A model generated the notes under the pieces. That model was not told the DNA's origin, did not search any database, and saw only the letters and a program-made list of their open reading frames with translations. A DNA stretch of 64,000 nt from Thermoproteus sp. (GTDB lineage Archaea; Thermoproteota; Thermoprotei; Thermoproteales; Thermoproteaceae): positions 1 through 64,000 of the forward strand of contig JBMFIG010000001.1 in NCBI GenBank assembly GCA_049976425.1, written 5' to 3'. Shown here piece after piece: positions 1 through 64,000 of this stretch. The position numbers were made by a program, and so were the translations under genes. The number at the start of each line of letters is the position of its first letter. Position 1 is the stretch's first letter.

Positions 1-65
1 CCCTACGGGTCTGGAGCCACGGCGGCGTTCACCTCCGCCGCTCTGCCTTGCTGAGCTACGGGCCC
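1..65 (-). tRNA. tRNA-Trp(CCA), 5' part (3' end runs off the window), with a ~17-nt non-canonical intron in the anticodon stem (about 29/30; window 19-35)
   Basis: Reverse complement reads GGGCCCGTAGCTCAGCAAGGCAGAGCGGCG[GAGGTGAACGCCGCCGT]GGCTCCAGACCCGTAGGG: acceptor stem, D arm, anticodon loop CTCCAGA. TATA-like TTAAAAA lies ~25 nt upstream. Confidence 0.9.
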
Positions 66-129
66 TTTACGTATATTGTTAGTAGTTTTTAAGCTTTTTC
101 CTCGCTTAACCCTCTCGAGGGGGGTCGAT

Positions 130-470
130 ATAGGCGCAGACTGCTGAGGGTCGCGTCGAGGAGGCGCTGAGGGAGAGGGGCAAGAGGAGGGAGCACTTGG
201 TCGTGAAGGCTGTCGTGGAGGAGGGATGGGGATTGCAACGGAGAGTGAGGTGGGGTTCTACAAAGCCAGAGGCGGCGAGGCTACGTAAACATATGCGCGC
301 CGGGACTGAGGGCAGGCGGGAGGCGGACTATATACGTGCCGTCTTGCTGAAGGTTCTCGGAATAGAAACTGTTCAGAGAAAGAGAAAAGCCCAAGCAGAT
401 ACGCCTGGCGGGCGGTGCGCTCGAGGCCTTGACGAGGCTTGAGCCCGTCTGCAGGTCGTTGGCTTCTGCG
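130..470 (+). pseudogene. Degenerate PaREP2b-like fragment next to the tRNA
   Basis: Broken frames give EGRREADYIRAVLLKVLGIE and RLAGGALEALTRLEPVC, which resemble Thermoproteales PaRep2b repeats. No intact ORF. Confidence 0.45.
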
Positions 471-521
471 GAGAGGCCCGCAACGGGAAGGCGGAGGATG
501 GACAGCTAGATGCTCGCGCCT

Positions 522-1415
522 TTATCGGCTGTCCTCGGCAGTCTGAACGGCGCATGCGTTGAGCCGTCCGACCAAGCCGGGGCCGTAATAGAGCACGCCC
601 GTCAAGACCTCCACGGCGTCCGCCAGCCTCATAACGGCCTTTACCTGCTTACAGCTCATGATGCCGCCGACGGCTATGATGGGCGTGTCCTTGCCGAGGT
701 AGGCCCTGGCCCTCTCGAGCATCTTCATCATGAGGGGGTAGAGCCAGAGGCCGCTTATCCCTCCTCTCCCGACCCCTATACGCCGGTCGTCTACCGGGAG
801 CGTGTTGGTGAGGACTAGGCCGTGTCCTCCCCTTCTGGCCAGGTCCAGATAGGCTCTGAGATCCGACGTGGGGCCTATCTTTATGAATATAGGCTTTCTA
901 GAGCTGAGGAGAGGCGCCGCTCTGTCCCAGGCTCCTTTGTAGGTGGGGCTGGAGAGGTTGACCTCTATCGCCCTCACGTTGTGTCCGTGCCTCTCGACGT
1001 AGCGTATCTGCGCCAGGAGCTCCTCCGCCGTGAAGCCGGCGATGCTGACGAAGATGGGATATTCCACCTCGGACACCCTGGCGAGCACGACGGGGAGCCC
1101 GGGGCTGGGGAGGCCCATCGCGTTCACCAAGGAGCGGGGCTTGAGCCTCGCGGTGAGCGGGGGCTTGTTGCCCTCTCTGCGCCTCGCGGTGGTGGAGCCG
1201 ACGACTATGAAGCCGGGGCAGAAGGCCGACAGCGCCCTCGTGTAGAGGCCTTCCTTGTCTAGGCCGGCCGCTATGCCCACGGGCCCGTTGATCTCGACGG
1301 GGCCCACGCGCCATCTGGCCTCAGCCCTGCAGGGGGGTAGGGGTATTGAGAAGAGGGCCTTGCCGAGCCTCCTGGTGATCTCCGACGGTATTAGCTCGAC
1401 CAGCCGGGCTAGCAC
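522..1415 (-). CDS. pyrD: Dihydroorotate dehydrogenase
   Basis: GIAAGLDK, NAMGLPSPG, EVNLSSP, GGISG and IIAVGGI motifs; overlaps pyrE. Confidence 0.9.
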   Translation of the reverse strand: MLARLVELIPSEITRRLGKALFSIPLPPCRAEARWRVGPVEINGPVGIAAGLDKEGLYTRALSAFCPGFIVVGSTTARRREGNKPPLTARLKPRSLVNAMGLPSPGLPVVLARVSEVEYPIFVSIAGFTAEELLAQIRYVERHGHNVRAIEVNLSSPTYKGAWDRAAPLLSSRKPIFIKIGPTSDLRAYLDLARRGGHGLVLTNTLPVDDRRIGVGRGGISGLWLYPLMMKMLERARAYLGKDTPIIAVGGIMSCKQVKAVMRLADAVEVLTGVLYYGPGLVGRLNACAVQTAEDSR

Positions 1416-1990
1416 TTGAACTTCTCTACATATTCGCGGACTTCGCGGTAGCGGGCCGGCCCTATGAGGTCCTTTATCTCTTCCAGGACATCGCCTATCT
1501 TGTAGGCCGCCCTCACCGGCGTCCCGGTCTCCCGCTCAACTCTCTGGGCGCCGCACTGCTGTCTGTCGAGGAACACCGCGGCGGCCACCACGTTGGCCCC
1601 CGCCTCCTTGAGCTTGTCGATGGCCTCGACGATGGACTCGCCGGTGGTTATGACGTCGTCGATCACCACGGCGCGCGCTCCCTGCCAGACAGCCCCCTCT
1701 ATCTCCCTCTTGGAGCCGTACCACTTCCTGCTCTCCCTGACGTAGGCTATCGGGCGGAACATGTTGAAGCCCAGTATGGACGCGTAGGGTATGCCGCCCG
1801 TGGCGATCCCCACTATTACGTCGAAGTCGATGTCCCTCAAGAGGTTGCCGTATTTGCCTATCACCCATCTCAACAGATCGGGGTGGGCGAGCACTTGTCT
1901 GAGGTCCACGTAGTAGGGGCTACGGATGCCGCTGGACAGCTGGAAGTCGCCGAACTTGATTATCTCGCGCTTTACGAATTCGTCCCACAC
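1409..1990 (-). CDS. pyrE: Orotate phosphoribosyltransferase
   Basis: FQLSSGIRSPYYVDLR; PRPP-binding motif VVIDDVITTG. Confidence 0.95.
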   Translation of the reverse strand: MWDEFVKREIIKFGDFQLSSGIRSPYYVDLRQVLAHPDLLRWVIGKYGNLLRDIDFDVIVGIATGGIPYASILGFNMFRPIAYVRESRKWYGSKREIEGAVWQGARAVVIDDVITTGESIVEAIDKLKEAGANVVAAAVFLDRQQCGAQRVERETGTPVRAAYKIGDVLEEIKDLIGPARYREVREYVEKFKC

Positions 1991-2137
1991 GTCGACCTAT
2001 AGGATCGCGTTAAAAAACTATGTTGGTTAACCAACGTAGGGACGAGATGTCTTGCTCGAGCTCTGAGCCCCATGCCTTGGGAGCCGGCTATAGAAGCCTT
2101 CGCGGCCAATTTTTTAAACAAGCGCGCGGGCGGAAAT

Positions 2138-2586
2138 ATGGCTGGCCCCAGAGACCCCGGAATAGGCGTCCGCCTCATGTAGTCGCATCTCACCTATTTC
2201 TAACCGATGGCGGGAAGATCCTCTTCCTAAAACGTAGGAATACGGGCTACTTCGACGGCTTTTACAGCGTGCCGGCTGGCCACGTGGAGGAGGGAGAGAC
2301 GGCCGCGCAGGCGATGATCCGCGAGGCGAGGGAGGAGTTGGGGATCACGCTGAGGGCTTTGGAGTTCGCCTACGTCATGCATAGGTTCGAAGGCCACTAC
2401 CGCGTCGACTTCTTCTTCAAGGCTCTGGACTACGAGGGGGTCCCAGTGAACGCAGAGCCCGAGAAGGCGGAGCACCTAGCGTATTTTAGGCCGGACTCTC
2501 TGCCAGATAACGTGGTCCCCTACGTCAGAAAGGCCGTGATCGAGCACTTCCTATATGGCAAGACATACGGCGAGTTTTTCCTATAA
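2138..2586 (+). CDS. Nudix hydrolase; probable 1-bp frameshift near the 5' end
   Basis: Nudix box GHVEEGETAAQAMIREAREELG. The promoter-proximal ATG at 2138 is out of frame with the domain. Confidence 0.8.
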
Positions 2587-3583
2587 CGTCCTCGTCGCCT
2601 ATCTGGCCCTAGTACAAGCCTCGTACGCCTCAGACGCCGTATATCTCGCGTATGTCTTGAACCCGATTAGATTCTTCGAGGTCTTCTTTTGGTACTACCT
2701 CTCGCTGGCCTTGTCGCGGATAGCCTACGGCTACCTTCTCGACGTGGTGAGCGGCGGCTACCTGCTCCGCGCCTCTCTGGCGATGCAGATAGCCGCGAGC
2801 GCGCTCACCGGCTTCTCCGACGACTACGTCGCCCTCTCCATCGGCCGCCTCTTGAGGGAGATCGCCACCAGCGCTATGATGGTCGGTGTGTTGGAGGGCT
2901 CTACGCACCCGCATTTCAGAAGGCTATACGGGCTGACAGAGCTGGCGATGGCGGCCGGCTTCCTCTCGGCATATATAATCCCAAGGCCGCTTGCGTATTC
3001 CATATACATAGCCCTCGCCGCGTTGTTCCTCCCGATCAAGACGCGTGGCGCACGCGCCGGCTTCAAGCCGACGATCTCCCGCAGAATCGTGCCGGTGGCG
3101 ATCTCGGAGTTCTTCCTCAACATGGGGCTGGCCCTCACCGTCCCGGTGGCCCTGAAGATCTCAGCGGGCGAGTCCTTGCTCCCTATCGCGCTGTCCGCCG
3201 CGGTGTTGATAAGGGCGCTCGCGCAACTCATCGCTAGAGTAGAACTAGGGGCTGGGGAAATCGCTGCGTTTAGGCTCGTCGAAGCCCTGCTTCTCTACTC
3301 GCTCTCGGCCCTCCGCGGGATCCACGCCCTCCTCGTTTATCTAGTCGTCAACATCATAGCCGGCGTATATAGGGCCTCCGTCGGGCTTATCATACGAAGA
3401 TCCGCGGAGAGAGGCGGAGACCTAGGGTTCCATTACTTCTTAAGAGATGTCGGTGCGTTTACCGGGACAGTGCTCGGCATATACGCTCCCGGTACTATAT
3501 TCGCCGCCATCGCGGCGGCCTATTCGCTGTCGGCATTGGTGCTGGTCGTCATTAAGCCGGGCCGCGCCGCCATCGCGCCTTAG
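2555..3583 (+). CDS. MFS-like membrane transporter
   Basis: 342 aa with ~10-12 hydrophobic segments; GYLLD resembles MFS motif A. Confidence 0.7.
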   Translation: MARHTASFSYNVLVAYLALVQASYASDAVYLAYVLNPIRFFEVFFWYYLSLALSRIAYGYLLDVVSGGYLLRASLAMQIAASALTGFSDDYVALSIGRLLREIATSAMMVGVLEGSTHPHFRRLYGLTELAMAAGFLSAYIIPRPLAYSIYIALAALFLPIKTRGARAGFKPTISRRIVPVAISEFFLNMGLALTVPVALKISAGESLLPIALSAAVLIRALAQLIARVELGAGEIAAFRLVEALLLYSLSALRGIHALLVYLVVNIIAGVYRASVGLIIRRSAERGGDLGFHYFLRDVGAFTGTVLGIYAPGTIFAAIAAAYSLSALVLVVIKPGRAAIAP

Positions 3584-3821
3584 CTGAGAACATAATTGAG
3601 CTGGCACGTGCCTCCGCGGCGCACCGCGTCGTTTATGCTTTGGAAGTATATAAGGAGGGGCAGAGGCCGTATTTCAACGAACTAACAACGTGGCGTTATG
3701 GCTACGTATAGAGGCGGGCAGACCTGGCACGTTCAGGCCATAGAATTGACCGCTCAGAAAACCGGCCAAATCCCTTTTCCGACATAAAATGGGTGATTTA
3801 CCGAGCCTCAAACCCGATACC

Positions 3822-5546
3822 CTAAAGGAGGCGGCCCGGCGCGGCGGTCCTCTTCCAGCCGGTCAGAGATACGCCGGTTATCTTGGTCCACATCTTGGGG
3901 TCTATCCTGAAGGACTGCTCTATCCTCTCCCTGTGGAAGTTGTTGTACGTGCAGAACGGTATGACCCTTCCATCGGGGGTGGCGTAGTGTATGTCGCAAC
4001 GCTGTATCCTCTCCACGTCGAAGTTCATCACGTCCATGAAGTGCATTATGCCCAGGCCCACTATGTTGAAGAAGAACTGGCCCAACGAGTCGTAGTCTTT
4101 CTTCACCAGGAAGTCCTGTATAAGTCCTCTTATCTTCCTGTGCTTGACTGTCCTCAAGAGCTTCATGGCCTTCGTCGCCGCCACGGCTTTCCAGACCGTC
4201 TTCCCCCTCTTGGCGGTTCTGTAGACGTCCCAGGCTATCCTCTCGAAGGCGTCGACGTCGACGAGCTTCGTGATCGGGTATATCCTCTTCTCGTCCTCAT
4301 CGTAGTATATGAACGTCGCGGCGCCGCACACGGGGTTCATGGAGAAGAGCGGCTTGGGCGAGTTGGTGAGCGCCTCCACCATCTTGGCCACGGCCACGGG
4401 CCAGTTGGTGGGCCTCCAGTCCCATCTGCTTATCAAGCCGCCGGTCTGCCTCTCTATCTCTATGATGGTGTCGGGTATGGTTATCCTGAACTTCCTCAGC
4501 TCCTCCTTGCTGTAGAGCCTCGCGCGGCCGGCGAACGACACCGGCTGTATGTTGATCCACCTGATGACGTCTCTGTTCTGTATGGCGAAGTCCAGTATCT
4601 TGCCTAGGTCCTTGTCGTTGTAGCCCTTGGCCAAGGTGACCACGGGGACTATGGATCTGTGGCCCAGCTTGCGGGCCACCTCGATCAGCCTGCGCCTGAC
4701 GGCCGCGTAGGCCTTGGGGTTGTACATGCGGTGCCTCACGACCCCTTCGTTGCCCTCGTCTATAGTGTCGAACTGGAGGTACAACGTGGAGAGGCCGGCG
4801 TCAAGCAAAGCCTTGTAGAACTCCGGCTCGTTGGCGAGCCTTATGCCGTTGGTGTTCACCTCTATGTGGGTGAAGCCGAGCTTCTTGGCCATTCTGACTA
4901 TCTCGGGCAGGTCGTCCCTCAAGGTGGGCTCGCCTCCGGAGAGCTGTAGGGCGTTGGGCGGCCAGGGCCTCTGCGCCCTCAGAGTCCTCAACATGTACTC
5001 TATCTGCTCCAGGGTGGGCTCGTAGACGTAGCCCGCGGCGCCGGCGTTGGCGAAGCACACGGGGCAGGCCATGTTGCATCTGTTCGTCACGTCTATTATG
5101 GCCAGCACGGTGTCCGATTTGTGGACCGGGCAGAGGCCGCAGCCCATCGGACAGGACCCCATCTCTGTGTAGAACTGGAGGTCTGTGTAGGGGTTGGCGA
5201 GCCCCTTGGCTATATACTCGGGCGTGTCCCACTGGAGGAAGTAGTAGTACATCTCCGCGTCGCCCCAATAGAGGTCCTCGAAGACGCCGTGCTCCGGGCA
5301 GACCTTCTTCAGCCATATGGCGCCGTTCTCCTCGTATACGGCCATGGGTATCCTCCTGTTGCAGACGGGGCACACCGACAGGGAGGTCTTCACGACCCTC
5401 ACGTGCTCCGGCAGGGCAAACTGCCTCTTGACGGCGTTCTGCCAGGCCTCGTTCAGCAGAGTGGACTTATACCTGCTGGGGAGGTTAAACTTGCTTAGGT
5501 CCACCAGCCTGGTGGGCCTCGCGAGCTCCAGCACTTGCTTGCTCAT
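3822..5546 (-). CDS. tes: Tetraether lipid synthase (Tes/GDGT-MAS-type radical SAM enzyme)
   Basis: N-terminal CPVC...CPEH metal site, CPMGCGLCPVH cluster, radical SAM motif CNMACPVC, C-terminal RCDIHY...PFCTYN; 574 aa. Confidence 0.85.
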   Translation of the reverse strand: MSKQVLELARPTRLVDLSKFNLPSRYKSTLLNEAWQNAVKRQFALPEHVRVVKTSLSVCPVCNRRIPMAVYEENGAIWLKKVCPEHGVFEDLYWGDAEMYYYFLQWDTPEYIAKGLANPYTDLQFYTEMGSCPMGCGLCPVHKSDTVLAIIDVTNRCNMACPVCFANAGAAGYVYEPTLEQIEYMLRTLRAQRPWPPNALQLSGGEPTLRDDLPEIVRMAKKLGFTHIEVNTNGIRLANEPEFYKALLDAGLSTLYLQFDTIDEGNEGVVRHRMYNPKAYAAVRRRLIEVARKLGHRSIVPVVTLAKGYNDKDLGKILDFAIQNRDVIRWINIQPVSFAGRARLYSKEELRKFRITIPDTIIEIERQTGGLISRWDWRPTNWPVAVAKMVEALTNSPKPLFSMNPVCGAATFIYYDEDEKRIYPITKLVDVDAFERIAWDVYRTAKRGKTVWKAVAATKAMKLLRTVKHRKIRGLIQDFLVKKDYDSLGQFFFNIVGLGIMHFMDVMNFDVERIQRCDIHYATPDGRVIPFCTYNNFHRERIEQSFRIDPKMWTKITGVSLTGWKRTAAPGRLL

Positions 5547-5567
5547 TGCGCCTGCCGGGTCTCCTGT

Positions 5568-5582
5568 TTAAAAATTTTTTAA
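5568..5582. promoter_or_regulatory. Palindromic bidirectional TATA region between tes and the TrmB gene
   Basis: TTAAAAA-T-TTTTTAA centred in a 54-bp divergent intergenic spacer. Confidence 0.55.
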
Positions 5583-5600
5583 TAGAATTCCGTTAATACC

Positions 5601-6317
5601 GTGAATAAGGCCGTCCTCAAAGCTCTGGGGCTGGACGAGCGGGATCTGGCAATCTACGCGCTCTTGGTCGAGAAAGGCCCGCTCACAGCCAGGGAAATTG
5701 CCGAGAACGTCGGCGTGCCCTACACCAAGATATACCAGCACCTCGACGCGCTTGAGGGGCGGGGCTTCGTGGAGCGCATAGAGGGGCGCCCCGCCAGATA
5801 CGCCGCCAGGCCGCCTGCCGAGGTCTACAGAGGCTTGGTCTCCTACGCCTCGGCCGCCCTCAAGGCCTTAAAGGAGCACATGGACCTCCTGCAGACTCTC
5901 TACGAGAGCAGACACGGGAAGGCCTCGACCACCTTCATAGCCTTGATAAGAGGCGATAAGGTTATGGAGCTACTCGAGGAGGTCATAAGGTCCGGCGAGT
6001 CGGCTGTGTACGTGGCGTTGCCCTATCCGGAGCTCGCCGCGCCGAGGGTCATAGCCGCTATCGAGGAGGAGTCCAAGAGGATCGAGGTCAAGCTCCTCTT
6101 GACCAAGAGGCTCGCCAAGTACGTCTATCTGCCTCCCCGGGTCGACGTGAGGGCCCTGGAGGATATGTTCGGCGGAGGCGCTCTGGGGAACTCGGCCCTT
6201 CTGGCGGTGAGGCACGGCGAAGGCCTCCTCGGAATACACAGCAACGAGCGCTACCTCCTCGACATAGCCAAGACGTATTTCAACTATCTGTGGGACAGGG
6301 CCGAGCCGGTCGGGTAG
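5601..6317 (+). CDS. TrmB-family transcriptional regulator
   Basis: N-terminal wHTH (GPLTAREIAENVGVPYTKIYQHLDALEGRGFV, GRPARY) plus PLD-like effector domain. Confidence 0.9.
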   Translation: MNKAVLKALGLDERDLAIYALLVEKGPLTAREIAENVGVPYTKIYQHLDALEGRGFVERIEGRPARYAARPPAEVYRGLVSYASAALKALKEHMDLLQTLYESRHGKASTTFIALIRGDKVMELLEEVIRSGESAVYVALPYPELAAPRVIAAIEEESKRIEVKLLLTKRLAKYVYLPPRVDVRALEDMFGGGALGNSALLAVRHGEGLLGIHSNERYLLDIAKTYFNYLWDRAEPVG

Positions 6318-6371
6318 GCCCCGGCGTCCGGCGAGGCCGCGAGGGTTATATACCTGGGCGTACCGACGTCC

Positions 6372-6424
6372 GTGATGACTAGAGGTGAGCCCTCTGAATA
6401 GATGAGGCGGGTCTGGAGCGCTGA
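6372..6424 (+). ncRNA. C/D box sRNA; D guide complementary to the tRNA-Trp anticodon arm
   Basis: C GTGATGA (6372), D' CTGA (6394), C' GATGA (6401), D CTGA (6421). Own TATA (GTTATATA, ~6346). Guide 6408-6419 is identical to window 6-17. Confidence 0.9.
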
Positions 6425-6425
6425 T

Positions 6426-7088
6426 TTATAGGTATACGTACTCCATCCAGTCCAGTTGCGGAAGGGCGGACACCAGTCCGCTTATTATGCGCCGGTACAG
6501 GGTCTCCGTTTCGACGACCTTAGCCCTTGCCGACGTTGTGCTTCCGACCACCCTCACAAACGCTCTGTACCTCTCCCCGGAGACCCGGCGGGCTGTGATG
6601 GAGATCTCCTCCACTGCGGGGGGCAGAGGGAACGGGGGAGGCCTCTTGGCCACGTATTGAGGAGGTATGGGGCTGGCCCTCGCCATTATCTTGCCTATTC
6701 CCTGGGCCGGACGCCTCTGGCGGCCTCTACGGCCGACTACGTGTATCAGCGAGGGGCGAGATTTCAGCGCCAGCAGGTATAACAACGTGGTGTAGTCCAG
6801 CGCCTTGTGCAGAGCCTGTACCGACTCCAGCTTTATCTCCCTGGCGTCGATCTCCAACGAGAGCCTCCTACATCCATTCAATTCCCTTGATATAAACTCC
6901 ATCAAGTTCTCGTAGAGGGCGACCGCGTCGTACAACACGACGACCTTTCCGTAGTCGTTGAAGGCCAGGCCGTAGGGCTCTACTCTGGCCACGACGTAGT
7001 TGTCGCCCCTATAGACGCCCACCTCGCCGAGGTCCGAGACCACGAAAACGCCGCAGTTCTCCTGCATCGCCTCAATCCTTTCCCGCAA
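6426..7088 (-). CDS. Hypothetical protein overlapping the arcadin-4 stop
   Basis: 220-aa ORF, co-directional with arcadin-4, 17-bp overlap; no recognisable motif. Confidence 0.7.
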   Translation of the reverse strand: MRERIEAMQENCGVFVVSDLGEVGVYRGDNYVVARVEPYGLAFNDYGKVVVLYDAVALYENLMEFISRELNGCRRLSLEIDAREIKLESVQALHKALDYTTLLYLLALKSRPSLIHVVGRRGRQRRPAQGIGKIMARASPIPPQYVAKRPPPFPLPPAVEEISITARRVSGERYRAFVRVVGSTTSARAKVVETETLYRRIISGLVSALPQLDWMEYVYL

Positions 7089-9471
7089 ATATATCTTTAG
7101 TCGTTGCTTCAGGTCTTCCCGAGCTACGCAAGAGCTCTATGACCCTCACGTCGACTCCATTGGCCGCTATCTCTCTGGGCAGATCGCCGGTCTGCGTCGC
7201 CACCACTATCTGGTACTCAGAGCTGAGCGACGCGATGAGGCCCGCCAGCGACGATCTGACGTTGGGATCCACATAGGGCAGAGGGTCGTCGAGCAGGAGG
7301 AAGCCCAGCTTGGGACCCAACAGCCTGCGCATGGATATCACGAGCGAGAGAGCCGCCGCCAGCCTCTGCCCGTCGCTGAGCTTGGAGATACCCACGACGT
7401 TTCCGTCGGCTAGCCTAGCCTCAACCTCATACGCCTTGTCCCTCAGCGTCAGCCTCAACGACTCGATATCCCTATACGGGTATATCTTCGAGAAGTTCCT
7501 CCACAGCTCGTCCTCTATCTCCTTAATTATCCTAGATCTAACATTATATTTTAATATATCTATTTTATTTGTTATATTAGAGAATCTATTATATGCATAC
7601 ATATACTTCTCCAGCTTAGATCTCAAGGAGTCGAGCTCCTCGTCTACGCTAGCCAGAACCTCCGAGAGCCTTCTCAGCTCGTCGTATACGTCCGCCTTCC
7701 TCCTCCTCGTCCTGTCAAGCTCCTCGGAGATCCTCCGGAACTCCTCCTCGGCCTCCAGAGCCGCGCCGCTTAGGCCTAAGTTCTTGAGCTCCCTCTCCAA
7801 GCCCTCCAGCTCCTCGCGGAGCTGCCTTATCCTAAGAGCCTTGTTGTACCTCCTGACCACCTCCTCTATGGCTTCCGGAGTCACGTCGTTTAGGAAGCCC
7901 GCCAACAGCTCGAGGCGGCGCGAGATCTGGGACGACGACTTGGCGGCTTGGTCCAACCTCGCCTTGATTTTCTCCTCCTCGCCGGCCAGCCTCTCCAGCT
8001 CCTCCCTGGCTTTAAGATACTCCGAGACGGGCCCGAGCAACGACGCCATCTCCTTGTAGGCGCTCTCCAGGGCCTCCAACTCCTCCCTGGCCTTCTCCAG
8101 CTGCTCGAGCTCCTGCGAGTACTCCCTCTCTATATCCTTCAATCTGCTGGACGCGACATCCCTATCCAACTTGCCGCCGCATACGGGACACCTCTCGGCG
8201 CCTGTCTCCAAAACGTACAGGAGGATGTACCTCAACGACGAGGCGTAGTTGGCCCTTCTCTCAAGCTCCTTGACCTTCTCCCTCATCTCGTCTAGCTTTA
8301 TCTTGATCTCTTCGGGGGGCCCGTAGCGCGCCGAGATCTCCTTGAACCTCTTGTAGGCCTCCCCGAGCTGGTCGACCCTCGCCCTAAGCCTCGAGATCTC
8401 CGCCCGTATCTCGTCCAGTTTAGCCGCCAGAGACTTCCTCTGGGCCTCGGCCGCCGAGAGGGCCTCCTCAAGAGAGCTCTTGACCTTGGCGAGCTCCCTA
8501 TACGCCTCTTGGAGGAGCTCCGCCAGTTTGGCCGCGTCGGGCTCCCGCGATATCCTCTCTATCATCTGCGGATCTATCATGTGCTCGAACTCCGACATGA
8601 CGCCGACAAACCTATCCCTCAACTCCTCTATCTGTCCCAGCTCCGAGGCGTAGGAGTAGCCGGACTCCTCGAGCAACTCCAGCTCCGACTTGGCCCTATA
8701 ATAGGCGTTTATCTTGTCCTGGAGACTCGACAGCTTGTCCACATATCTACGCCTCTCCTCCAAGAGCTCCCTATATCTCGACGAGAGGTCGGCCTCCCGC
8801 CGCGTGAGGCCCTCAAGCTCCCTCTCGAGCGACGCCTTGACCTCCTTCAACTTAGACAGACCTCCATACTTCTCTATTATATCCCTATATTTCTCGTAAT
8901 ATGATATTTTTATTCTAATTTTTTCTATTTCTTTCATTATATTTTTTAATATATTATTTATTATTTTCTGAGTGTTATCTAATATATCGATCTGAAGTAT
9001 TTTATCTATCAGCGAGGTTCTCTTAAGCCTATCGCCGTGGATGAAGTCCTCGAGCGCGTAGTGGGATATATAGATCACCCTGTCGTAGTCGTCGCTCGTT
9101 ATCCCGGTCAGCTCGGCGAGCGCTCTCTCGGCGTCTTCGTCGGTATATCTGCGGTCGTCCAGCCTAAGCTCTAGGCGGCTCCGGCCTCCCCTCCCCACCG
9201 ACCGCCTCACCAGGGCTTTTCTGGACCCGTCGGTCAGCTCCAGCTCCACCAAGGCGCTGTCGGAGTTGAGGTTGATCAAGTCCGCGAGCCTCGCTATCCT
9301 CTGCCTGACCTCCAGTTCCTTTCCGAATAGGGCGAACTCAACCGCCTGCAACAACGAGGATTTGCCGGCGCCGACTCTGCCGACGATGGCCGTCACCGGC
9401 GATAGCCGGAATTCGTACTCGCCTTCGTAGACCTTGAAGTCCCTTAGCTTAATCCTCGCGATCCTCCACAT
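7072..9471 (-). CDS. Arcadin-4, SMC/Rad50-like ATPase
   Basis: Walker A GRVGAGKSS, long coiled coils, central CPVCG hook, LSDGQR signature, LLLDDP Walker B; position in the Arcade cluster. Confidence 0.85.
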   Translation of the reverse strand: MWRIARIKLRDFKVYEGEYEFRLSPVTAIVGRVGAGKSSLLQAVEFALFGKELEVRQRIARLADLINLNSDSALVELELTDGSRKALVRRSVGRGGRSRLELRLDDRRYTDEDAERALAELTGITSDDYDRVIYISHYALEDFIHGDRLKRTSLIDKILQIDILDNTQKIINNILKNIMKEIEKIRIKISYYEKYRDIIEKYGGLSKLKEVKASLERELEGLTRREADLSSRYRELLEERRRYVDKLSSLQDKINAYYRAKSELELLEESGYSYASELGQIEELRDRFVGVMSEFEHMIDPQMIERISREPDAAKLAELLQEAYRELAKVKSSLEEALSAAEAQRKSLAAKLDEIRAEISRLRARVDQLGEAYKRFKEISARYGPPEEIKIKLDEMREKVKELERRANYASSLRYILLYVLETGAERCPVCGGKLDRDVASSRLKDIEREYSQELEQLEKAREELEALESAYKEMASLLGPVSEYLKAREELERLAGEEEKIKARLDQAAKSSSQISRRLELLAGFLNDVTPEAIEEVVRRYNKALRIRQLREELEGLERELKNLGLSGAALEAEEEFRRISEELDRTRRRKADVYDELRRLSEVLASVDEELDSLRSKLEKYMYAYNRFSNITNKIDILKYNVRSRIIKEIEDELWRNFSKIYPYRDIESLRLTLRDKAYEVEARLADGNVVGISKLSDGQRLAAALSLVISMRRLLGPKLGFLLLDDPLPYVDPNVRSSLAGLIASLSSEYQIVVATQTGDLPREIAANGVDVRVIELLRSSGRPEATTKDIFAGKD

Positions 9472-9625
9472 AGATCCCCCACTGCGAGAGGATTTCCTTC
9501 ACCTTCCCCCTGGCCCCCTTAGGGCCCGAGGATCTATACGCCCTGATTATATCCATTACTATATCTATGTCCGAGCCCTCCAAGATCTTCCTTGCCTCCT
9601 CCTCGATTATCTTGAAAATATCCAC
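9449..9625 (-). CDS. Arcadin-3 (58 aa; missing from ORF track)
   Basis: GTG start, MDIFKIIEEEARKILEGSDIDIVMDIIRAYRSSGPKGARGKVKEILSQWGIYVEDRED*; lies between arcadin-2 and arcadin-4. Confidence 0.75.
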   Translation of the reverse strand: MDIFKIIEEEARKILEGSDIDIVMDIIRAYRSSGPKGARGKVKEILSQWGIYVEDRED

Positions 9626-9654
9626 GTACGTATCGCGGCTTGTTTATATTTACG

Positions 9655-11572
<1,918 letters not shown>

Positions 11573-11908
11573 TCAGCTGGGCCTTATTTTAATTATTCCT
11601 TGATCGATCTCTATATCGACGCTGTCGCCTACGTCGACGTCTCCAAGCGACTCCGCCTCATCGTCGGTGAGCCAGATGGTGAGGCGCGGCACGGCTATCT
11701 TGTTAAGGGAGAAGGGGAGGGATCTGATTATCTGGGACACCAGCGGCATTATCTCCCTCGCCACCGGAGCCGTCTGCTCGTCTGACGGCGCCATCACTAG
11801 AGGGCCCGGCACATCCTTTTCCTCCACGACGTCTATCTTCACGTAACGGGTGCCTGTGGGATCCGCGACCAGCTGTTTGCTTACTACTACGCCCTTTACC
11901 ACGACCAC
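11573..11908 (-). CDS. Arcadin-1
   Basis: 111-aa beta-rich protein immediately upstream of crenactin. Confidence 0.8.
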
Positions 11909-12004
11909 GAGGATTCACCTATACCTGTAATTAAACTTAACCGATCGGCGGAGGACAAGCGGCGGGCGCCGAGATCGCAACGGCCCGCCTAATCCTCTAA
12001 AAAA

Positions 12005-12286
12005 TTATGCCATTTCGAGTACTACCTCGACGGCGGCTACTGTCCTCTCCCTCCCGCCTTGGCCTTGGACCTTGTCGCTGAGCAACTTGACCTCCTTTAT
12101 GTTGACCTTGCCGGGGAGGAACCGGTCGCGCACCATCACAGCGGCCGCAACAGCCTTGGAGATAGCCGCTCCCCTAGCCTTCAGCACCACCTTTCTCGTA
12201 CCCGCGTTGAACGCCATCACCGTAGCTATTATGTAGTTCGTAGTGGGTTTTTTACCCACCAATATTGTTTGTTCTGTCGCTGCCAT
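12005..12286 (-). CDS. albA: DNA/RNA-binding protein Alba
   Basis: ILVGKKPTTNY...VVLKARGAAISKAV. Confidence 0.95.
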   Translation of the reverse strand: MAATEQTILVGKKPTTNYIIATVMAFNAGTRKVVLKARGAAISKAVAAAVMVRDRFLPGKVNIKEVKLLSDKVQGQGGRERTVAAVEVVLEMA

Positions 12287-12366
12287 GAACCGCCATGCTA
12301 TTGGTCTTTATTTAAAGATTACTCCGGCGCGTGCCACCGCGCGCGGATATCCTTAATTAAGTCCCA

Positions 12367-13122
12367 GTGATCTTGCGCGACGTGGAGGACTTAATATACA
12401 AAGCCGCCTATGGCCGACGGCGCGAGATCTTGCTCATACTATATAGCGAGGGCGCTACCAGTTTAAATAAGCTCAGAAGCAGGTTGGGCGTCTCGTCGTC
12501 GGCGCTTTTATTCGACATATCTGCGCTCGAGGCTCTGGGGCTTATCAAGAGGGACGGCGGCTTCGTCGAGCTGACCGACGAGGGGGTAAAGGTGGCGTCT
12601 ATCCTATTGTCTGTGGCCCCTCTGAAGAACCTGTCGATACTGGAGGCGCTGGGGCTACGCCCGTTCGTGGTCCCCATGCTCGCGTCGCCGTACCTCAACG
12701 CGGTCGCCGCGTTGTTGTTAGTAATATGGACGGCGTCTATATATGTCTCTAAGTCGGCACTAATAGGTATTATATATAGTTATATTTTTACTAATATTTA
12801 TAATATTTTATTTATTTCTATTTTATCTTTTATTTTTATTTTATTCTCAATTTACTTTATTACACATAGAAGAGTTCTTTTAACTCATATAATAATTGGT
12901 TTATTTCCATTATTAATTTATCCTTCAATTTCTATTATAATAGAAAATTATAATATTCTATATGCATTAAAATTTATATTGTTATTACTATCATGCGGCA
13001 CGCTGTCCACTGTGACCTCTTATGATATGGGTTCCAAATACGAGACCGCGTTATTGGCCTACCTTACAGGTATGTTCGTGATCCCTATACTTGTTTACCT
13101 AGTATTACATGTTTATATATAA
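12367..13122 (+). CDS. wHTH (ArsR-like) protein fused to a multi-pass membrane domain
   Basis: RRREILLILYSEG...LELTDEG HTH followed by ~5 hydrophobic helices. Confidence 0.7.
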   Translation: MILRDVEDLIYKAAYGRRREILLILYSEGATSLNKLRSRLGVSSSALLFDISALEALGLIKRDGGFVELTDEGVKVASILLSVAPLKNLSILEALGLRPFVVPMLASPYLNAVAALLLVIWTASIYVSKSALIGIIYSYIFTNIYNILFISILSFIFILFSIYFITHRRVLLTHIIIGLFPLLIYPSISIIIENYNILYALKFILLLLSCGTLSTVTSYDMGSKYETALLAYLTGMFVIPILVYLVLHVYI

Positions 13123-13633
13123 ACCACAAGAAGATAGCTATGTAACTCTAAATCTACTATCTAGAATAAATGGTAAATTTGATATATGTGTAGATGTAGG
13201 CGCCGGCTCGTGTATACTCACGCGCACGTTGGGCAGACTCTGCAAGCGCGTCGTGGCCGTGGATATAAACCCCTACGCGTGCGCTGGATGTAAGGAGTAC
13301 GACGTGCTGTGCGCGCACGGGCTCTCGGCCATATCTAGAGCCGACTTAGTGGTCAGCAACCCGCCTTATCTGCCGCCCGAGGAGCCGCCCGTGGATTTGG
13401 AGGCAGTAGCCATCTACGATTACGGGCTTATCCACCACATATTGAGGTGGGCGTTCGCCTACAGGCCGCGCCTGCTGGTGTTGACGTACAGCACCTTGGG
13501 CAGGGCCGACGCGATCGAGGACGCGGTGTCGGCGCTAGGCAGAATAGTGGATAGGGAAGTCGTCCACCGGTTTTTCGAGGATATCGTGGCTATTGCTGTC
13601 GAGCCTCTGCGCCCAGTCTCTGGAAGTTCTTGA
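13109..13633 (+). CDS. HemK/PrmC-like SAM methyltransferase
   Basis: YKPQEDS, DVGAGS and SNPPY motifs. Confidence 0.85.
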   Translation: MFIYKPQEDSYVTLNLLSRINGKFDICVDVGAGSCILTRTLGRLCKRVVAVDINPYACAGCKEYDVLCAHGLSAISRADLVVSNPPYLPPEEPPVDLEAVAIYDYGLIHHILRWAFAYRPRLLVLTYSTLGRADAIEDAVSALGRIVDREVVHRFFEDIVAIAVEPLRPVSGSS

Positions 13634-14597
13634 GCCTTATATGCAACAACGACTCTAGTATGTCGCTTATATATTCGTTTATCCTCACAGCGCTGTCTCT
13701 AGCCAGCGAGGTGGCGGGGTCGGACAGAACCACTTCCTTCCTCATCTTGAGGGACCAGTCGGTGAGCTCTCTATAGAGGGCGGCCAGCTTCATGTCGTCG
13801 ACGTTGCCGCCGAAGAAGTCCATGAGGATGCCCATATGCTCCACGGCCCTTTCTAGGATCGGCCTCACTACCCTCAAGTCCACCTTCTCCTCTTGATTTA
13901 TATAGGATATCTTGCATATATGGTCAGCTATTCTCTCTATCGATTTAGCTATTATCGTGTACTCGACCAAATCGCGGGGATCTTCGACCTTTAATTCCAG
14001 CATTATGTAGCGCGACATGGCGGCTCTCTTGAGCTGGCGCTCGACGAGCCAGTAGAGCCTGTCCACCTCGTCGTCCCGCTCGGTGACATCTCTCAGCAAC
14101 TCCATGTTATCCGTCTCCAGACCCTTTACCAGATCGAGCAACATATTGTCGGCGAGCTTCAACATCTTGAGGACTACGTCGCCTATGGCCAGCTCTGTGG
14201 CGGCCACCATAGCCTGGACGACCAGCTTGTCGCTGGACTCCTCAGTTATCTCCATGTCGACGACCCTCCTCCTGACGAAATCCTTGAGGTGTTTACGGTA
14301 CTGGGTAGCTCCGGGGGCAAACCTTATAGTTATGACTTCAGCCCCCGCGATGTAGATAGACATGAAGATCTTCTCCAGCTCCTCTACGCTCGTCTTCTCG
14401 TCGACGTAGAGCTCCACGGACAGCGACGTTCGCCGGCCCAGTTTCCGCGGTATTAGGATCAACGTGTTGTCGGGCTGAGGCACTATAAGCACCTCGTCGC
14501 CTGGCGATAGGTTGGTCCGTCGTGCCCATTCCTTAGGCAAACTGACTATGAGGGTGGCGCCGCCCGTCAACTGTACCCTACGCACCTCGCCTTCCAT
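13590..14597 (-). CDS. PhoU-family phosphate uptake regulator with N-terminal AbrB domain
   Basis: RRVQLTGGATLIVSLPKEWA; DDEVDRLY; KSIERIADH. Confidence 0.9.
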   Translation of the reverse strand: MEGEVRRVQLTGGATLIVSLPKEWARRTNLSPGDEVLIVPQPDNTLILIPRKLGRRTSLSVELYVDEKTSVEELEKIFMSIYIAGAEVITIRFAPGATQYRKHLKDFVRRRVVDMEITEESSDKLVVQAMVAATELAIGDVVLKMLKLADNMLLDLVKGLETDNMELLRDVTERDDEVDRLYWLVERQLKRAAMSRYIMLELKVEDPRDLVEYTIIAKSIERIADHICKISYINQEEKVDLRVVRPILERAVEHMGILMDFFGGNVDDMKLAALYRELTDWSLKMRKEVVLSDPATSLARDSAVRINEYISDILESLLHIRLKNFQRLGAEARQQ

Positions 14598-14709
14598 GGT
14601 GTTATCTTGAAGACCTATATATAACTATTTATTGCATATACTCATTCCCTGTATATATATACAATCTATATGATATAATAAATAATATTATTTTTCTTAA
14701 ATAAAATAT

Positions 14710-15813
14710 TTAATCTATAAATTTATTGCCTCTAATTTTATCTTTTATATAGTCATGAAGATATTTTAACCCATGTGCCGACAAGGCCTCTATTTCAACT
14801 TTCTTCTTGGTCTTCAGGAAATACTCCAGCTCCTTCTTCCAGACGTCGTTCTGGAACCATGGGTATTTGAGGAGCTCTTGCGCCCTCTTTACGTCTCTGT
14901 CGGTAGCTCTTATCACGAACTGGTCGGGTATCTTGTACCTCTCTATGTCGAGAGGTGCCACCCCGAGGAACTTGGCCTTAGGCGTCGCCAGCCGCTCGCT
15001 CTCGTAGCTGAGCTTTATCGAGCCGCTTTTGTATACGGAGTAGATGTAGATTCCGTAGGGGTCGCCGTCCGTCAGCACGTAGACCGGCAACTTGTACTCC
15101 TCGTTAAGCCTTTTGACAAACCTCCTAGTGGCTCTGTCGGGCATGCCCTTCGCGGTTATTAACACCGCGTTTTCCTGCGACCAGAACTTCTCCCTGACTA
15201 GACGTTGGAATATCGCGTCCTTTTCTATGACCAAGACGTAGGAGGCCTCGACCTTGACTATCTCCAACGCATCGACATTGACGGGGAGGCTGAGGGCCGT
15301 CTCGCCGAATTTGGAGGCGTCCAGCTCGTATCCCTGGGAGCGCACCACTATAGGGCCCACCACCTTGCCCTTCACGTCCGCGCTGATGCCCATCTCCTCC
15401 CTCAATATATTCGTCGCCACCTCTATATCTTCTATAACTCCGTTGGACTCCGCCTGCTCGTCCCAGGTGTTCTCCCTATGGACTCTGCCCAACGGGTCCT
15501 TGAATACTATCGTGTGTTTTCCGTTGTAGTAGAGGTCGCGTATCGTCGGGTACACGTCGGCCCTCATGGCGTCCACTATCAGCCTCAACATCAACACGGT
15601 CTGCATAAACCTCCTGGACTCCTTCACGTCGAGGAACCTCCTGTGTATCTTCTCGGGGCCCAGCCTCAACATCCTCGCCTTCTCGTCCCATATGGTATTG
15701 CTGAGGGTGCGGGCCGGTATCTCCATGACGGGCTCCTTGAGGCTCAACACCGATTTCGCGAGCTCGGTCCCCCACTCCTCCAACCGCTTTAAGAAATCAG
15801 CCCGGCTGCTCAC
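14710..15813 (-). CDS. top6A: DNA topoisomerase VI subunit A
   Basis: TIRDLYY catalytic Tyr, IEKDAIF, TDGDPYG, KVEIEAL. Confidence 0.95.
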   Translation of the reverse strand: MSSRADFLKRLEEWGTELAKSVLSLKEPVMEIPARTLSNTIWDEKARMLRLGPEKIHRRFLDVKESRRFMQTVLMLRLIVDAMRADVYPTIRDLYYNGKHTIVFKDPLGRVHRENTWDEQAESNGVIEDIEVATNILREEMGISADVKGKVVGPIVVRSQGYELDASKFGETALSLPVNVDALEIVKVEASYVLVIEKDAIFQRLVREKFWSQENAVLITAKGMPDRATRRFVKRLNEEYKLPVYVLTDGDPYGIYIYSVYKSGSIKLSYESERLATPKAKFLGVAPLDIERYKIPDQFVIRATDRDVKRAQELLKYPWFQNDVWKKELEYFLKTKKKVEIEALSAHGLKYLHDYIKDKIRGNKFID

Positions 15814-16063
15814 AGGGCACTTAGCGTGGGCAATATATATCGTTTTGCCGGCGCAAAGGCGTTTCTGGGATCCGCGCCGGGACCGTGCGCCGGTTAGTCA
15901 CAGCCCCGTGCCATGCACACTTGTACGATCTAACTCTCGAAACGAAATCCGGCGATTGCCCACGTCTTGAGGACGTACGTTGCTAAGTGCGTATACGAGA
16001 CGGCCTACGGCAACCTCATAGGTCCAAAAGCTATATGGACGGCCAATATTCTTGGCAAAATTA

Positions 16064-16345
16064 TCATCTCCTCTTGGTGTCGAACGGATTCTCCCTCGAC
16101 GATATCTCCTTTATCAAGTCCTCCAGCCTATCTAATATCTCGGCTCCTTTAGGCGTCAGCGTTATCTCCGCGCCGTCCCTCACCAAGCCTCTCTCGACTA
16201 AGTAGTCTAGGTACCGTTGGAAACTGCGGTAGTTGAGCCCGGACATGAGGGCGAGGCTACGCCTCTTCCTGACCCCGTCCCTTATCAACGCAAGTATTCT
16301 GGCTAACACGTAGAAGTCAGGTAAGAAGTCTTCTTCCCCGCTCAT
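16064..16345 (-). CDS. Small winged-helix protein
   Basis: LALMSGLNYRSFQRYLDYLVERGLV...ITLTPKG. Confidence 0.8.
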   Translation of the reverse strand: MSGEEDFLPDFYVLARILALIRDGVRKRRSLALMSGLNYRSFQRYLDYLVERGLVRDGAEITLTPKGAEILDRLEDLIKEISSRENPFDTKRR

Positions 16346-16946
16346 AGAGCTCCATGGATCTAGCCACCGCGTCGTTCACGCTCCCTATGGATCTCCAATA
16401 AGCCAGCAACGATGCCGACACCGCCGTGTGGAGCCCGCCGATGATGGCGAGAGCGTAGAAGGGCCAGCTCAGAGGCGATTGGAAGTAGCGATCTAGTATC
16501 TGTATCTGGAATAGCATCGTCTTGTTGTGAATAGTGGCGTTGTATACGACGATCCACAAGGCCGTCCCCTTGCTGACGTCCACAAGCCTCAGAACAGTCG
16601 AGGGAGGCCAGAAGAAGTAGAGGTATAGGGATAGGGCGCCGACGGCTAACAAGGTAGCGTAGGCCGTGACAGCTAGAGGGACCGAGGCCGCGCAGAACCG
16701 CCGTCTTCTATAGAGGTATCCGAAAGCGCCTATATCGTCCCATCTAGACTGCAGAAATCTCGGCGCCATGGCCACCGCCAATGACGAGGCAGCCAAAGCT
16801 AGGTACCATATGCGGTCAATCCGCCCAATGACGTACAGGTAATGGATGAGGAGGGCCAGCCAGGGCATCGCCAGAGATCCGGCAAATATAATAAATCTTC
16901 TTCTACATTTATCAGCATATGTTGAAGGACTAAATCTTTTATCCAT
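16317..16946 (-). CDS. Hypothetical membrane protein (~4 TM)
   Basis: Four hydrophobic segments; overlaps the wHTH gene. Confidence 0.7.
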   Translation of the reverse strand: MDKRFSPSTYADKCRRRFIIFAGSLAMPWLALLIHYLYVIGRIDRIWYLALAASSLAVAMAPRFLQSRWDDIGAFGYLYRRRRFCAASVPLAVTAYATLLAVGALSLYLYFFWPPSTVLRLVDVSKGTALWIVVYNATIHNKTMLFQIQILDRYFQSPLSWPFYALAIIGGLHTAVSASLLAYWRSIGSVNDAVARSMELYERGRRLLT

Positions 16947-16976
16947 AAGAATTTAAAAATATAAGTTTTAAAAATT

Positions 16977-17696
16977 TTACCAAATGTATGCCGTTAGAGT
17001 TCCTTGGTATGTTACTGTTGCTGTAAACGGATTGAAGACTATGGCATACGCGGTATACACGCCATTAAGGTTAAACCCGTAGCTCAAACTACCTCCCCAG
17101 CCGCAGTACCCCTCGCCGTTGCCTGTCTCCGCATAGAAGTACCCAACGCACAGCCCCGTGGACGTAGGGCTCCACGATAGGTTGAACTGGAGAGCCAAGG
17201 CGCCTGGGTATGGGCCGTACATGTCCTGACTTCCTGGCGGTAGAGTTCCGCCTATGTTCTGGGAGACGGCTATGATCTGCGGCCTCGTCGACTGCGTATT
17301 CGTAGCGTCGACTTTTCTTATGCCCGAACTGTGTATGGTCACGTTGGTGAGAACTATCTCGGTCCCGTTGTCAAAGATTACCTCTATGGCCTTGATAGTG
17401 CCGTTCTCTATCACTGCTTTCAGCCTCACCTTTATCACGTTATCCGTCGTTGTAAAGTTGGGCACTTTATCGGCTATCCTTATGCCTGAATCGCGATACA
17501 TGTGTAGCTTCAGAACCGCGAATACTGTGCCGTTATCGTACAGCGCTATCAACTTATCGCCCCTAACCAACAACTCCACGTGAAACGGCTTGGGCCCAGC
17601 GCCTGACAGCTTATTGACAGATCCCGCATACGCCAGATATGCGGTCAACAGAGCGGCTATCGCCACACCGACCACTACTGCGTAGATCTTCTTCAT
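16977..17696 (-). CDS. Secreted or membrane-anchored hypothetical protein (likely start MKKIY at 17696; alternative 17708)
   Basis: Signal peptide, duplicated DNGT...H..SGIR..D motif, C-terminal aromatic/Gly-rich beta domain with two Cys. Confidence 0.75.
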   Translation of the reverse strand: MKKIYAVVVGVAIAALLTAYLAYAGSVNKLSGAGPKPFHVELLVRGDKLIALYDNGTVFAVLKLHMYRDSGIRIADKVPNFTTTDNVIKVRLKAVIENGTIKAIEVIFDNGTEIVLTNVTIHSSGIRKVDATNTQSTRPQIIAVSQNIGGTLPPGSQDMYGPYPGALALQFNLSWSPTSTGLCVGYFYAETGNGEGYCGWGGSLSYGFNLNGVYTAYAIVFNPFTATVTYQGTLTAYIW

Positions 17697-17728
17697 GCCG
17701 CCGCTCATTTTTTGATCAATAAAAAATT

Positions 17729-17747
17729 TGCATACTCAAAGTATGCA
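17729..17747. promoter_or_regulatory. Operator-like palindrome upstream of the three-gene insert
   Basis: TGCATACT-CAA-AGTATGCA, a perfect 8-bp inverted repeat adjacent to the TATA-like element. Confidence 0.55.
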
Positions 17748-17766
17748 GGCAACCGGCAACGGCCGA

Positions 17767-19353
17767 CTAGCCTTGTTCGGCCGCCTCTTCCTTTATCGAG
17801 GACGCCATGGACAAGACGTGTTTGGCGAGCTCCTCCACTGTGAGGCCCAGCTTGTTCTCGATCAGCTTGTAGAGGCTCTTCGCGAGCGCGTCCTTGTCGA
17901 GGCCTGTCACTATCGCCATGTTGTGGGCTATTTCGTCAACGTACTTGGCCAGCGACGTGTACTTGTTGAGGAGCTCCAACTCCCTCTCCTTCCTAGAGAG
18001 GTAGATCCTCAGCTTCCTCGCGGCGTCTCTCAACGCGAGCTTCATCTCCTCCTCTATCTCCTGTATTTCGGCTATCGCCTCCTTGCCGGCCGAGGCGTAG
18101 GGAACCTTCGTGGAGCACACGTGTATTATCACTGCGACGGGGGCGGGGAACTTAACCTTGTAGTTCTGCCAGTTGAACTCGTCGACTACTTTCCTCGCGA
18201 CGTCGGCCCCCTCGTCGTAGAGCAACGGGATCTTGTTGGCGTATCTGAGGAGTATCGGCTTGTCCACCGGAATTATCTGCCCTCCCCAAGCTATAGCCGC
18301 CTCGACTATGAAGGGATGTCCCGAGTAGCTACTGGGCTTCCTAGTCACCGCGAAGACGGCCTCTGCGCCCAGGATAGATTTGGCGCCTACCTCCAAGAGC
18401 TCGGGCCCGGCGGGCGAGAGCCAGTCGGCTCTCGGCCTCCGCCAGCCCTCGTAGGCCTTCATCTTCTCTACCAGAAGCACTATCTCGTCTTGGGTGAGGG
18501 AGCCCACGGGCTTATTGGGGTCCAACGCCGCCCATTCCAGGAAGGATCGCGCCAGTCCCTCCCCGACGCCGTCGAAGTTCTTGATCAGAAATTCGGCGAG
18601 AGTCGCCGTCTTGTTCTCCGAGATCATCTGCTTCACTGTGTCTACGTCCACGCTCTTGGGGTGGGGCAGGCCCTCCTCAGGGGGAGGAGGCATCTTGATG
18701 GTGCGCCTTTTCAGAAACATCTCCATATCTGGTCCCTTGAAATATATCTCTGCATATGGCGATATTATTGCAGTTCTTCTTAGATATTCTTCTATTCTCT
18801 TCTTGGAATTCAGCCAATTACCCTCTATAACCACTTTCACCGCAGTGCCGTGCCATTTATATTTATTTTCATATTCTTTCATATCAACTATAATGGGCTC
18901 ATTCTTTGTAGTATCTATCATTATTCTATATTCATATATCTTGTCTGAGCGGACCGCCGCCGATCTTACCGAGATCGGCCGGTTCGTGGTGCTCTGCGCA
19001 TACAACACTACCATCTTGAGGCCGAGGCCGAAGACGCCTCTATGTTGCTTTATCTTGTACTTAGAGCTGTAGAACACTCTGCCGAAGACGTTGGGTATTT
19101 CGTGGCCCGGTATCCCCACCCCGTTATCCTCCACATATACAGAATACCAGCTCTTCGCTTCGTCCACAGGCTTTATGGTAATAGTTATGTTGGGCAGAAT
19201 GCCGTAGGGCTCTGTGGCGTCTAGGCTGTTCTCGACGAGCTCTCTGACAGTCTGGTACATCGCCCTCGCGGGGTTTTGGAACCCCGCTATCTCCCTATTT
19301 CTCCTGAACCATTCAGCTACAGGAAGGGCCTCGTAGGCGTAGGTAACGGTCAC
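17767..19353 (-). CDS. top6B: DNA topoisomerase VI subunit B
   Basis: GHKL motifs RELVENSLDA, EDNGVGI and GVFGLG; RYANKIPLL. Confidence 0.95.
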   Translation of the reverse strand: MTVTYAYEALPVAEWFRRNREIAGFQNPARAMYQTVRELVENSLDATEPYGILPNITITIKPVDEAKSWYSVYVEDNGVGIPGHEIPNVFGRVFYSSKYKIKQHRGVFGLGLKMVVLYAQSTTNRPISVRSAAVRSDKIYEYRIMIDTTKNEPIIVDMKEYENKYKWHGTAVKVVIEGNWLNSKKRIEEYLRRTAIISPYAEIYFKGPDMEMFLKRRTIKMPPPPEEGLPHPKSVDVDTVKQMISENKTATLAEFLIKNFDGVGEGLARSFLEWAALDPNKPVGSLTQDEIVLLVEKMKAYEGWRRPRADWLSPAGPELLEVGAKSILGAEAVFAVTRKPSSYSGHPFIVEAAIAWGGQIIPVDKPILLRYANKIPLLYDEGADVARKVVDEFNWQNYKVKFPAPVAVIIHVCSTKVPYASAGKEAIAEIQEIEEEMKLALRDAARKLRIYLSRKERELELLNKYTSLAKYVDEIAHNMAIVTGLDKDALAKSLYKLIENKLGLTVEELAKHVLSMASSIKEEAAEQG

Positions 19354-19448
19354 GTGGGGGGTAAGATAGACGATTTAAAGCTTTGCAACCGGGCCGCGCC
19401 GCCCGGCGCTTGACGGCCGCCGGAGGTCTCCGCCCCGCATCACGAGGG

Positions 19449-20357
19449 CTATGCGTCTGCCTGGTCTTGGGCGCCCGACCTGCACCGAGCTATTTTCAAT
19501 ATCTTAGTAGCGGCGTCGGGCGCGTCGAAGCCGAAGACGTACCCGTTGGCCTCTATGCCTATCCCTCCCCTATCGAAAACCACGTCGTAGGCGCGGCTAC
19601 GCATGGCCGACGTTATGTTCTCTATGCTCTCCTCCTCGGTATTGCTGGGGCCCACTACAGCGTACTTGTAATTATATTTTTTAATGCAATCAATTAAACC
19701 TTCGTCATATTTTATATTTATGACTGCTTTTATATCCTTATGAATATTATTTATAGCTAATATAAGTTTGCCTAGAAATTTAGCGCCCCATAGCTGGGGC
19801 TCGGATGTAGTCGCGAGGGTTTCCCCCACGACCGAGATACGGCTGGGATATCCGATAGGGCCCTCGCCGCTGAGCTCTACTATATTCATTAAAACCCTTG
19901 GGACTAAATTTATTATATATTTATTGTTTTTTAACATATTAAAACTAATAATTATTCTATTTTTAACATCATTTATAATTGATATATTTTTACATACATC
20001 GCAGTCTTTTAGGTAGGGCGCCACGCGTTTGTGGAACTCGCAGAACCTCAACGACGAGAGTAGGGACAACACGAAGTTGTTCAGGTACTCCACGGCCTCA
20101 GGGTAGTTCTGTTGATCCACCGCGGCTATAACGACATCGACAACTCTGTCTACCTCCTCTCTGGATAGCCCTACCTCTGCAAGCCTCCGCTCATAGTGTC
20201 CCCTATCCAGTTTAAGATATGCGCTCACGGCCGGCTGGGATATGCCGAGTATCTGGCCTATCCTGCTCTGCGAAAAGCCGCGGCGCGAGAGCTCGTGCGC
20301 TATCAATCCCTTGAGCGGCTGCATCACTCTCTCCGACAAGAGCTCTAGGGGAAACAT
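19449..20357 (-). CDS. HTH + ThiN (thiamine-phosphate synthase-like) regulator, ThiR-like
   Basis: GFSQSRIGQILGISQPAVSAYL HTH; LVPRVLMNI, AVINIKYD and DRGGIGIE ThiN-like motifs. Confidence 0.8.
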   Translation of the reverse strand: MFPLELLSERVMQPLKGLIAHELSRRGFSQSRIGQILGISQPAVSAYLKLDRGHYERRLAEVGLSREEVDRVVDVVIAAVDQQNYPEAVEYLNNFVLSLLSSLRFCEFHKRVAPYLKDCDVCKNISIINDVKNRIIISFNMLKNNKYIINLVPRVLMNIVELSGEGPIGYPSRISVVGETLATTSEPQLWGAKFLGKLILAINNIHKDIKAVINIKYDEGLIDCIKKYNYKYAVVGPSNTEEESIENITSAMRSRAYDVVFDRGGIGIEANGYVFGFDAPDAATKILKIARCRSGAQDQADA

Positions 20358-20461
20358 GACACATATAGAGGCCGATAAATATATGCCCTTGTATTCAAGC
20401 CGCCGATCTCCATAGCCAGAGGGCGCGAAACCTTATTATTTAACGCCGGCAGGTTGGGTGC

Positions 20462-21397
20462 GTGATAAGCCACGTAGCGTTGCAGTTAGGAGAGCGTAAG
20501 ATATCCGGCGAGCTGACCCCGCTGACATTTGTAACAGGATCAGGTAAAAGCGTCTTCATAAATTCTATTTATTTAATTTTATCTAATATTGGGTCTAAAA
20601 TACCAAAAATTTATTATAATAAATTTAATATATCTATAAAAATAAATAATAAAGTTTTTTCATTACAAAAAAACGGCAAAATTTATAGACAGATATTCGA
20701 GGACGGAGGCAGGAAAGTCGCGATAGAGTACGGAGTCTTGAACGGCTCCCGTATCAGTAGGGTGGTGGAGCCGTTCGAGCTTACGATAAAAAACGCGGAT
20801 ATCCTGATGCCTCAGGTAGACGTCGCCGAGCACGTCTCCATACTGGCCGACGAGGAGGTCGAAGAGGTGAACAGGCTTCTGGGCGAGTTTAGAAAGACCT
20901 TCTCGCTGAAGGCTATCTTGTTGGGCCCGTATATAGATCCGAGGACGTTCCACGACGCCGCCAAGGCTACGGGCGTCCTCAAGCCCAACGGAAGCAACCT
21001 AGTCGGCGTGTTGGCCAAGCTAGCCCTCAAAGCCCCTGATGCCTACGACAGGCTCAGGGCATCTTTCAGGAAAAAGGGCATTAAACTCGCCGTGGGGCTG
21101 GCGAGGGAGGGCGTTCTAGCCGGCGTGGCGTATATCGGCGGCGCCAAGATCCCGATCTCTAGGCTTCCCTGTAGCCTGAAGACCGCGCTGGCGTTGGCCA
21201 CCGCAGTCATAACAAGGCCCGACCTGCTACTCGTCGACAACTTCGATTATTGTTTCAACGAGAACGTGGCCGAGATGCTGTCCAGCTACCTCAACGAGCA
21301 GATATCCAGAGGTCAGATAGTGGCTGAAATACACAGGCCCGACGTCGCCGAGCTGTTCAAGACCCAGTATAAGTCAATACTTTCGGTATCTCTTTGA
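20462..21397 (+). CDS. Divergent ABC/AAA-type ATPase-like protein
   Basis: Truncated P-loop FVTGSGKS and LLLVDNFD Walker-B-like motif. Confidence 0.6.
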   Translation: MISHVALQLGERKISGELTPLTFVTGSGKSVFINSIYLILSNIGSKIPKIYYNKFNISIKINNKVFSLQKNGKIYRQIFEDGGRKVAIEYGVLNGSRISRVVEPFELTIKNADILMPQVDVAEHVSILADEEVEEVNRLLGEFRKTFSLKAILLGPYIDPRTFHDAAKATGVLKPNGSNLVGVLAKLALKAPDAYDRLRASFRKKGIKLAVGLAREGVLAGVAYIGGAKIPISRLPCSLKTALALATAVITRPDLLLVDNFDYCFNENVAEMLSSYLNEQISRGQIVAEIHRPDVAELFKTQYKSILSVSL

Positions 21398-21406
21398 TTA
21401 CGTGTA

Positions 21407-21613
21407 CTACACGTATACTTCCAATTCCTGAAGGATTTTGACTACCTTCTGAAGCTCATTGAGCTCTCTCTGGGCTATTCTCAAAGCCTCCTCGACCACT
21501 TCGCGCGTGGGTCCCCCCACCTCGAACTCGTACAGGACATAGTTCAGAATCGCCCTAGCGCCTAGGCCCTCCACCTCCTTCAAGCTTTTCCTGAGAACCT
21601 CTGCCGGATCCAC
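21407..21613 (-). CDS. Small helical hypothetical protein
   Basis: 68-aa ORF overlapping the DUF54-like gene; coding-like composition. Confidence 0.6.
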   Translation of the reverse strand: MDPAEVLRKSLKEVEGLGARAILNYVLYEFEVGGPTREVVEEALRIAQRELNELQKVVKILQELEVYV

Positions 21614-22022
21614 GCAACCTTACAAATGTCTCTATTAAGCTATTTGCCGCGGCGCGGGGCACCCTGACCTCTACATGGATTACGTCGTCGCCGCTGTCGA
21701 GCCGCAGAAGTCCTTGTAAGGCCTTCTGCTTATTAAATCTGATAAATAATTTATTTTTATATATATTTATATTATTTAACAATATTTGAAAATCTAAATT
21801 ATCTATTGATTTAAGTATATTAGCGAAGATAGTTGTGGCGTAGCAACCGACGACCTCCGCGTACATCATGGTGATGACATTGCCGTAATATCCTGTTACC
21901 TTCTCGATGTGTATCTCGCCCGGCAACACGTTCCTCAACGCCTTGGCGACCCTGTCGCAATCCTCCGTGGAGTGGCAATAGGCGACTGCCTTTATCGACC
22001 TAACAGGACAAGGCTCCTGCAC
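21555..22022 (-). CDS. RNA-binding protein (DUF54-like) of the exosome/proteasome neighbourhood
   Basis: HSTED, GYYGNVI, LFIRFNKQ and GDDVIHV motifs. Confidence 0.8.
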   Translation of the reverse strand: MQEPCPVRSIKAVAYCHSTEDCDRVAKALRNVLPGEIHIEKVTGYYGNVITMMYAEVVGCYATTIFANILKSIDNLDFQILLNNINIYKNKLFIRFNKQKALQGLLRLDSGDDVIHVEVRVPRAAANSLIETFVRLRGSGRGSQEKLEGGGGPRR

Positions 22023-22071
22023 AGCCCATGCTGATGTGCTAATATTTAAATTGGAGAATTAGAGGGCTACC

Positions 22072-22791
22072 ATGTTCCCGCCTTCAATGGCAGGTTACGA
22101 CAGAGCCATAACGATATTCTCGCCTGAGGGTAAGCTCTACCAAGTAGAGTACGCGGGCGAGGCCGTGAAGAGGGGTTGGCCGACTGTCGGCGTCAAGTGC
22201 TCCTCCGGCGTGGTCCTGGCGGCCGAGAAGCGCAAGATATCGCAGTTGTTCGACCCGTCGTCGTTGGAGAAGATATATATCGTGGACGACCACGTGGCGA
22301 TCTCGCCTTCCGGCCTTCTGGCGGATGCCAGAGTGCTCGTCGACTACGCCAGATCGGTCGCGTTGACTCACAGATTTCTCTACGACGAGCCTATAGACGT
22401 CGAGGTGTTGACCAAGGACATATGCAACCTGAAGCAACAATACACGCAGTTCGGGGGCGCCAGGCCTTTCGGCGTTGCCCTGTTGGTGGCCGGCATAGAT
22501 AGGCAGGGCCCTAAGCTCTTCCAGACAGATCCGGGCGGCGTTTATCTCGGCTACTACGCGACGGCGATAGGGGCCGAGTCCACGGCCATCGTCGAATTCT
22601 TGGAGAAGAACTACAGCCACGACGTGGACGTGCCTCAATGCATCGAGCTGGCCCTGAGAGCCCTCAGCACCGCGATGGAGTCTATCGATGTGGATAGGAT
22701 AGAGGTCGCGTACGGCGATGTGAAGAGCAAGGTTATGAGGAAGATGTCTAAGGAGGAGCTCGCCCCCATTCTGGCGAAAATCAAGAAGTAG
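22072..22791 (+). CDS. psmA: Proteasome alpha subunit
   Basis: YDRAITIFSPEGKLYQVEYA; RPFGVALL. Confidence 0.97.
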   Translation: MFPPSMAGYDRAITIFSPEGKLYQVEYAGEAVKRGWPTVGVKCSSGVVLAAEKRKISQLFDPSSLEKIYIVDDHVAISPSGLLADARVLVDYARSVALTHRFLYDEPIDVEVLTKDICNLKQQYTQFGGARPFGVALLVAGIDRQGPKLFQTDPGGVYLGYYATAIGAESTAIVEFLEKNYSHDVDVPQCIELALRALSTAMESIDVDRIEVAYGDVKSKVMRKMSKEELAPILAKIKK

Positions 22792-23101
22792 CTCTCCGGG
22801 CGCAGAGCTCCGCTATAATCAACAACTGCTTTGCGAGCTCGCCCGGCGTTATGCCTCTGGACATACATTTAGTTACGTCTATGGTGACCTTGAGCTTTCC
22901 CTCCCCCTCTCTACATACTCTAAGCAACTCCGTCTCGACACAGACGTCTCCAGACGCGCCGAGTCCTTCGGCAAGACATCCCAGAGAGACCGGGCCCTCT
23001 ATCTCGCACGGCACGTAGTAGCCGCCCTCGCCTCTATAGTTGGTGTAGGCCATATCGCACTCTATATGCACAACGCCTCTATCGGCCACATATACGCTCA
23101 C
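22781..23101 (-). CDS. Hypothetical Cys-rich protein
   Basis: 106 aa with several Cys, antisense between psmA and SBDS; upstream TTAAATA-like TATA. Confidence 0.65.
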   Translation of the reverse strand: MSVYVADRGVVHIECDMAYTNYRGEGGYYVPCEIEGPVSLGCLAEGLGASGDVCVETELLRVCREGEGKLKVTIDVTKCMSRGITPGELAKQLLIIAELCARRATS

Positions 23102-23182
23102 GGCTTTCCGATAACATCGTTATTTAAGCTCGAACGTCCCCGTCTCGATAGATTTATTTCTCGTGTTTTTATAGGTGCTTAT

Positions 23183-23878
23183 ATGACTAAGGTGGCTATA
23201 GCGAAGTTGGATCGTGCCGGCGAGCACTTCGAGATCTTGGTAGATCCCGACGCCGCGTTGGAGCTGAAGACGGGGAAGCCGATAGGTCTAGATAAGGTGC
23301 TGGTCCACGAGGAGATCTATAAGGATGCCCGTAAAGGCCTTAGGGCCTCCGAACAGGCGTTAAAGAAGGCGTTTGGGACTACCGACGTCCACAAGGTGGC
23401 CGAGATCATAATAAGGGAGGGGGAAATCCCCATAACCGCCGAGCAGAGGCGCAAGATGGTCGAGGACAAGAGGAGGCAGATAGTCGAATGGATCTCGCGC
23501 AACTGCATCGACGTGCGGACCAAGACCCCCGTGCCGCCCCAGAGGGTAGAGAACGCCTTGGAGCAAGTGCGCGCGGCTATAGATCCGTTTAAGCCGGTGG
23601 AGGAGCAGATAAACCACATCTTGAAGGAGCTCCAGAGAGTCCTTCCGATAAAGGTGGCCACTGTCAGGATAGCGGTAAGCGTGTCGTCGCAATACGCGCA
23701 GAAGGTGAAGGGCTTCGTGGGCAAGTCTGCAAAGATAGTCAACGAGAGGTTCAGGAGCGACGGGTCGTGGGAGGCCGTGGTCGAGGCGCCTGCGGGCCTT
23801 CAAGATATGATAATAGGGAGGGTCAACGACATAACCCACGGAGAAGGCGACGTGAAGATACTAGAAATAGTGTATTGA
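23183..23878 (+). CDS. Ribosome maturation factor SBDS/SDO1
   Basis: GEHFEILVDP, IYKDARKG, KAFGTTD, PVPPQRVE; start at ATG 23183. Confidence 0.93.
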   Translation: MTKVAIAKLDRAGEHFEILVDPDAALELKTGKPIGLDKVLVHEEIYKDARKGLRASEQALKKAFGTTDVHKVAEIIIREGEIPITAEQRRKMVEDKRRQIVEWISRNCIDVRTKTPVPPQRVENALEQVRAAIDPFKPVEEQINHILKELQRVLPIKVATVRIAVSVSSQYAQKVKGFVGKSAKIVNERFRSDGSWEAVVEAPAGLQDMIIGRVNDITHGEGDVKILEIVY

Positions 23879-24588
23879 TGAAGTACGTATCCCCTAGACA
23901 AGTGATATTCCCCGGCGACTTGGTGGCGACCTCGGACGAGAGCGTAGAGGGCGCCGTGTATATCGACGACGGGAAGTACAGAGCGTCCTCCGTCGGCCTG
24001 GTGGAGTTCAGAGACAACAAGATAGTCGTAGTGCCTCTGGAGGGCTCCTACAGACCTAAGCCCGGCGACGTTGTGATCGGATACGTCACCGACGTCCTTG
24101 CGTCGGGTTGGGAGGTCGACGTGAGGGCGCCTCTGGCGGCGTGGTTGCCCGTGAGCGAGGCCACGGCCAAGTACATAGATCTCGAGAAGACCAGCTTGAC
24201 GAGCCTCCTCAATATAGGCGATGCCGTTATAGCCGTGGTGAAGGACGTGGATCTGACCGACGAGTTCCCCGTAATGCTGACGCTCAGAGAAGGCGAGAGG
24301 TTGGGCAAGATAGAGAGCGGGTTCGTGGTCGAGCTCTCGCCTGTCAAGGTACCGCGCGTGATCGGCAAGAGGGGTAGTATGATCTCCACGATCTCGGAGC
24401 TCGGTTGCGATATTATAGTTGGCCAGAACGGGAGGCTGTGGGCAAAGTGCCCCGGACCTGACGCCGAATTCGCGTTGTTGCAAATAATAGAGAAGATAGA
24501 TAGGGAGAGCCATGTGGCCGGGCTTACCGACAGGGTCAAGGCGCTAGTTGAAAGATATAAAACCGGTGCGGGTTCGGCTAGGCAATGA
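23878..24588 (+). CDS. rrp4: Exosome RNA-binding protein Rrp4
   Basis: S1 domain (YRPKPGDVVIG) plus KH domain (KVPRVIGKRGSM, GQNG). Confidence 0.93.
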   Translation: MKYVSPRQVIFPGDLVATSDESVEGAVYIDDGKYRASSVGLVEFRDNKIVVVPLEGSYRPKPGDVVIGYVTDVLASGWEVDVRAPLAAWLPVSEATAKYIDLEKTSLTSLLNIGDAVIAVVKDVDLTDEFPVMLTLREGERLGKIESGFVVELSPVKVPRVIGKRGSMISTISELGCDIIVGQNGRLWAKCPGPDAEFALLQIIEKIDRESHVAGLTDRVKALVERYKTGAGSARQ

Positions 24589-25322
24589 AGCAACCGCCTG
24601 TGCCTCTGCTGGTAGAGGGCAGAAGAGCTGACGGGAGGACGCCAGACCAGATGCGTGAGGTCAAGATATCTGTCGGCGTTATCTCCAACGCCGACGGCTC
24701 CGCCATGGTGTCCTACGGCAACACCACGGCCGTTGCTGCAGTATACGGCCCGCGCGAGATGCACCCGAGGCATTTGTCCCTGCCGGATCGCGCCGTTATG
24801 CGCGTGAGGTACCACATGGCGCCCTTCAGCACTAGGGACGAGCGCAAGAACCCGGCGCCGTCGCGCCGCGAGATAGAGATCTCGAAGGTGTTGAGGGAGG
24901 CGCTTGAGCCCGCGATATTTCTGGAGCAGTTCCCGCGTTCCCGCATAGACGTATTCGTCGAGATAGTCCAGGCAGACGGATCCACGCGGGTGGCCTCGTT
25001 GACCGCGGCATCCCTCGCGCTCGCCGACGCTGGCGTGCCCATGAGGGATTTGGTGATAGGCGTATCGGTCGGCCTAGTCAACGGCACCGTCGTGTTGGAT
25101 CTCAACGGGCTTGAGGACAACTACGGCGAGGGCGATATGCCGGTCGGATATATGCCGAACCTAGGCCGGATAACCCTCTTACAGCTCGACGGCTCGTGGA
25201 GTAGGGATAAGTTCGCCGAGGCCTTAAGGCTCGCCATAAAGGGGGCCGAGTACGTCTACGGCAAGGCGCGCGAGGCGCTTAAGACAAAATACTTTGAAAT
25301 AGCCGAGGAAGTAGCCAAATAA
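24585..25322 (+). CDS. rrp41: Exosome exonuclease Rrp41
   Basis: RADGR, YHMAPFS, ADGSTR; RNase PH fold. Confidence 0.95.
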   Translation: MKQPPVPLLVEGRRADGRTPDQMREVKISVGVISNADGSAMVSYGNTTAVAAVYGPREMHPRHLSLPDRAVMRVRYHMAPFSTRDERKNPAPSRREIEISKVLREALEPAIFLEQFPRSRIDVFVEIVQADGSTRVASLTAASLALADAGVPMRDLVIGVSVGLVNGTVVLDLNGLEDNYGEGDMPVGYMPNLGRITLLQLDGSWSRDKFAEALRLAIKGAEYVYGKAREALKTKYFEIAEEVAK

Positions 25323-26143
25323 TGGCGTCAATATCGCCCTACAGCAAACGCTTCATCTCGTACATACGACGTAACCAGATAAGGAGGCTTATATCCTCGG
25401 GCGTTAGGATAGACGGCAGAACGCCGGATCAGCTGAGGGAGGTATCCATTACGACTAACGTGGTCAACACGGCTGACGGATCGGCGGAGGCATTGTTGGG
25501 AAAGACCAGGGTCGTGGCCGGGGTTAAGGTCGGCCTGGGCCAGCCGTTTCCCGACGCGCCTGATGAGGGGGTGTTGATCGTAAACGCCGAGATCTTGCCC
25601 CACGCATCTCCCTACAGCGAGATAGGACCGCCGGACGAGACGGCCATAGAGCTCGCCCGCGTTGTCGACCGCGGCATACGCCACAGCGGCTTCGTGGACT
25701 TTAAGAAGCTGGCGATAGACCAGAACAAGGTCTACGTACTTTGGGTAGATCTCTATGTCCTAAACGACGACGGCAACCTCGTCGACGCCGCGAACCTCGC
25801 CGCTCTGGCTGCGTTGAGATCCACCATGTTGCCGTCGGCGGTCAAGGACGAGACAGGAGTCAAGTTAGATAGAAATAGCAAGACGGCGCTTCCGTCCGAT
25901 CTATCCAAGGCGCCGATAGCCGTCTCGATAGGGAAAATAGACAACCGTCTCATAGTGGATCCCAACTTCGAGGAGGAGCTCTCGCTGGACGGCCGAATAA
26001 CCGTGACCATAGCTCAAGACTCCATAGTGTCTATACAGAAGACGATGGGCTACTTCACGGAACAAGAGCTTGGGCAAGCGGTGGATCTCGCCTACTCTGT
26101 CAGGGATAAGTTCAGGGATATATTGCTGAAGAGTCTGGTCTAG
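25322..26143 (+). CDS. rrp42: Exosome component Rrp42
   Basis: RIDGR, PFPDAPDEG, ELARVVDRGIR, DDGNLVDA. Confidence 0.95.
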   Translation: MASISPYSKRFISYIRRNQIRRLISSGVRIDGRTPDQLREVSITTNVVNTADGSAEALLGKTRVVAGVKVGLGQPFPDAPDEGVLIVNAEILPHASPYSEIGPPDETAIELARVVDRGIRHSGFVDFKKLAIDQNKVYVLWVDLYVLNDDGNLVDAANLAALAALRSTMLPSAVKDETGVKLDRNSKTALPSDLSKAPIAVSIGKIDNRLIVDPNFEEELSLDGRITVTIAQDSIVSIQKTMGYFTEQELGQAVDLAYSVRDKFRDILLKSLV

Positions 26144-26204
26144 CCGGGGCCCTGTATCAAGCCGTCGGCCGCTAAATTTTATATAGCCCAGATCATTTGG
26201 GCCC

Positions 26205-26522
26205 ATGCCTTATAGCCACACCAAGGTAGTGGGGCCCGCGGGCAGATACGGCGCGCGCTACGGCATGGGCATAAGGAGGAAGATAACCGCTATAGAGGTC
26301 AAGCAGAGGGGCCTACATCGCTGTCCCAACTGTAGATCATTAGTTAGGCTGAGGCGCCTCGCTTTCGGCATCTGGCAATGCCCCAAATGCGGCTTCACCT
26401 TCGCCGGCGGCGCTTGGATCCCACAGACGATACTGGGCAGGACTCTGACTCCTGAGGAGCTTAAGCAAGTCGAGATACAGAAGGCCAGGTGGAGAGGGGC
26501 GTCGCAAGAATCCGGCTCGTGA
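26205..26522 (+). CDS. rpl37ae: 50S ribosomal protein L37Ae
   Basis: GPAGRYGARYG, CPNC/CPKC zinc ribbon, AGGAW. Confidence 0.95.
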   Translation: MPYSHTKVVGPAGRYGARYGMGIRRKITAIEVKQRGLHRCPNCRSLVRLRRLAFGIWQCPKCGFTFAGGAWIPQTILGRTLTPEELKQVEIQKARWRGASQESGS

Positions 26523-27079
26523 CGAGAGTCCTGGCGACTTCCTCTCGACTCTATTCCAAAAAAATTAACGAGTTCCTGAACGAGTTCTCGGTTGCGTTGC
26601 CCGGCGTCGAGAAAATAGTGAGGGGGAAACGGTCCTACAGGGCTTTGCTGGAAGAAGCGGTAATTAGGGGCGCCAGATACATCATGTTAGTGACCTCTCG
26701 ACGAGGCAACCCTGCATCTCTGGAGTTCTTAGACGTAGCGGGGCGCCGCTGGCTCCCCTACTCGATCCCCATATCCGGCGTGAAGATGCGGGAGGATCTC
26801 CAGATATATGTGGCCAGAAAGCCCAAGGCTTGTTGCGCGGCTATAGTTGACTACACGGCGAGCGAGCTGGCCGACGTGTTTCTAGAGGTGTTCGGGTATC
26901 CACTGTTCTACTCCGTGGATCTAGAGAAGATTAGAGGCCGTTACGACACGTTGGTGGTGATCAGGGGGAGGCCGGGGAGCTACTTAGTAGAGCTAATCGA
27001 CGGGAGGGATCTAGGGCCGCGAGGTCTTGCTATAAAAGTTAAAGGGATAAAAATTAAATATGTACGAAATATTAATTAG
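26489..27079 (+). CDS. Brix/Imp4-domain ribosome biogenesis protein
   Basis: TSSR, RGKRS, RRGNP; superoperon position. Confidence 0.75.
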   Translation: MERGVARIRLVTRVLATSSRLYSKKINEFLNEFSVALPGVEKIVRGKRSYRALLEEAVIRGARYIMLVTSRRGNPASLEFLDVAGRRWLPYSIPISGVKMREDLQIYVARKPKACCAAIVDYTASELADVFLEVFGYPLFYSVDLEKIRGRYDTLVVIRGRPGSYLVELIDGRDLGPRGLAIKVKGIKIKYVRNIN

Positions 27080-27281
27080 GATTAAAAAAGATGAAATTAT
27101 TGAAAAAATATTTAAATCATTGGAAAAAGAAGTGGTTTTTCATAGAGGAAGAATTAAAATATTTGACAAGGGAGATCAACTCGAGGTGCGGGCGTATGCG
27201 GCCGATATAGCTAGCGCCAGGAGCTTGGCCAACACGATATTGAGAGTACTCTACGTAATTGAGGGCGTCGAGGGACTCTAG
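27060..27281 (+). CDS. pcc1: KEOPS complex subunit Pcc1
   Basis: 73 aa, AADIASARSLANTILR; between Brix and prefoldin beta. Confidence 0.75.
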   Translation: MYEILIRIKKDEIIEKIFKSLEKEVVFHRGRIKIFDKGDQLEVRAYAADIASARSLANTILRVLYVIEGVEGL

Positions 27282-27320
27282 GCATCCGAAAAAATTTAAA
27301 GGGTGCTCGGTCTCATCCTC

Positions 27321-27716
27321 ATGGCTCAACTCCCGCCGTCGCTTCAAGATCTCGTGAATAGGTTTCAGCAGGCGCAGAACCAGCTACAGAGCGTCTTGCT
27401 TAGGAAACAACAGTACGAGGCCGAGTTGCGGGATGTGGAGAAGGCGATGGGCGAGATAGAGAAATTGCCGCAGGACGCCAAGGTCTATAAATCTGTGGGC
27501 AATTTCCTTCTACAGACAAGCAGAGACGTAGCTCTCCAAGAATTGAAGGAGAGGAAGGAGCTCCTCGAGCTACACATAAAGACCCTCTCGAGACAGGAGT
27601 CTATGTTGAGGGAACAGCTGGACAAACTGCGAGATGATATAAATAAAGAGTTGGCTCGGATTAGAGGAGGTGGAGAGAAGCAACAGACAGGCGCGGCCGC
27701 AAAGGGAGGAGGTTAA
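27321..27716 (+). CDS. pfdB: Prefoldin beta subunit
   Basis: QLPP, VYKSVGNFLL, flanking coiled coils. Confidence 0.93.
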   Translation: MAQLPPSLQDLVNRFQQAQNQLQSVLLRKQQYEAELRDVEKAMGEIEKLPQDAKVYKSVGNFLLQTSRDVALQELKERKELLELHIKTLSRQESMLREQLDKLRDDINKELARIRGGGEKQQTGAAAKGGG

Positions 27717-28008
27717 CGTAGCTGAGCTGATATCGGAGGTGGTATATGAATACCTCTCTAGAGAATTAGGCGAGGAGTTCGTCGAGGCGGAAGTCGAGGT
27801 GGCGTTCGATGGCAATTCTGTGACGGTGTCGGTGGAGGCAGGCGCGGGCGCTCTCGTCGAGGAGGACAGGTTGAGGGAGATTGTCGACAAGGCGGCGGAG
27901 CTCGGGATAACCGTCGCCGATTTGGTAAAGGAAGGGGCGGTACAGCCCAGCGATGACAGAAGGCATGTACTTAGAGAGGCTCTTAAACGTATTAGGGAAT
28001 CGGCGTAG
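27670..28008 (+). CDS. Acidic hypothetical protein (DUF3194-like); start uncertain
   Basis: Acidic alpha/beta ORF immediately after pfdB. Confidence 0.55.
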   Translation: MERSNRQARPQREEVNVAELISEVVYEYLSRELGEEFVEAEVEVAFDGNSVTVSVEAGAGALVEEDRLREIVDKAAELGITVADLVKEGAVQPSDDRRHVLREALKRIRESA

Positions 28009-28876
28009 GATCGCCGTAGTCACGCATAGACACGCGGATCTTGACGCCTTAGGCTGTGCCCTGGTGCTCCGCGACGTCCTGGAGGGCCTAGGCCGTGAGG
28101 CAGTTGTTGTGTGTCCCGACGGCGTGGCCAAGGACGCCGATCCCTACGCTAGGTGTTCCGAGGAGGTGCCGCCTGACATAGAGATGGCCGTGTTGGCGGA
28201 TGTCGCATCGCTGGCGCAGGTCCCTCCCATGGACGTGCCGTTGGCGATATTCGACCACCACGCAGTCGGCGACGAGTTGCCCGGCGTGAGGGAGGAGAGG
28301 CCCAGCTGTAGCGAGATGGCGTTGGAGCTTGCCATCGAGGCGGGCGTGAGGCCCAAGCGCGATTCATTGATAGCGGCGGCTCTGGGGATCTACGCAGATA
28401 CGGCCAGATTGTTAAGAGCAGACAAGAGGACCTTAGCCGCGATCTCCTTCGCGATATCGGAGATAGGGCCGCTCGAGAAGTATATAGTACAACAAGGGGA
28501 GGAACGATCCCTCAAGATGGCCAAGCTCAAGGCGCTGGCGCGCCTCGCGATCTACGAAACCAGGCTGGGCGTGATTTGCGCCACCCACGTAGACGCCTAC
28601 GAGTCGGACGTGGCCGCTCTGTTGACCTCGGCCGGATGCGACGTGGCGATCGTTGCATCGCGTCACGGCGGCGAGGTGAGGCTCGTGTATAGATCGCATA
28701 AGGTGGACGTCGGCGAGATGGCGGCGAGGATAGGCGAGCTTCTAGGAGGGAGCGGAGGAGGCCATAGAGGCGCCTCTGTGACCACAGTGAAGATGAGGGC
28801 GACCAAGGCCGATCTGCCGAGGCTGTTAGGGGACGTGGTCCGCGCCCTGGATCCCGACGCGAGGCCGCTTAGCTGA
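27953..28876 (+). CDS. DHH/DHHA1 phosphoesterase
   Basis: HRHADLDA, DHH, GIYADT and GGGH motifs. Confidence 0.9.
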   Translation: MTEGMYLERLLNVLGNRRRIAVVTHRHADLDALGCALVLRDVLEGLGREAVVVCPDGVAKDADPYARCSEEVPPDIEMAVLADVASLAQVPPMDVPLAIFDHHAVGDELPGVREERPSCSEMALELAIEAGVRPKRDSLIAAALGIYADTARLLRADKRTLAAISFAISEIGPLEKYIVQQGEERSLKMAKLKALARLAIYETRLGVICATHVDAYESDVAALLTSAGCDVAIVASRHGGEVRLVYRSHKVDVGEMAARIGELLGGSGGGHRGASVTTVKMRATKADLPRLLGDVVRALDPDARPLS

Positions 28877-29414
28877 GCATCTCCACCCTCCGTATCCTCA
28901 GTCCGCACGAGGGACACCCCATCACGATGTGGCTGATCAGAGATCTATATTTCGCCGAGAAGATCTTCTCCGACACATATATCCTCATCCGCGCGCTGGC
29001 GCAGTTGGGGCATATATCGCCGTCGCCCAGGCCCTGGCCGATTTTAAACGGCCTGAAAGCCATGGCGTGGCCCACGGCCTCCTCTAGACCCTCCTCGATA
29101 TCCGCGGCGTTGACGCCGATTAGCTTAACGCCGAGATCCCTACCGTACCACCTATTGATCCTGTCGGCAACGCTCTGGAGCTCGTCGATCACGAGATAAG
29201 GCCTATACGCGACAACCACCAGCACATCTGAATTGAACAACTTCAGATAGTCGGCAAGCTCTAGGGGGTCTACATCGAATATATGGCTCCTCTCTGGGCA
29301 CCAGAACGAAACGTAGAGGTTGCCGAGCGCCGCGTACAAGAAGTCGGATTTATGTTCGACCACCTTGAACCCTCTGCCTGCTATATACTCCTCCACCTTC
29401 TGGCAATCCTTCAC
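28869..29414 (-). CDS. Hypothetical protein with C-terminal zinc ribbon
   Basis: CPNC...CPSC. Confidence 0.7.
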   Translation of the reverse strand: MKDCQKVEEYIAGRGFKVVEHKSDFLYAALGNLYVSFWCPERSHIFDVDPLELADYLKLFNSDVLVVVAYRPYLVIDELQSVADRINRWYGRDLGVKLIGVNAADIEEGLEEAVGHAMAFRPFKIGQGLGDGDICPNCASARMRIYVSEKIFSAKYRSLISHIVMGCPSCGLRIRRVEMLS

Positions 29415-29444
29415 AAGGCTTTAATTACCTCCAGATTTAAAGCC

Positions 29445-29609
29445 GTGCGTTGCCCTATGTATAGATCCACAGCCGACGGGATCCGATGTATACTAATACC
29501 CCCTGAGGAGTGGCGGATAAGCAAGGCGCAACTAGAGAAGTACTGCAACAATGGAGGATCCGGGTGCTCTATATACGCTAGGTATATGTCGGTCAAGGGC
29601 AAATTCTAG
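29445..29609 (+). CDS. Small four-Cys protein (54 aa)
   Basis: GTG start ~24 nt after TTAATTA; VRCPMY...IRC...YC...GC; divergent from the previous gene. Confidence 0.6.
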   Translation: MRCPMYRSTADGIRCILIPPEEWRISKAQLEKYCNNGGSGCSIYARYMSVKGKF

Positions 29610-31444
29610 CGTCTTAATCTGAGGTAAACCATGGAGATAGCCACTAGTATCCCTGCGAGCGCCGCCAGCGATGTGGGAAGCTCTCTTCCTGAATTAGTAG
29701 CTACGCTGGGGGTAGTCAAGTTGAAGGTGAAAGAGGCAGGATTAACGGCAATAGGAAGCGTTAAGACGAACTCGTACCTTATAATGCCAGTGCCATATAT
29801 CTTTTTATAGGTTTTAGCTACCGAACTAAAATACTCATATCTCTCTATCGTTTTTGTGATATTGTATCTATAGTTTGATATTATAGAGTTAACTAGACCA
29901 AGGTAGGGAAGCTCGCCTTCCAACGCCGTAGAGAGGGACTTAATCTGACCTGCGCTGTATTTTAAAGATCTCGAGGCGGAGATTAGATAGGCAACGCCGT
30001 CGTTAATAGGCGCAACTAGCCGGTTTACCTGGCCCGCCACGACGGTCAGGTTGTTCGCTATATCCACTAGAGATCTGGAGGCGTTTATTATTATCGGCGG
30101 CATCTCCCTCAACATGGCAGTGGCGTTCCGCCTCGTGGCCAACGCTGTTTGATTTAACAAACCCTCCACTTGGCCCAGCTGGCCGCCGATAGCCACCAAA
30201 GCGTTTCTGGTAGTGGAGACTATGCCGATTAAGGCGCCCACAGAGGTCTTGGCGGAGTCCACCGTAGATTGCAAGCTCTGGATCAAATCGATTGCGTAGT
30301 CCAGCTCTTGGTTCAACGCCTTTGTTGCGTTTTCTACCAATGTATTATTTGAATTTATTTGATTAACTTTTTGTTTTATGGAAATAAGATTTAAATAAAT
30401 TCTATTAATAGAATTTTCGGCACTTTGTAAGGAGAAGTAAATTGTGTATAGATTTCCCTCTATAGAATTGAGAGCCTGCACGGAGGTCGAGAGGGAATTT
30501 TCATAGGCCCCTATCGCTATTGCCTGGGTTTCCAGTGCGTTGGAAAGGGTGGTAAGATAGGCGTATTCGTACTGTATAAGGAGCAGTGATCTATTCAGGG
30601 TAGACGCAACGCCGAGAAGAGACGCCGATATGGCGGCTAGTTGGGAGTTGAGCGCCTTCACCACGTACTGCGACGCGTTCAAGCCTTTGGCCCCTTCCTC
30701 GAACGCCGCCGAGCTCAAGTTCAGCACACTGACTAGGTTATTCAAATTATTTGTAGTGTTATATATTAAGTTATTAAATATATTAACAGCATATGTTAAA
30801 TTATTTAAATAATTATATGTATTATTTAAAACAATTATAGAGCTGTTGGCTTGTTCTATATAGCCAGAGAGATCTATGTCCGATATTATCTCAACTGAAG
30901 GGAGATTCGCGGCGCCGAAGTCGCCGAAGTTCACGACTCTGTAAGATATAGAGAACTTCTTTTCATAGCTGACGAAGAAAGTCCATTGATATACCGTCGT
31001 GCCCCCCAGATTTTCAACTCCAGAGGGAGCCACGTCGCTCATTATCTCAACGCCGGGCGGCCTCTGTACTAGCACCGTCACAGGTATGCTGAAGGGCATA
31101 TAATTCTTTATTATAAAGTTTATTTTAATTAATGAATTATTTGAGCAATATAATTCATTATTTGTAAGTGACGCATTAATATATGTTATATTATAGAAAA
31201 TAGCTATAGGAGGAGGATAGGATCCGTTGGCTGGGATGTATATGACGGAGGCGCCGAAGGGGGGCACCACGTGGCCTAGATACTCCATAGGCCTCGAGGA
31301 GTTGTTGACCACGAAGTACATGTACTGATACGTCGTGGATACGACGCCGCTGTACGAGGCGCTTGTGGATATTATCAACGTGGGCTCCATAGCCCATACG
31401 ACCGATGTTGACAGCAACAGTAGCAAGGCGATTTTTATCTCCAT
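29606..31444 (-). CDS. Secreted, C-terminally anchored long coiled-coil glycoprotein
   Basis: Signal peptide, beta-rich N-domain, ~330-aa heptad region, many N-x-S/T sequons, terminal TM plus RLRR. Confidence 0.8.
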   Translation of the reverse strand: MEIKIALLLLLSTSVVWAMEPTLIISTSASYSGVVSTTYQYMYFVVNNSSRPMEYLGHVVPPFGASVIYIPANGSYPPPIAIFYNITYINASLTNNELYCSNNSLIKINFIIKNYMPFSIPVTVLVQRPPGVEIMSDVAPSGVENLGGTTVYQWTFFVSYEKKFSISYRVVNFGDFGAANLPSVEIISDIDLSGYIEQANSSIIVLNNTYNYLNNLTYAVNIFNNLIYNTTNNLNNLVSVLNLSSAAFEEGAKGLNASQYVVKALNSQLAAISASLLGVASTLNRSLLLIQYEYAYLTTLSNALETQAIAIGAYENSLSTSVQALNSIEGNLYTIYFSLQSAENSINRIYLNLISIKQKVNQINSNNTLVENATKALNQELDYAIDLIQSLQSTVDSAKTSVGALIGIVSTTRNALVAIGGQLGQVEGLLNQTALATRRNATAMLREMPPIIINASRSLVDIANNLTVVAGQVNRLVAPINDGVAYLISASRSLKYSAGQIKSLSTALEGELPYLGLVNSIISNYRYNITKTIERYEYFSSVAKTYKKIYGTGIIRYEFVLTLPIAVNPASFTFNLTTPSVATNSGRELPTSLAALAGILVAISMVYLRLRR

Positions 31445-32199
31445 GCAGAGTCTATAGCTCTGATCTTTTCATATATCTCTTTTGCCTTATCTACATCTAT
31501 TCTTATCTCGCCTCTCGGGATTTCGCCATCCACCACATACCCGCCTCTGACGGTGTAGACCTTATCCGCTATCGCCGCGACGTCGGGGTCGTGTGTCGCT
31601 ATGAGGACAGTGGTCCTCCACGCCTTGTTTAGGGCTAATATCAAGCTGAGTATGGCGGAGGCGTTTTCCAGATCCACGTTAGACGTAGGCTCGTCCAGTA
31701 TCAGAAGCTCGGGGCTGTTGGCCAATGCGCGCGCCAGCGCGGCGCGTTGTTGCATGCCGCCCGACAGCTGGATGGGATACCTCTCTGCCGAGTCCTCAAG
31801 GCCGACGAGCCTCAATAGCAACTTGGCCTTGGCCTTAGCCAAGTCCTTGGGCATACCTGCGGCCAACATCGGCAACATCACGTTCTGCAACGCCGTTAGG
31901 TACGGGACTAGGTTATACGACTGGAATAGATAGCCTATTCTCAAGAGCCTGAACCGCTCCAGCCTCCTCTCGTCGAGGCCCGTCACGTCGGTTCCCAGCA
32001 CCACGACGACGCCGCTGGTGGGCCTATCCAAGGACGATATTATGTTCAACAAGGTCGTCTTGCCGGAGCCTGAGGGGCCCATAAACGCCGTGATAGTGGC
32101 GCTGGGTATCTTGAGCGTTACTCCCTTCAACGCGTGCACCTCGCCGGCGGCTGTCCTGTATATCTTGTGTACATTCTCCAGATATACCGCCTCGCTCAT
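31435..32199 (-). CDS. ABC ATPase, MacB/LolD type
   Basis: GPSGSGKTT, GYLFQSYNL, LSGGMQQR, DEPT, ATHD. Confidence 0.93.
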   Translation of the reverse strand: MSEAVYLENVHKIYRTAAGEVHALKGVTLKIPSATITAFMGPSGSGKTTLLNIISSLDRPTSGVVVVLGTDVTGLDERRLERFRLLRIGYLFQSYNLVPYLTALQNVMLPMLAAGMPKDLAKAKAKLLLRLVGLEDSAERYPIQLSGGMQQRAALARALANSPELLILDEPTSNVDLENASAILSLILALNKAWRTTVLIATHDPDVAAIADKVYTVRGGYVVDGEIPRGEIRIDVDKAKEIYEKIRAIDSAWR

Positions 32200-33332
32200 C
32201 TCAAGATCTCCAGAGGTCTCAAGGTCACGGCCCTATATATCGGCAGGAGGGCGCCTGCCAGAGCTACTAGGAAGGACAAGGCGATGCCCAGCGCAAACAG
32301 CGACGGTATGAACGGTATAGGGACGTCGAAGAAGTAGCCCAGCTTAATTAGTAGGTACTTGATCCCCAGAGCCCCGAAATAGCCAGCGATGCCGCCAGCC
32401 GCGCCCCCCAGAAAGCCCACCGAGGCGATCTCGAGCACGAACGCCAGTGCTATATCCCTTCCCGAGATGCCGGTGGCCTTCAAGAGAGCTATCTCGCCCA
32501 TACGTTCCCTCACTGTTATGGACATAACTGTGAAGGTGGTCAGAAGGCCTGCCAGAAACGCGATGATCTCTATCACAAGGAAGAATATGTTCAGCATGTT
32601 GAATACTCTGTTTATGGTGGACAGAGCGCTCTGTTGTGTGTATACCTCGGCCTGCGGATACCTCTGCTTCAAAGCCTGGGCTAGGGGCTGTATCAACGAC
32701 TTGTCCTTTAGGGTTATGAAGACCATGTTGTAGAAATCCCCTATACCCATCTGTTGTTGGAGCCAATCTAGAGGCACGACGACCAAGTTAAGGCTCATAG
32801 GGCCTATGAATCCCTTCAACAAGTTGCTCATTATGCCGACCACGGTCGCTCTGAGCTTTACAGGAGGCGCCACGCTACTCTGGTATACGTATATCGTCAC
32901 GTCTTGCCCCAACGAGACGCCTAGCGTGGACTCGACCACCGCCTCGCCTCCCGCATGCGGCAGTCTGCCGGCTTGCAACTCCACGTCGAAATAGCCTATA
33001 TCGCTCAGGGGCACTCCCAGAAGCGTCACCGTCTTGTTCCCCAGAGTGCCCGTCAGCATGACCACAGGCTCGGCGCTCTGGACGTAGGGGATAGATCTTA
33101 AAGAAGAGATGAAAGCGTATGGGATATTAATTGAGTTGGAATAAATAAGTATATCTGCTGGAAATATTTGATATAATTGATTCTTTACATATATTTTAGC
33201 CCCAACGCTTATAATGCTCAGAGCTACCATCAACGCCGCGCCTATGGCTATGACAATAACCAGCAACAGGTATCTAGCCTTTCTAGCCCTCATATCGCTG
33301 GTTGCCAGCATCGTGATGTGGCGATACGCCAT
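32196..33332 (-). CDS. ABC permease, MacB/FtsX type
   Basis: TM1, large extracellular domain, three C-terminal TMs; VRERMGEIALLKATG and PLEILR motifs. Confidence 0.9.
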   Translation of the reverse strand: MAYRHITMLATSDMRARKARYLLLVIVIAIGAALMVALSIISVGAKIYVKNQLYQIFPADILIYSNSINIPYAFISSLRSIPYVQSAEPVVMLTGTLGNKTVTLLGVPLSDIGYFDVELQAGRLPHAGGEAVVESTLGVSLGQDVTIYVYQSSVAPPVKLRATVVGIMSNLLKGFIGPMSLNLVVVPLDWLQQQMGIGDFYNMVFITLKDKSLIQPLAQALKQRYPQAEVYTQQSALSTINRVFNMLNIFFLVIEIIAFLAGLLTTFTVMSITVRERMGEIALLKATGISGRDIALAFVLEIASVGFLGGAAGGIAGYFGALGIKYLLIKLGYFFDVPIPFIPSLFALGIALSFLVALAGALLPIYRAVTLRPLEILR

Positions 33333-33368
33333 CGCGGATATTTTTGAACTAAAAAATTATTTAGCGTT

Positions 33369-35957
33369 GTGAGAACGGCGTCGGCCTACGCCTTGCTCGC
33401 GCTGTGGGCCGCTGTGTATATCTATCTAGCGTTGCATGCGGCGAGGGTATTTGACGTGCTGGTGTACTCAGAATCCAAGCTAATGCCTAAAAATGTAGAA
33501 CCAAATATAGTAAATAATATAATAAATAATGGATCTAAATCTAATAGTTCTTCCAATTTTATATTTATAGTAGTATATGGACCTAATCTTTCGCATAAAC
33601 TTTCTCTAATCAACAAGACATTGGTTGAGGAGGGCTACAACGTGACGTCGCCGCTTACTATACAGTATACAGCCCAAAAAATATATTGGGCAAAAATAAA
33701 TACTATATTAAATAATTATACAAATAAATTCTTTAATTACTTAAATACTATATATAATTCTACAGAAGATAGCTGTATAAAGCTTAGAGAACTTAAGGAA
33801 GCATATGAGGCGGCCAAGAGAAACGCCACGGCGTTGTTGTACGCCACGTATGGCGCCGCCCTGCTGAACTACTCAACGCCTCAGACGGCGAAGTTCCTCC
33901 AGTACTACCGGAATCTGTCGAAAATTTACGGCGTGGATACGGCGGTGAGGCTCGCCGCCGACGAGGCCTACGGCAACGTGAGCTGGTTGCTCGAGGGCAT
34001 TACGTGGAGGGACTGGGCCGCCGAGAGCTCGATAGATCTAGTTGCCGAGAGGATCTTGTCGGCTAGATTGAACCAGTCGCTGATCCAGCTGGCTAGAAAC
34101 GTGACCGAGCTAGGGGTCGAGAAGTACCTGTACCTACAGCTGGCTTCCCGGTTGCCGCCTGCTCTGAGGCCCTATATACCGTATGTCCTCTGCGTTAATG
34201 AGACCGGAGCCGCTACCGACATTTTTAGGGAATCTCTACTTAGGAACTTGACCTCAGAATATCCGCCGCCTACGATGTACACCATACCGCAAGCCGAGCA
34301 GTTGCTTTACGGCGATCTGTACGCTCTGACGATAGTCGAGGGGACAGGCGTGCCTAGGCTTAACTACAGTTGGGCCGTCCCCGTATCTACCGACATCCTC
34401 ATGTCGCAGTTCACGGAGACCGTGACCTCCGAGGTGCCCGACATAGATAAGACAACGGCGATAGTCATGTTGGCGATTCTGCTCTTGGTGTTCGGCACGC
34501 TGATCGCGCCGCTGGTCGTGCTGGCCGAGGTGGGGCTGTCCTACCTCGCCCTCCTGGGGCTTATCTACTTGATCTCGCCCTATATGCCGCCCTACTACCT
34601 TTCGGTGTACATAGCAGCGCCCGTGGTCTTCGCGTTGGGGATAGACTACAACCTCTTGTTGCTCGGAAGATACGCAGAGGAGAGGAACAAGGGGGCCGAG
34701 CCCGTCGAGGCCGTTAGTGCGGCCGTCGGCTTCGGCAAACGCGCGGTTCTCACAAGCGCGGCGGTGGCCGGCCTGGCTCTCGGTAGCTTCGGCTTCTCTG
34801 TCTTGCCATTTATGCAGACCATAGGGCTGGCCTTGGCGCTTTCCGTCGTATTGGTGTTGGCCACCTCCTTCACGGCAACTCCCGCGTTGATGACCGTGAT
34901 GGGCGATAGGCTGTTCTGGCCGAGGAAGATAGAGGAGATAAGACTCCACGAAGGCCGCTCCAAGCTCCTGGGCAGATCTGTGGACTTTGCGCTTAAACAT
35001 TCGAAAATATTATTAATATTATTTGTTATAATTACTTTAACCTTAATTATATTCATAATAAATAATATAAGAATAACTACAAATCCTATATCGGCAATGC
35101 CGGAGACTAAGAGTAAGGAGGCGTTGCGTATAGCCCAGACGTATTTCAGAAACGTGACGGCGTTATCTACCACATATCTCGTATTTGCTAGGAGCCCGAA
35201 CGACTCTGTGCTTAGCTATATAACTGAAATTCCCTATTATACAAACTATACTATATTTACAAAGGGAAAATATTATATAATTTCATTAAAATTATCTCTA
35301 ACTAGTACATCGGATGAATTAATATATATTTATGATAATTTAACTAAACTTAGGAAACATGGTCTTCTATATATAGGCGGCGATGCTGGCTGGAAACACA
35401 TCTATTATACATATATATATTTATATTTTTGGCATTTTCAACTATATATAATTTTATTGAGCGTGATATTGGCTCTAATGGTGGCTCTTCGTAGCGTCAT
35501 GACTCCCTTAAGGCTTGTCGCCACCGTGCTTATGTCTATGGTGTGGGGCCTCGCCCTCAACATAGCCCTATTCCAGATGGTAGGCGGCCAGCTGACGTAT
35601 TGGCTACAGCCCGTCGTCCTTACAACTCTCCTGGTCGCCGTAGGGACAGACTACGACGTGTTCATAGTGTCGAGGATTAGGGAAGAGGTAGAGAGAGGTC
35701 TCGACGATAGGTCCGCGATAAGGACGGCTATAGTGACCACAGGCCCCATAGTCACGGGGGCCGCGTTAATCCTCGCCCTAGCCTTTCTCTCCATAGTCCA
35801 GTCGCAGTTGACGGTCCTACAGCAGATAGGGGCCACCGTGGCGTTTTCGGCTATTTTCGACGCCTATATAGTGAGGCCGTTGCTCGTCCCGGCGATAATG
35901 AACCTACTAGCTAAATACAACTGGTGGCCTTCTAAGTTGCATGAACGTCCGCGTTAG
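33369..35957 (+). CDS. MMPL/RND-family transporter
   Basis: Two repeats with ALGIDYNLLL and AVGTDYDVFIVSRIREE; C-terminal NWWP. Confidence 0.9.
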   Translation: MRTASAYALLALWAAVYIYLALHAARVFDVLVYSESKLMPKNVEPNIVNNIINNGSKSNSSSNFIFIVVYGPNLSHKLSLINKTLVEEGYNVTSPLTIQYTAQKIYWAKINTILNNYTNKFFNYLNTIYNSTEDSCIKLRELKEAYEAAKRNATALLYATYGAALLNYSTPQTAKFLQYYRNLSKIYGVDTAVRLAADEAYGNVSWLLEGITWRDWAAESSIDLVAERILSARLNQSLIQLARNVTELGVEKYLYLQLASRLPPALRPYIPYVLCVNETGAATDIFRESLLRNLTSEYPPPTMYTIPQAEQLLYGDLYALTIVEGTGVPRLNYSWAVPVSTDILMSQFTETVTSEVPDIDKTTAIVMLAILLLVFGTLIAPLVVLAEVGLSYLALLGLIYLISPYMPPYYLSVYIAAPVVFALGIDYNLLLLGRYAEERNKGAEPVEAVSAAVGFGKRAVLTSAAVAGLALGSFGFSVLPFMQTIGLALALSVVLVLATSFTATPALMTVMGDRLFWPRKIEEIRLHEGRSKLLGRSVDFALKHSKILLILFVIITLTLIIFIINNIRITTNPISAMPETKSKEALRIAQTYFRNVTALSTTYLVFARSPNDSVLSYITEIPYYTNYTIFTKGKYYIISLKLSLTSTSDELIYIYDNLTKLRKHGLLYIGGDAGWKHIYYTYIYLYFWHFQLYIILLSVILALMVALRSVMTPLRLVATVLMSMVWGLALNIALFQMVGGQLTYWLQPVVLTTLLVAVGTDYDVFIVSRIREEVERGLDDRSAIRTAIVTTGPIVTGAALILALAFLSIVQSQLTVLQQIGATVAFSAIFDAYIVRPLLVPAIMNLLAKYNWWPSKLHERPR

Positions 35958-36633
35958 GGCGCTCCTCCTCGACTTTTTCGGGACTCTGGCCAGGATCGAC
36001 GAAGAGGAGTCCTACCTACGCGACGTGGCCGCCGGGCTTTCGTCGGTCTTAGGCGTGAGCGATGAGAAGTCTCTGGAGTATTTCATGGAGGCTAGGAGGT
36101 TGGCCAACGCCGTGAGGGAGGCCTCTCTGGCTGAAATAACCGTTGACGGACAGGCGGCCTTAATATCGGCGCTGTCGGGAGGCGATTGGCGCGATATCCG
36201 CGCCGTCTTGGTCAACGCGATGCTGAACCACCTAGTGCCTGTGGACTATTCGCCGGAGTTTCTCAGATGGGCGAGTTCCCGGTACAAAACGGCAATAATA
36301 TCCAACATAACCTGCAAATGCTACATAGAGGAGTTCCTGAGACGGCTGGGCGTTTCCGTCGACGTTTTGGTGACGTCGGACGTGATCAGGTACCGGAAAC
36401 CGCATAGGGTCATGTTCAGGATAGCCCTCAGAAGGCTCGGCGTCAGGCCGGAGGAGGCCGTCATGGTGGGCGACGACGATGTGGATTTGGGCGCCAGGGC
36501 CTTGGGCATACTCACCGTGATAGTCGGGAGCAAGACGCGAGGCGATCTGAACTTCAGCAGTCTAGCGGAGCTTAGGCGCTGGCTGGAGGAGAATACATTT
36601 AATGCGTCGGAAACCCCTCGGCATGATCTGTAG
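35941..36633 (+). CDS. HAD-family hydrolase
   Basis: DFFGTL, ISN, RKPH, MVGDD. Confidence 0.88.
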   Translation: MNVRVRALLLDFFGTLARIDEEESYLRDVAAGLSSVLGVSDEKSLEYFMEARRLANAVREASLAEITVDGQAALISALSGGDWRDIRAVLVNAMLNHLVPVDYSPEFLRWASSRYKTAIISNITCKCYIEEFLRRLGVSVDVLVTSDVIRYRKPHRVMFRIALRRLGVRPEEAVMVGDDDVDLGARALGILTVIVGSKTRGDLNFSSLAELRRWLEENTFNASETPRHDL

Positions 36634-38044
36634 CTCGTGGATCTGCGGCGAGATAAAAAGGCCGAGCTCCTGCGTCGAGGAGGACTACGACGTGTTGGTT
36701 GTGGGCGCCGGCATAGGCGGATTGGCGGCCGCCCAAGAGCTGGGCAGATACGGGCTTAAGGTAGCCGTCTATAGCGAGGGGCCTAGAGGCGGCCACAACG
36801 CCCTAGACGGAGAGCCGACCATATCGGGCGTCTCGGCCCGCGAATATATAGATAAGTATACGGTGGAGGTCAATAGAGGGATTTTCGACGGCGAGGTCCT
36901 AATTTCCGGCGATCGGTGTATTAAGCCTAAGTTTAAGCATTTGGTTCTCAGCACGGGGGGCGTGGAGATGTACACGCCGATGCCCGGCTCTCCGCAAGTC
37001 CTATTGGCCTCGGAGGCGCTCGCCGCAGGGATAAACGGCAGGAGGCTACTGGTGTGGGGGACCACCGAGTGGGGGCTCCGGACGGCGATCGCCTTGGCTC
37101 GTAGAGGCAACAGGGTAGTGATCGCCGACAACTCGGCCTACCTACGCGACGTGAAGTACTTCCAGACGGTTAGAAGCACCTTGGAGAAGTTGGGGATAGA
37201 GGTGGTACACTCGGCTGTGATAAGGAGGTATAGAGACGGCGTGATCGAGCTGAAGGTGTACGTGGGGAAGAAGGGGACAGAGAATAGGAGGATAGAGGCA
37301 GACGCCGTTGTGTCGACGGTCAGAACAGCCAACATATACGTCCCGCTGAGGCTAGGCCTCAAGGTCTTCTACTCGTTCGAGCTCAACTCGTTGGTGCCCA
37401 GGCGCAACAGCTTCGGCGAGGTTTTGAGAATCGACGATAGGGGCAAGTCGGCCGGGGGCACTAACATATACGCCGTCGGCGAGCTGTACGGCGCCGTCTA
37501 CGCCCACCTCGAGGAGGCCCACGGCAGATTGCTCGCGTCGTATATAGCGTCCAAGGAGGGCCTGGAGGACGCCGACAAAGTCGCCAAGGCTCTGGAGGAG
37601 TTCAAGTCCAGGATAGCTCTGGAGGTCAACTGGCTCTACAACCTCGACTTGAGGCTCAGCAGAGGGACCGACTACAGCGACCTATACGTGGAGCCCAACG
37701 TGATAGATGCGCCCGGCTGGCCCTATTTTTGGCCAAACGATATCGACGAGATAGACGGCGACCAGGTAATATGTCCCTGCACGGGCCTAAAGCTCTCCGA
37801 CTTCATGAAGGCCGTCGACAGACTCAACAAGATGAAGATCGAGGTGAGGGTGACAAGCGACGAGGTGAACAAGCTCAGACACATCAAGCTACCCACAATA
37901 AGCCAGGTGGCCAAGGGCCCCAGCCCCTGTTTCGAGATATTCTGCATACCCAACATGGCCATAATAGCGGGGGCGATATACGCCCAGAAGCCCTCGTATC
38001 TACTATACGGACGGCCCAAGCAACTCTACGAGCCGGCGCCTTAG
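36623..38044 (+). CDS. FAD-dependent oxidoreductase (sarcosine oxidase/proline dehydrogenase alpha-like)
   Basis: VVGAGIGGL Rossmann motif, NIYAVGE, C-terminal ICPC...PC...C. Confidence 0.7.
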   Translation: MICSSWICGEIKRPSSCVEEDYDVLVVGAGIGGLAAAQELGRYGLKVAVYSEGPRGGHNALDGEPTISGVSAREYIDKYTVEVNRGIFDGEVLISGDRCIKPKFKHLVLSTGGVEMYTPMPGSPQVLLASEALAAGINGRRLLVWGTTEWGLRTAIALARRGNRVVIADNSAYLRDVKYFQTVRSTLEKLGIEVVHSAVIRRYRDGVIELKVYVGKKGTENRRIEADAVVSTVRTANIYVPLRLGLKVFYSFELNSLVPRRNSFGEVLRIDDRGKSAGGTNIYAVGELYGAVYAHLEEAHGRLLASYIASKEGLEDADKVAKALEEFKSRIALEVNWLYNLDLRLSRGTDYSDLYVEPNVIDAPGWPYFWPNDIDEIDGDQVICPCTGLKLSDFMKAVDRLNKMKIEVRVTSDEVNKLRHIKLPTISQVAKGPSPCFEIFCIPNMAIIAGAIYAQKPSYLLYGRPKQLYEPAP

Positions 38045-38098
38045 CCGCGCGGAGCCATAGCTCTACATATATTTTAAACAGCGTAGTGGCATCGTTCC

Positions 38099-38668
38099 GT
38101 GTGTCTGCGCAGGGCAGTTGAGGACGCCGTAGCGGGGGCGCCTCTGGACGACGAGGAGAAGCGGTGTTTAGAGGAGGCCGGGCTTTATAGGGACGGCCTT
38201 CTTGCGCCTAGGCCTTACCTGATATTTAGGGCTCTGCAGAGCGGGGCGAGGCTGGATCTGGCAAAGTTGTCGCGTCTGCTCAGCTGGCAGGATTTCGAGG
38301 AAGTGTTGATGTACATATTCGAGGGATGGGGCTATTCAGTCCAGAGAGGCGTCAGACTGGACTGCGGCGGCCGCAGAGTCGAGTTCGACGTGATTGCATG
38401 GTCTCGCGAACGGGTCTTAGTCGTAGAGGCTAAACATTGGAAGTACGGCGGAGGTAGGTGGGCAACCGTGGCCAGAAGCCATCTGGAGAAGGTCGCTGGA
38501 TGTCTCGATAAGCTGAAATCGCTAGCGCCTAGAGTACTTCCTGTGGTAATTACGCTTACTTTTATCAGTGATATTGTTGAGGGAGTGCCCGTGCTTTCCA
38601 TAGCTCTTCTTGCCGACTTCCTGAGAAACATCGATAACTTGGGCGATCAGATCCTTGTATTGACGTAG
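38099..38668 (+). CDS. PD-(D/E)XK restriction-endonuclease-like protein
   Basis: WQDFEE...EFDVIA...VEAKHW. Confidence 0.75.
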   Translation: MCLRRAVEDAVAGAPLDDEEKRCLEEAGLYRDGLLAPRPYLIFRALQSGARLDLAKLSRLLSWQDFEEVLMYIFEGWGYSVQRGVRLDCGGRRVEFDVIAWSRERVLVVEAKHWKYGGGRWATVARSHLEKVAGCLDKLKSLAPRVLPVVITLTFISDIVEGVPVLSIALLADFLRNIDNLGDQILVLT

Positions 38669-38773
38669 GCAGTCCTCGCAGGCGTAGACGTATAGATCCA
38701 TGTGCAACTCTGCTTTCAACTTGACCACATAGAGCTTATCGAGATCTCTAAGGCAGAAGAAGCAACGGGTCAC
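38522..38773 (-). CDS. Small zinc-finger protein
   Basis: CFFC...CEDC; start overlaps the upstream stop. The tail overlaps the convergent nuclease gene. Confidence 0.55.
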   Translation of the reverse strand: MTRCFFCLRDLDKLYVVKLKAELHMDLYVYACEDCLRQYKDLIAQVIDVSQEVGKKSYGKHGHSLNNITDKSKRNYHRKYSRR

Positions 38774-39246
38774 ACCTTCTCCGTCTTCTCGACAGCGACT
38801 TCCGGCATAGCCAAAATCTTTGTACCTCGACGCGGCAACATGTAGTGCTCGGCGAGTTCTAGAGCAACGGCGACTAGGAATATAACAGGGCCGACCGAAG
38901 AGAAGGCGTTAGATACGGCGATGACCGTTAGGCCGTTCTGCTCGGAGAATATCAAAGGCAGTGGCGACGCGAAGACTATCGACAAGACGGCAACCGAAAT
39001 GGCGCTACCCCTCGGCCTAACGCCTTTCCTAACCTCGTAATAGCCCACGGCCGCGATTGCAACCGCCGATAAGATCCAGTTAACTAGATACGGGATCGAG
39101 AATAGATAGTACCTGCCATAGCCGACGGAAATATACGATCTGTCGACCTGAAAGCTCGGAGCAGGTCCAACGGCATATATGACTAACCCTATATGTGGTA
39201 TCGCCAGAAGGGCCAGCAACACTATGCCTATCCACAACAGCCTCAC
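38770..39246 (-). CDS. Hypothetical membrane protein
   Basis: About four hydrophobic segments. Confidence 0.7.
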   Translation of the reverse strand: MRLLWIGIVLLALLAIPHIGLVIYAVGPAPSFQVDRSYISVGYGRYYLFSIPYLVNWILSAVAIAAVGYYEVRKGVRPRGSAISVAVLSIVFASPLPLIFSEQNGLTVIAVSNAFSSVGPVIFLVAVALELAEHYMLPRRGTKILAMPEVAVEKTEKV

Positions 39247-39386
39247 CGATATTTAGTATTGAGGGGTTTTTAAGCTAGAGAACGTCGTTCTCGTGGAAAA
39301 CATCGCAATAGATTAGGAGATTTCGTCGCCCGTAACTCAGCACCTTCTTGACCGAATAGTTTAAATTATCCCCTGAGGCTCTTGAC

Positions 39387-39857
39387 GTGCTTTTACAAAT
39401 ATGGTTGCCGGCGGTTATAGCCGCCTTGATTGCGGCGCTCATAGCCATCATATTCATGCTTAATAGGAGATCGCCGCCGCAACAACAGCAACCTCTGAGG
39501 ACGTATACCCCTGGCGAACAGGAGATCTTGAACCAATTGGCCTACATCAGAGATAGGCTGGAGAAGTTTATCCCGCCCTATGGCCGAGTTGGCTACATAC
39601 CATCAAATGCGGCTGAGCTAGCGCAACTCCTAGGATTTCATTATGTCAAGATAGACCAAGAGGAATACGGAAACCTGCCTGAAATCGATAATATTAAACA
39701 ATACCTGGATCTAGATATAGATGAGGCGCAATTGAAAATAAAAGATAAGTATATTTATATAATAAAGAGGGACAATAAAAGACTAGTAGCGATAGGCGAT
39801 ACCTATCTGGACTATCTCACGATAAAGTTCCTGGAGGACTTTTTAAGCTACCTCTAG
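39387..39857 (+). CDS. Hypothetical protein with N-terminal TM anchor
   Basis: Hydrophobic N-terminus, PPQQQQP linker, soluble domain. Confidence 0.7.
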   Translation: MLLQIWLPAVIAALIAALIAIIFMLNRRSPPQQQQPLRTYTPGEQEILNQLAYIRDRLEKFIPPYGRVGYIPSNAAELAQLLGFHYVKIDQEEYGNLPEIDNIKQYLDLDIDEAQLKIKDKYIYIIKRDNKRLVAIGDTYLDYLTIKFLEDFLSYL

Positions 39858-39868
39858 GATATGCGGAG

Positions 39869-39916
39869 GTGATGAGCTAAGGGTCTGGCGAGCGGTGAGG
39901 AGGCTCAAGCAACTGA
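39869..39916 (+). ncRNA. C/D box sRNA
   Basis: C GTGATGA (39869), D' GCGA (39888), C' GTGAGGA (39895), D CTGA (39913); 11-12-nt guides. Confidence 0.8.
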
Positions 39917-40129
39917 TTTCAACTCCTCATCGATTCCGTGCTTCCTCCTTCTCCTTAGAAAAGAAGCAATAGTATGTAGGTTAGACAAAATGAGTAGGAC
40001 AAGGCCGAATAAGGCTAACGAATCCTCTCCGCTTATTAGACCTAGCACTATCAGGGCAGAGCCGTAGGCCATCATTATATAGACGAACACTTCAAGAAGA
40101 TTCGCCAAGCATATATCCGCTTCAGACAC
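39905..40129 (-). CDS. Small two-TM protein
   Basis: Two hydrophobic helices plus a basic tail. Confidence 0.55.
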   Translation of the reverse strand: MSEADICLANLLEVFVYIMMAYGSALIVLGLISGEDSLALFGLVLLILSNLHTIASFLRRRRKHGIDEELKSVA

Positions 40130-40170
40130 GATATCGGGAGAAACGAGGATGGGTATTCAAAAATAGGTTA

Positions 40171-41493
40171 TTAACTGCCGCAGTTCCCCACGGGCTCCAC
40201 TACCAAGGGCGCTTCGGCCTCGACGACTCTTACCCTACATCCCTTTCTGATGTTAACTCTGGAGATCGCCTTCCAGTACTCGCCCAGCACCAGTACGTAA
40301 CCCGGCCTATCCGGGCCTATATCGTCTACGGCGATGCCCTCGAGCCCTCTCAGCGTGAGGAGTTGCTCCGATACCGGCCGCCGTAAGTGTACGGCCACAG
40401 CCTTCCACGCTATGAAGGCCACCACGCCAGCTAGGATTGCCGACAGCGCCATTGCGGAGCCCACGAGAGGCCAATAATCGGCTACCACCACGGGCTGTCT
40501 CTGTAGCTGGAAGGGCGGGAAGAGGCTCAGGAAGCTCAATATGACCAAGACAGCGCCTGTCCCCTCGAGAATTCCGTGGGTGTAGCCTCCTGAGAACATG
40601 CCGGCGAATAGCAGAGCGACCCCCATCGCGAACAGGATTGCCCAGATCCAGCCGGTGGACACGTAGGGTATTACAGATAGCAGGAACAACACTACGCCAA
40701 GTCCGGCGACTAGGGGATGGCCCGACGCGATCGCCGCGATGACTATGAGTAGCGCCAGTAGAGACAGGATACTCTCCACGAGGGGATCCATCAACCACGC
40801 CTGGAGCATCTCGCCGAAGGTGGGCTCTATCCTTATCAACGCCGGGCTCTGCACCATTACAACGACTTTACGTCCGTTGAGGAGTATAGACGTCCCGTTT
40901 ATCTCGTCTAGAAGTTGCCCTATGTTGTTAGCCACGAAGTTTATGACGTGATAGCGTAGTGCCTCCTCCGCGTTCAGGTTGAGGTTGCGCTCGACGCAGA
41001 GATAGGCGTAGGTGGAATTTCTGCCGTACGACTCCATGATGGTCGCCAAGTAGCTGGCCAACGCGTTGAGTATCTTGGATTCGTTTATGGGCGTCGTGCC
41101 CTGTATAGGCTGGCAAGATCCTATAACCGTATGCGGGGCCATGGTAGCTATATGCGTGGACAAGAGCAGATAGGTTCCTCCAGACCAAGCATAGCCGTAG
41201 TCGGGATAGACGAAGCCTATGACCGGCGCCGACGAGGAGCCTATCATTTGCATGGCTTGGAGCGTAGAGTCCGCCAGCCCGCCCGGCGTGTTCAGCAACA
41301 CCAACACGGCGCCGGAGCTCTGCTCGGCAGCGTTTATGGCCCTCGACAGTTGCGACACAGTATAGGGCCCTATCGTGTTGTCCACAGAAACCACGTACAC
41401 TGCTCTGACGTAGTATACCTGTTGCGCCCAGACTAGCTGGGACGCCAGAAAAATGAGAATTAGCGTCAGCGGTACAACCCCCCTCCCCATCAA
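40171..41493 (-). CDS. nfeD: NfeD (STOPP) ClpP-class membrane protease
   Basis: LNTPGG and AWSGG catalytic region, TM domain, C-terminal OB fold (GEYWKA). Confidence 0.9.
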   Translation of the reverse strand: MMGRGVVPLTLILIFLASQLVWAQQVYYVRAVYVVSVDNTIGPYTVSQLSRAINAAEQSSGAVLVLLNTPGGLADSTLQAMQMIGSSSAPVIGFVYPDYGYAWSGGTYLLLSTHIATMAPHTVIGSCQPIQGTTPINESKILNALASYLATIMESYGRNSTYAYLCVERNLNLNAEEALRYHVINFVANNIGQLLDEINGTSILLNGRKVVVMVQSPALIRIEPTFGEMLQAWLMDPLVESILSLLALLIVIAAIASGHPLVAGLGVVLFLLSVIPYVSTGWIWAILFAMGVALLFAGMFSGGYTHGILEGTGAVLVILSFLSLFPPFQLQRQPVVVADYWPLVGSAMALSAILAGVVAFIAWKAVAVHLRRPVSEQLLTLRGLEGIAVDDIGPDRPGYVLVLGEYWKAISRVNIRKGCRVRVVEAEAPLVVEPVGNCGS

Positions 41494-42314
41494 CTCTGCT
41501 GGCTTTGTTGAGGAGTTCCGCCTCCTTGTTGTGCGGCCTTCGAGAGAGCTAGGGGCAACGCGACGAACTCAAGAGATGAGGGCGTAACTATTATCAAGTT
41601 GTGTTCCCTAGCCATCTCGAGAAGGGCGTCGATCTGCCTCAGCTGGACGGCTACAGGATTCTTAGCATAAGTCTCGGCGGCCTCTAGGTATATCTTGCTG
41701 GCCTCGTACTCGGCAGAGGCTATCGTTATCTTGGCCCTACGTAATCTCTCGGCCTCGGCTTGGGACGCCATGGCCCTCACCAGAGTTTCGGGTAGCCTTA
41801 TATCGCGTATAGCCACGCCGGTCACCTTGACGCCCCACGGCGTGACGTGCTCGTCTACTATTTCGGCTATCTTCTTGGCTATCTCCTCCCTGTGGGATAA
41901 GAGCGTGTCGAGGTCCACCATGCCGACGACATCCCTCAGAGTGGCTGCGGCAAAGGTGGCCACGGCCGGGACGTGGTTCTTAACCGTCACCGCTACCTTA
42001 AGCGGGTCCACAACCCTCTGATACACGGCGGCGTCTATCGTGACCTCTACGTTGTCCTTAGTCAAGGCCTTTTGTTGAGGCACGTCGACGACCTCTATAC
42101 GTAAATCGTAGCGCACAATTGTATCTATTATAGGCACTATGAAGACGAGGCCCGGCCCCAACAAACCCGTGATCCTCCCCAGCCTGAACCTCACTGCCCT
42201 CTGGTATTCGGGGATTACCTTTATGGCCGACCCAATCAAGGAGAGGACTATTATGAGCACTATAAAGATGACAACGGCCGTGAGCACCAACCCGATCTGT
42301 AGCAACATGTACAA
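41490..42314 (-). CDS. Stomatin/SPFH-domain protein
   Basis: EYQRAVRFRLGR, GPGL, LTKDNV, AEAERLRRAK. Confidence 0.93.
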   Translation of the reverse strand: MYMLLQIGLVLTAVVIFIVLIIVLSLIGSAIKVIPEYQRAVRFRLGRITGLLGPGLVFIVPIIDTIVRYDLRIEVVDVPQQKALTKDNVEVTIDAAVYQRVVDPLKVAVTVKNHVPAVATFAAATLRDVVGMVDLDTLLSHREEIAKKIAEIVDEHVTPWGVKVTGVAIRDIRLPETLVRAMASQAEAERLRRAKITIASAEYEASKIYLEAAETYAKNPVAVQLRQIDALLEMAREHNLIIVTPSSLEFVALPLALSKAAQQGGGTPQQSQQS

Positions 42315-42337
42315 ATACTATCCCCTTAATTAAGTTG

Positions 42338-42390
42338 GTGAGGATTGCGTGGGGACGGTCTGAAGATCTGATGATAAGTCCGCGCACCGA
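42338..42390 (+). ncRNA. C/D box sRNA
   Basis: C GTGAGGA (42338), D' CTGA (42360), C' TGATGA (42369), D CCGA (42387). Confidence 0.75.
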
Positions 42391-42441
42391 TCAGAGGCGA
42401 GAAAATCTCCTCACGTTATCGGCCAGTCCTGAGCTCATCAC
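42391..42441 (-). ncRNA. C/D box sRNA
   Basis: Reverse strand: GTGATGA-GCTCAGGACTGG-CCGA-TAACG-TGAGGA-GATTTTCTCGCCT-CTGA. Confidence 0.8.
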
Positions 42442-42485
42442 CGGAGTAGAGGAAGGAAATAGATAAAAACAACGAAGGCGGTAGG

Positions 42486-42809
42486 TTGCCGATGTTGAAG
42501 CTCGACGAGATTTTAAAAAACCTTGAAGAAATAGATAGAGCAATAAAGGAAACTGAACAAATTAAACAAAAAGTTCAGAACAATACAAACAAAATTATAG
42601 ATAAGTATTCTAGCCAACTAAACGCCGTAGTCGACTCGATAGTGAGAAAGACGGTGCAAGATTATAGAGAGAAAGCACTGAAGGAGGCTAGGGAGGAGGC
42701 CGCCCGCATTCTGCAGGAAGCTGAACAGAGGAGGAACGCATTGCTTGAGTCGTTTAACAAGAAGAGGCAAGAGGTGCTTGATGCCGTGTTGAAACAACTA
42801 GGTTTATGA
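42486..42809 (+). CDS. A-type ATP synthase peripheral stalk subunit H/G-like
   Basis: 107-aa charged coiled coil (EAREEAARILQEAE) overlapping subunit C. Confidence 0.65.
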   Translation: MPMLKLDEILKNLEEIDRAIKETEQIKQKVQNNTNKIIDKYSSQLNAVVDSIVRKTVQDYREKALKEAREEAARILQEAEQRRNALLESFNKKRQEVLDAVLKQLGL

Positions 42810-43855
42810 GCTCTATACTGAGGAGGCCCAGCCTAGGCCCCAGAGTCAGAGGTCTTCGAGTTAAATCGCTCCCGAGAGATAAGGCAGTAGCGCTCGCCTA
42901 TGCCAGCTCTCCGGATGAATATCTAAATGTCTTAAGAACTACTCAATATCAAGTTTCTATAGATAAATTGACAAAAGATACATTGAATGACTTAAGAGAA
43001 CAAATTATTAAAACATATATGAACAACGTAAAGGAGCTGTATCTCGGTGCGCCCGAAGACGGCAGAGAGGTAATAAGGCTCCACCTCAGACGTTTCGAGT
43101 ACGAGAATATCGAGTATATAATCACTGCGATAAGATCAGGCAAGAACCCCGAGGACTTTGTAATAACGGAGCCTCTCGATTTTACCGGTCGGCGTTATGT
43201 CGTGACCTCGCTTCTGGGGGCAAGGAGCGTCGAGGAGGTAGGAGAGAGGCTTAAGGCTCTGGGACATCCAGCGGCCGAAGCGTTTGAGCTAATGCAGAAA
43301 TTCGGCTACGATAAATTTACTATATTTATAGATAGACAATGGATATTAGATTACACAAAATCCTTGAGTGAATTAAAAGATAAATCTATTGATAGATTAG
43401 TAAATACATTGACTACATATTTCGATGTAGTGTTGGCTGTTAGGGCTAAGATATGGGGTCTCTCTCCCGAGGAGATTGCGTCTCTCACCACTGGCATGCC
43501 CTCTGGGGTCGTCAAGGAGATTTTCGACGCCACTGCGCGCGGCGAGGTCGCCAGGACCTTGGACTTGATATCTGGGATCAAGCCGTGGGGTCAAGTGATC
43601 GCCTCCATGGCCTCCGAGGAGCCCACGTTCGAAAACCTCTCGGTGGTCCTCGACAACGCCTATCCGGCGATAATGAGGAAGCTCGCCGACGCCTGTATCG
43701 TAGAGTGTTCGGAGTTCTCCTTGGGCTCGTTGCTGGCGTCGTTGGAGTACATGAGGGCGGAGGCCATGCTCATAGTCAAGGCAGCTGCCATGTTGGTAGA
43801 AGGCGTCTCTGTAGAAAAAAGACGCAGTTACTTCGCCCCCCTGACGCTTATTTAG
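42806..43855 (+). CDS. atpC: A/V-type ATP synthase subunit C
   Basis: PRVRG, LRTTQY, RFEYENI; 349 aa, all-helical. Confidence 0.8.
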   Translation: MSSILRRPSLGPRVRGLRVKSLPRDKAVALAYASSPDEYLNVLRTTQYQVSIDKLTKDTLNDLREQIIKTYMNNVKELYLGAPEDGREVIRLHLRRFEYENIEYIITAIRSGKNPEDFVITEPLDFTGRRYVVTSLLGARSVEEVGERLKALGHPAAEAFELMQKFGYDKFTIFIDRQWILDYTKSLSELKDKSIDRLVNTLTTYFDVVLAVRAKIWGLSPEEIASLTTGMPSGVVKEIFDATARGEVARTLDLISGIKPWGQVIASMASEEPTFENLSVVLDNAYPAIMRKLADACIVECSEFSLGSLLASLEYMRAEAMLIVKAAAMLVEGVSVEKRRSYFAPLTLI

Positions 43856-44120
43856 CAGCAAGTATAAAGCCTATCAGCAATCCGTATATAGCTATCGCCT
43901 CTGCCAGCGCCAAGAATATTAGGTACCACACGCGCTCCTGCGGCCTCTCGACGAGGGCCGACATAGCCGCCGCGCCGGCTATGCCCACGCCTATGCCAGC
44001 TCCCAGACCTGCGAGGCCCACGGCTAGGCCGGCTCCTATATATTGGCTGCCCGACTGGGTCGTCTGCGCAAACGCCGCCGCGCTCAGCAACAGGAGAGGC
44101 AATAGGTATCTAGCCGCCAT
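43848..44120 (-). CDS. atpK: A-type ATP synthase proteolipid subunit K/c
   Basis: GAGLAVGLAGLGAGIGVG glycine zipper; ALAEAIAIYG ion-binding Glu. Confidence 0.93.
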   Translation of the reverse strand: MAARYLLPLLLLSAAAFAQTTQSGSQYIGAGLAVGLAGLGAGIGVGIAGAAAMSALVERPQERVWYLIFLALAEAIAIYGLLIGFILAAK

Positions 44121-44133
44121 GGCCCACGGTGTT

Positions 44134-44286
44134 TTACTGTGCTTTTAAATATTGCCTTAGCCTCTCTATTTGGACATCGATCTCCCTGATAGATTCATCG
44201 AGCTCCTTCTTGGCCTCGCCGAGAATTTTTTCGAGTTCTTTATCTATAAGCTCCCTTATCTGGGCCTCAAGCCCCTTCATAGACAT
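44134..44286 (-). CDS. 50-aa coiled-coil ORF between atpD and atpK (not in ORF track)
   Basis: MSMKGLEAQIRELIDKELEKILGEAKKELDESIREIDVQIERLRQYLKAQ*. Confidence 0.65.
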   Translation of the reverse strand: MSMKGLEAQIRELIDKELEKILGEAKKELDESIREIDVQIERLRQYLKAQ

Positions 44287-44325
44287 CGAAGTCCTCTTGC
44301 GGGCTGTTTTAATCGTTTACGGCCG

Positions 44326-44931
44326 CTAGCTCTGGGCCGCCGCCGTGATGATCTTCCGCCTTATGAAGTCTTCCCTCTCCTGTTCCTCCAGCGCTAGAGT
44401 TATGTACTTGATGGTTTCCTGGATCCTTGGAACTATCACGTAATCTATCGCGTTGATCATGCGCTGGTACTCCCTGACTCTATTCAGAAGCGTGTAGAAC
44501 AAGGTCTCCTTCTCGGCGAACGAGATCAGTTTAGGCAATAGATCGCGCATCTTTACTAGTGCTAGGTCCAGCTCAGGCGCCTCCGCTATCAGGCTATAGA
44601 TAGGGTACTTGCCGTAGTTCTCCACCTCCAAGCCCATATAGAGGCCTCTATTGACTAGAGCGACGGCGGCCGTCTTAGGCGTCATCTCGGCCAACATATC
44701 CAGCCTATCGATGCCCTCCTTGGCGGCCGCCATCTTGAAGAGGTCCGATATCTCCGAAAACCGCGCCGCTATCTCGGCCCTATCTCTTTCGAGCTCAGCT
44801 ATAAGCGCTCTTATTCTCTGTATAGTGCTGTTCCTCGCGTCCTCCAAGGTCTTCTTTATCCTCATAAAGAGCTGGAGCCTCCTCCGTTGGTTGATCAACT
44901 CCAGCCGCGAAGGGCTCACGCGCGAGGACAC
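44326..44931 (-). CDS. atpD: A-type ATP synthase subunit D
   Basis: PSRLEL, RMINAIDYVIVP, LEEQEREDFIR. Confidence 0.88.
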   Translation of the reverse strand: MSSRVSPSRLELINQRRRLQLFMRIKKTLEDARNSTIQRIRALIAELERDRAEIAARFSEISDLFKMAAAKEGIDRLDMLAEMTPKTAAVALVNRGLYMGLEVENYGKYPIYSLIAEAPELDLALVKMRDLLPKLISFAEKETLFYTLLNRVREYQRMINAIDYVIVPRIQETIKYITLALEEQEREDFIRRKIITAAAQS

Positions 44932-44976
44932 GGCCTCTAGGCGGCGCCTCTTTAAAATTATTGCGCTACCAACTAC

Positions 44977-45321
44977 ATGGAGGCCAAGACCAGAGCAGGT
45001 TCCAAGGTCGATAGAGTGGCCGGCGTGAGATCTGCCGACATAGCCAACGCCGTGAGGTATATAGTGGCTGGCGACAACGGCGATTACTATCTCGTAGCGC
45101 TGTCCGGCGATAGGCCGCTTTATACGTATTCCATAAGGTATGAGCTGGCCGGATACTCAATTCTAGGGAAGGTCGAGCTCAAATGCGCCAAATGCGGCGG
45201 ATCTCTAACCAAGTTCTATGTCTATAGGGATCTATACGGCGAATGCGAGAGAGGGCATTTAAACCACGTGGGGGTGATTGTCGCGTGGCTGAGGCCTGGA
45301 GAAGAGTCAGAAGAGTTGTAG
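44977..45321 (+). CDS. Hypothetical zinc-ribbon protein
   Basis: CAKC...CERGH. Confidence 0.6.
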   Translation: MEAKTRAGSKVDRVAGVRSADIANAVRYIVAGDNGDYYLVALSGDRPLYTYSIRYELAGYSILGKVELKCAKCGGSLTKFYVYRDLYGECERGHLNHVGVIVAWLRPGEESEEL

Positions 45322-46073
45322 AGGACAGCGATTTAGTCCTCGAGGTGCTGGACGCCCGGGATCCTCTCGCTACGCGCAACTTAGACGTGGAGAGGCTTGC
45401 CGGATCTCTAGGCAAACGGGTCATAGTTGCTATAAATAAGGCGGACCTAATTCCGTTGGAGGTAGGGCTTAGATGGAAGCGTTGGTTCGAGTCACAAGGG
45501 CTTCCGTCGGTGTTCTTCAGCGCCAAGGAGAGGCTCGGCACGAGGAAGCTTATGGCCTACATAAAGAGGCTGGCGCCTGCGGTCCCGGTCAAGGTTGCCG
45601 TAGTTGGGTATCCAAACGTGGGTAAGTCCACGATAATAAACTACCTCAAGGGCAGACACGTCGCATCTACGAGCCCGAAGCCCGGCTGGACCAGAGGCGA
45701 ACAGCTGGTGAGGGCTAAGAGCTGGCTATTGGTCATAGACACCCCCGGCGTCCTCACGGCCGAAGGCGCCGAGGATCCGGCGGTTGCCGTGGTCCGCGGC
45801 GCGGTGGATCCAGGCAGAGTCGACGACGCGGTGCCCTACGCCGTCGCGTTGATAAATAGGGTGCTCAAGCTCAACCCCAAGGCCCTCGGGATATACGGAT
45901 ACGCGGGCACGTCGGCTGAGGAGGCGCTCGAATATGTCGGCAGGCGTTATGGGCGTCTGCTGAAGGGCGGCCGCGTAAACATCGACGAGGCGGCCAGGAG
46001 GGTCTTAGTCGATTGGATAGAGGGAAGGCTCACCTATTGGTACGAGCCCGACAGTCCGCAAGCTCCTGCTTGA
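45243..46073 (+). CDS. Circularly permuted GTPase (RbgA/YlqF family)
   Basis: DARDP, NKAD, GYPNVGKS, DTPG. Confidence 0.92.
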   Translation: MRERAFKPRGGDCRVAEAWRRVRRVVEDSDLVLEVLDARDPLATRNLDVERLAGSLGKRVIVAINKADLIPLEVGLRWKRWFESQGLPSVFFSAKERLGTRKLMAYIKRLAPAVPVKVAVVGYPNVGKSTIINYLKGRHVASTSPKPGWTRGEQLVRAKSWLLVIDTPGVLTAEGAEDPAVAVVRGAVDPGRVDDAVPYAVALINRVLKLNPKALGIYGYAGTSAEEALEYVGRRYGRLLKGGRVNIDEAARRVLVDWIEGRLTYWYEPDSPQAPA

Positions 46074-46689
46074 GATCGCGCTCGTATATCTCGCCCCGCG
46101 GCGCTTTCTCCTTGAACAACTGTGCCTCGAAGACGTAGACCTTGGTCCTCTCGTCAAGCCAACAATCGGCATGTAGCCAGGCCTTGAGGCATCCGTTCGA
46201 GAGGAACTCCTCGGAGTCCCAACATTCCTCCACAGGCACTTGGGGCAGAAGGAGGCCGGAGTAGAACCCTCTCTTTATCACTATCCCGTGCCTCCCCACC
46301 TCGACCAATTTTAAATACTCCTTGGGGTTGGGAGGCAACTGCCTCAACGGGCTCAACACAGACACCTCGAACACCACGTCGTCGAGCTCGTCGCTCGTCA
46401 TGGCGGGGAAGCGCGGATCTTGGCAACACGCAGCTATGGCGCTGTATATAGTCGCGTACGCTACGTTCCTATAGCCCTCCGGATAGCCGATACAGCCCCT
46501 CAACTCCAACTTTCCGCCCGCGAGCTTCTCCACGGTCGTGAAGACGCCGTAGGGATCCTTCAACAGCCTCTCCGGCGTATCTGCCGGAGGCTCTATTATC
46601 ACGCCGCGCGTCAAGTATTCCTCGACGGCTCTTCTGGCCAGCCTGACTAGGAAGGCTCCTTCCTCGAGGGAATAGGGACGGAAAGACAT
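46030..46689 (-). CDS. AMMECR1-domain protein
   Basis: LRGCIG, DPRF, EVSVLS, GLLLPQV; start MSFRPY at 46689. Confidence 0.9.
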   Translation of the reverse strand: MSFRPYSLEEGAFLVRLARRAVEEYLTRGVIIEPPADTPERLLKDPYGVFTTVEKLAGGKLELRGCIGYPEGYRNVAYATIYSAIAACCQDPRFPAMTSDELDDVVFEVSVLSPLRQLPPNPKEYLKLVEVGRHGIVIKRGFYSGLLLPQVPVEECWDSEEFLSNGCLKAWLHADCWLDERTKVYVFEAQLFKEKAPRGEIYERDLKQELADCRARTNR

Positions 46690-46719
46690 GTCCTTAAAAA
46701 CGGCCCCAAAAATATATTC

Positions 46720-46947
46720 ATGCCGCGGTGCTCCGTCTGCGGACGCGACGTCAATGTGGCCAAGATAGCTTACATCCGCGGCAACATATTCGTGTGCGAC
46801 GATTGTTTTCCCCAGTATTATGTCAAGGAGATCTGTAGGGTCGTCCAGAGAAGGCTTAAAGGCGAGAACCCCGTCGCGTGTATATACTGCAAATACAGGA
46901 AGATATGCGACGAACACGTCTCGAAGACGCTGAAGTCATTGGCCTAA
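46720..46947 (+). CDS. Small Cys-rich zinc-binding protein
   Basis: CSVC, CDDC, CIYC...C in 75 aa. Confidence 0.7.
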   Translation: MPRCSVCGRDVNVAKIAYIRGNIFVCDDCFPQYYVKEICRVVQRRLKGENPVACIYCKYRKICDEHVSKTLKSLA

Positions 46948-48075
46948 CACGGCCAGGAAGAAGCCAGGCACGTCGAAGACGTTGGGCATAAAGCGTCTGC
47001 AATCGCCGCATCCCCAGCCTTCCACGGCCCTCGGCACGTATATCGACACAGTCTTCAGCCCGAGCTCCTCGACGGCCCACAGCACGTTTCCCTCGTTTTC
47101 TGTGAACGTGAGCGTGCAGGTCGAGTATATTACGTATCTGGCCAACCTGGCCGCCGCGGCTATGAACTGCCTCTGGTAGCGCGCCAAGGTCTCTACATCT
47201 CTCATAGAGATCGCGTGGCTGAGCTTAGGCCTAACGCCTAGATCACTACAGGGAGGATCTACGAGCGCCACATCGCCCCTCAAGAACGGAAAATCCCTAT
47301 CGACATACCGGCTGTCGTGCACCAACACGTCGACGAGATGCTCTAGGCCCAGCCTCCTGGCGTTTTCGATTATCCGCTCCACCTTAGGCCTCGACCGGTC
47401 GAACGCTATCACGTGGATGGACAACTGCGCCATGTGGGTAGTCTTCCCGCCCGGCGACGCGTTTAGGTCTATCGCCCTTCTGGCGCCCAAGGCGGCGGCC
47501 AGTCTGCCCACCCACATGGCCGGCATGCTCTGGTCGTAGAAGTAGCCCCTCGCGAACTCCTCGAGCTCCCTGAGCTTCGGAGCCTCGTAGACGCTCCGGA
47601 GGGTCCTCACTGCGAGCCCCCGCCTATATTTCACCATGTCGAACCCGTCCATCTCGGCGACGCCGTAGGCCACGATCTGTCCATCCGGGCTAACCACGTT
47701 CACCTCGTCGCCTCTACGTACACCGGGCGCCTTGAGGACGCCCGGCGCGTAGAGATCGCTGCCCATATAAACGCTCTCGGCGGCCCGTTTCTCGGCGACG
47801 ATCTCCTTCCTGGCCGATGGCACGTCGAAGGGCCCCCTTATTGGGATCCACAGAGCCTCCTCTAGGTACTCGTCGCGGTATACGGAGAACCTCTTGGACA
47901 GCCGTTCGACGAGCTCCTCCGGCGTTATCTTGGCAGTGTTCGCCCTGATGTAGTATCTATGCGGAGGCCTCTTGATCGCTAGGAGAATTCTCTCTATCTC
48001 TTTATCGCTTATATATTGAAGAAATTCGTTATATAAATCTTTATCTATTCTTATTCCATTAAAATCTATCCACAT
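46936..48075 (-). CDS. PUA-domain RNA m5C methyltransferase (RsmB/NSun6-like)
   Basis: PUA insert (GSDLYAPGV), ASPGGKT, DPPCS, YSTCT. Confidence 0.88.
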   Translation of the reverse strand: MWIDFNGIRIDKDLYNEFLQYISDKEIERILLAIKRPPHRYYIRANTAKITPEELVERLSKRFSVYRDEYLEEALWIPIRGPFDVPSARKEIVAEKRAAESVYMGSDLYAPGVLKAPGVRRGDEVNVVSPDGQIVAYGVAEMDGFDMVKYRRGLAVRTLRSVYEAPKLRELEEFARGYFYDQSMPAMWVGRLAAALGARRAIDLNASPGGKTTHMAQLSIHVIAFDRSRPKVERIIENARRLGLEHLVDVLVHDSRYVDRDFPFLRGDVALVDPPCSDLGVRPKLSHAISMRDVETLARYQRQFIAAAARLARYVIYSTCTLTFTENEGNVLWAVEELGLKTVSIYVPRAVEGWGCGDCRRFMPNVFDVPGFFLAVLGQ

Positions 48076-48410
48076 TAAGAGTTTTTAATTAGCTGGGCGA
48101 GAAGCTCCTTAGCCTTGACCGTGGGATTGGATCTGACGAGGCGCCACAGCTCAGAGCTTTCGTCCAATACATACCTATAGCTTCTGTTCTTGCCGAGCCC
48201 CTCGGTGTTAGCCCTTACTAGATTCTGCCTCGATAGCCTTTTCAGAAGCCGGGCGGCCCGGAGTATAGTTCTGTGATCGGAGCCGTATCCCGTCATTTTA
48301 GCTAAAGAAGCCGCCCTTATGCTTATGACTTTTCCCTTTGAATTTTTTATCAACGACACTAGAGCATCTACAAGTCTACGTTCCAAATGATCCAAGTCCA
48401 TATGCCTCAC
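48075..48410 (-). CDS. Basic winged-helix-like protein
   Basis: SIRAASLAKMTG...RLLKRLSRQNLV...YRY; coupled to the methyltransferase gene. Confidence 0.65.
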   Translation of the reverse strand: MRHMDLDHLERRLVDALVSLIKNSKGKVISIRAASLAKMTGYGSDHRTILRAARLLKRLSRQNLVRANTEGLGKNRSYRYVLDESSELWRLVRSNPTVKAKELLAQLIKNS

Positions 48411-48413
48411 CTC

Positions 48414-48473
48414 AAGCTTATTTTTAAGCTTTTCTTAATATACATCTAACATCCATTAAGGCCATGGCCTTAA
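48414..48473. promoter_or_regulatory. Two palindromes upstream of the wHTH gene
   Basis: AAGCTTA-TTTT-TAAGCTT (48414-48431) and perfect 18-bp TTAAGGCCATGGCCTTAA (48456-48473). Confidence 0.55.
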
Positions 48474-48515
48474 AAGCTTATACCGACCAGAAGCGTGCAA
48501 GATATTCGCTCCTGC

Positions 48516-49631
48516 CTAAGACGATCTCTGGGCCACGAACCTCTTGATGTTCCTATCAAGCGGTTGCGTCAATAGGCCCACCTCGGTTATTATAGCGGTT
48601 ATATATTTAGGCGGAGTCTCGTCGAAGACGGGGTTGTAGACGTCGACGTCGGTCATCGTCACGTACACGTTGCCGTGGGCTGTCCTGACCGTTCTGACTT
48701 CGTCGGGGTCGCGCTCCTCTATGCGGACCTCCTCGGGCTTATGTTCGAGGTCGAAGGTGCTGGTGGGCGCGGCCACGTAGAAGGGCACGCCGAATTCGTG
48801 GGCCAGTACCGCCTCGTTCAAAGTGCCGATCTTGTTATAGACGGTGCCGTCGGCGAGGATTCTGTCGGCTCCCACTATCGCCAGATTCACGAGCCTCCTC
48901 CTCAAGACGAGCCCTACGGCCGTGTCGGCTATCAGCTTGACCCTGACGCCGTTCTCTCTGAGCTCGTAGGCGGTAAGCCTGGCTCCTTGTTGCCACGGCC
49001 GGGTCTCGGGCGCTATGACCGAGACGTCTATGCCCAGATATTTAGCTACATAGATGGGCGCCGTTGCGGTGCCTAGAGCTCCGGTCGCCAAACTGCCGGC
49101 GTTGCATTGGGTCAAGACCCAGTCCCCCGGCTGTATAAGCTGGACGCCGTATACCCCCATCCTCACCTCTGCGTCGAGCTCCTCGTCGAATATCCTGTTG
49201 GCCTCCGCGACTAACTCCTCCCTCAACTCCTTCGTGTTTTTGACAGACCCAGCCTCCACTAACGCCTTGGCTTTGCCGTACATCCTATTCAAGGCCCAGA
49301 ACAGGTTCTGGGCAGTCGGCCTGGTCCTAGACAGCTTGTCTCTGGCCAGCTCTAGCGCCTTCAAGGCGTTGTTGAGGTCGCCGACGTCGCGCTCGAAGAG
49401 GGCGAGGGCCATGCCGTACGCGGCGGTTATGCCTATGGCCGGCGCTCCGCGGACGGCCATGTTCCTTATAGCGTCGGCGACTGCGTCGACGGTCTTCAGC
49501 TCTAAATACCTAGTCTCGAAGGGGAGTAGCCTTTGGTCGAGCAGGACCAGCCTATCGCCCTTCCACTCTATAACTTTCAGCTTCGGCCTATAGTTGGCCT
49601 TTATCTCCTTAACCAGATCCTCTACGTTCAT
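48516..49631 (-). CDS. mtnA: Methylthioribose-1-phosphate isomerase (eIF2B-like)
   Basis: [35 protein letters not shown]. Confidence 0.9.
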
Positions 49632-49650
49632 GGAGAGGCGCGCCCAGACA

Positions 49651-50232
49651 CTATTTATACATGTTCCTGAGGGACAGCTTCACTAAGGCCAAATTCCTCA
49701 GGGCGTCGTACGATACGGGTAGCTTTTTCCCCAATTCTCTCAAGATCTCGTCGCATTTATCGATCTTGGAGCAGAAACAAGAATAGTCGGGGCATTGGGC
49801 TAGGGCCTCGGCGACATCGTCGCCCATCTCAGCTAAGGCGGTCAATATATGCGCCGCCGCGCGTATGAACGCCAACGTCAACGCCCCCACCAGCTCGTCT
49901 ATTGAGAGGAACACGTAGTCGGGCAGAGTAACCACCTCGACGCCGAGCTCCTCGGCCAGCTTCTTAGCCGACTCGTCAGAATAGCCTCTGCAGACAACCA
50001 TGGGCCTTGCGTCGAGGAGCTTTGCGTTTATGTAAGCCTGCCTTATCCCGGATACGTCTACCTTGCCCGCCTTTATCTCGATCGCGTACAGCCTCTTATC
50101 CATATCCTCGGCGAGCACGTCCACCTCGCCGAGCTCCACATCGCCTTTCATGATCTTGTACCTATGGGCTAGAGGGGTGAGGCCCAACGTCGGTAGTAGA
50201 TCCATAACGAAGGTCTCGAACTTGACCCCCAT
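49651..50232 (-). CDS. RecB-like/PD-(D/E)XK nuclease
   Basis: GEVDVLA...IEIKAG...IRQAY. Confidence 0.75.
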
Positions 50233-50272
50233 GCAACACGAAACATTTTAAATTACTATTTCACCGCCTTCG

Positions 50273-51325
50273 ATGAAGATTTTAGTGCTGGGTTGCGGCA
50301 ACATAGGCAGATTCGTCTCCCGCCACCTACATGATAGGGGCCATGAGGTGGTCACGGTGGACGTGAAGGGCGGCGACTGTCCCGGGATCGTAAAGAGCGA
50401 CGTGGAGTCGCTGGAGGTTAAGTCTGTTGATCTGGCCATAGGCGCTCTGCCGGGCCCTGTCGCGTACAAAGTAGCCAAGTACGTCCTAGAGCGCGGCGTG
50501 GATCTCATAGACGTGTCCTACATGCCGGAGGATCCGCTGTCTTTGCACGAGGTGGCTAAGGGATCGGGCGCCCGTTATATCCCGGACGCCGGCGTGGCTC
50601 CCGGCCTCTCCAATATGTTGGTCGGCCGCCTGATGTCGGAGATCCCCCGGCTGGAGCAGATCAGGATATACGTGGGAGGCGTTCCGAAGACTCCGGTGGG
50701 TCCTCTGGGCTACTCGATAACCTGGAGCCCCTACGACCTAATAGAGGAGTACACGAGGCCTGCGCGGATAATACGCGGGGGGAGGATCGAGTCGGTGGAT
50801 CCGTTGTCGGACGTAGAGCTGGTGGATACGCCGCTAGGCGAGATGGAGGCGTTCTACACAGACGGCTTGAGGACCTTACTGAGAACTGCCAAGATCCCCA
50901 ACATGTTCGAGAAGACCCTGAGATGGCCGGGCCACGTGGAGCGGATAAGGCTGTTGAGAGATCTCGGGCTGATGTCTGACGACGTAGTTGAGGGCGTGAG
51001 GCCTAAGCAAGTGCTGGCCGCGCTTTTGGGCCGTCTGAAGTTCCAAGTGCCCGACGTGGTCTACATGAAGGTGGCCGGCGAGAGCCCAGATGAGAGGATA
51101 ACCTACGAGGTGGTTGTCGAGCCTTCCGGCGAGTGGTCCGCCATGCAGAGGGCAACCGGCCTCACCGCCGCCTCGTTGATCGCGGTCGTCAAGGATCTGG
51201 ATCCCGGCGTTACGCCGCCGGAGATGATAGGCATGAGCAATAAACTTATGCCGAGAGTCCTCGCCTACTTGAAACAGAACGGCATAAACATAAACGTAGA
51301 GAAGGTGACGAGATCCGTCCTGTAA
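50273..51325 (+). CDS. Saccharopine/lysine dehydrogenase family protein
   Basis: LGCGNIG, GVAPGLSN, KTLRWPGH. Confidence 0.85.
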   Translation: MKILVLGCGNIGRFVSRHLHDRGHEVVTVDVKGGDCPGIVKSDVESLEVKSVDLAIGALPGPVAYKVAKYVLERGVDLIDVSYMPEDPLSLHEVAKGSGARYIPDAGVAPGLSNMLVGRLMSEIPRLEQIRIYVGGVPKTPVGPLGYSITWSPYDLIEEYTRPARIIRGGRIESVDPLSDVELVDTPLGEMEAFYTDGLRTLLRTAKIPNMFEKTLRWPGHVERIRLLRDLGLMSDDVVEGVRPKQVLAALLGRLKFQVPDVVYMKVAGESPDERITYEVVVEPSGEWSAMQRATGLTAASLIAVVKDLDPGVTPPEMIGMSNKLMPRVLAYLKQNGININVEKVTRSVL

Positions 51326-52611
51326 TGCCCGGCCTAGAGGACCAGTTAAGGAGGCCTGTGCGCGGGATGCGCGATATAACCCCCGAGCAGTTCTACGCGT
51401 TGAGGAGGGTAGAAGACAGCCTATCAAGAATCGCCGAGGCCTTCGGCTACAGACGCGTCGAGACGCCCGCCGTGGAGCACTTCGAGGTCCTGGCCAGGAA
51501 AGCCGGCCGCGAGATAGTGGACGAGATATACTACTTTAGGGATAAGGCCGGCCGGGAGCTCGGCCTGCGCTTCGACATGACGGTGCCGGTAGCCCGCGTC
51601 TTGTCGTACAAGCTCGATGAGCCTAAGCCCGTCAGGTGGTACTACTTCACTAAGGTGTGGCGCTACGACGAGCCGCAACACGGGCGCTATAGGGAGTTTT
51701 ATCAGTTCGGAGTTGAGTTAGTGGGCTCGGACAGCCCCAGGGCTGATGCTGAGGTGTTGGCGCTGATGGCCAAGTCCATAGAGGCGGTTGGCGTGAGGGA
51801 CTACGTGATAAGGCTCAGCGACCGCGCGGCGATGGACAAGGTGCTTGCATCGCTAGGTGTCGAGGGATCCCGCGAGGAGGTGCTCAGGATACTGGATAAA
51901 AGAGGCAAGGTGCCGGACGACGAGATCTTGGAAATGCTGAGGAGGGCCGGGCTGGGCGGAGGCGCGGCCGAGGCCCTCATGGCTCTAATCTCGGAGCAGA
52001 GGCCGGGCTCGGAAGCTCCCGACCTCTTCTCGAAGTACGACAAGAGCCTCGGCGAGAGGTACAGCCGCGTCGTGAAAGCCCTAGACGCCTATGGGGTGCT
52101 GGACAAGCTCGTCGTGGATCTCTCCATAGTCCGGGGGCTGGACTACTACACGGGCATGGTCTTCGAGGCCTACGCCGGCGAATACAGACTTGCGGTGGGC
52201 GGAGGCGGCCGCTACGACAACTTAATAGAGCTATACAGCGGTATTAGGACCCCGGCGCTGGGCTTTGCCATAGGCGTGGAGCGGCTGATGGAGGCGGCCG
52301 GCATAGCTCAAGCCGAATATCCGCTCGACTACTACATATACCCCATGACCGAGGACGCGTTCAAGGTAGCCGCTGAGGTGGCGGAGGCCCTAAGGAACAA
52401 GGGGGCCTCCGTCGCTATAGACCTAGGAGAGCTTACGTTGAGGGAGGCGCTGGAGCACGCGGCGAAGACCGGCGTGAGGCACTTCGTGATAATAGGTAAG
52501 AAGGAGCTGGAGAAAGGCGTCGTCAAGATACGCGACATGCGTAGACGCGTCGAGCTCGAGGTTGAGCTCGGCAGAATTAGGGAAGGATTACAGTCCCCTT
52601 CTGCCTCCTGA
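51325..52611 (+). CDS. hisS: Histidyl-tRNA synthetase
   Basis: RGMRD, LRFDMT, GRYREFYQ, RGLDYYTG, GGGRYD. Confidence 0.97.
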   Translation: MPGLEDQLRRPVRGMRDITPEQFYALRRVEDSLSRIAEAFGYRRVETPAVEHFEVLARKAGREIVDEIYYFRDKAGRELGLRFDMTVPVARVLSYKLDEPKPVRWYYFTKVWRYDEPQHGRYREFYQFGVELVGSDSPRADAEVLALMAKSIEAVGVRDYVIRLSDRAAMDKVLASLGVEGSREEVLRILDKRGKVPDDEILEMLRRAGLGGGAAEALMALISEQRPGSEAPDLFSKYDKSLGERYSRVVKALDAYGVLDKLVVDLSIVRGLDYYTGMVFEAYAGEYRLAVGGGGRYDNLIELYSGIRTPALGFAIGVERLMEAAGIAQAEYPLDYYIYPMTEDAFKVAAEVAEALRNKGASVAIDLGELTLREALEHAAKTGVRHFVIIGKKELEKGVVKIRDMRRRVELEVELGRIREGLQSPSAS

Positions 52612-53482
52612 ACACTTGATAGCCGTCCTCAAGCGCGCCTATCGCCGCCCACTTACCCCCACTCCTCAAAAACCTCAACGCGGCGAGTACCTTAGGCCCC
52701 ATAGACCCCTCCGGGAATTGGCCCTCGCGATATAGCCTCTCCAGCTCAGCCGCGCTCACCTTGTCGAGCTTTCGCCGACGGGGCGTATTGAAGTCGACGT
52801 ATACGCCGTCTATGTCGGTAAGTATGACGAAGGCCTCGGCGCCCAGGGCGTTTGCCAGAACTTGGCTTGCGAGATCTTTGTCGACCACCGCCTCGACTCC
52901 GCCGCGCTTAGAGACAGGCACGCCCCCTCCCCCCGACGCGATCACGATATGGCCTCTATCCAGAAGCGCCCTTATGGCCTCAGCCTCCACGACGGCTACG
53001 GGCTCCGGCGAGGGCACGACGCGCCTCCAGCCCCGCCTCACGTCCTCTCTTATGGACCACCCGTATTTTGTTGCAAGCCTCTCCGCGACCTCTCTGGGAT
53101 ATGCAGGGCCTATGAACTTCGTGGGGTTCTTGAAGGCTTGGTCCTCCTCGTCCACTAAGGTCCTCGTGACAACGGCGACGGCCTTGCCGGGGCCCAAGAT
53201 CTCGTCTATGGACTCAGCCAACAAATACCCCAGAAGGCCCTGGGTGGCGGCGACCAACGCGTCGAGCTTGAAATATCGTCGTTCTGCCAGGAGTTGAAGC
53301 TCGTCGAAAAAGCCGACCTGGGGGCCGTTGCCGTGGGTGACGACGACGCGCACGCCGTCCTCCTCCGCTATCTTGGCGACGACCTGTGCGGCTATCCTGA
53401 TATTTCTTATGTGCTCTTCCTGATCCATGGGCATCCCCGGTCTCACAAACGCGTTTCCCCCAAGGGCCACCACCACGAGCAT
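52577..53482 (-). CDS. arcC: Carbamate kinase
   Basis: ALGGNA, HGNGPQVG, PTKFIGP, RRVVPSP, GSMGPK. Confidence 0.93.
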   Translation of the reverse strand: MLVVVALGGNAFVRPGMPMDQEEHIRNIRIAAQVVAKIAEEDGVRVVVTHGNGPQVGFFDELQLLAERRYFKLDALVAATQGLLGYLLAESIDEILGPGKAVAVVTRTLVDEEDQAFKNPTKFIGPAYPREVAERLATKYGWSIREDVRRGWRRVVPSPEPVAVVEAEAIRALLDRGHIVIASGGGGVPVSKRGGVEAVVDKDLASQVLANALGAEAFVILTDIDGVYVDFNTPRRRKLDKVSAAELERLYREGQFPEGSMGPKVLAALRFLRSGGKWAAIGALEDGYQVFRRQKGTVILP

Positions 53483-53542
53483 TCTAGAAATGTGAATAGA
53501 AGCTAATAAGGTTCACTATATATAGAGGCAGTATAGATGTAT

Positions 53543-53920
53543 TTAGAAGTAGCGTGTTTGTTGTTGCTGTTGGGGGCCGCCCCCCTGTTGGATATAGATC
53601 GGAGGCGGCATTCCCAGCTCCCTTAATATCAGCGAGGCCTCGAACATGGCCATCTGCATCAGAGGAATCGCGATGTGCGGAGGGAGGTTCCCGGGGTCGA
53701 CCTCTCCCTGTATTACGGCGACGCCGCGTATGGTCAGCGTGACCGCGCTGGGGTTGGTAGTGAGCGCGAGGGCGAACGGCAACTCCAAGACGTTGCCCCT
53801 CCTCACCGCCCTATCGGCCTCTATCTGGTAGTTCATCTGTAGCTGAAGGGGCGTGTTGGGCGGCGGCGAGGCGACCCTCTCGGCGTGTATGTAGTCGAAG
53901 CGGATACCGGCCAAGCTCAT
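53543..53920 (-). CDS. Hypothetical protein (possible SecB-like fold)
   Basis: Four-strand pattern plus helix ending ELGMPPPI; Gln-rich tail. Confidence 0.6.
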   Translation of the reverse strand: MSLAGIRFDYIHAERVASPPPNTPLQLQMNYQIEADRAVRRGNVLELPFALALTTNPSAVTLTIRGVAVIQGEVDPGNLPPHIAIPLMQMAMFEASLILRELGMPPPIYIQQGGGPQQQQQTRYF

Positions 53921-53948
53921 AAGCTATAATAAAGGCGCTATTTAAATC

Positions 53949-54800
53949 GTGGCGGCTATAGTTATCGACAGGAGCGCCGACATAGTGCTGGTTAAAGACA
54001 CCGAGGTGATCGTGTCGCCTCTGTGCGGGGGACAGCCGCCGCCTCTAAGACTCTCCTCGCCCTCCCTGGAGCTCTTCGCGAGGGCTCTCCGTGCCGCCTA
54101 CGGCGGCGATGTCGCGCAGTATTTAGTAGACCAGAGAGTCCTAGGCCTGGACGATATGGATCCGGTCTTGCTCCTCGGCCAACTGCCTCTTGAGAAATCC
54201 CACCTAGCGTTCCTACTGCCGTACAGGGGAGTTGCGGCCGGTTGCGTATCGGCCTACCCAACGCCCGCGTTGGCCGCTATAGCTACGCTGAGCAACGCGC
54301 CCGCCTCAGCCGCGGTGGATTTCCGCTGGGATCTGTCGGGGCTCGCCGAGGTGATGGACCTCGCCGCGCGTCTAGGCGTTGATCTACAAGTGATCGTCCC
54401 TAGGCCCGTCGAGGCGCCAGGCGAGGTGTACTTGACCGAGTCGGTGCCGGGCTACATAAGGCGCCGTCTAGTGGGCGCGTTCAAGGGCAACGTGGGCCCA
54501 GGCGGCGAGGAGTTTACGCCGATAATCAAGAAGCCTCAGGGCGGCGGTCAGTGGAAAGAGGTTGAATACTGGAGAGCCGCGGAGAGAGTGGCCGAAGTCC
54601 TCGGCATGCGGCAAGACAGCCTAGGAGAGATCGCTGAGCTGGGCTTCCTTGCGCACAGGACAATACTCGACCTAGGCATAGGGCCGGGCCAATTGGGATA
54701 CCTGATCAAGTGGGGTCTACTGGAGCCTATAGCGGGCGGGTTCAGAGCCGGCGATAAATTGCTGTATCTGCTCTCGCTATCGGAGTCGGTCCGTCGTTAG
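53949..54800 (+). CDS. Hypothetical protein
   Basis: 283-aa ORF with typical codon pattern. Confidence 0.7.
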   Translation: MAAIVIDRSADIVLVKDTEVIVSPLCGGQPPPLRLSSPSLELFARALRAAYGGDVAQYLVDQRVLGLDDMDPVLLLGQLPLEKSHLAFLLPYRGVAAGCVSAYPTPALAAIATLSNAPASAAVDFRWDLSGLAEVMDLAARLGVDLQVIVPRPVEAPGEVYLTESVPGYIRRRLVGAFKGNVGPGGEEFTPIIKKPQGGGQWKEVEYWRAAERVAEVLGMRQDSLGEIAELGFLAHRTILDLGIGPGQLGYLIKWGLLEPIAGGFRAGDKLLYLLSLSESVRR

Positions 54801-54879
54801 CAGCTCATCGGTCGCCCGTCCGGTTTCTCCCCATCGGCAATTGTGAAACCTTTATTTAAATGGCACAGTTCTCAAGACC

Positions 54880-55152
54880 ATGGAGGAGCCCCTCTCAACA
54901 ACTCTGCTGGCCATCTCCATGTTGATACTGGGGCTAGTGATAGGGCTGGCGGCGGCGCTTACCGCATCTAGGCCCTCGGCTCCCCAGACCCCGATAAAGG
55001 TGGCCGTGTACGGCCAAGGCGGCTCCGTGACAGTTACGATAACGCCGCCTTGCCAACTCGCGATAAACTCTACCGGAATTTACAACACCTGTACAGGGCT
55101 TATCCAAAGGCTGAACGGATCGCTCGACAACTTCACGATCGTCGTAGGCTGA
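54880..55152 (+). CDS. Small membrane-anchored/secreted protein
   Basis: N-terminal TM, two Cys, sequons; TATA TTTATTTAAA upstream. Confidence 0.65.
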   Translation: MEEPLSTTLLAISMLILGLVIGLAAALTASRPSAPQTPIKVAVYGQGGSVTVTITPPCQLAINSTGIYNTCTGLIQRLNGSLDNFTIVVG

Positions 55153-56152
55153 AGCTCCAGTCGTGTCGTTCGACGCAGGGATCGAAGTCGAACGCGTCGG
55201 GCAGATCCGGCAAATCCTCGGCTCTCCCCTTGACCACCAGCTCGGCCAATCTCCTGGCCACAGCCGGCCCCACCATGCTGCCGTACCCGTCGAGGCCTCC
55301 GATGACGTATAGATTGTCGAACCTCCCCACTTTGCCCGCCAGCGGGCCGCCTGTCGGCGACCCCTCGCAGACGCCCGACTTGGCGTAGAGAGGCAGAGCC
55401 CAGCCAGCCCTCCTGGCTATAAGCCTCGCTATCTTAGACGCGTAGCCTCTCGGCGGATCTGAATAGGCCTTGCCGCAACCGTCTCCGGCTATGTAGAGCG
55501 GCCACGGGCCCGGCCTCCCGTACCACGAAAGCACGTAGTCGCCGATGCTCAAGCCTCTTAACCACCCCGGCACTAGGAACGCCGCGGCGTAACACGAGTA
55601 TGGCCTAAACGGCAGATCGACGCCGATACGTAGGGCCAGCTCTCTGTTGTCGGCTCCGGCGGCCAGGATCACCGCATCGGCGTCCACGTGCCTCCCGTCC
55701 ACGACGAGGTAAACTCTCCTCCCTTTGGCGCCCAGCGCGGCCCTCTTGTCGGAGAACCCAAGCCTCCGCCTCAGCGAGGCGACGATCTTGCGTATAGGTA
55801 TCAGATAGTCGGTGGTCACCACGACCATCTCGTCCCTCGCCAGCCTGAGCCCCCTAAACCTGTCCAGGACTTGGTACTTGACGCCGGCCCTTCTCAAGCT
55901 GCTTAAGTCAGCGTATGTCGGCATGATGTCCACAGAGGTCACCGGCTCGATTGCGGCCATCTTCCTGTAAATCTCCAAGCTCTCCACGGCCATCTCCACG
56001 TCGCGCGGATCAGGCATCGACAATGTCAAGACCAACGACGTCAGCGGATACCTCAGCTCGCCGCCGAAGCCCACTACGTCGATTCCCGCCTCGCGTAGGA
56101 AATACGCCGTGAAGACCCCAGCTATGCCGCCTCCTACTACAGCCGCCTTCAC
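55133..56152 (-). CDS. FAD-dependent oxidoreductase (DAO/sarcosine oxidase beta-like)
   Basis: VVGGGIAG, ILAAGA, GLDGYGSMVGPAVA. Confidence 0.85.
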   Translation of the reverse strand: MKAAVVGGGIAGVFTAYFLREAGIDVVGFGGELRYPLTSLVLTLSMPDPRDVEMAVESLEIYRKMAAIEPVTSVDIMPTYADLSSLRRAGVKYQVLDRFRGLRLARDEMVVVTTDYLIPIRKIVASLRRRLGFSDKRAALGAKGRRVYLVVDGRHVDADAVILAAGADNRELALRIGVDLPFRPYSCYAAAFLVPGWLRGLSIGDYVLSWYGRPGPWPLYIAGDGCGKAYSDPPRGYASKIARLIARRAGWALPLYAKSGVCEGSPTGGPLAGKVGRFDNLYVIGGLDGYGSMVGPAVARRLAELVVKGRAEDLPDLPDAFDFDPCVERHDWSFSLRRS

Positions 56153-56181
56153 GACCGCCGTGAGCTAGGCCTATAAATTTT

Positions 56182-56628
56182 TTGACCTCCGTCTGGACAG
56201 TCGTGAGAGTTAAGAAGAGGTGGGGGTCGTTACGGGTTAGGCTTGTGCCTGACGCGTTGGAGCGGTACCGTTGCTTGGCGGTGGACGTCTTCTCGATAGC
56301 CGCCTCGCTTAAGGACGAGGAGGAGCTGTTCAGAGGGTTCGCCGAGGCCGGCCTGCCGGCTGTCCTCGTGCTGGACGCCTGGAGCGAGACCCAGCTCCCC
56401 TTAGCCAGGCGGTATCTGGAGCTCTGCGCCAAGTACGGGCTCGACTGCGTCCTCTCGGAACACAGACCTGCCGAGGAGGCGGCCGTGGAGCTGGCGTGTA
56501 GGGATAACTGCGCCGTGCTTACCAGAGATTACGACGCCCTGCGGAGGGCGTTAGAGCTCAACTGCGAGGTGCCCATATTGATCGTCAGAAGGGGGAGGGT
56601 TTACAGAGCCGTGGAGGTTAAGCCTTAA
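56182..56628 (+). CDS. PIN-domain-like protein
   Basis: Acidic PIN-like pattern: AVDVFS, VLD, AE, LTRDYD. Confidence 0.55.
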   Translation: MTSVWTVVRVKKRWGSLRVRLVPDALERYRCLAVDVFSIAASLKDEEELFRGFAEAGLPAVLVLDAWSETQLPLARRYLELCAKYGLDCVLSEHRPAEEAAVELACRDNCAVLTRDYDALRRALELNCEVPILIVRRGRVYRAVEVKP

Positions 56629-56649
56629 AGCGCCTCCGCATCAGTCGAC

Positions 56650-57027
56650 GTGGACGAGGCGGAGGCCGAGAGGATAGCGGAGGGGCTCGGGGAGCTCGAG
56701 AGGAAGATACTGGCCCACATCTACGCGTACGGGCCCGACACGCCTTGGCTGATGGCGCGTAGGCTCCTCGGCGCGGCCGGCTGGGCGCCCGTGGTTCCCG
56801 AGGACGAGGTCGAGGCGGCATGTAGAAGGCTTGAGGAGCTAGGCCTCCTGGAGAGGTACAGGGGTAGTCTTAAGGGGCGCGTGACGTCGTCGATAAAGCC
56901 GTGGCTCAAGGTTAAGCAGAGGAATCCAGAGCGTAAAGGCTCCGGCATATACTACAGCCTAACTAAGAAGGGCCGTTGGGTCGCCGGGTACATCTACAAG
57001 CGGTATTTCAGGACAAGATCAAGCTGA
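56650..57027 (+). CDS. wHTH protein (DUF2250-like)
   Basis: ILAHI...[20 protein letters not shown]. Confidence 0.7.
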
Positions 57028-57922
57028 GGAGCGCCATCCTCAGCGGGACGCCGTACGCGGCCTGCCTGAAATAGGCCGCGTGTCTCGTCCCATCCACGGA
57101 GGGATCCAGCTCGTCTACTCTGGGCAACGGGTGGAGCACTATTAGGCCGTCCTTAGCCCCCCTTAAGGACTCCGCAGTAAGCCTATAGCTGCCCCTAACC
57201 CTCTCGTACTCTAGGGGGTCCAAGAACCTCTCCTTCTGTATCCTGACGACGTAGAGAACGTCGAGCTCCCCCAACGCCTCCTCGAGCCGCGAGTAGAACT
57301 CGTAGCGGAGGCCTCTGGACTGTATATAGTCCAGAGTCTCCTGGCGCGGCCTCAAGAACTCGGGCGATATCAAGGCCACCTCGACGTCGAACAACGCGAG
57401 TCCCTCCAGCAACGAGTTGACGGTCCTCGCGTACTTCAAGTCGCCCATCACGCCTATCCTCAACCCGTCCACCCTGCCTTTCTCCCGCCAGATCGTGTAT
57501 AGGTCCAACATGGCCTGTGTGGGGTGGTTGAACGAGCCGTCGCCGGCGTTTATGACCGGCGACTGCGCTATCTCGGCCGCAAGCTTAGCGGCGCCCTCAA
57601 GCTTGTGTCTCACCACGATCACGTCGGCGTAGGCGTCGAGCATCCTGATGGTGTCCGAAAACGTCTCGCCCTTCTCGACGCTGGTCCCCTCGGCGCTCGA
57701 GAAGCCGATGACATCCCCGCCGAGCCTCTTCATGGCCGTCTCGAAGCTGAGGCGGGTCCGCGTAGAGGGCTCGAAGAAAGCCACAGCCATGATTTTCCCC
57801 CTAAGCACGTCGAGGCCCGATCTGGCATATCGCTCCATCTCCCTCGCCTTCTCGAAGAGGACCTCCAGATCCCTCCTGGAGAAGTCCCGCATAGATATTA
57901 CGTCCCTCCCTCGCCAGGACAC
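57008..57922 (-). CDS. pyrB: Aspartate carbamoyltransferase catalytic subunit
   Basis: FEPSTRT, KGET, HPTQ, HPLPR. Confidence 0.97.
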
Positions 57923-57961
57923 TCACCATAAGGCAATTAAATTAAATATTGTCCTCTCGGC

Positions 57962-58561
57962 ATGTATCCCGTAGTGGTAGCGCTCGATACGGATCTAAAG
58001 ACAGCGTTGGAGATTGCCAGGGCGTTGCGGGACGATGTGGCCGGCTATAAGGTGGGCTGGGATTTAGTCCTCGAAGCCGGCCTCGAGGCGGTGAGGGCCA
58101 TCTCGCGGCTGGGCCCCGTCGTGGTCGACCTCAAGCTGGCCGACGTCCCCCACATAGTCAAGCGCGTCGTGGACAAACTGTCGTCCGCCGGCGCGTGTTG
58201 CGCCATAGCCCACGGATTCCTGTTGCCCAGCCTGGAGAGGGACGAGAGGCTCTACGTGCTGGTTAAGATGACCGTCGGCTCGCAGTACGACAGGCTGTGG
58301 AAGGAGCTGTTGGGCGAGGTCGTCGGCTTTCGGGGAGTCGTGGCGCCGGGCAACGAGCCCCGGGCGATCTCGGCGATCAGGTCCTCGCTTGGTTGCTCAA
58401 CTAGGATAGTCTCGCCCGGCATAGGCGCCCAGGGCGGCAGGCCTGGGGACGCCATAAGGGCCGGCGCCGATTTCGAGATAGTGGGCAGGTATCTGCTGGA
58501 GAACCCGGCCAGAGTGTCCGAGTGGGCTGGGCTAAGATCGCCGTGCGGGAACTCCCTCTAG
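57962..58561 (+). CDS. pyrF: Orotidine-5'-phosphate decarboxylase
   Basis: VALD, DLKLADVP, PGIGAQGG, IVGR. Confidence 0.93.
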   Translation: MYPVVVALDTDLKTALEIARALRDDVAGYKVGWDLVLEAGLEAVRAISRLGPVVVDLKLADVPHIVKRVVDKLSSAGACCAIAHGFLLPSLERDERLYVLVKMTVGSQYDRLWKELLGEVVGFRGVVAPGNEPRAISAIRSSLGCSTRIVSPGIGAQGGRPGDAIRAGADFEIVGRYLLENPARVSEWAGLRSPCGNSL

Positions 58562-58641
58562 GAGACGGCCGGAGGCATAGGTGTCGTGCCGCAGTGACAA
58601 CAGCCGCAAACCTCTTTTAAATAGGGCTGTATATATCGACA

Positions 58642-59100
58642 ATGCCGTCCACTGAGCTGATCGTCAGCAAGATCGAGAACGGGACGGTTATCGACCATAT
58701 ACCGGCCGGCCGTGCCCTCGCCGTGTTGAGGATACTCGGCATAACTGGGCGTGAGGGGATCAGAGTAGCCTTGGTTATGAACGTGGAGTCGAAGAAATTG
58801 GGCAGGAAAGACATAGTCAAGATAGAGGGCAGGGAGCTGACGCCGGACGAGGTAGACGTGATCTCGGCGGTTGCCCCCACTGCTACTATAAATATAATAA
58901 AGAACTACGAGGTGGTGAAGAAGTACAAGGTGAGGCCGCCCCACGTCATTAGGGGCAAGTTCAAGTGCAGGAACCCAAACTGTATAACCAACCAACACAG
59001 AGAGCACGTAGTGACGTCCTTCGTCTTGGTGAAGGAAGAGCCTCCGACGTTCGCGTGCGAGTACTGCGGCAGATACCACAGCTTGGAGGAGCTGGTCTGA
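58642..59100 (+). CDS. pyrI: Aspartate carbamoyltransferase regulatory subunit
   Basis: [26 protein letters not shown]. Confidence 0.96.
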
Positions 59101-59538
59101 TCACTTAACTACGACCGTTTCTGGCGGCGGGATTTCGGGGTTCAGCTCCAGCGCCTTGTCGCCGTAGCCGCAGATAGGCGTGTCGTTGAGGGGCTGTGCC
59201 ACTACCTGTCCCGTGACCTTTATGCCCTCTATCCAGACTATCCTCAACGGTATGTACGTGTCGTGCATCCAGAAACACCAAGTCGAGTTCTTGCCGAAGA
59301 GGAACAACATGCCCACCGCGCCGACTCCTCTGGGGTCGTACGACGTCGAGTTCATGTAGCCTCTAGTCCATTTAGCCGGGGTGTCCGCCAGATATACGGT
59401 GTAGGGCGTCCCGTCTAGAAGAACGACGACGGTTCTAGAAAACGGATCGTCGGATCGGGCCGCGTTGTGCGGGGCGGCGAGCGATATCGCGATCAGCGCA
59501 ATGGCGAGCGCGACGAGCGCCCACGCCCATTTCCTCAT
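59101..59538 (-). CDS. DUF192-family exported protein
   Basis: Signal peptide; ADT...RGYM, GMLFLF, FWMHDT. Confidence 0.85.
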   Translation of the reverse strand: MRKWAWALVALAIALIAISLAAPHNAARSDDPFSRTVVVLLDGTPYTVYLADTPAKWTRGYMNSTSYDPRGVGAVGMLFLFGKNSTWCFWMHDTYIPLRIVWIEGIKVTGQVVAQPLNDTPICGYGDKALELNPEIPPPETVVVK

Positions 59539-60323
59539 ACGCTGTGCGTCAAGTAGTCGATCCTCCCGCCGTCGACGACCAGCACTTGTCCTGTGATGAA
59601 CCTAGCCTCGTCGGACGCGAGGAAGGCCACGGCCTTGGCTATATCGCTTGGGGTCGCCACGGAGCGTAGGGCCGTTCTGTTGACTATATCGGACTTGGCC
59701 CTCTCCACCTCCTCGCGGGTTCTGCCCCTTGTGGTTAGGTCCGTCTCTATCCAGCTGGGCGCCACCGCGTTGACCCTGATGCCGTATGGGGCGAGGTCGA
59801 ACGCGAGCCTTCTAGTCAGCATAATCACAGCGGCCTTAGTCACCGCGTAGTACGTGGTGTTCGTCAAGGCCGTGCCGAGGCCGGCTATCGACGCTATGTT
59901 TATCACCACGCCTCTGCTCCTCTTCAGGTAGGGCAACGCCTCCAACGTGACGTATATAGGCCCCTTAACGTTGATATACCACATCCTGTCGAAGCGCTCC
60001 TCGTCGAGTTGCTCGAACGGCATCAGCTCCATGACGCCGGCGTTGTTTACGACTATATCCAGCCCGCCGAAGGTGCGCGCTACGTCCTCCACCATCTTTT
60101 TGACCTCTTGCCTCTTCGAGACGTCGGCCTTGAAGATCTCGGCGCCTTCGCCCAGCTCCCTCCTCAACGCCTCAGCGGCCTCTCTGGAGGAGTTGTAGTT
60201 TATAGCCACGCGCGCCCCCCGCGAGCGGAGCTCTCTGGCTATGGCGGCGCCGATGCCCCTCGAGGCGCCCGTAACCAACGCGACCTTGCCCGACAAGCTC
60301 ATGTCACGCATCGTTGCTGGCAT
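59535..60323 (-). CDS. SDR-family oxidoreductase
   Basis: TGASRGIG, NNAG, YAVTK. Confidence 0.92.
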   Translation of the reverse strand: MPATMRDMSLSGKVALVTGASRGIGAAIARELRSRGARVAINYNSSREAAEALRRELGEGAEIFKADVSKRQEVKKMVEDVARTFGGLDIVVNNAGVMELMPFEQLDEERFDRMWYINVKGPIYVTLEALPYLKRSRGVVINIASIAGLGTALTNTTYYAVTKAAVIMLTRRLAFDLAPYGIRVNAVAPSWIETDLTTRGRTREEVERAKSDIVNRTALRSVATPSDIAKAVAFLASDEARFITGQVLVVDGGRIDYLTHSV

Positions 60324-60392
60324 TTTTAAGCGTGGCCGCCTCGGCAGATCCCCCGTGCGCGAAATATTAAAATACGTGCGGGGCCTTTGCCG

Positions 60393-61685
60393 ATGGCCGA
60401 GGTAAGCCCTAGGCGGTACTGGTCGGCGGCAGTCTCGACTATGTTGATCTGGGGTCTTGAATACTACGACATAATACTGTTCTCGAGCCTTGCTACGGTT
60501 TTCCAGAAGCTGTTCTTTCCCGAGAAGACCCAGTTGCTGGCTGCCGTGACCACTTGGGGCGCCTTCGCCATTACCTATCTGGCGAGGCCTCTAGGCGCGG
60601 TTATCTTCGGCCATATAGGCGATAGGTACGGCAGGAGGACGTCGACTGTGCTCGACGCGCTTGCTGTGGGAGTGGCCGGGCTCGCCATAGGCCTTCTCCC
60701 GACGTACCAAGACATCGGCATAGCGGCCCCCATAGCCCTATATCTGCTGAGGACCGTGCAGGGGCTCGGTATAGGCGGCGAGGCCGGCGGCGGCGCCACT
60801 TGGGCCCTCGAGCTGACGCCGAAGAACATGCGGCCGTACGTCAACGGCGTTATGTACTCCGGCCTCTCTTGGGCGGTCTTCCTCACGTCGGCCATGACGT
60901 TGTGGGCCAAGAGCTTCTTCGGCACCGAGGGCTTCACGGCGGTCGGGTGGAGGGTCTTGTACATAGTTGGCGTGGTGCCCGCGCTCATAGCCTTGGCCAT
61001 AAGGGTCTTCGGGTCGGAGTCGCGCGAGTGGCTGGAGGCGGCGCGCAGAGGCAAGATAGTCAAAGCGCCTATAGCTAAAATATGGAGCTACTGGATTAAT
61101 TTTGTTATATTAATATTAATAAATCTAGGACTTACATTATATTACTATGGAGGATCTGGTTATTGGACATATATAATGCCGAATATAGTGGCGCCTAAGC
61201 TCGGCCTAAGTAAAGACCTTGCGTACAGCTTCTCGCTGGAGCTCACCATGTACGGCGGCCTCGGCGCTGTCGTAGGCGAGTTGCTGAGCGGTTTCCTGAT
61301 ATCGGCGGTGGGAGTGAGGCGCGCCTTCATTCCTCCCTCCCTCGGCCTCCTCGTAGTGGCGCCTCTCGCGGCATACCTCGCCTTCTCCCTAAATAGCTAC
61401 GCGGTTTACGCCTCCTTTGCGATGGGCCTATTCTTCGGCCTCGCCGCGGCGCCTCAGACCCTTTACTTCGTCGAGCTGTTCCCGACCGAGGTCAGATGGA
61501 CGGCGGTGTCGCTGGGCTGGAACATAAACGCGTTGCTAGGCCCTCTGGGCTCCCTCGCGGCCCTGCTCCTCATAATGGAGGCTCCGGCGTCTGTAGTTTC
61601 CATAGCGATATACGGCTCCCTGGTCGCTCTGGCCAGCGCCCTGCTTACGATAGCCGGAGCGCTCATAAGGCCGAGAAGCTATTAA
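60393..61685 (+). CDS. MFS metabolite:H+ symporter
   Basis: EYYD, RPLGAVIFGHIGDRYGRR, QGLGIGGE, ELFPTEVR. Confidence 0.92.
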   Translation: MAEVSPRRYWSAAVSTMLIWGLEYYDIILFSSLATVFQKLFFPEKTQLLAAVTTWGAFAITYLARPLGAVIFGHIGDRYGRRTSTVLDALAVGVAGLAIGLLPTYQDIGIAAPIALYLLRTVQGLGIGGEAGGGATWALELTPKNMRPYVNGVMYSGLSWAVFLTSAMTLWAKSFFGTEGFTAVGWRVLYIVGVVPALIALAIRVFGSESREWLEAARRGKIVKAPIAKIWSYWINFVILILINLGLTLYYYGGSGYWTYIMPNIVAPKLGLSKDLAYSFSLELTMYGGLGAVVGELLSGFLISAVGVRRAFIPPSLGLLVVAPLAAYLAFSLNSYAVYASFAMGLFFGLAAAPQTLYFVELFPTEVRWTAVSLGWNINALLGPLGSLAALLLIMEAPASVVSIAIYGSLVALASALLTIAGALIRPRSY

Positions 61686-61705
61686 TTAGAGCCCTATTTT
61701 TTCCA

Positions 61706-63052
61706 ATGAGGGATCTTAAGAGGAAATTCGGCGATAGGTTCGTAGACGATCCGGCCTTCCTTTCTCTCTACTCCCGCGAGGCCTCGTTCGAGGAGGCCTC
61801 GGCGAAGCCTCTAGGGGTGGTCTTCCCCACCTCCGAGGAGGAGGTTCTGTGGCTGGTCAGATGGGCCTACGAGACCGAGACGCCTATATTTTCCCAAGGC
61901 TCGGCCACGAGCCTCTCCGGCAACACCGTGGTGACTAGGCCGGGCATCGTGGTCAGCTTCGAGCGCATGAATAAAATCGTCGAGGTGGACCCCACGGACT
62001 CCTACGCAGTCGTCCAGCCCGGCTTGAGGCTGGAGGAGCTGAACGTGGAGCTGTCTAGGTACGGCGTGTTCTTCCCCGTAGATCCAGGCTCGGTGAGGTC
62101 GGCCACGGTAGGCGGCGCGATAGCCAACGGCGCCGGCGGGATGCGCGGCGCCAAGTACGGCACGATGAGGGATTGGGTGCTCGGGCTGAGGGCCGTCACG
62201 GGCAGGGGCGATCTCCTGGAGATGGGTTGCAGGACGCTTAAGTGCAGAAACGGCTACGACCTAGTCAGGCTCTTCGTGGGTAGCGAGGGCACGTTGGGCC
62301 TCGTCACCGAGGCCGTCCTGAGGATAGCCCCTATGCCTGAGTCCGCGGCGGCCGTCCTGGCCTATTATGACAGCCTTGAGACTTTGGTCGAGGACGTGGT
62401 GCGGGTTAGGTCGGCGAGGATATGGCCTCTATTCGCCGAGTTCCTAGGCCCGGCCGAGTCGAAGGAGGTGGGCCTCGAGGAGAGGTATACCCTTTTCTTG
62501 GGGGTGGACGTCAATAGAGGCGCCGAGAGGGACATGTTGGGTAGGCTTAAGGGGATCGTCAGAGGCGCCGTGGCTGAGGAGGCCGTTGGCCTAGACCGCT
62601 CGATGGAGTTGCTGGAGCCCCGCCGCAAACTGTTCAGCGCACAGGTGGCGTTGATGCAGAGGCAGTTGGGTAGCGAGGGGCTGTTGATAATAGAGGATAT
62701 AGTCGTGCCCGTCTCGAAGCTACCCGAGGCCGTCCGACGCGTGGTCGAGCTCGCGAATAGGATGGAGATCCCGCTCTCGCTGGGAGGGCACGTAGGCGAC
62801 GGCAACCTGCACCCCACTACGTGGTTCAGGAAAGGGGATCTAGAGGGCGCCAGGCGGGTAAGGGCCTTCATCGAGGGGATAGGGAAGATAGCGATAGGCC
62901 TGGGGGGTAGCGTCTCGGCGGAGCACGGCATAGGCACCTTGAAACGGGATCTGTTGAAGATGGAGCTGACGCCCACGGCGATAGAGTACATGAAGGCGCT
63001 CAAGTCGGTGTTCGACCCCAAGGGGATATTGAACCCCGGCAAGATATTATGA
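61706..63052 (+). CDS. FAD-linked oxidase (D-lactate dehydrogenase/GlcD-like)
   Basis: GSEGTLG, HVGDGNLH, AEHGIG, FDPKGILNPGK; start at ATG 61706. Confidence 0.9.
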   Translation: MRDLKRKFGDRFVDDPAFLSLYSREASFEEASAKPLGVVFPTSEEEVLWLVRWAYETETPIFSQGSATSLSGNTVVTRPGIVVSFERMNKIVEVDPTDSYAVVQPGLRLEELNVELSRYGVFFPVDPGSVRSATVGGAIANGAGGMRGAKYGTMRDWVLGLRAVTGRGDLLEMGCRTLKCRNGYDLVRLFVGSEGTLGLVTEAVLRIAPMPESAAAVLAYYDSLETLVEDVVRVRSARIWPLFAEFLGPAESKEVGLEERYTLFLGVDVNRGAERDMLGRLKGIVRGAVAEEAVGLDRSMELLEPRRKLFSAQVALMQRQLGSEGLLIIEDIVVPVSKLPEAVRRVVELANRMEIPLSLGGHVGDGNLHPTTWFRKGDLEGARRVRAFIEGIGKIAIGLGGSVSAEHGIGTLKRDLLKMELTPTAIEYMKALKSVFDPKGILNPGKIL

Positions 63053-64000
63053 CGGAGAAGTGGCAGGAGCTGTTCCGGAGAGCCGCCGAGGGGGCCCTGG
63101 CGCGCGTAGACGACGCGCTCAAGACGCACGGATATCTAAGGCAGTTAGCCGAGAGGGTCAGAGAGGCCCGCCTAGAGGTGCTGAACAATCTGGACTACTA
63201 CATAGAGGCCACCAAGAAGGCCGTCGAGAGCATAGGGGGGAGGGCCTACCTCGCGGATACCGCCGAAGACGCCAGAGAGATAGTGGGCAAGATAGTGGGC
63301 AGAGGCAAGGTGGTGGTGTTTGGGAAATCCAACACGGCGCTCGAGGTCGGGCTCAGGGAATATCTGGCCGAGATGGGCAACGAGGTATGGGAGACCGACC
63401 TAGGCGAGTTCATCGTGCAGATCGGCGACGATAAGCCCTCTAACATGATCACGCCTGCGCTACACCTCAGCAGAGGTGACGTGGCCAAGCTGTTCAGAGA
63501 GCGGCTGGGCCTAGACGTAGGCGACGACCCGTCGAAGCTGGCCACAGCCGCCGGGGACTTCCTTAGGGCTAAGTTCGCCAAGGCCGACGTGGGGATAACC
63601 GGGGCCAACGCGATCGCCGCAGATACCGGGGCCGTCGTGAATGTGGAAAATGAAGGCAACATACGTAAAGCGACTGTGATGCCCCCCGTCCACATAGTGG
63701 TGGCGGGCGTCGAGAAGATAGTGCCGACGCTGGTCGACGCGGTTAGCCAGGCGATCGTGCAGGCCGCATACCACGGGCTGTTTCCGCCTACATATCTCGA
63801 GGTGTCGGCAGGCCCCTCGTCCACCGGCGATATAGAGCTGGTGCGCGTGAGGCCTGCGCAGGGGCCTAGAGAATTCCACTTGGTCCTAGTGGACAACGGC
63901 AGGAGGGCGGCCGCGAAGGATCCCGTTATGAGAGAGGCGTTGTTGTGCATAAGATGCGTCCGGTGCGGCTTCGTGTGCCCCGTCTATAGGGCGGTGGGCC
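63049..64000 (+). CDS. lutB: Lactate utilisation protein B (LUD domain + Fe-S), truncated by window end
   Basis: KSN, ETDLGEFIVQ, GITGAN, ENEGN, GPSSTGDIE, DNGR, CIRCVRCGFVCPVY. Confidence 0.88.
   Translation, partial: MTEKWQELFRRAAEGALARVDDALKTHGYLRQLAERVREARLEVLNNLDYYIEATKKAVESIGGRAYLADTAEDAREIVGKIVGRGKVVVFGKSNTALEVGLREYLAEMGNEVWETDLGEFIVQIGDDKPSNMITPALHLSRGDVAKLFRERLGLDVGDDPSKLATAAGDFLRAKFAKADVGITGANAIAADTGAVVNVENEGNIRKATVMPPVHIVVAGVEKIVPTLVDAVSQAIVQAAYHGLFPPTYLEVSAGPSSTGDIELVRVRPAQGPREFHLVLVDNGRRAAAKDPVMREALLCIRCVRCGFVCPVYRAVG

Follow-up and report, generated by a model that had tools for sequence, protein, structure and literature searches.

AT-rich patches in the window

The window, a 64,000-bp stretch from the first contig of a Thermoproteus sp. 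assembly, has a GC content of 55.6% and an N count of 0. When G+C is counted per 60 nt, the distribution is bimodal: most values gather around 35/60, fewer form a separate rise near 14/60, and a minimum at ~17 divides the two. Thermoproteus is a hot-spring archaeon. An earlier note on this DNA had described sharply bounded AT-rich tracts inside GC-rich genes, and the six counts of G+C per 60 nt given there (5, 3, 6, 4, 8, and 9) were all exact when recounted. A two-state HMM with our own parameters called 30 patches in the window, 26–234 bp each and 3151 bp in total, at 8–25% GC. These are listed by coordinates and strand; genomes used for comparison carry G numbers.

5567..5598, no strand: AT tract of 32 bp between divergent genes 3822..5546 (-) and 5601..6317 (+), GC 0.12, not in an ORF; promoter-sized, borderline member
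7523..7608, -: in SMC_N-type coiled-coil ATPase gene 7072..9471 (arcadin-4-like), codons ~620–661; GC 0.16, with AT-richness shared by G007, G003, and G002
8866..9009, -: second patch in the SMC_N-type gene 7072..9471, codons ~151–210; GC 0.21–0.31 in six genus genomes with data
12761..12994, +: longest patch of the window (234 bp), in HTH-plus-membrane protein gene 12367..13122; sister-genus GC 0.41–0.54 at these codons
13086..13187, +: where genes 12367..13122 and 13109..13633 overlap, straddling two ORFs
14616..14769, -: intergenic spacer plus last ~20 codons of top6A (14710..15813); codons 348–364 at GC 0.14–0.18 in six genus genomes, 0.43 in the basal G004
16884..16989, -: over the junction of genes 16317..16946 and 16977..17708 (HMM)
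18855..18942, -: in top6B (17767..19353), codons 134–167; GC 0.22–0.29 in 7 genus genomes, 0.42 in G002 (probable loss), 0.36–0.44 in the sister genus
19663..19782, -: in ThiN-domain gene 19449..20357, codons 193–238; same codons in 8/8 genus genomes, sister genus normal GC
19878..19999, -: second patch in ThiN-domain gene 19449..20357, codons 115–157; same codons in 8/8 genus genomes
20555..20697, +: in gene 20462..21397 (no Pfam match), codons 24–75; GC 0.17–0.27 in 7 genus genomes with data
21730..21822, -: in PF01877 RNA-binding protein gene 21555..22022, codons 63–104; GC 0.17–0.23 in 7 genus genomes with data
27031..27164, +: 3′ end of gene 26489..27079 and the spacer after it; probable gain within the genus
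29795..29895, -: first of four in gene 29606..31444 (612 aa, no Pfam match); probable loss in one genome
30330..30417, -: second of four in gene 29606..31444 (HMM, orthologue GC)
30738..30839, -: third of four in gene 29606..31444 (HMM, orthologue GC)
31098..31208, -: fourth of four in gene 29606..31444; GC 0.40–0.41 in G002
33124..33198, -: in FtsX/MacB-type permease gene 32196..33332 (HMM, Pfam)
33338..33363, no strand: AT tract of 26 bp between divergent genes; promoter-sized, borderline member
33488..33578, +: first of five in MMPL transporter gene 33369..35957 (HMM, Pfam)
33676..33796, +: second of five in MMPL gene 33369..35957 (HMM)
34993..35091, +: third of five in MMPL gene 33369..35957, in a membrane helix, young; GC 0.17–0.18 in G000, G007, and G006 vs 0.51–0.56 in G005 and G003
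35217..35375, +: fourth of five in MMPL gene 33369..35957 (HMM)
35394..35458, +: fifth of five in MMPL gene 33369..35957 (HMM)
39682..39766, +: in gene 39387..39857 (no Pfam match; HMM)
42510..42612, +: in small gene 42486..42809 (weak V-ATPase_G_2 match, below Pfam cut-off); GC 0.48–0.55 in G006
42915..43032, +: first of two in V-type ATPase subunit C (AC39) gene 42806..43855 (HMM, Pfam)
43311..43422, +: second of two in V-type ATPase subunit C gene 42806..43855; among genomes with data, low only in G000 and G007
48009..48091, -: over the junction of RsmB/F-PUA methyltransferase gene 46936..48075 (5′ end) and gene 48075..48410 (3′ end) (HMM, Pfam)
61095..61148, +: in MFS transporter gene 60387..61685 (HMM, Pfam)

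Every site listed in the earlier note was recovered by the HMM, together with four that it had not listed (5567–5598, 13086–13187, 29795–29895, and 33338–33363). The first of these, a single promoter-sized tract, means that the span 1–7500, described previously as lacking patches, is nearly but not quite free of them. The placement inside intact ORFs held for 23 of the 30, which lie wholly in an open frame, while the remaining 7 lie at junctions or between genes. Pfam matches back the earlier gene names for top6A, top6B, V-ATPase subunit C, and the RsmB/F-PUA methyltransferase, but the gene named arcadin-4, which adjoins a crenactin cluster, is backed only as an SMC_N-type ATPase, and the gene named pcc1 was not identified in the gene assignment of the window.

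Composition and native origin

Patches are AT-rich at all three codon positions (GC1/GC2/GC3 of 0.24/0.19/0.15), and the residues that they encode run to I, L, Y, K, N, and F. The frame is kept, as had been claimed in the earlier note, and there are no indels. Dinucleotide odds ratios are those of the background (AA 0.89 vs 0.90, TA 1.12 vs 1.14), and alignments to patch-free orthologues, including sister-genus segments of normal GC, are gap-free, codon for codon. Given this native signature and the collinear normal-GC orthologues, gene-scale transfer is no explanation, in agreement with the earlier note. The alignments show that patches are native sequence recoded where it stands, codon for codon. 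In the MMPL patch at 34993..35091, which is collinear with its patch-free orthologues, residues have moved from A/V/S/H to I/L/F/N.

Number and placement across the genome

Two-state segmentation of the 1.84-Mb genome yielded 351 patches: 195 lie within ORFs, 81 between genes, and 75 across gene ends, so that 156 of the 351 are not confined to an ORF. Median length is similar in the three classes (85–109 bp), and patch edges are step-like, with GC falling from 0.53 to 0.20 within 12 bp. Genes with internal patches include those for DNA polymerase B, threonyl-tRNA synthetase, and topoisomerase VI. Across the coding DNA of our own 1829 heuristic gene calls, 5210 windows of 60 bases held at most 12 G+C. 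This number fell to 0–5 when codon order was shuffled within genes, to 0–22 when synonymous codons were redrawn from genome usage, and to 344–489 when synonymous codons were shuffled within genes with the protein kept (five replicates each). Chance and amino acid need are ruled out as the origin of the patches by these three nulls, the largest of which reached 489. An open frame is kept in 124 of the 197 patches of at least 90 bp, compared to a shuffled mean of 26 and maximum of 37.

A patch is a feature of DNA, not of protein, as all codon positions are AT-rich, lengths are similar within, between, and across genes, and the null that preserves the protein falls far short. Composition overrides both codon choice and residues, which agrees with the earlier view that the feature acts at the DNA level: DNA composition dictates the codons, and also the residues where the protein tolerates change. 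Patches are also not merely unconstrained DNA, since intergenic regions are mostly 45–65% GC and a patch is present at just 178 of 1789 gene starts (~10%). They do appear to concentrate where constraint looks weaker, with patch density negatively correlated with regional background GC (rho -0.44) and flank divergence of 5.2% vs 4.3%.

Sharing and turnover within the genus

The same codons are AT-rich in 8 genomes of the genus, in proteins down to 62% identical, and the patches occur in three complete and several draft genomes, which excludes an artefact of one assembly. Two further genus genomes carry 23–31 patches per 60 kb and a complete relative carries 401 in total, whereas two genomes of the sister genus have 0–1 per 40 kb. 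Similarly, 45-base windows with at least 42 A/T number 468–1822 in 9 genus genomes and 2–344 in 18 sister-genus genomes. Patch abundance thus varies about four-fold within the genus. The orthologous segments in the sister genus have a GC of 0.38–0.50 against 0.53–0.58 in their flanks.

GC of orthologous segments is bimodal, with peaks at 0.20–0.25 and 0.45–0.55 and a trough at 0.30–0.40, indicating that a segment is either 'on' (~20% GC) or 'off' (~50% GC). When read on a tree of the genomes, this pattern points to both gain and loss of patches within the genus. Gains are placed at codons 539–574 of the MMPL gene and at codons 181–193 of gene 26489, the latter because patch 27031..27164 is low only in G000, G007, G008, and G006. 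Losses are placed at top6B codons 134–167 in G002 and at codons 515–551 of gene 29606 in G006, where the GC at 29795..29895 is 0.43 in that genome only. Tests for compensating gains and losses gave no significant compensation (P = 0.057 and 0.18). The genus-wide trait, the two states with gains and losses, and the patches beyond genes had not been foreseen in the earlier note.

Substitution dynamics

In a genome ~5% diverged, 257 patches of 60 bp or more could be aligned, and every one is just as AT-rich there. In this single unpolarised genome pair, with patches defined in one genome and heuristic gene calls, two-fold synonymous sites have a GC3 of 0.165 and a divergence of 0.0684 in patches, compared to 0.828 and 0.0683 in the background, while amino acid differences reach 5.16% in patches vs 3.28% outside (1.6 times faster). 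By our own calculation, mirror-image GC3 with unchanged flux is expected if mutation is unbiased and a fixation bias of ~1.6 reverses its sign between patches and background; the two neutral-rate estimates then agree (0.100 vs 0.103), and the flux is missed by ~1.45-fold if one of the compartments is taken as neutral. As long as a patch is 'on', substitution biased in the AT direction keeps it at a compositional equilibrium of its own.

Since patches are at their own equilibrium and synonymous divergence is not raised, the localised GC-to-AT mutational process suggested earlier fits poorly in its simple form of extra cytosine deamination. For non-coding patches, a deamination-only model predicts by our calculation ~9% W/S divergence, ~1.75-fold above the 5.2% seen, and the non-coding transition to transversion ratio is unchanged (6.7 vs 5.9).

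Duplex stability and possible function

Nearest-neighbour calculations for naked linear DNA in 1 M Na+, which ignore bubble nucleation cost, supercoiling, and bound proteins, gave a mean stacking free energy per step in patches of -0.02 kcal/mol at 85 °C and +0.087 at 90 °C, with positive values at 90 °C in 270 of 274 patches but only 5 of 548 flanks. Predicted patch stability thus crosses zero at 85–90 °C while the flanks stay paired. This is the growth range of the genus Thermoproteus.

The patches are discrete, composition-defined, motif-free chromosomal elements of the genus Thermoproteus, ~60–250 bp long, of ~15–20% GC, and about 350–400 per genome. Hundreds of near-pure A/T stretches of ~100 bases thus run through intact, often essential, GC-rich genes across a genus and are actively maintained. 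We did not find a published description of such patches in the literature. Our preferred reading, to which we give a probability of roughly 40%, is that they are selected, easily melted DNA elements. The selected property would be low duplex stability: patch DNA at its melting point at ~85–90 °C, between paired flanks, would offer the first places to open in an otherwise very stable GC-rich chromosome. Opening might relieve torsional stress, admit replication, recombination, or transcription machinery, or allow a chromatin or single-strand-binding protein to bind. Of the DNA-level functions proposed in the earlier note, among them SMC or nucleoid loading and replication initiation, only a melting zone gains physical support, from predicted stacking energy. 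Neither of the causes it proposed is proven; overall its interpretation is partly supported.

The placement of selected elements looks costly, with essential genes included; if position is flexible, selection should favour cheap intergenic DNA, yet 195 of 351 patches lie in ORFs. Faster residue change, location in regions of apparently weaker constraint, the spread in abundance, and the lack of significant compensation also speak against selection. So does the scarcity of patches in the sister genus, some members of which are also GC-rich and grow near 85–95 °C, which implies that physics alone does not demand them.

A close rival, possible but on balance doubtful, is a non-adaptive, self-sustaining compositional switch, whereby a local mutation, repair, or gene-conversion bias drives and holds AT-richness below a GC threshold. 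The cause could be duplex breathing at growth temperature or failing duplex-dependent correction, and patches would be tolerated damage, collecting wherever proteins or spacers bear it. Two states, step-like edges, and a ~100-bp size suit such a cooperative threshold, and nearly all patches are past the predicted melting threshold at 90 °C. Consistent with tolerated damage, patches arise in segments ancestrally lower in GC, are denser at lower background GC and higher divergence, affect essential genes without a functional theme, have faster-evolving residues, and vary in abundance and position within the genus. However, deamination alone misfits on all three measures above, and pure mutation would need the S-to-W rate raised ~5-fold and the W-to-S rate lowered ~5-fold. 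Unconstrained intergenic DNA is mostly not AT-rich, and losses occur, so the AT-rich state is no ratchet. The sister genus, which grows as hot or hotter, has far fewer patches. No difference was found in NucS or UDG, the two repair-gene families tried.

A role in transcription or as RNA signals, such as internal or antisense promoters, pause or termination sites, or AU-rich unstructured mRNA for ribosome entry or decay, is unlikely. The commonest patch hexamers are TATA-like (ATATAT, TATATA, TATAAA), many patches touch gene ends or starts, and archaeal AT-rich DNA is reported to be prone to cryptic promoters (PMC10883916). Intragenic patches, however, are spread evenly along ORFs and so are not positioned relative to the next gene, and ~10% of gene starts is few for such a role. 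Neither motif enrichment beyond composition nor a fixed orientation was found in the patches, sense-strand asymmetry is ordinary (A 0.43, T 0.38), and the A/T runs of at least 7 that favour termination are nearly absent (4 vs 154 expected).

It is very improbable that the patches are clusters of rare codons, selected because slower translation helps co-translational folding or membrane insertion. AT-ending codons are indeed rare at a genome GC3 of 0.83, and several of the patches code for a membrane helix or coiled coil, but this reading is largely refuted by first and second codon positions as AT-rich as the third, which change residues as well, by the 156 intergenic or gene-end patches of the same length distribution, and by the turnover of positions within proteins between species. 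Mosaic recombination with an AT-rich donor, in-frame mobile-element insertion, or assembly artefact, for which only the joint-like sharp boundaries speak, is refuted by the sharing of patches among complete and draft genomes, the gapless alignments, the genome's own dinucleotide signature, and the absence of a repeat family among patches (best patch-to-patch match E ~1e-7 over 58 bases of two-letter sequence), and we know of no donor with ~15% GC from hot springs.

Comparison with known systems

DNA unwinding elements and stress-induced duplex-destabilised sites occur at origins, promoters, and terminators. Like them, patches are AT-rich tracts of the ~50–150 bp order defined by easy strand separation, not by motif, and their predicted stability crosses zero near growth temperature. 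Known unwinding elements, however, are found in control regions between genes, with one to a promoter or a few to a replicon, whereas patches number 351–401 per genome and, in the genome with 351, 195 run in frame through genes; the comparison concerns composition and predicted melting, not a link to origins or promoters. The A+T-rich island replication origins of fission yeast are 0.5–1 kb long, are situated between genes, and bind an AT-hook ORC subunit. Patches, at ~100 bp and over half in ORFs, differ from them, and the likeness drawn here is in composition and number, not in replication. These island origins are likewise defined by composition, lack a consensus, and number hundreds along chromosomes (PMC7574548). 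The T. tenax genome paper describes the origin as uncertain (PMC3189178).

Local, non-translational selection on codon usage, as reviewed earlier, also lets DNA or RNA signals in coding sequence override global codon preference, but the cases given there appear to be short motifs acting through synonymous sites, whereas patches are ~100 bp of bulk composition with residues rewritten too (PMC8410138). Like isochores, patches combine two-state composition, sharp borders, and a directional substitution process. The isochores in question are the AT-rich fungal ones made by repeat-induced point mutation and those shaped by biased gene conversion; they span kilobases to megabases, occur within repeats or recombination domains, and are destructive to genes. 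Patches, in contrast, are unique tracts of 100 bp that leave the conserved genes around them intact, can revert, and stand at equilibrium.

Extreme-AT patches in the window and across the genome

The window (64,000 bases, 55.6% GC, no N) carries sharply bounded, almost pure A/T tracts of about 100 bp inside GC-rich DNA, referred to here as patches. The G+C content per 60 nt was bimodal, the main mode at 35 being separated by a trough near 17 from a second hump near 14, and the six counts reported in the earlier note for single 60-nt tracts (5, 3, 6, 4, 8, and 9) were exact on recount. Segmentation with a two-state HMM, using parameters set by the analysts (background 59% GC, patch 14% GC), called 30 patches of 26–234 bp and 8–25% GC, summing to 3151 bp. 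These include every site that had been named by eye as well as four further patches at 5567-5598, 13086-13187, 29795-29895, and 33338-33363. Twenty-three of the 30 lie wholly within an open frame, and the remaining seven are intergenic or lie over gene junctions. Host genes with Pfam matches include top6A, top6B, a ThiN-domain protein, V-ATPase subunit C, an MMPL transporter, an FtsX permease, an MFS transporter, an SMC_N-type ATPase, and a PF01877 protein; the gene for the RsmB/F-PUA methyltransferase is contacted by a patch at its 5′ end only. Genes referred to below are as follows, those lacking a name being labelled by their start coordinate.

14710..15813, top6A
17767..19353, top6B
19449..20357, minus strand, ThiN gene
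20462..21397, gene 20462
21555..22022, gene 21555
26489..27079, gene 26489
29606..31444, gene 29606
33369..35957, MMPL gene
42806..43855, V-ATPase subunit C

The window makes up the first 64 kb of contig C1 of a 1.84-Mb assembly in 96 contigs. Applied to the whole assembly, the same segmentation gave 351 patches with a total of 35,561 bp and a median length of 97 bp. With ORFs of at least 100 codons defining the coding class and heuristic gene calls the intergenic class, 195 patches are in an ORF, 81 are intergenic, and 75 straddle gene ends, and the median length is similar in all three classes (85–109 bp). Patch density is over-dispersed (variance/mean 2.6 per 10 kb) and rises as the GC content of the remaining DNA falls (Spearman rho −0.44, P = 2e-8), while patch-to-patch spacing showed short-range clustering only and no regular period genome-wide. 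There are 125 patch-bearing ORFs, 92 with one patch, 25 with two, and 8 with three to five. Outside the window, 12 of the 20 multi-patch ORFs had Pfam matches, including DNA polymerase B, threonyl-tRNA synthetase, tRNA-guanine transglycosylase, an XPD-like helicase, a HerA-like ATPase, a protein kinase, and a glycosyltransferase, and no functional theme was seen among these 12.

Patches exceed chance and amino-acid need

Intragenic patches have GC contents of 0.24, 0.19, and 0.15 at codon positions 1, 2, and 3, encode mostly I, L, Y, K, N, and F, and are evenly distributed along ORF length. Codon shuffling, which the earlier note had put forward as the measure of chance, was performed in three forms, and the 5210 extreme windows observed lie far above all of them, including the null that keeps each protein unchanged. 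Patches therefore exceed both chance and amino-acid need.

Coding windows with 12 or fewer G+C per 60, over 1829 heuristic gene calls (86.5% of the DNA), five replicates per null
Observed: 5210
Codon order shuffled within gene: 0–5
Synonymous codons redrawn from genome usage: 0–22
Synonymous codons shuffled within gene, protein kept: 344–489

An open frame is kept in 124 of the 197 patches of 90 bp or more, compared to a mean of 26 after shuffling, indicating that patches are translated sequence under purifying selection.

Conservation, gain, and loss within one genus

Patches are DNA-level compositional elements that arose in place in native sequence and take two states, and their abundance is specific to one genus, Thermoproteus. 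Conservation of patch positions among orthologues, a question raised from the sequence alone, was borne out for the ThiN gene, in which both patches occupy identical codons in eight genomes of the genus whose proteins are 62–99% identical; the orthologues of two sister-genus genomes have ordinary GC at these codons, with the residues still alignable. The syntenic 60 kb holds 23 and 31 patches in two further genus genomes, and the complete genome of the close relative G007 (1,927,000 bp) holds 401. Per 40 kb, two sister-genus genomes had 0 and 1 patches; samples from five other genera had 0–1 each. One sister-genus genome contained two intragenic extreme windows in 40 kb, so the trait is rare there rather than absent.

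Extreme-AT windows per genome (45-base windows with at least 42 A/T)
Thermoproteus, 9 genomes: 468–1822
Sister genus, 18 genomes: 2–344
Third genus of the family, 2 genomes: 2 and 136
Genus g5, 2 genomes: 0 and 0

Along G007, patches concentrate in hot regions at 0-40, 400-440, 1320-1360, and 1680-1760 kb, and no relation of their placement to GC skew was seen. Counting patches of 60 bp or more, the 80 kb at 1,680,000-1,760,000 hold 46 and the 40 kb at 400,000-440,000 hold 22; many 40-kb bins hold 0–5.

Codon alignments of the window genes from eight genus genomes and two outgroups yielded 64 low-GC segments, 44 after merging of overlaps. The GC content of these segments across the genus was bimodal (n = 363), with 199 values at 0.15–0.30, 38 at 0.30–0.40, and 113 at 0.40–0.60, the low peak being partly a matter of ascertainment because each segment was picked as low in at least one genome. 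Some segments are low in every genus genome with data, for example both ThiN patches, codons 24-75 of gene 20462, and codons 63-104 of gene 21555; others are low in a single lineage (G002, G004, or G006 alone). Read on a tree from 18 genes, in which G004 is basal, followed by G002 and then ((G005,G003),(G006,(G008,(G000,G007)))), where G000 is the genome under study, patches were probably gained at codons 539-574 of the MMPL gene and codons 181-193 of gene 26489, and probably lost at codons 134-167 of top6B in G002 and codons 515-551 of gene 29606 in G006. Patch edges are step-like, with mean GC falling from 0.53 to 0.20 within 12 bp and no gradient over 90 bp, although the two bins closest to the edge are shaped by the segmentation itself.

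The substitution regime holds patches at equilibrium

A directional bias favouring A/T holds the patches at equilibrium, and the proteins accommodate them. This was observed by comparison with G007, which is collinear with this genome and ~95% identical. Every one of the 257 aligned patches 60 bp or longer is just as AT-rich in G007, and 2 of 259 G007 patches had GC more than 0.10 higher in this genome; a slight asymmetry in the pair comparison (135 vs 119) is as expected when patches are defined in one genome.

Substitution between this genome and G007 (one genome pair, own gene calls, patches defined in one of the two genomes, synonymous rates genome-wide; W, A/T; S, G/C)
Two-fold synonymous sites, patches: GC3 0.165, W-to-S 0.041, S-to-W 0.207, divergence 0.0684
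Two-fold synonymous sites, background: GC3 0.828, W-to-S 0.199, S-to-W 0.041, divergence 0.0683
Non-coding patch DNA: GC 0.193, divergence 5.8%, ts:tv 6.7
Non-coding non-patch DNA: GC 0.557, divergence 5.5%, ts:tv 5.9

Since the pair is unpolarised, the ratio of rates is fixed by composition, and the independent facts are the mirrored GC3 and the equal flux. In model calculations, both were reproduced by a fixation bias of ~+1.6 in the background and ~−1.6 in patches with unbiased mutation, for which the neutral-rate estimates agree (0.100 vs 0.103), while models with either the patches or the background neutral missed the flux by ~1.45-fold. Patches also differ from the background in residue differences (5.16% vs 3.28% at ~5% DNA divergence) and in deleted positions (0.52% vs 0.18%).

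Low duplex stability as a candidate selected property

Beyond composition, no hexamer was enriched in the patches, TA-rich hexamers being dominant, and no 10–11-bp AA/TT periodicity (helical phasing) was found. Inverted repeats and folding differed little from shuffled sequence, with a mean longest inverted repeat of 7.08 vs 6.7–6.8 and a single-strand folding energy at 37 °C of −6.56 vs −6.01, giving no sign of hairpins or cruciforms. A/T runs of seven or more were seen 4 times vs 154 expected from shuffles, and runs of eight or more 0 times vs 66 expected, suggesting that homopolymers prone to slippage or resembling terminators are strongly avoided even at 85% A/T.

Duplex stability was predicted from SantaLucia-Hicks nearest-neighbour values for naked DNA in 1 M Na+, a calculation that ignores bubble nucleation cost, supercoiling, and bound proteins. 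Thermoproteus species grow optimally near 86–90 °C. The predicted mean stacking energy per step in patches was −0.13 kcal/mol at 80 °C, −0.02 at 85 °C, and +0.087 at 90 °C, compared to −0.27 for flanks at 90 °C. Positive energies were predicted at 85 °C for 98/274 patches and 0/548 flanks, and at 90 °C for 270/274 patches and 5/548 flanks. On these predicted values, patches would have the lower duplex stability characteristic of DNA unwinding or duplex-destabilised elements.

That low duplex stability is the property under selection seems to us possible, at somewhat less than even odds. Against it, siting inside essential genes looks costly, patches cluster where constraint looks weak, and abundance varies four-fold within the genus. 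There is also no significant sign of compensating turnover, the test for balanced gain and loss within 5- or 10-kb blocks giving P = 0.057 and 0.18, with identical variance sums at both block sizes (observed 1.11, null mean 2.88). If the property is selected, Thermoproteus chromosomes may rely on ~400 motif-free 'thermal breathing' elements, each a 100-bp tract tuned to melt at the growth temperature of the cell and of enough importance to run through essential genes, in which case the proteins would adapt to the DNA and not vice versa. The putative user of the tracts would be an unrecognised DNA transaction, such as an origin-independent start of replication or torsional buffering in a chromosome with reverse gyrase, or alternatively the loading of a single-strand-binding or chromosome-organising protein. 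Taken as a whole, we give this reading a probability of roughly 0.3.

Alternative explanations

The close rival is a switch in mutation, repair, or conversion bias that sustains itself without being adaptive, which we hold slightly less probable, at about one in three. Against it, extra deamination alone fits poorly, its prediction for non-coding patches being ~9% W/S divergence; the bulk of free intergenic DNA is not AT-rich, and patch losses do happen. A pure fixation-bias model referred to intergenic DNA also misses the non-coding patches, its prediction being ~1.5-fold too low, and the non-coding comparison favours neither model.

Transcription or RNA signals are an improbable general explanation. 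The short intergenic tracts 5567-5598 and 33338-33363 do match ordinary promoters, but archaeal promoters (BRE/TATA at a fixed distance upstream of the start) do not account for the 195 intragenic patches, which are spread evenly along ORFs. No Rfam family reached its gathering score anywhere in the 64-kb window, and the public data sets listed as containing 12001-22000 were hot-spring metagenome contigs only, with no RNA set among them.

Import, insertion, artefact, and translational pausing are poorly supported or refuted. The earlier note had argued that gene-scale transfer does not explain the tracts, and this is upheld by their native dinucleotide signature and by collinear orthologues that lack the patch. 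Odds ratios of the W-only dinucleotides match between patch and background (AA 0.89/0.90, AT 1.12/1.08, TA 1.12/1.14), as do most others, the exceptions being GC (1.15/0.99) and CC (1.29/0.99). Codon alignments to orthologues of the genus and sister genus are gap-free with residue homology recognisable within patches, arguing against horizontally acquired or recombinant DNA, and lineage-specific patches aligned to normal-GC orthologues likewise showed no gaps, residue usage moving away from A, V, S, and H and in the direction of I, L, F, and N. As a test for recombination joints, the divergence step across patches was only slightly above random at 300 bp (0.024 vs 0.019), and since flanking DNA is in any case more diverged, the step speaks neither for nor against such joints. 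In-frame mobile or repeat insertions (RPE/REP-like) are rejected by the absence of indels relative to orthologues without the patch, a repeat family by an all-against-all BLAST of 297 patches that returned weak two-letter matches only, and Plasmodium-like low-complexity insertions by the one-for-one replacement of homologous residues, conserved within the genus. Hypermutation tracts of deaminase or RIP-like type are rejected by synonymous divergence equal to background and by the similar non-coding divergence and ts:tv. Rare-codon clusters that pause translation would not shift GC1 and GC2 as well as GC3, nor would they leave 156 of the 351 patches intergenic or over gene ends. An assembly artefact is excluded by the presence of patches in independent genomes of the genus.

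Candidate causal genes

Among 31 genomes, none of four candidates (PF00808, NucS, UDG, and Piwi) separates Thermoproteus from its sister genus. The histone fold PF00808 was found in 0/9 genomes of this genus and 0/8 of the sister genus, NucS occurs in both, UDG is present in 31/31 genomes, and Piwi is in neither. All 14 genomes searched from the other six genera, among them the third genus of the same family, do have PF00808. In G002, a complete genome whose 1822 extreme-AT windows are the highest count of all, no NucS_C match is strong, the best (E 6e-4) falling short of the cut-off; the other complete or near-complete genus genomes match at E 1e-22 to 1e-27. A Piwi (Argonaute) match was found in only 2 of the 31 genomes, G020 and G022, both of genus g5, the one genus in which neither genome has any 45-base extreme-AT window; as an anecdote, this would be consistent with selection against such tracts by nucleases whose targets are easily melted DNA.

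Relation to published work and significance

To our knowledge, no prokaryotic system of this kind has been described. Full-text searches, judged by titles and abstract openings and with subscription-only papers outside their scope, returned no account of such tracts. The parts of the T. tenax genome paper retrieved by term look-ups likewise hold no account of them; the low-G+C regions reported there are only three, extended and kb-scale with G+C below 47%, and the replication origin is given as uncertain (PMC3189178). A review of non-translational pressures on codon usage deals with short-motif signals (PMC8410138).

If the tracts are functional, then in core enzymes of a hyperthermophile a physical property of DNA can take precedence over codon preference and protein sequence alike, and the patches would offer a direct route to asking how very stable GC-rich chromosomes open at high temperature. 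If they are not, they would be a rare and clean prokaryotic example, at the 100-bp scale, of a two-state substitution regime that maintains itself, and would help to distinguish selection on base composition from biased conversion and from mutation bias. In both cases these genomes will be mis-handled by gene finders, codon models, and binning tools, and selection tests on patch-bearing genes will be biased.

Other observations in the window

The first ~2 kb of the window is only 89% identical to G007, and the counterpart of 2030-3825 (genes 2020..2586 and 2555..3583) is absent from G007. Positions 1-3825 appear to be a segment specific to the strain, at the end of the contig. Positions 6426-11908 correspond to the crenactin 'arcade' cytoskeleton cluster. 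In its SMC_N-type ATPase gene (7072..9471), the set of patches differs by species, with two in G000, G007, and G008 and three to four in G005, G003, and G002.

Follow-up and report, generated by a model that had tools for sequence, protein, structure and literature searches.

How archaea with a wide space beneath their S-layer power work outside the membrane is a largely unknown field. A locus in the 64,000-nucleotide stretch of DNA analysed here, from the hot-spring archaeon Thermoproteus sp. (contig JBMFIG010000001.1, positions 1 to 64,000; hereafter the window), bears on this question; in it, genes for a MacB-type ABC pair overlap with that of an unannotated 612-aa protein (CC612) and diverge from those of two further proteins. 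The features of the locus are as follows:

29606-31444, minus strand: CC612 gene, 612-aa ORF (ORF call)
31435-32199, minus strand: ABC ATPase gene, 254 aa (ORF call)
32196-33332, minus strand: MacB/FtsX-type (type VII ABC) permease gene, 378 aa (ORF call)
33333-33368, unstranded: AT-rich divergent spacer of 36 bp between the permease start and the MMPL start (sequence)
33369-35957, plus strand: MMPL-family RND transporter gene, 862 aa (ORF call and Pfam)
35941-36633, plus strand: HAD-superfamily protein gene, 230 aa (ORF call and Pfam)

The permease and ATPase genes overlap by 4 bp and the ATPase and CC612 genes by 10 bp, confirming the observation in the initial annotation that the three form one overlapping unit. 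Its description of the opposite side of the locus was equally accurate: with its start at 33369 (+), the MMPL gene is separated by 36 bp from the permease gene, which reaches to 33332 (-), and it is coupled to the HAD gene by a 17-bp overlap. The spacer contains TATA-like runs on both strands, and the divergent spacers of 12 related loci with callable starts are 33-82 bp long and carry similar AT-rich boxes that are kept across genera. We regard 33333-33368 as a candidate promoter region. A 181-aa ORF (28869-29414) was rejected as a member of the module; it adjoins the CC612 gene in two Thermoproteus loci only and is unrelated (13% identity) to an ORF of ~160 aa found 3' of the CC612 gene in other lineages.

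Pfam searches assigned two domains to the permease i.e., MacB_PCD at residues 22-223 (6.2e-15, 56.5 bits; cut-off 27) and FtsX at residues 256-371 (1.2e-13, 51.6 bits; cut-off 25.5). Its architecture of TM1, a periplasmic core domain and then three C-terminal TMs is that of a type VII ABC permease, with an FtsX-type C-terminal TM bundle and the core domain between TM1 and TM2. When a profile of 13 orthologs was compared with solved chains, the best match, spanning the full length, was to MacB (E 1.4e-21), followed in order by Spr0695, YtrF and LolC/E/F, with FtsX weaker. Named records matched in the permease alignment were from Thermoproteus spp. (78-87% identity). The ATPase scored above the curated cut-off for ABC_tran (8.5e-33, 114 bits), and its translation carries GPSGSGKTT, LSGGMQQR, LLILDEPTS and ATHD, which we take to be the standard ABC motifs. 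The nearest NCBIfam models were LolD, the MacB NBD and FtsE, all below their equivalog cut-offs, and the nearest solved chains included the Spr0694-type 5xu1_A, the MacB NBD, YtrE, LolD and MJ0796; the protein belongs, with its motifs intact, to the LolD/MacB/FtsE group of NBDs. Judged by domain identity, the permease and ATPase make up a MacB/FtsX-type (type VII) ABC pair. MacB-type permeases function as dimers.

Gene linkage was analyzed at 55 loci: 15 from Thermoproteaceae, five from the sister family, 19 from other families of the class and 16 from other classes of the phylum. The permease, ATPase and CC612 genes were found together at 47 of these Thermoproteota loci. They were contiguous at all 15 Thermoproteaceae loci, at 17 of the 19 in other families of the class (both misses being trios cut by contig ends) and at 15 of the 16 in other classes, and were present in Thermoproteales, Thermofilaceae, genomes labelled Brockarchaeota and others. 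On this pattern of linkage, we consider the evolutionary unit to be three genes i.e., permease, ATPase and CC612, and not four or five; as a set, they are kept in many thermophilic archaea. Neither a kinase nor a regulator gene was consistently linked to the trio at the examined loci, and a small ORF 3' of the CC612 gene was seen at only seven of them. CC612 orthologs were detected in 32 of 41 related genomes, profiles of its beta domain matched, within the class, in 69 of 120 genomes and, within the phylum, in 72 of 401, and only 27 representatives of the family were recovered at E <= 0.001 among 1.84 billion proteins.

The sister family has a different arrangement, with the permease gene adjacent at none of five loci and the ATPase-CC612 pair kept at all five. 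In the two genomes checked, a permease ortholog (30-32% identity over the full length) lies elsewhere with no ATPase beside it. The tightest linkage at these loci is that of a cytoplasmic ATPase with an outside protein, an observation that counts against the explanation we favor below; function does not explain it, and the history of the operon may.

The translation of the CC612 gene was divided into four parts:

31388-31444, minus strand: residues 1-19, signal-peptide-like hydrophobic N-terminus (hydropathy and model)
30872-31387, minus strand: residues 20-191, double beta-sandwich 'foot' (model and conservation)
29795-30871, minus strand: residues 192-550, heptad-repeat helices in an up-down-up-down bundle with 14 sequons (DSSP of the model)
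29609-29794, minus strand: residues 551-612, returning strands, linker and C-terminal TM anchor (model, hydropathy and conservation)

The hydrophobic N-terminal segment lies within residues 1-25, a similar segment being present in relatives, and the C-terminal hydrophobic helix spans 588-611, with the TM anchor placed at 592-611. Thermoproteaceae proteins stop at this TM helix, and distant members have a charged cytoplasmic tail of 30-45 aa. All four long helices are dominated by a 3.5-residue period (power 68-120 versus 11-62 at 3.6), and the helical part consists of 44.6% small residues (A, S, G, T, N) and 12.3% charged ones. CC612 has 21 sequons, where 10.2 +/- 2.8 were expected from 2000 shuffles; those on the helices, two of which are conserved in 21 of 21 aligned relatives, would fit an exposed rod surface. 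Hydropathy, model, periodicity and sequon count agree with the features first noted for the 612-aa protein i.e., a signal peptide, a beta domain, heptads of small residues, many sequons and a C-terminal anchor. As read from its sequence, CC612 is a candidate type-I membrane glycoprotein of an unannotated family.

This family has neither a Pfam nor an NCBIfam model. No Pfam or NCBIfam family exceeded its cut-off in CC612, as was the case for all 16 distant members, and the searches revealed no enzyme or known binding domain in any of these proteins. On CC612, Mce4_CUP1 stayed at 18.4 bits, below its cut-off of 32.6, and no single stretch passed; no MCE domain was found by Pfam, and the protein does not belong to the Mce/MlaD type. 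Its beta-domain profile had no match among PDB sequences at E <= 1 and was unrelated to the CARDB-type partner proteins of paralogous MacB systems (profile comparison, probability <1%). In the ESM Atlas, the best feature score was 0.88, under the lead level of 0.9, and all matches were to uncharacterised bacterial clusters.

The AlphaFold2 model of the CC612 monomer (pTM 0.50) begins with a helix of low pLDDT (residues 2-17), followed by beta strands (22-191; pLDDT about 85-94) and four helices of moderate confidence (192-289, 295-361, 368-441 and 448-550; pLDDT about 65-78). Strands 554-567 (pLDDT above 90) then return to the beta domain and close its double beta-sandwich. The predicted molecule has this double beta-sandwich next to the membrane and, projecting from it, four helices packed as a closed double hairpin about 15 nm long, in which the longest helix has 98 residues and no channel is seen. 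The initial annotation had envisaged a simple hairpin with arms of ~165 residues reaching ~25 nm and serving as a helical conduit; the monomer model supports neither the length nor the conduit. A monomer prediction may self-fold hairpins that in reality pack between subunits, a caveat that applies to the closed bundle and leaves a tube some probability.

A designed four-helix bundle of 139 residues superposes on residues 258-476 of the CC612 model (rmsd 2.1 A). In Foldseek, the helices matched chemoreceptors or MakA, and the beta part gave weak matches to AP2 mu2-type domains (TMt 0.3-0.37). With VIA-align, the helices had Z scores of 11-16 with designed bundles, ClyA, XaxA, Cry6Aa, FlgL/flagellin and McpS, values that the program regards as common for helical bundles and uninformative; we therefore claim no kinship with toxins, flagellin or sensors.

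Conservation was highest in the beta foot (scores of 1.4-1.85), which contains an invariant W154 (numbered W135 in alignments A2/A6) as well as a G-x-[FW]-G motif, in the returning strands (1.7), and in the distal half of helix 1 together with the tip (1.6-1.75). The distal turns (241-315 and 421-465) were conserved, and scores were near zero for the proximal turn (361-375), the linker (573-591) and the TM. A complex prediction with one permease copy (13-row alignment) and CC612 residues 20-612 (21 rows), run without controls, gave ipSAE values of 0.06 and 0.09, the mark being 0.32, and we weigh it neither for nor against contact.

The most natural reading of this tightly linked, widely kept set is that CC612 would be the extracytoplasmic partner of the MacB-type ABC. 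MacB-type ABCs are described as acting via extracytoplasmic coiled-coil partners, for example EnvC, PcsB and RipC with FtsEX, and PMC5768738 reports a bacterium that has no outer membrane but does have a MacB-like pump onto which the Spr0693 adaptor docks. We propose, at a little under even chances, that permease, ATPase and CC612 are one three-part type VII ABC system working by mechanotransmission. The cytoplasmic ATPase would drive movements of the extracytoplasmic core domain of the permease, and we infer that these would pass outward to CC612, which may stand on its conserved foot next to the permease while a non-specific anchor at its C-terminus keeps it in the membrane. The rod, predicted to be a glycan-coated, closed four-helix coiled coil of ~15 nm, would place the conserved tip some 20-25 nm deep in the space of ~37 nm beneath the S-layer; the latter distance is that by which the Pyrobaculum S-layer extends from the membrane in the accessible part of a preprint (10.64898/2026.08.21.746120). 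The rod would act as a lever or adaptor, not a hollow pipe, and a target at its tip would receive either work or a substrate, hydrophobic or from the envelope, that the rod has bound. A broader form of this proposal, on the whole doubtful, is that CC612 is the archaeal counterpart of periplasmic adaptors, an ATP-actuated glycan-coated rod linking a MacB-type motor to the S-layer underside or to cargo of the quasi-periplasm, and recruited in Thermoproteales to an MMPL lipid exporter.

An efflux adaptor like MacA or Spr0693 is an alternative that we think unlikely. Several CC612 copies would then ring the permease dimer as a helical tube, forming a TolC-independent pump as in Gram-positives. Amphiphilic or hydrophobic molecules (lipids, antimicrobial peptides, metabolites) would leave the outer leaflet through this tube and be discharged into or across the sub-S-layer space. 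The gene logic is that of spr0693-0694-0695, whose adaptor is described in the available part of PMC5768738 as a hexameric nanotube on a MacB-like transporter. MacB and Spr0695 are the best matches of the permease profile, and CC612 shares with such adaptors a single-pass anchor and a topology of membrane-proximal beta domain, helical hairpin and return. Moreover, coiled-coil hairpins of MmpL5 can form a ~13-nm tube, according to the accessible part of PMC12501195. However, CC612 has no sequence relation to the HlyD/MFP families, its anchor is C-terminal and not N-terminal, and the monomer model shuts the four helices on themselves. The 14 helix sequons, of which two are invariant, would probably put glycans on many faces, and conservation peaks at the tip and foot, not along the rod.

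The model of the initial annotation joined the ABC pair, CC612, MMPL and HAD in one trans-envelope machine, with CC612 as the bridging conduit for MMPL lipids, and is improbable on our data. The MMPL protein is a clear family member (Pfam 4e-69, 233.5 bits, above the curated cut-off), and its AF2 model (pLDDT 83.7) has two TM bundles and two alpha/beta loops, in keeping with the twelve TM helices and two extracytoplasmic porter domains of the family. Its first extracellular domain had been noted as unusually large and helical; in the model this corresponds to a ~200-aa insertion (residues 95-297, DNA 33651-34259) made of one 72-residue helix and eight short helices. Foldseek matched the protein best to MmpL5, MmpL3 and MmpL4, exporters of lipids and siderophores, with a TMt of about 0.65 and 20-22% identity, the top 33 rows all being MmpL3/4/5-type chains. 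It falls outside the MmpL4/MmpL5 subgroup, defined by an antiparallel coiled coil in PD2 and by MmpS: its insertion is in loop 1 and mostly of short helices, and no MmpS-like gene was seen near it among the called ORFs. The HAD protein carries its fold signature (Hydrolase 9.2e-15, 56 bits, above the curated cut-off; HAD_2 43.8 bits) and reached no NCBIfam equivalog.

In support of one machine, MMPL is the divergent neighbor at 14 of 15 Thermoproteaceae and three of five sister-family loci, the short AT-rich spacer is conserved, and an MMPL ortholog and CC612 have identical distributions in 62 of 62 Thermoproteales genomes (both in 50, neither in 12), including two genera in which the genes are non-adjacent. 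This concordance is weak evidence because adjacent genes can vanish in one deletion, and single deletions in about two or three lineages can explain the joint absences. In one genome (G019), the two genes are about 48 kb apart. Outside Thermoproteales, MMPL was adjacent at none of the 19 loci from other families of the class and none of the 16 from other classes, and no MMPL ortholog was found at E <= 1e-10 in the 19 CC612-bearing genomes searched at class level. The HAD gene follows MMPL at 12 of 15 Thermoproteaceae and none of five sister-family loci, and in Pyrobaculum the Asp is missing from its N-terminal motif. The idea that the genes co-occur across archaea has stood, at these Thermoproteota loci, for the trio (47/55) but not for MMPL, adjacent at 0/35 loci outside Thermoproteales, or for HAD, linked in one family only. 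MMPL also has a helical domain of its own, and the CC612 model is a ~15-nm rod with no channel. On the reading that we favor, MMPL is a separate lipid-type RND exporter, a neighbor and not a core part of the module, with which it probably shares a control region in Thermoproteales; as a secondary point, the 62/62 concordance leaves room for a real functional tie in that order.

We give a similarly low probability to CC612 being a structural envelope protein with a role like that of SlaB, in which it would serve the S-layer or quasi-periplasm as a spacer, a strut or a secondary anchor and the ABC pair would provide its insertion, positioning or turnover. Its signal peptide, beta-sandwiches, coiled coil, C-terminal TM and heavy predicted glycosylation resemble the description of SlaB, its distal tip is conserved, and with an estimated reach of 20-25 nm it could make contact with the lower face of a canopy extending 37 nm. 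Nevertheless, the model puts the beta domain next to the membrane and not at the distal end, and phylum-wide obligate linkage to an ATPase would be left unexplained. According to the same preprint (10.64898/2026.08.21.746120), one Pyrobaculum protein of 292 kDa provides the lattice, the TM anchor and a pillar of Ig domains and by itself accounts for the cryo-EM density; Thermoproteus has homologs of it. Because these organisms thus have a stalk dedicated to their S-layer, CC612 is unlikely to be the layer's anchor. Finally, a sensor in which the bundle is a chemoreceptor-type ligand-binding module and the ABC pair serves BceAB-like sensing or detoxification is highly improbable: the four-helix and helical-bimodular sensor domains among the fold matches (McpS ligand-binding domain, Z 12.2) and the HBM and MCPsignal Pfam matches of relatives are all uninformative or below cut-off, and the charged tail of distant members has no equivalent in Thermoproteaceae, where CC612 ends without cytoplasmic output and no kinase or regulator is consistently linked.

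Taken together, these results correct the picture of a four-gene machine and make the MMPL link a lineage-specific question. The trio, a conserved set of MacB-type motor and unannotated glycoprotein predicted to be rod-shaped, is a concrete and testable candidate for work outside the membrane, and searches of an open-access library listed no MacB-type system from archaea that has a coiled coil as its partner. If the reading of CC612 as a counterpart of adaptors is true, Thermoproteota would gain an energised link across an ATP-free compartment.

Several known systems resemble parts of this module. SlaB, the S-layer stalk of Sulfolobales, is similar by description, having a signal peptide, beta-sandwiches, a coiled coil and a C-terminal TM anchor in a glycoprotein; the preprint (10.64898/2026.08.21.746120) describes it as combining Ig-like domains with a membrane-anchored, extended coiled coil. 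In the model, however, the helices of CC612 are an insertion that returns to a beta domain at the membrane, whereas in the SlaB type, the stalk of a separate lattice protein, N-terminal beta domains are distal and the coiled coil is parallel. CC612 is also tied to an ABC ATPase, and the S-layer of Pyrobaculum and Thermoproteus has an Ig-domain stalk of its own. The mycobacterial MmpL4 and MmpL5 share with the neighboring transporter the MMPL fold and a helical insertion of ~200 aa in an extracytoplasmic porter domain, that of MmpL5 being a coiled coil of 196 aa in the accessible part of PMC12501195. The insertion described here is in the first porter domain and not PD2, and in the model is not a long antiparallel hairpin.

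FtsEX, with its partners EnvC, PcsB, CwlO and RipC, is a type VII ABC that passes ATP-driven movement to a coiled-coil protein without transport, and in some bacteria its genes are linked to that of the partner in an operon, as in the trio. Unlike these partners, CC612 is membrane-anchored and has no LytM, CHAP or NlpC/P60 domain in Pfam searches, and its permease matches MacB/Lol more closely than FtsX. To our knowledge, these archaea have no peptidoglycan. The Spr0693-Spr0694-Spr0695 system of Streptococcus pneumoniae and MacAB both combine a MacB-type permease and an ATPase with a single-pass partner whose beta part is near the membrane and whose helical hairpin is distal, and the former, like the trio, belongs to an organism with no TolC-type outer channel. 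CC612 differs from Spr0693 and MacA in its C-terminal anchor, its four-helix double hairpin in place of a single one, its predicted heavy N-glycosylation and its archaeal origin. Neither CC612 nor the 16 distant members showed an MFP/HlyD sequence relation in Pfam or NCBIfam searches (E <= 0.01), the lipoyl and beta-barrel domains of that family being absent from CC612. The hairpin topology of the adaptors is present in the CC612 model, where strands 554-567 return to the beta domain, a likeness of design and not of homology.

An ORF map and Pfam searches upheld the coordinates, overlaps and gene features given in the initial annotation, which had proposed a candidate trans-envelope machine from the genes listed below.

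Genes of the module and its divergent neighbours
29606-31444, minus strand: CC612, a predicted glycoprotein of 612 aa (ORF; no Pfam or NCBIfam family above cut-off)
31435-32199, minus strand: ABC ATPase, 254 aa (ORF; Pfam ABC_tran above curated cut-off)
32196-33332, minus strand: permease, 378 aa (ORF; Pfam MacB_PCD and FtsX above curated cut-offs)
33369-35957, plus strand: MMPL, 862 aa (ORF; Pfam MMPL above curated cut-off)
35941-36633, plus strand: HAD, 230 aa (ORF; Pfam HAD above curated cut-off)

The permease and ATPase ORFs share 4 bp, those of the ATPase and CC612 share 10 bp, and the HAD gene overlaps the preceding MMPL gene by 17 bp; 36 bases separate the starts of the divergently oriented permease and MMPL genes. 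The end of the HAD gene overlaps by 32 bp a gene for a 480-aa FAD/NAD-dependent pyridine nucleotide-disulphide oxidoreductase (36602-38044). Four Thermoproteus loci (L013-L016) show the same synteny for this gene, which was not found beside HAD in Pyrobaculum loci. In an alignment search, the permease was closest to records from Thermoproteus spp. (78-87% identity), then to Pyrobaculum and Vulcanisaeta. When its profile was compared with solved chains, MacB was matched over the full length (E 1.4e-21), followed by Spr0695, YtrF and LolC/E/F, with FtsX weaker; on this comparison the permease is classed as MacB-type. Transporters of this type do not carry substrate across the membrane; ATP-driven movement is transmitted to an extracytoplasmic domain and from there to partner proteins, i.e., MacA, LolA and EnvC/PcsB/RipC in known members of the family. 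CC612 is the obvious candidate for such a partner here.

CC612 orthologs were found in 32 of 41 related genomes. Amongst 20 neighbourhoods compared, the permease, ATPase and CC612 genes were contiguous in all 15 from Thermoproteaceae; in the five from the sister family, the ATPase always adjoined the gene for the CC612 homolog (CC) and the permease was absent. Two sister-family genomes that were checked carry a permease ortholog elsewhere (30-32% identity over full length) without an adjoining ATPase, as well as another FtsX-type permease with its own ATPase. A profile of the CC612 beta domain matched 69 of the 120 genomes searched in the class, and a wider profile 72 of 401 genomes sampled from the phylum, with 16 of 17 genomes matching in one genus and zero matches in several large families (0/56, 0/32, 0/25, 0/24). 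Going by record titles, the distant carriers belong to Thermofilum/Infirmifilum or are genomes labelled Candidatus Brockarchaeota or Thermoproteota. In further families of the class, the order permease-ATPase-CC was present at 17 of 19 loci, the remaining two ending at contig edges, and the trio in 15 of 16 loci from other classes, where the exception was a solitary second CC copy and the CC gene of one locus was convergent. Overall, the trio was contiguous in 47 of 55 loci, such counts not being independent across relatives. The distant proteins retain the signal peptide, sequon-rich ectodomain and C-terminal TM helix, and none of 16 reached a Pfam cut-off. The family is small, with 27 representatives (E <= 0.001) among 1.84 billion proteins.

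Several additional features were observed at these loci. Distant CC proteins (L050-L068) have a charged tail of 30-45 aa past the TM helix and ATPases about 292-309 aa long, compared with a 254-aa ATPase (280 aa in one genus) and a CC protein that stops at the TM helix in Thermoproteaceae. Sister-family ATPases have 284-290 aa and their CC proteins little or no tail. A contact between tail and ATPase is conceivable. In six distant lineages (L060 3858-5390, L062 4966-6465, L097 4678-6210, L099 11062-12612, L100 10195-11724, L107 4719-6230), a gene directly upstream of the module permease, on the same strand, encodes a product about 500-516 aa long that matches CARDB and/or Big_3_5 Ig-like domains, some of the matches being below cut-off. 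The module may thus have started out with four genes; no gene of this type lies upstream of the module permease in Thermoproteaceae. Seven loci have a same-strand ORF of ~160 aa, of one family, 3' of the CC gene (L050 6552-7028, L051 9454-9933, L052 9671-10162, L053 6472-6951, L058 6630-7124, L105 6223-6717, L108 6650-7129). This family had no Pfam match, its N-terminus resembles what we take to be a putative ribbon-helix-helix DNA-binding motif, and it is unrelated to the window ORF at 28869-29414. Finally, a second MacB-type system occurs in the same genome (L039, contig C32, 2846-6894, minus strand), in which genes for a permease (407 aa), a secreted beta-rich protein (704 aa) and an ATPase (222 aa) follow one another. 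Similar systems in sister-family genomes (L033, L036) include CARDB-domain proteins 543 and 875 aa long; the CC612 beta domain showed no profile relation to the partner proteins of these systems.

The features first ascribed to CC612, i.e., a signal peptide, a beta domain, abundant sequons, heptad helices and an anchor, were borne out, whereas the single hairpin with 165-residue arms was replaced by four helices in the model. A hydrophobic, signal-like segment opens the CC612 chain and a hydrophobic helix (588-611) closes it. The AlphaFold2 model, built from a 21-sequence alignment (mean pLDDT 77, pTM 0.50), comprises beta strands from 22 to 191 (pLDDT about 85-94), helices 192-289, 295-361, 368-441 and 448-550 (pLDDT about 65-78), strands 554-567 (pLDDT above 90), a low-confidence linker and the terminal helix. 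Helix lengths of 98, 67, 74 and about 103 residues fit a predicted path running up, down, up and down, back to the beta domain. A designed four-helix bundle of 139 residues superposes on 258-476 at 2.1 A, so the far end would consist of two hairpin tips side by side. The longest helix spans ~15 nm at 0.15 nm per residue, and we estimate a reach of 20-25 nm when the beta foot and 19-residue linker are counted. The dominant period is 3.5 residues in each of the four helices, and small residues make up 44.6% of the helical part and charged residues 12.3%. Sequons number 21, against 10.2 +/- 2.8 in shuffles; 14 are on helices, and N242 and N256 are conserved in 21 of 21 relatives and N90 in 20 of 21. 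No enzyme or binding domain was detectable in CC612. Conservation is bipolar: the beta foot scores 1.4-1.85 and the strands that return to it 1.7, the distal turns at 241-315 and 421-465 are likewise high, and values fall to near zero in the proximal turn, linker and TM helix.

This bipolar pattern suggests that the membrane-proximal foot would form one interface, beside the core domain of the permease, and that the far tip would hold a second functional site, the TM helix being a mere anchor. We tentatively prefer, at somewhat below an even chance, to regard CC612 as a lever or adaptor rather than a hollow tube, because the modelled four-helix bundle is closed, many sequons lie on its helices and no conserved stripe runs along the rod. 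A MacA-like hollow tube, the main rival and an unlikely one on these same grounds, draws some support from the fact that monomer predictions may misfold hairpins that pack between subunits; moreover, a nanotube of exactly this sort is reported for a Gram-positive MacAB-like pump (PMC5768738).

The place of MMPL and HAD in a general machine was not sustained. A divergent MMPL gene adjoins the module in 14 of 15 Thermoproteaceae loci and three of five from the sister family; farther away MMPL adjacency drops to 0/19 (other families of the class) and 0/16 (other classes). HAD follows MMPL in Thermoproteaceae only (12 of 15 loci; sister family 0/5). Within Thermoproteales, presence or absence of CC612 and an MMPL ortholog was concordant in 62 of 62 genomes (50 with both, the same 12 with neither), including two genera in which the genes are non-adjacent. 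This is the strongest point for the five-gene model; its weight is reduced because the genomes are related and so not independent observations, those lacking both genes belong to about three genera, and adjacent genes can be lost together in one deletion. Outside Thermoproteales, an MMPL ortholog was matched in none of 19 CC-matching genomes (E <= 1e-10), and CC in none of 12 genomes with a (distant) MMPL match. Where the starts are clear (12 loci), the divergent spacer measures a short 33-82 bp; it is AT-rich with TATA-like boxes on both strands, which fits putative back-to-back promoters.

In a complete Pyrobaculum genome (G019, L024), unrelated genes adjoin the permease and the CC gene (near 484363) and MMPL (near 532354) lie about 48 kb apart, so the adjacency is breakable within this genus. 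In several draft genomes (G004, G022, G108-G111; L016 3800-5884) the MMPL ortholog is broken up (two or more pieces, in-frame stops), which could reflect assembly error or gene decay; in G004 (L016) the trio is intact. The HAD N-terminus reads LLLDFFGTL in Thermoproteus and SFWGLL at the same place in Pyrobaculum orthologs (L017-L025), which lack the Asp that is the usual nucleophile of the superfamily and may not be active hydrolases.

The large helical first extracellular loop noted for MMPL was confirmed by its model (pLDDT 83.7), in which an insertion spanning about residues 95-297, and opening with a 72-residue helix, is set into a small porter core. The nearest solved structures were MmpL5, MmpL3 and MmpL4 (TM-score about 0.65, 20-22% identity). 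In MmpL5 the second porter domain, rather than the first extracellular loop as here, holds a coiled-coil insertion of 196 aa, which is modelled in the trimer as a ~13-nm tube (PMC12501195). Such an extension of an MMPL is thus a variant already known, and no separate conduit protein is needed.

The wide quasi-periplasm assumed initially is real: a 2026 preprint reports that the Pyrobaculum S-layer reaches ~37 nm out from the membrane and is built from one 292-kDa protein anchored by its own Ig-domain pillar and TM helix, with homologs in Thermoproteus and Vulcanisaeta (10.64898/2026.08.21.746120). CC612 is, on that description, not needed as an S-layer stalk, and we consider this role unlikely. 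CC612 may reach close to the canopy's lower face.

Our searches of the open-access literature found no description of CC612 or its module. By sequence (Pfam and NCBIfam), CC612 belongs to none of the MFP, EnvC/PcsB and Mce groups, and the likeness of CC612 to SlaB is confined to the domain list. The trio would work like a type VII ABC system with an extracytoplasmic partner, the closest in gene logic and partner topology being Spr0693-0695/MacAB.
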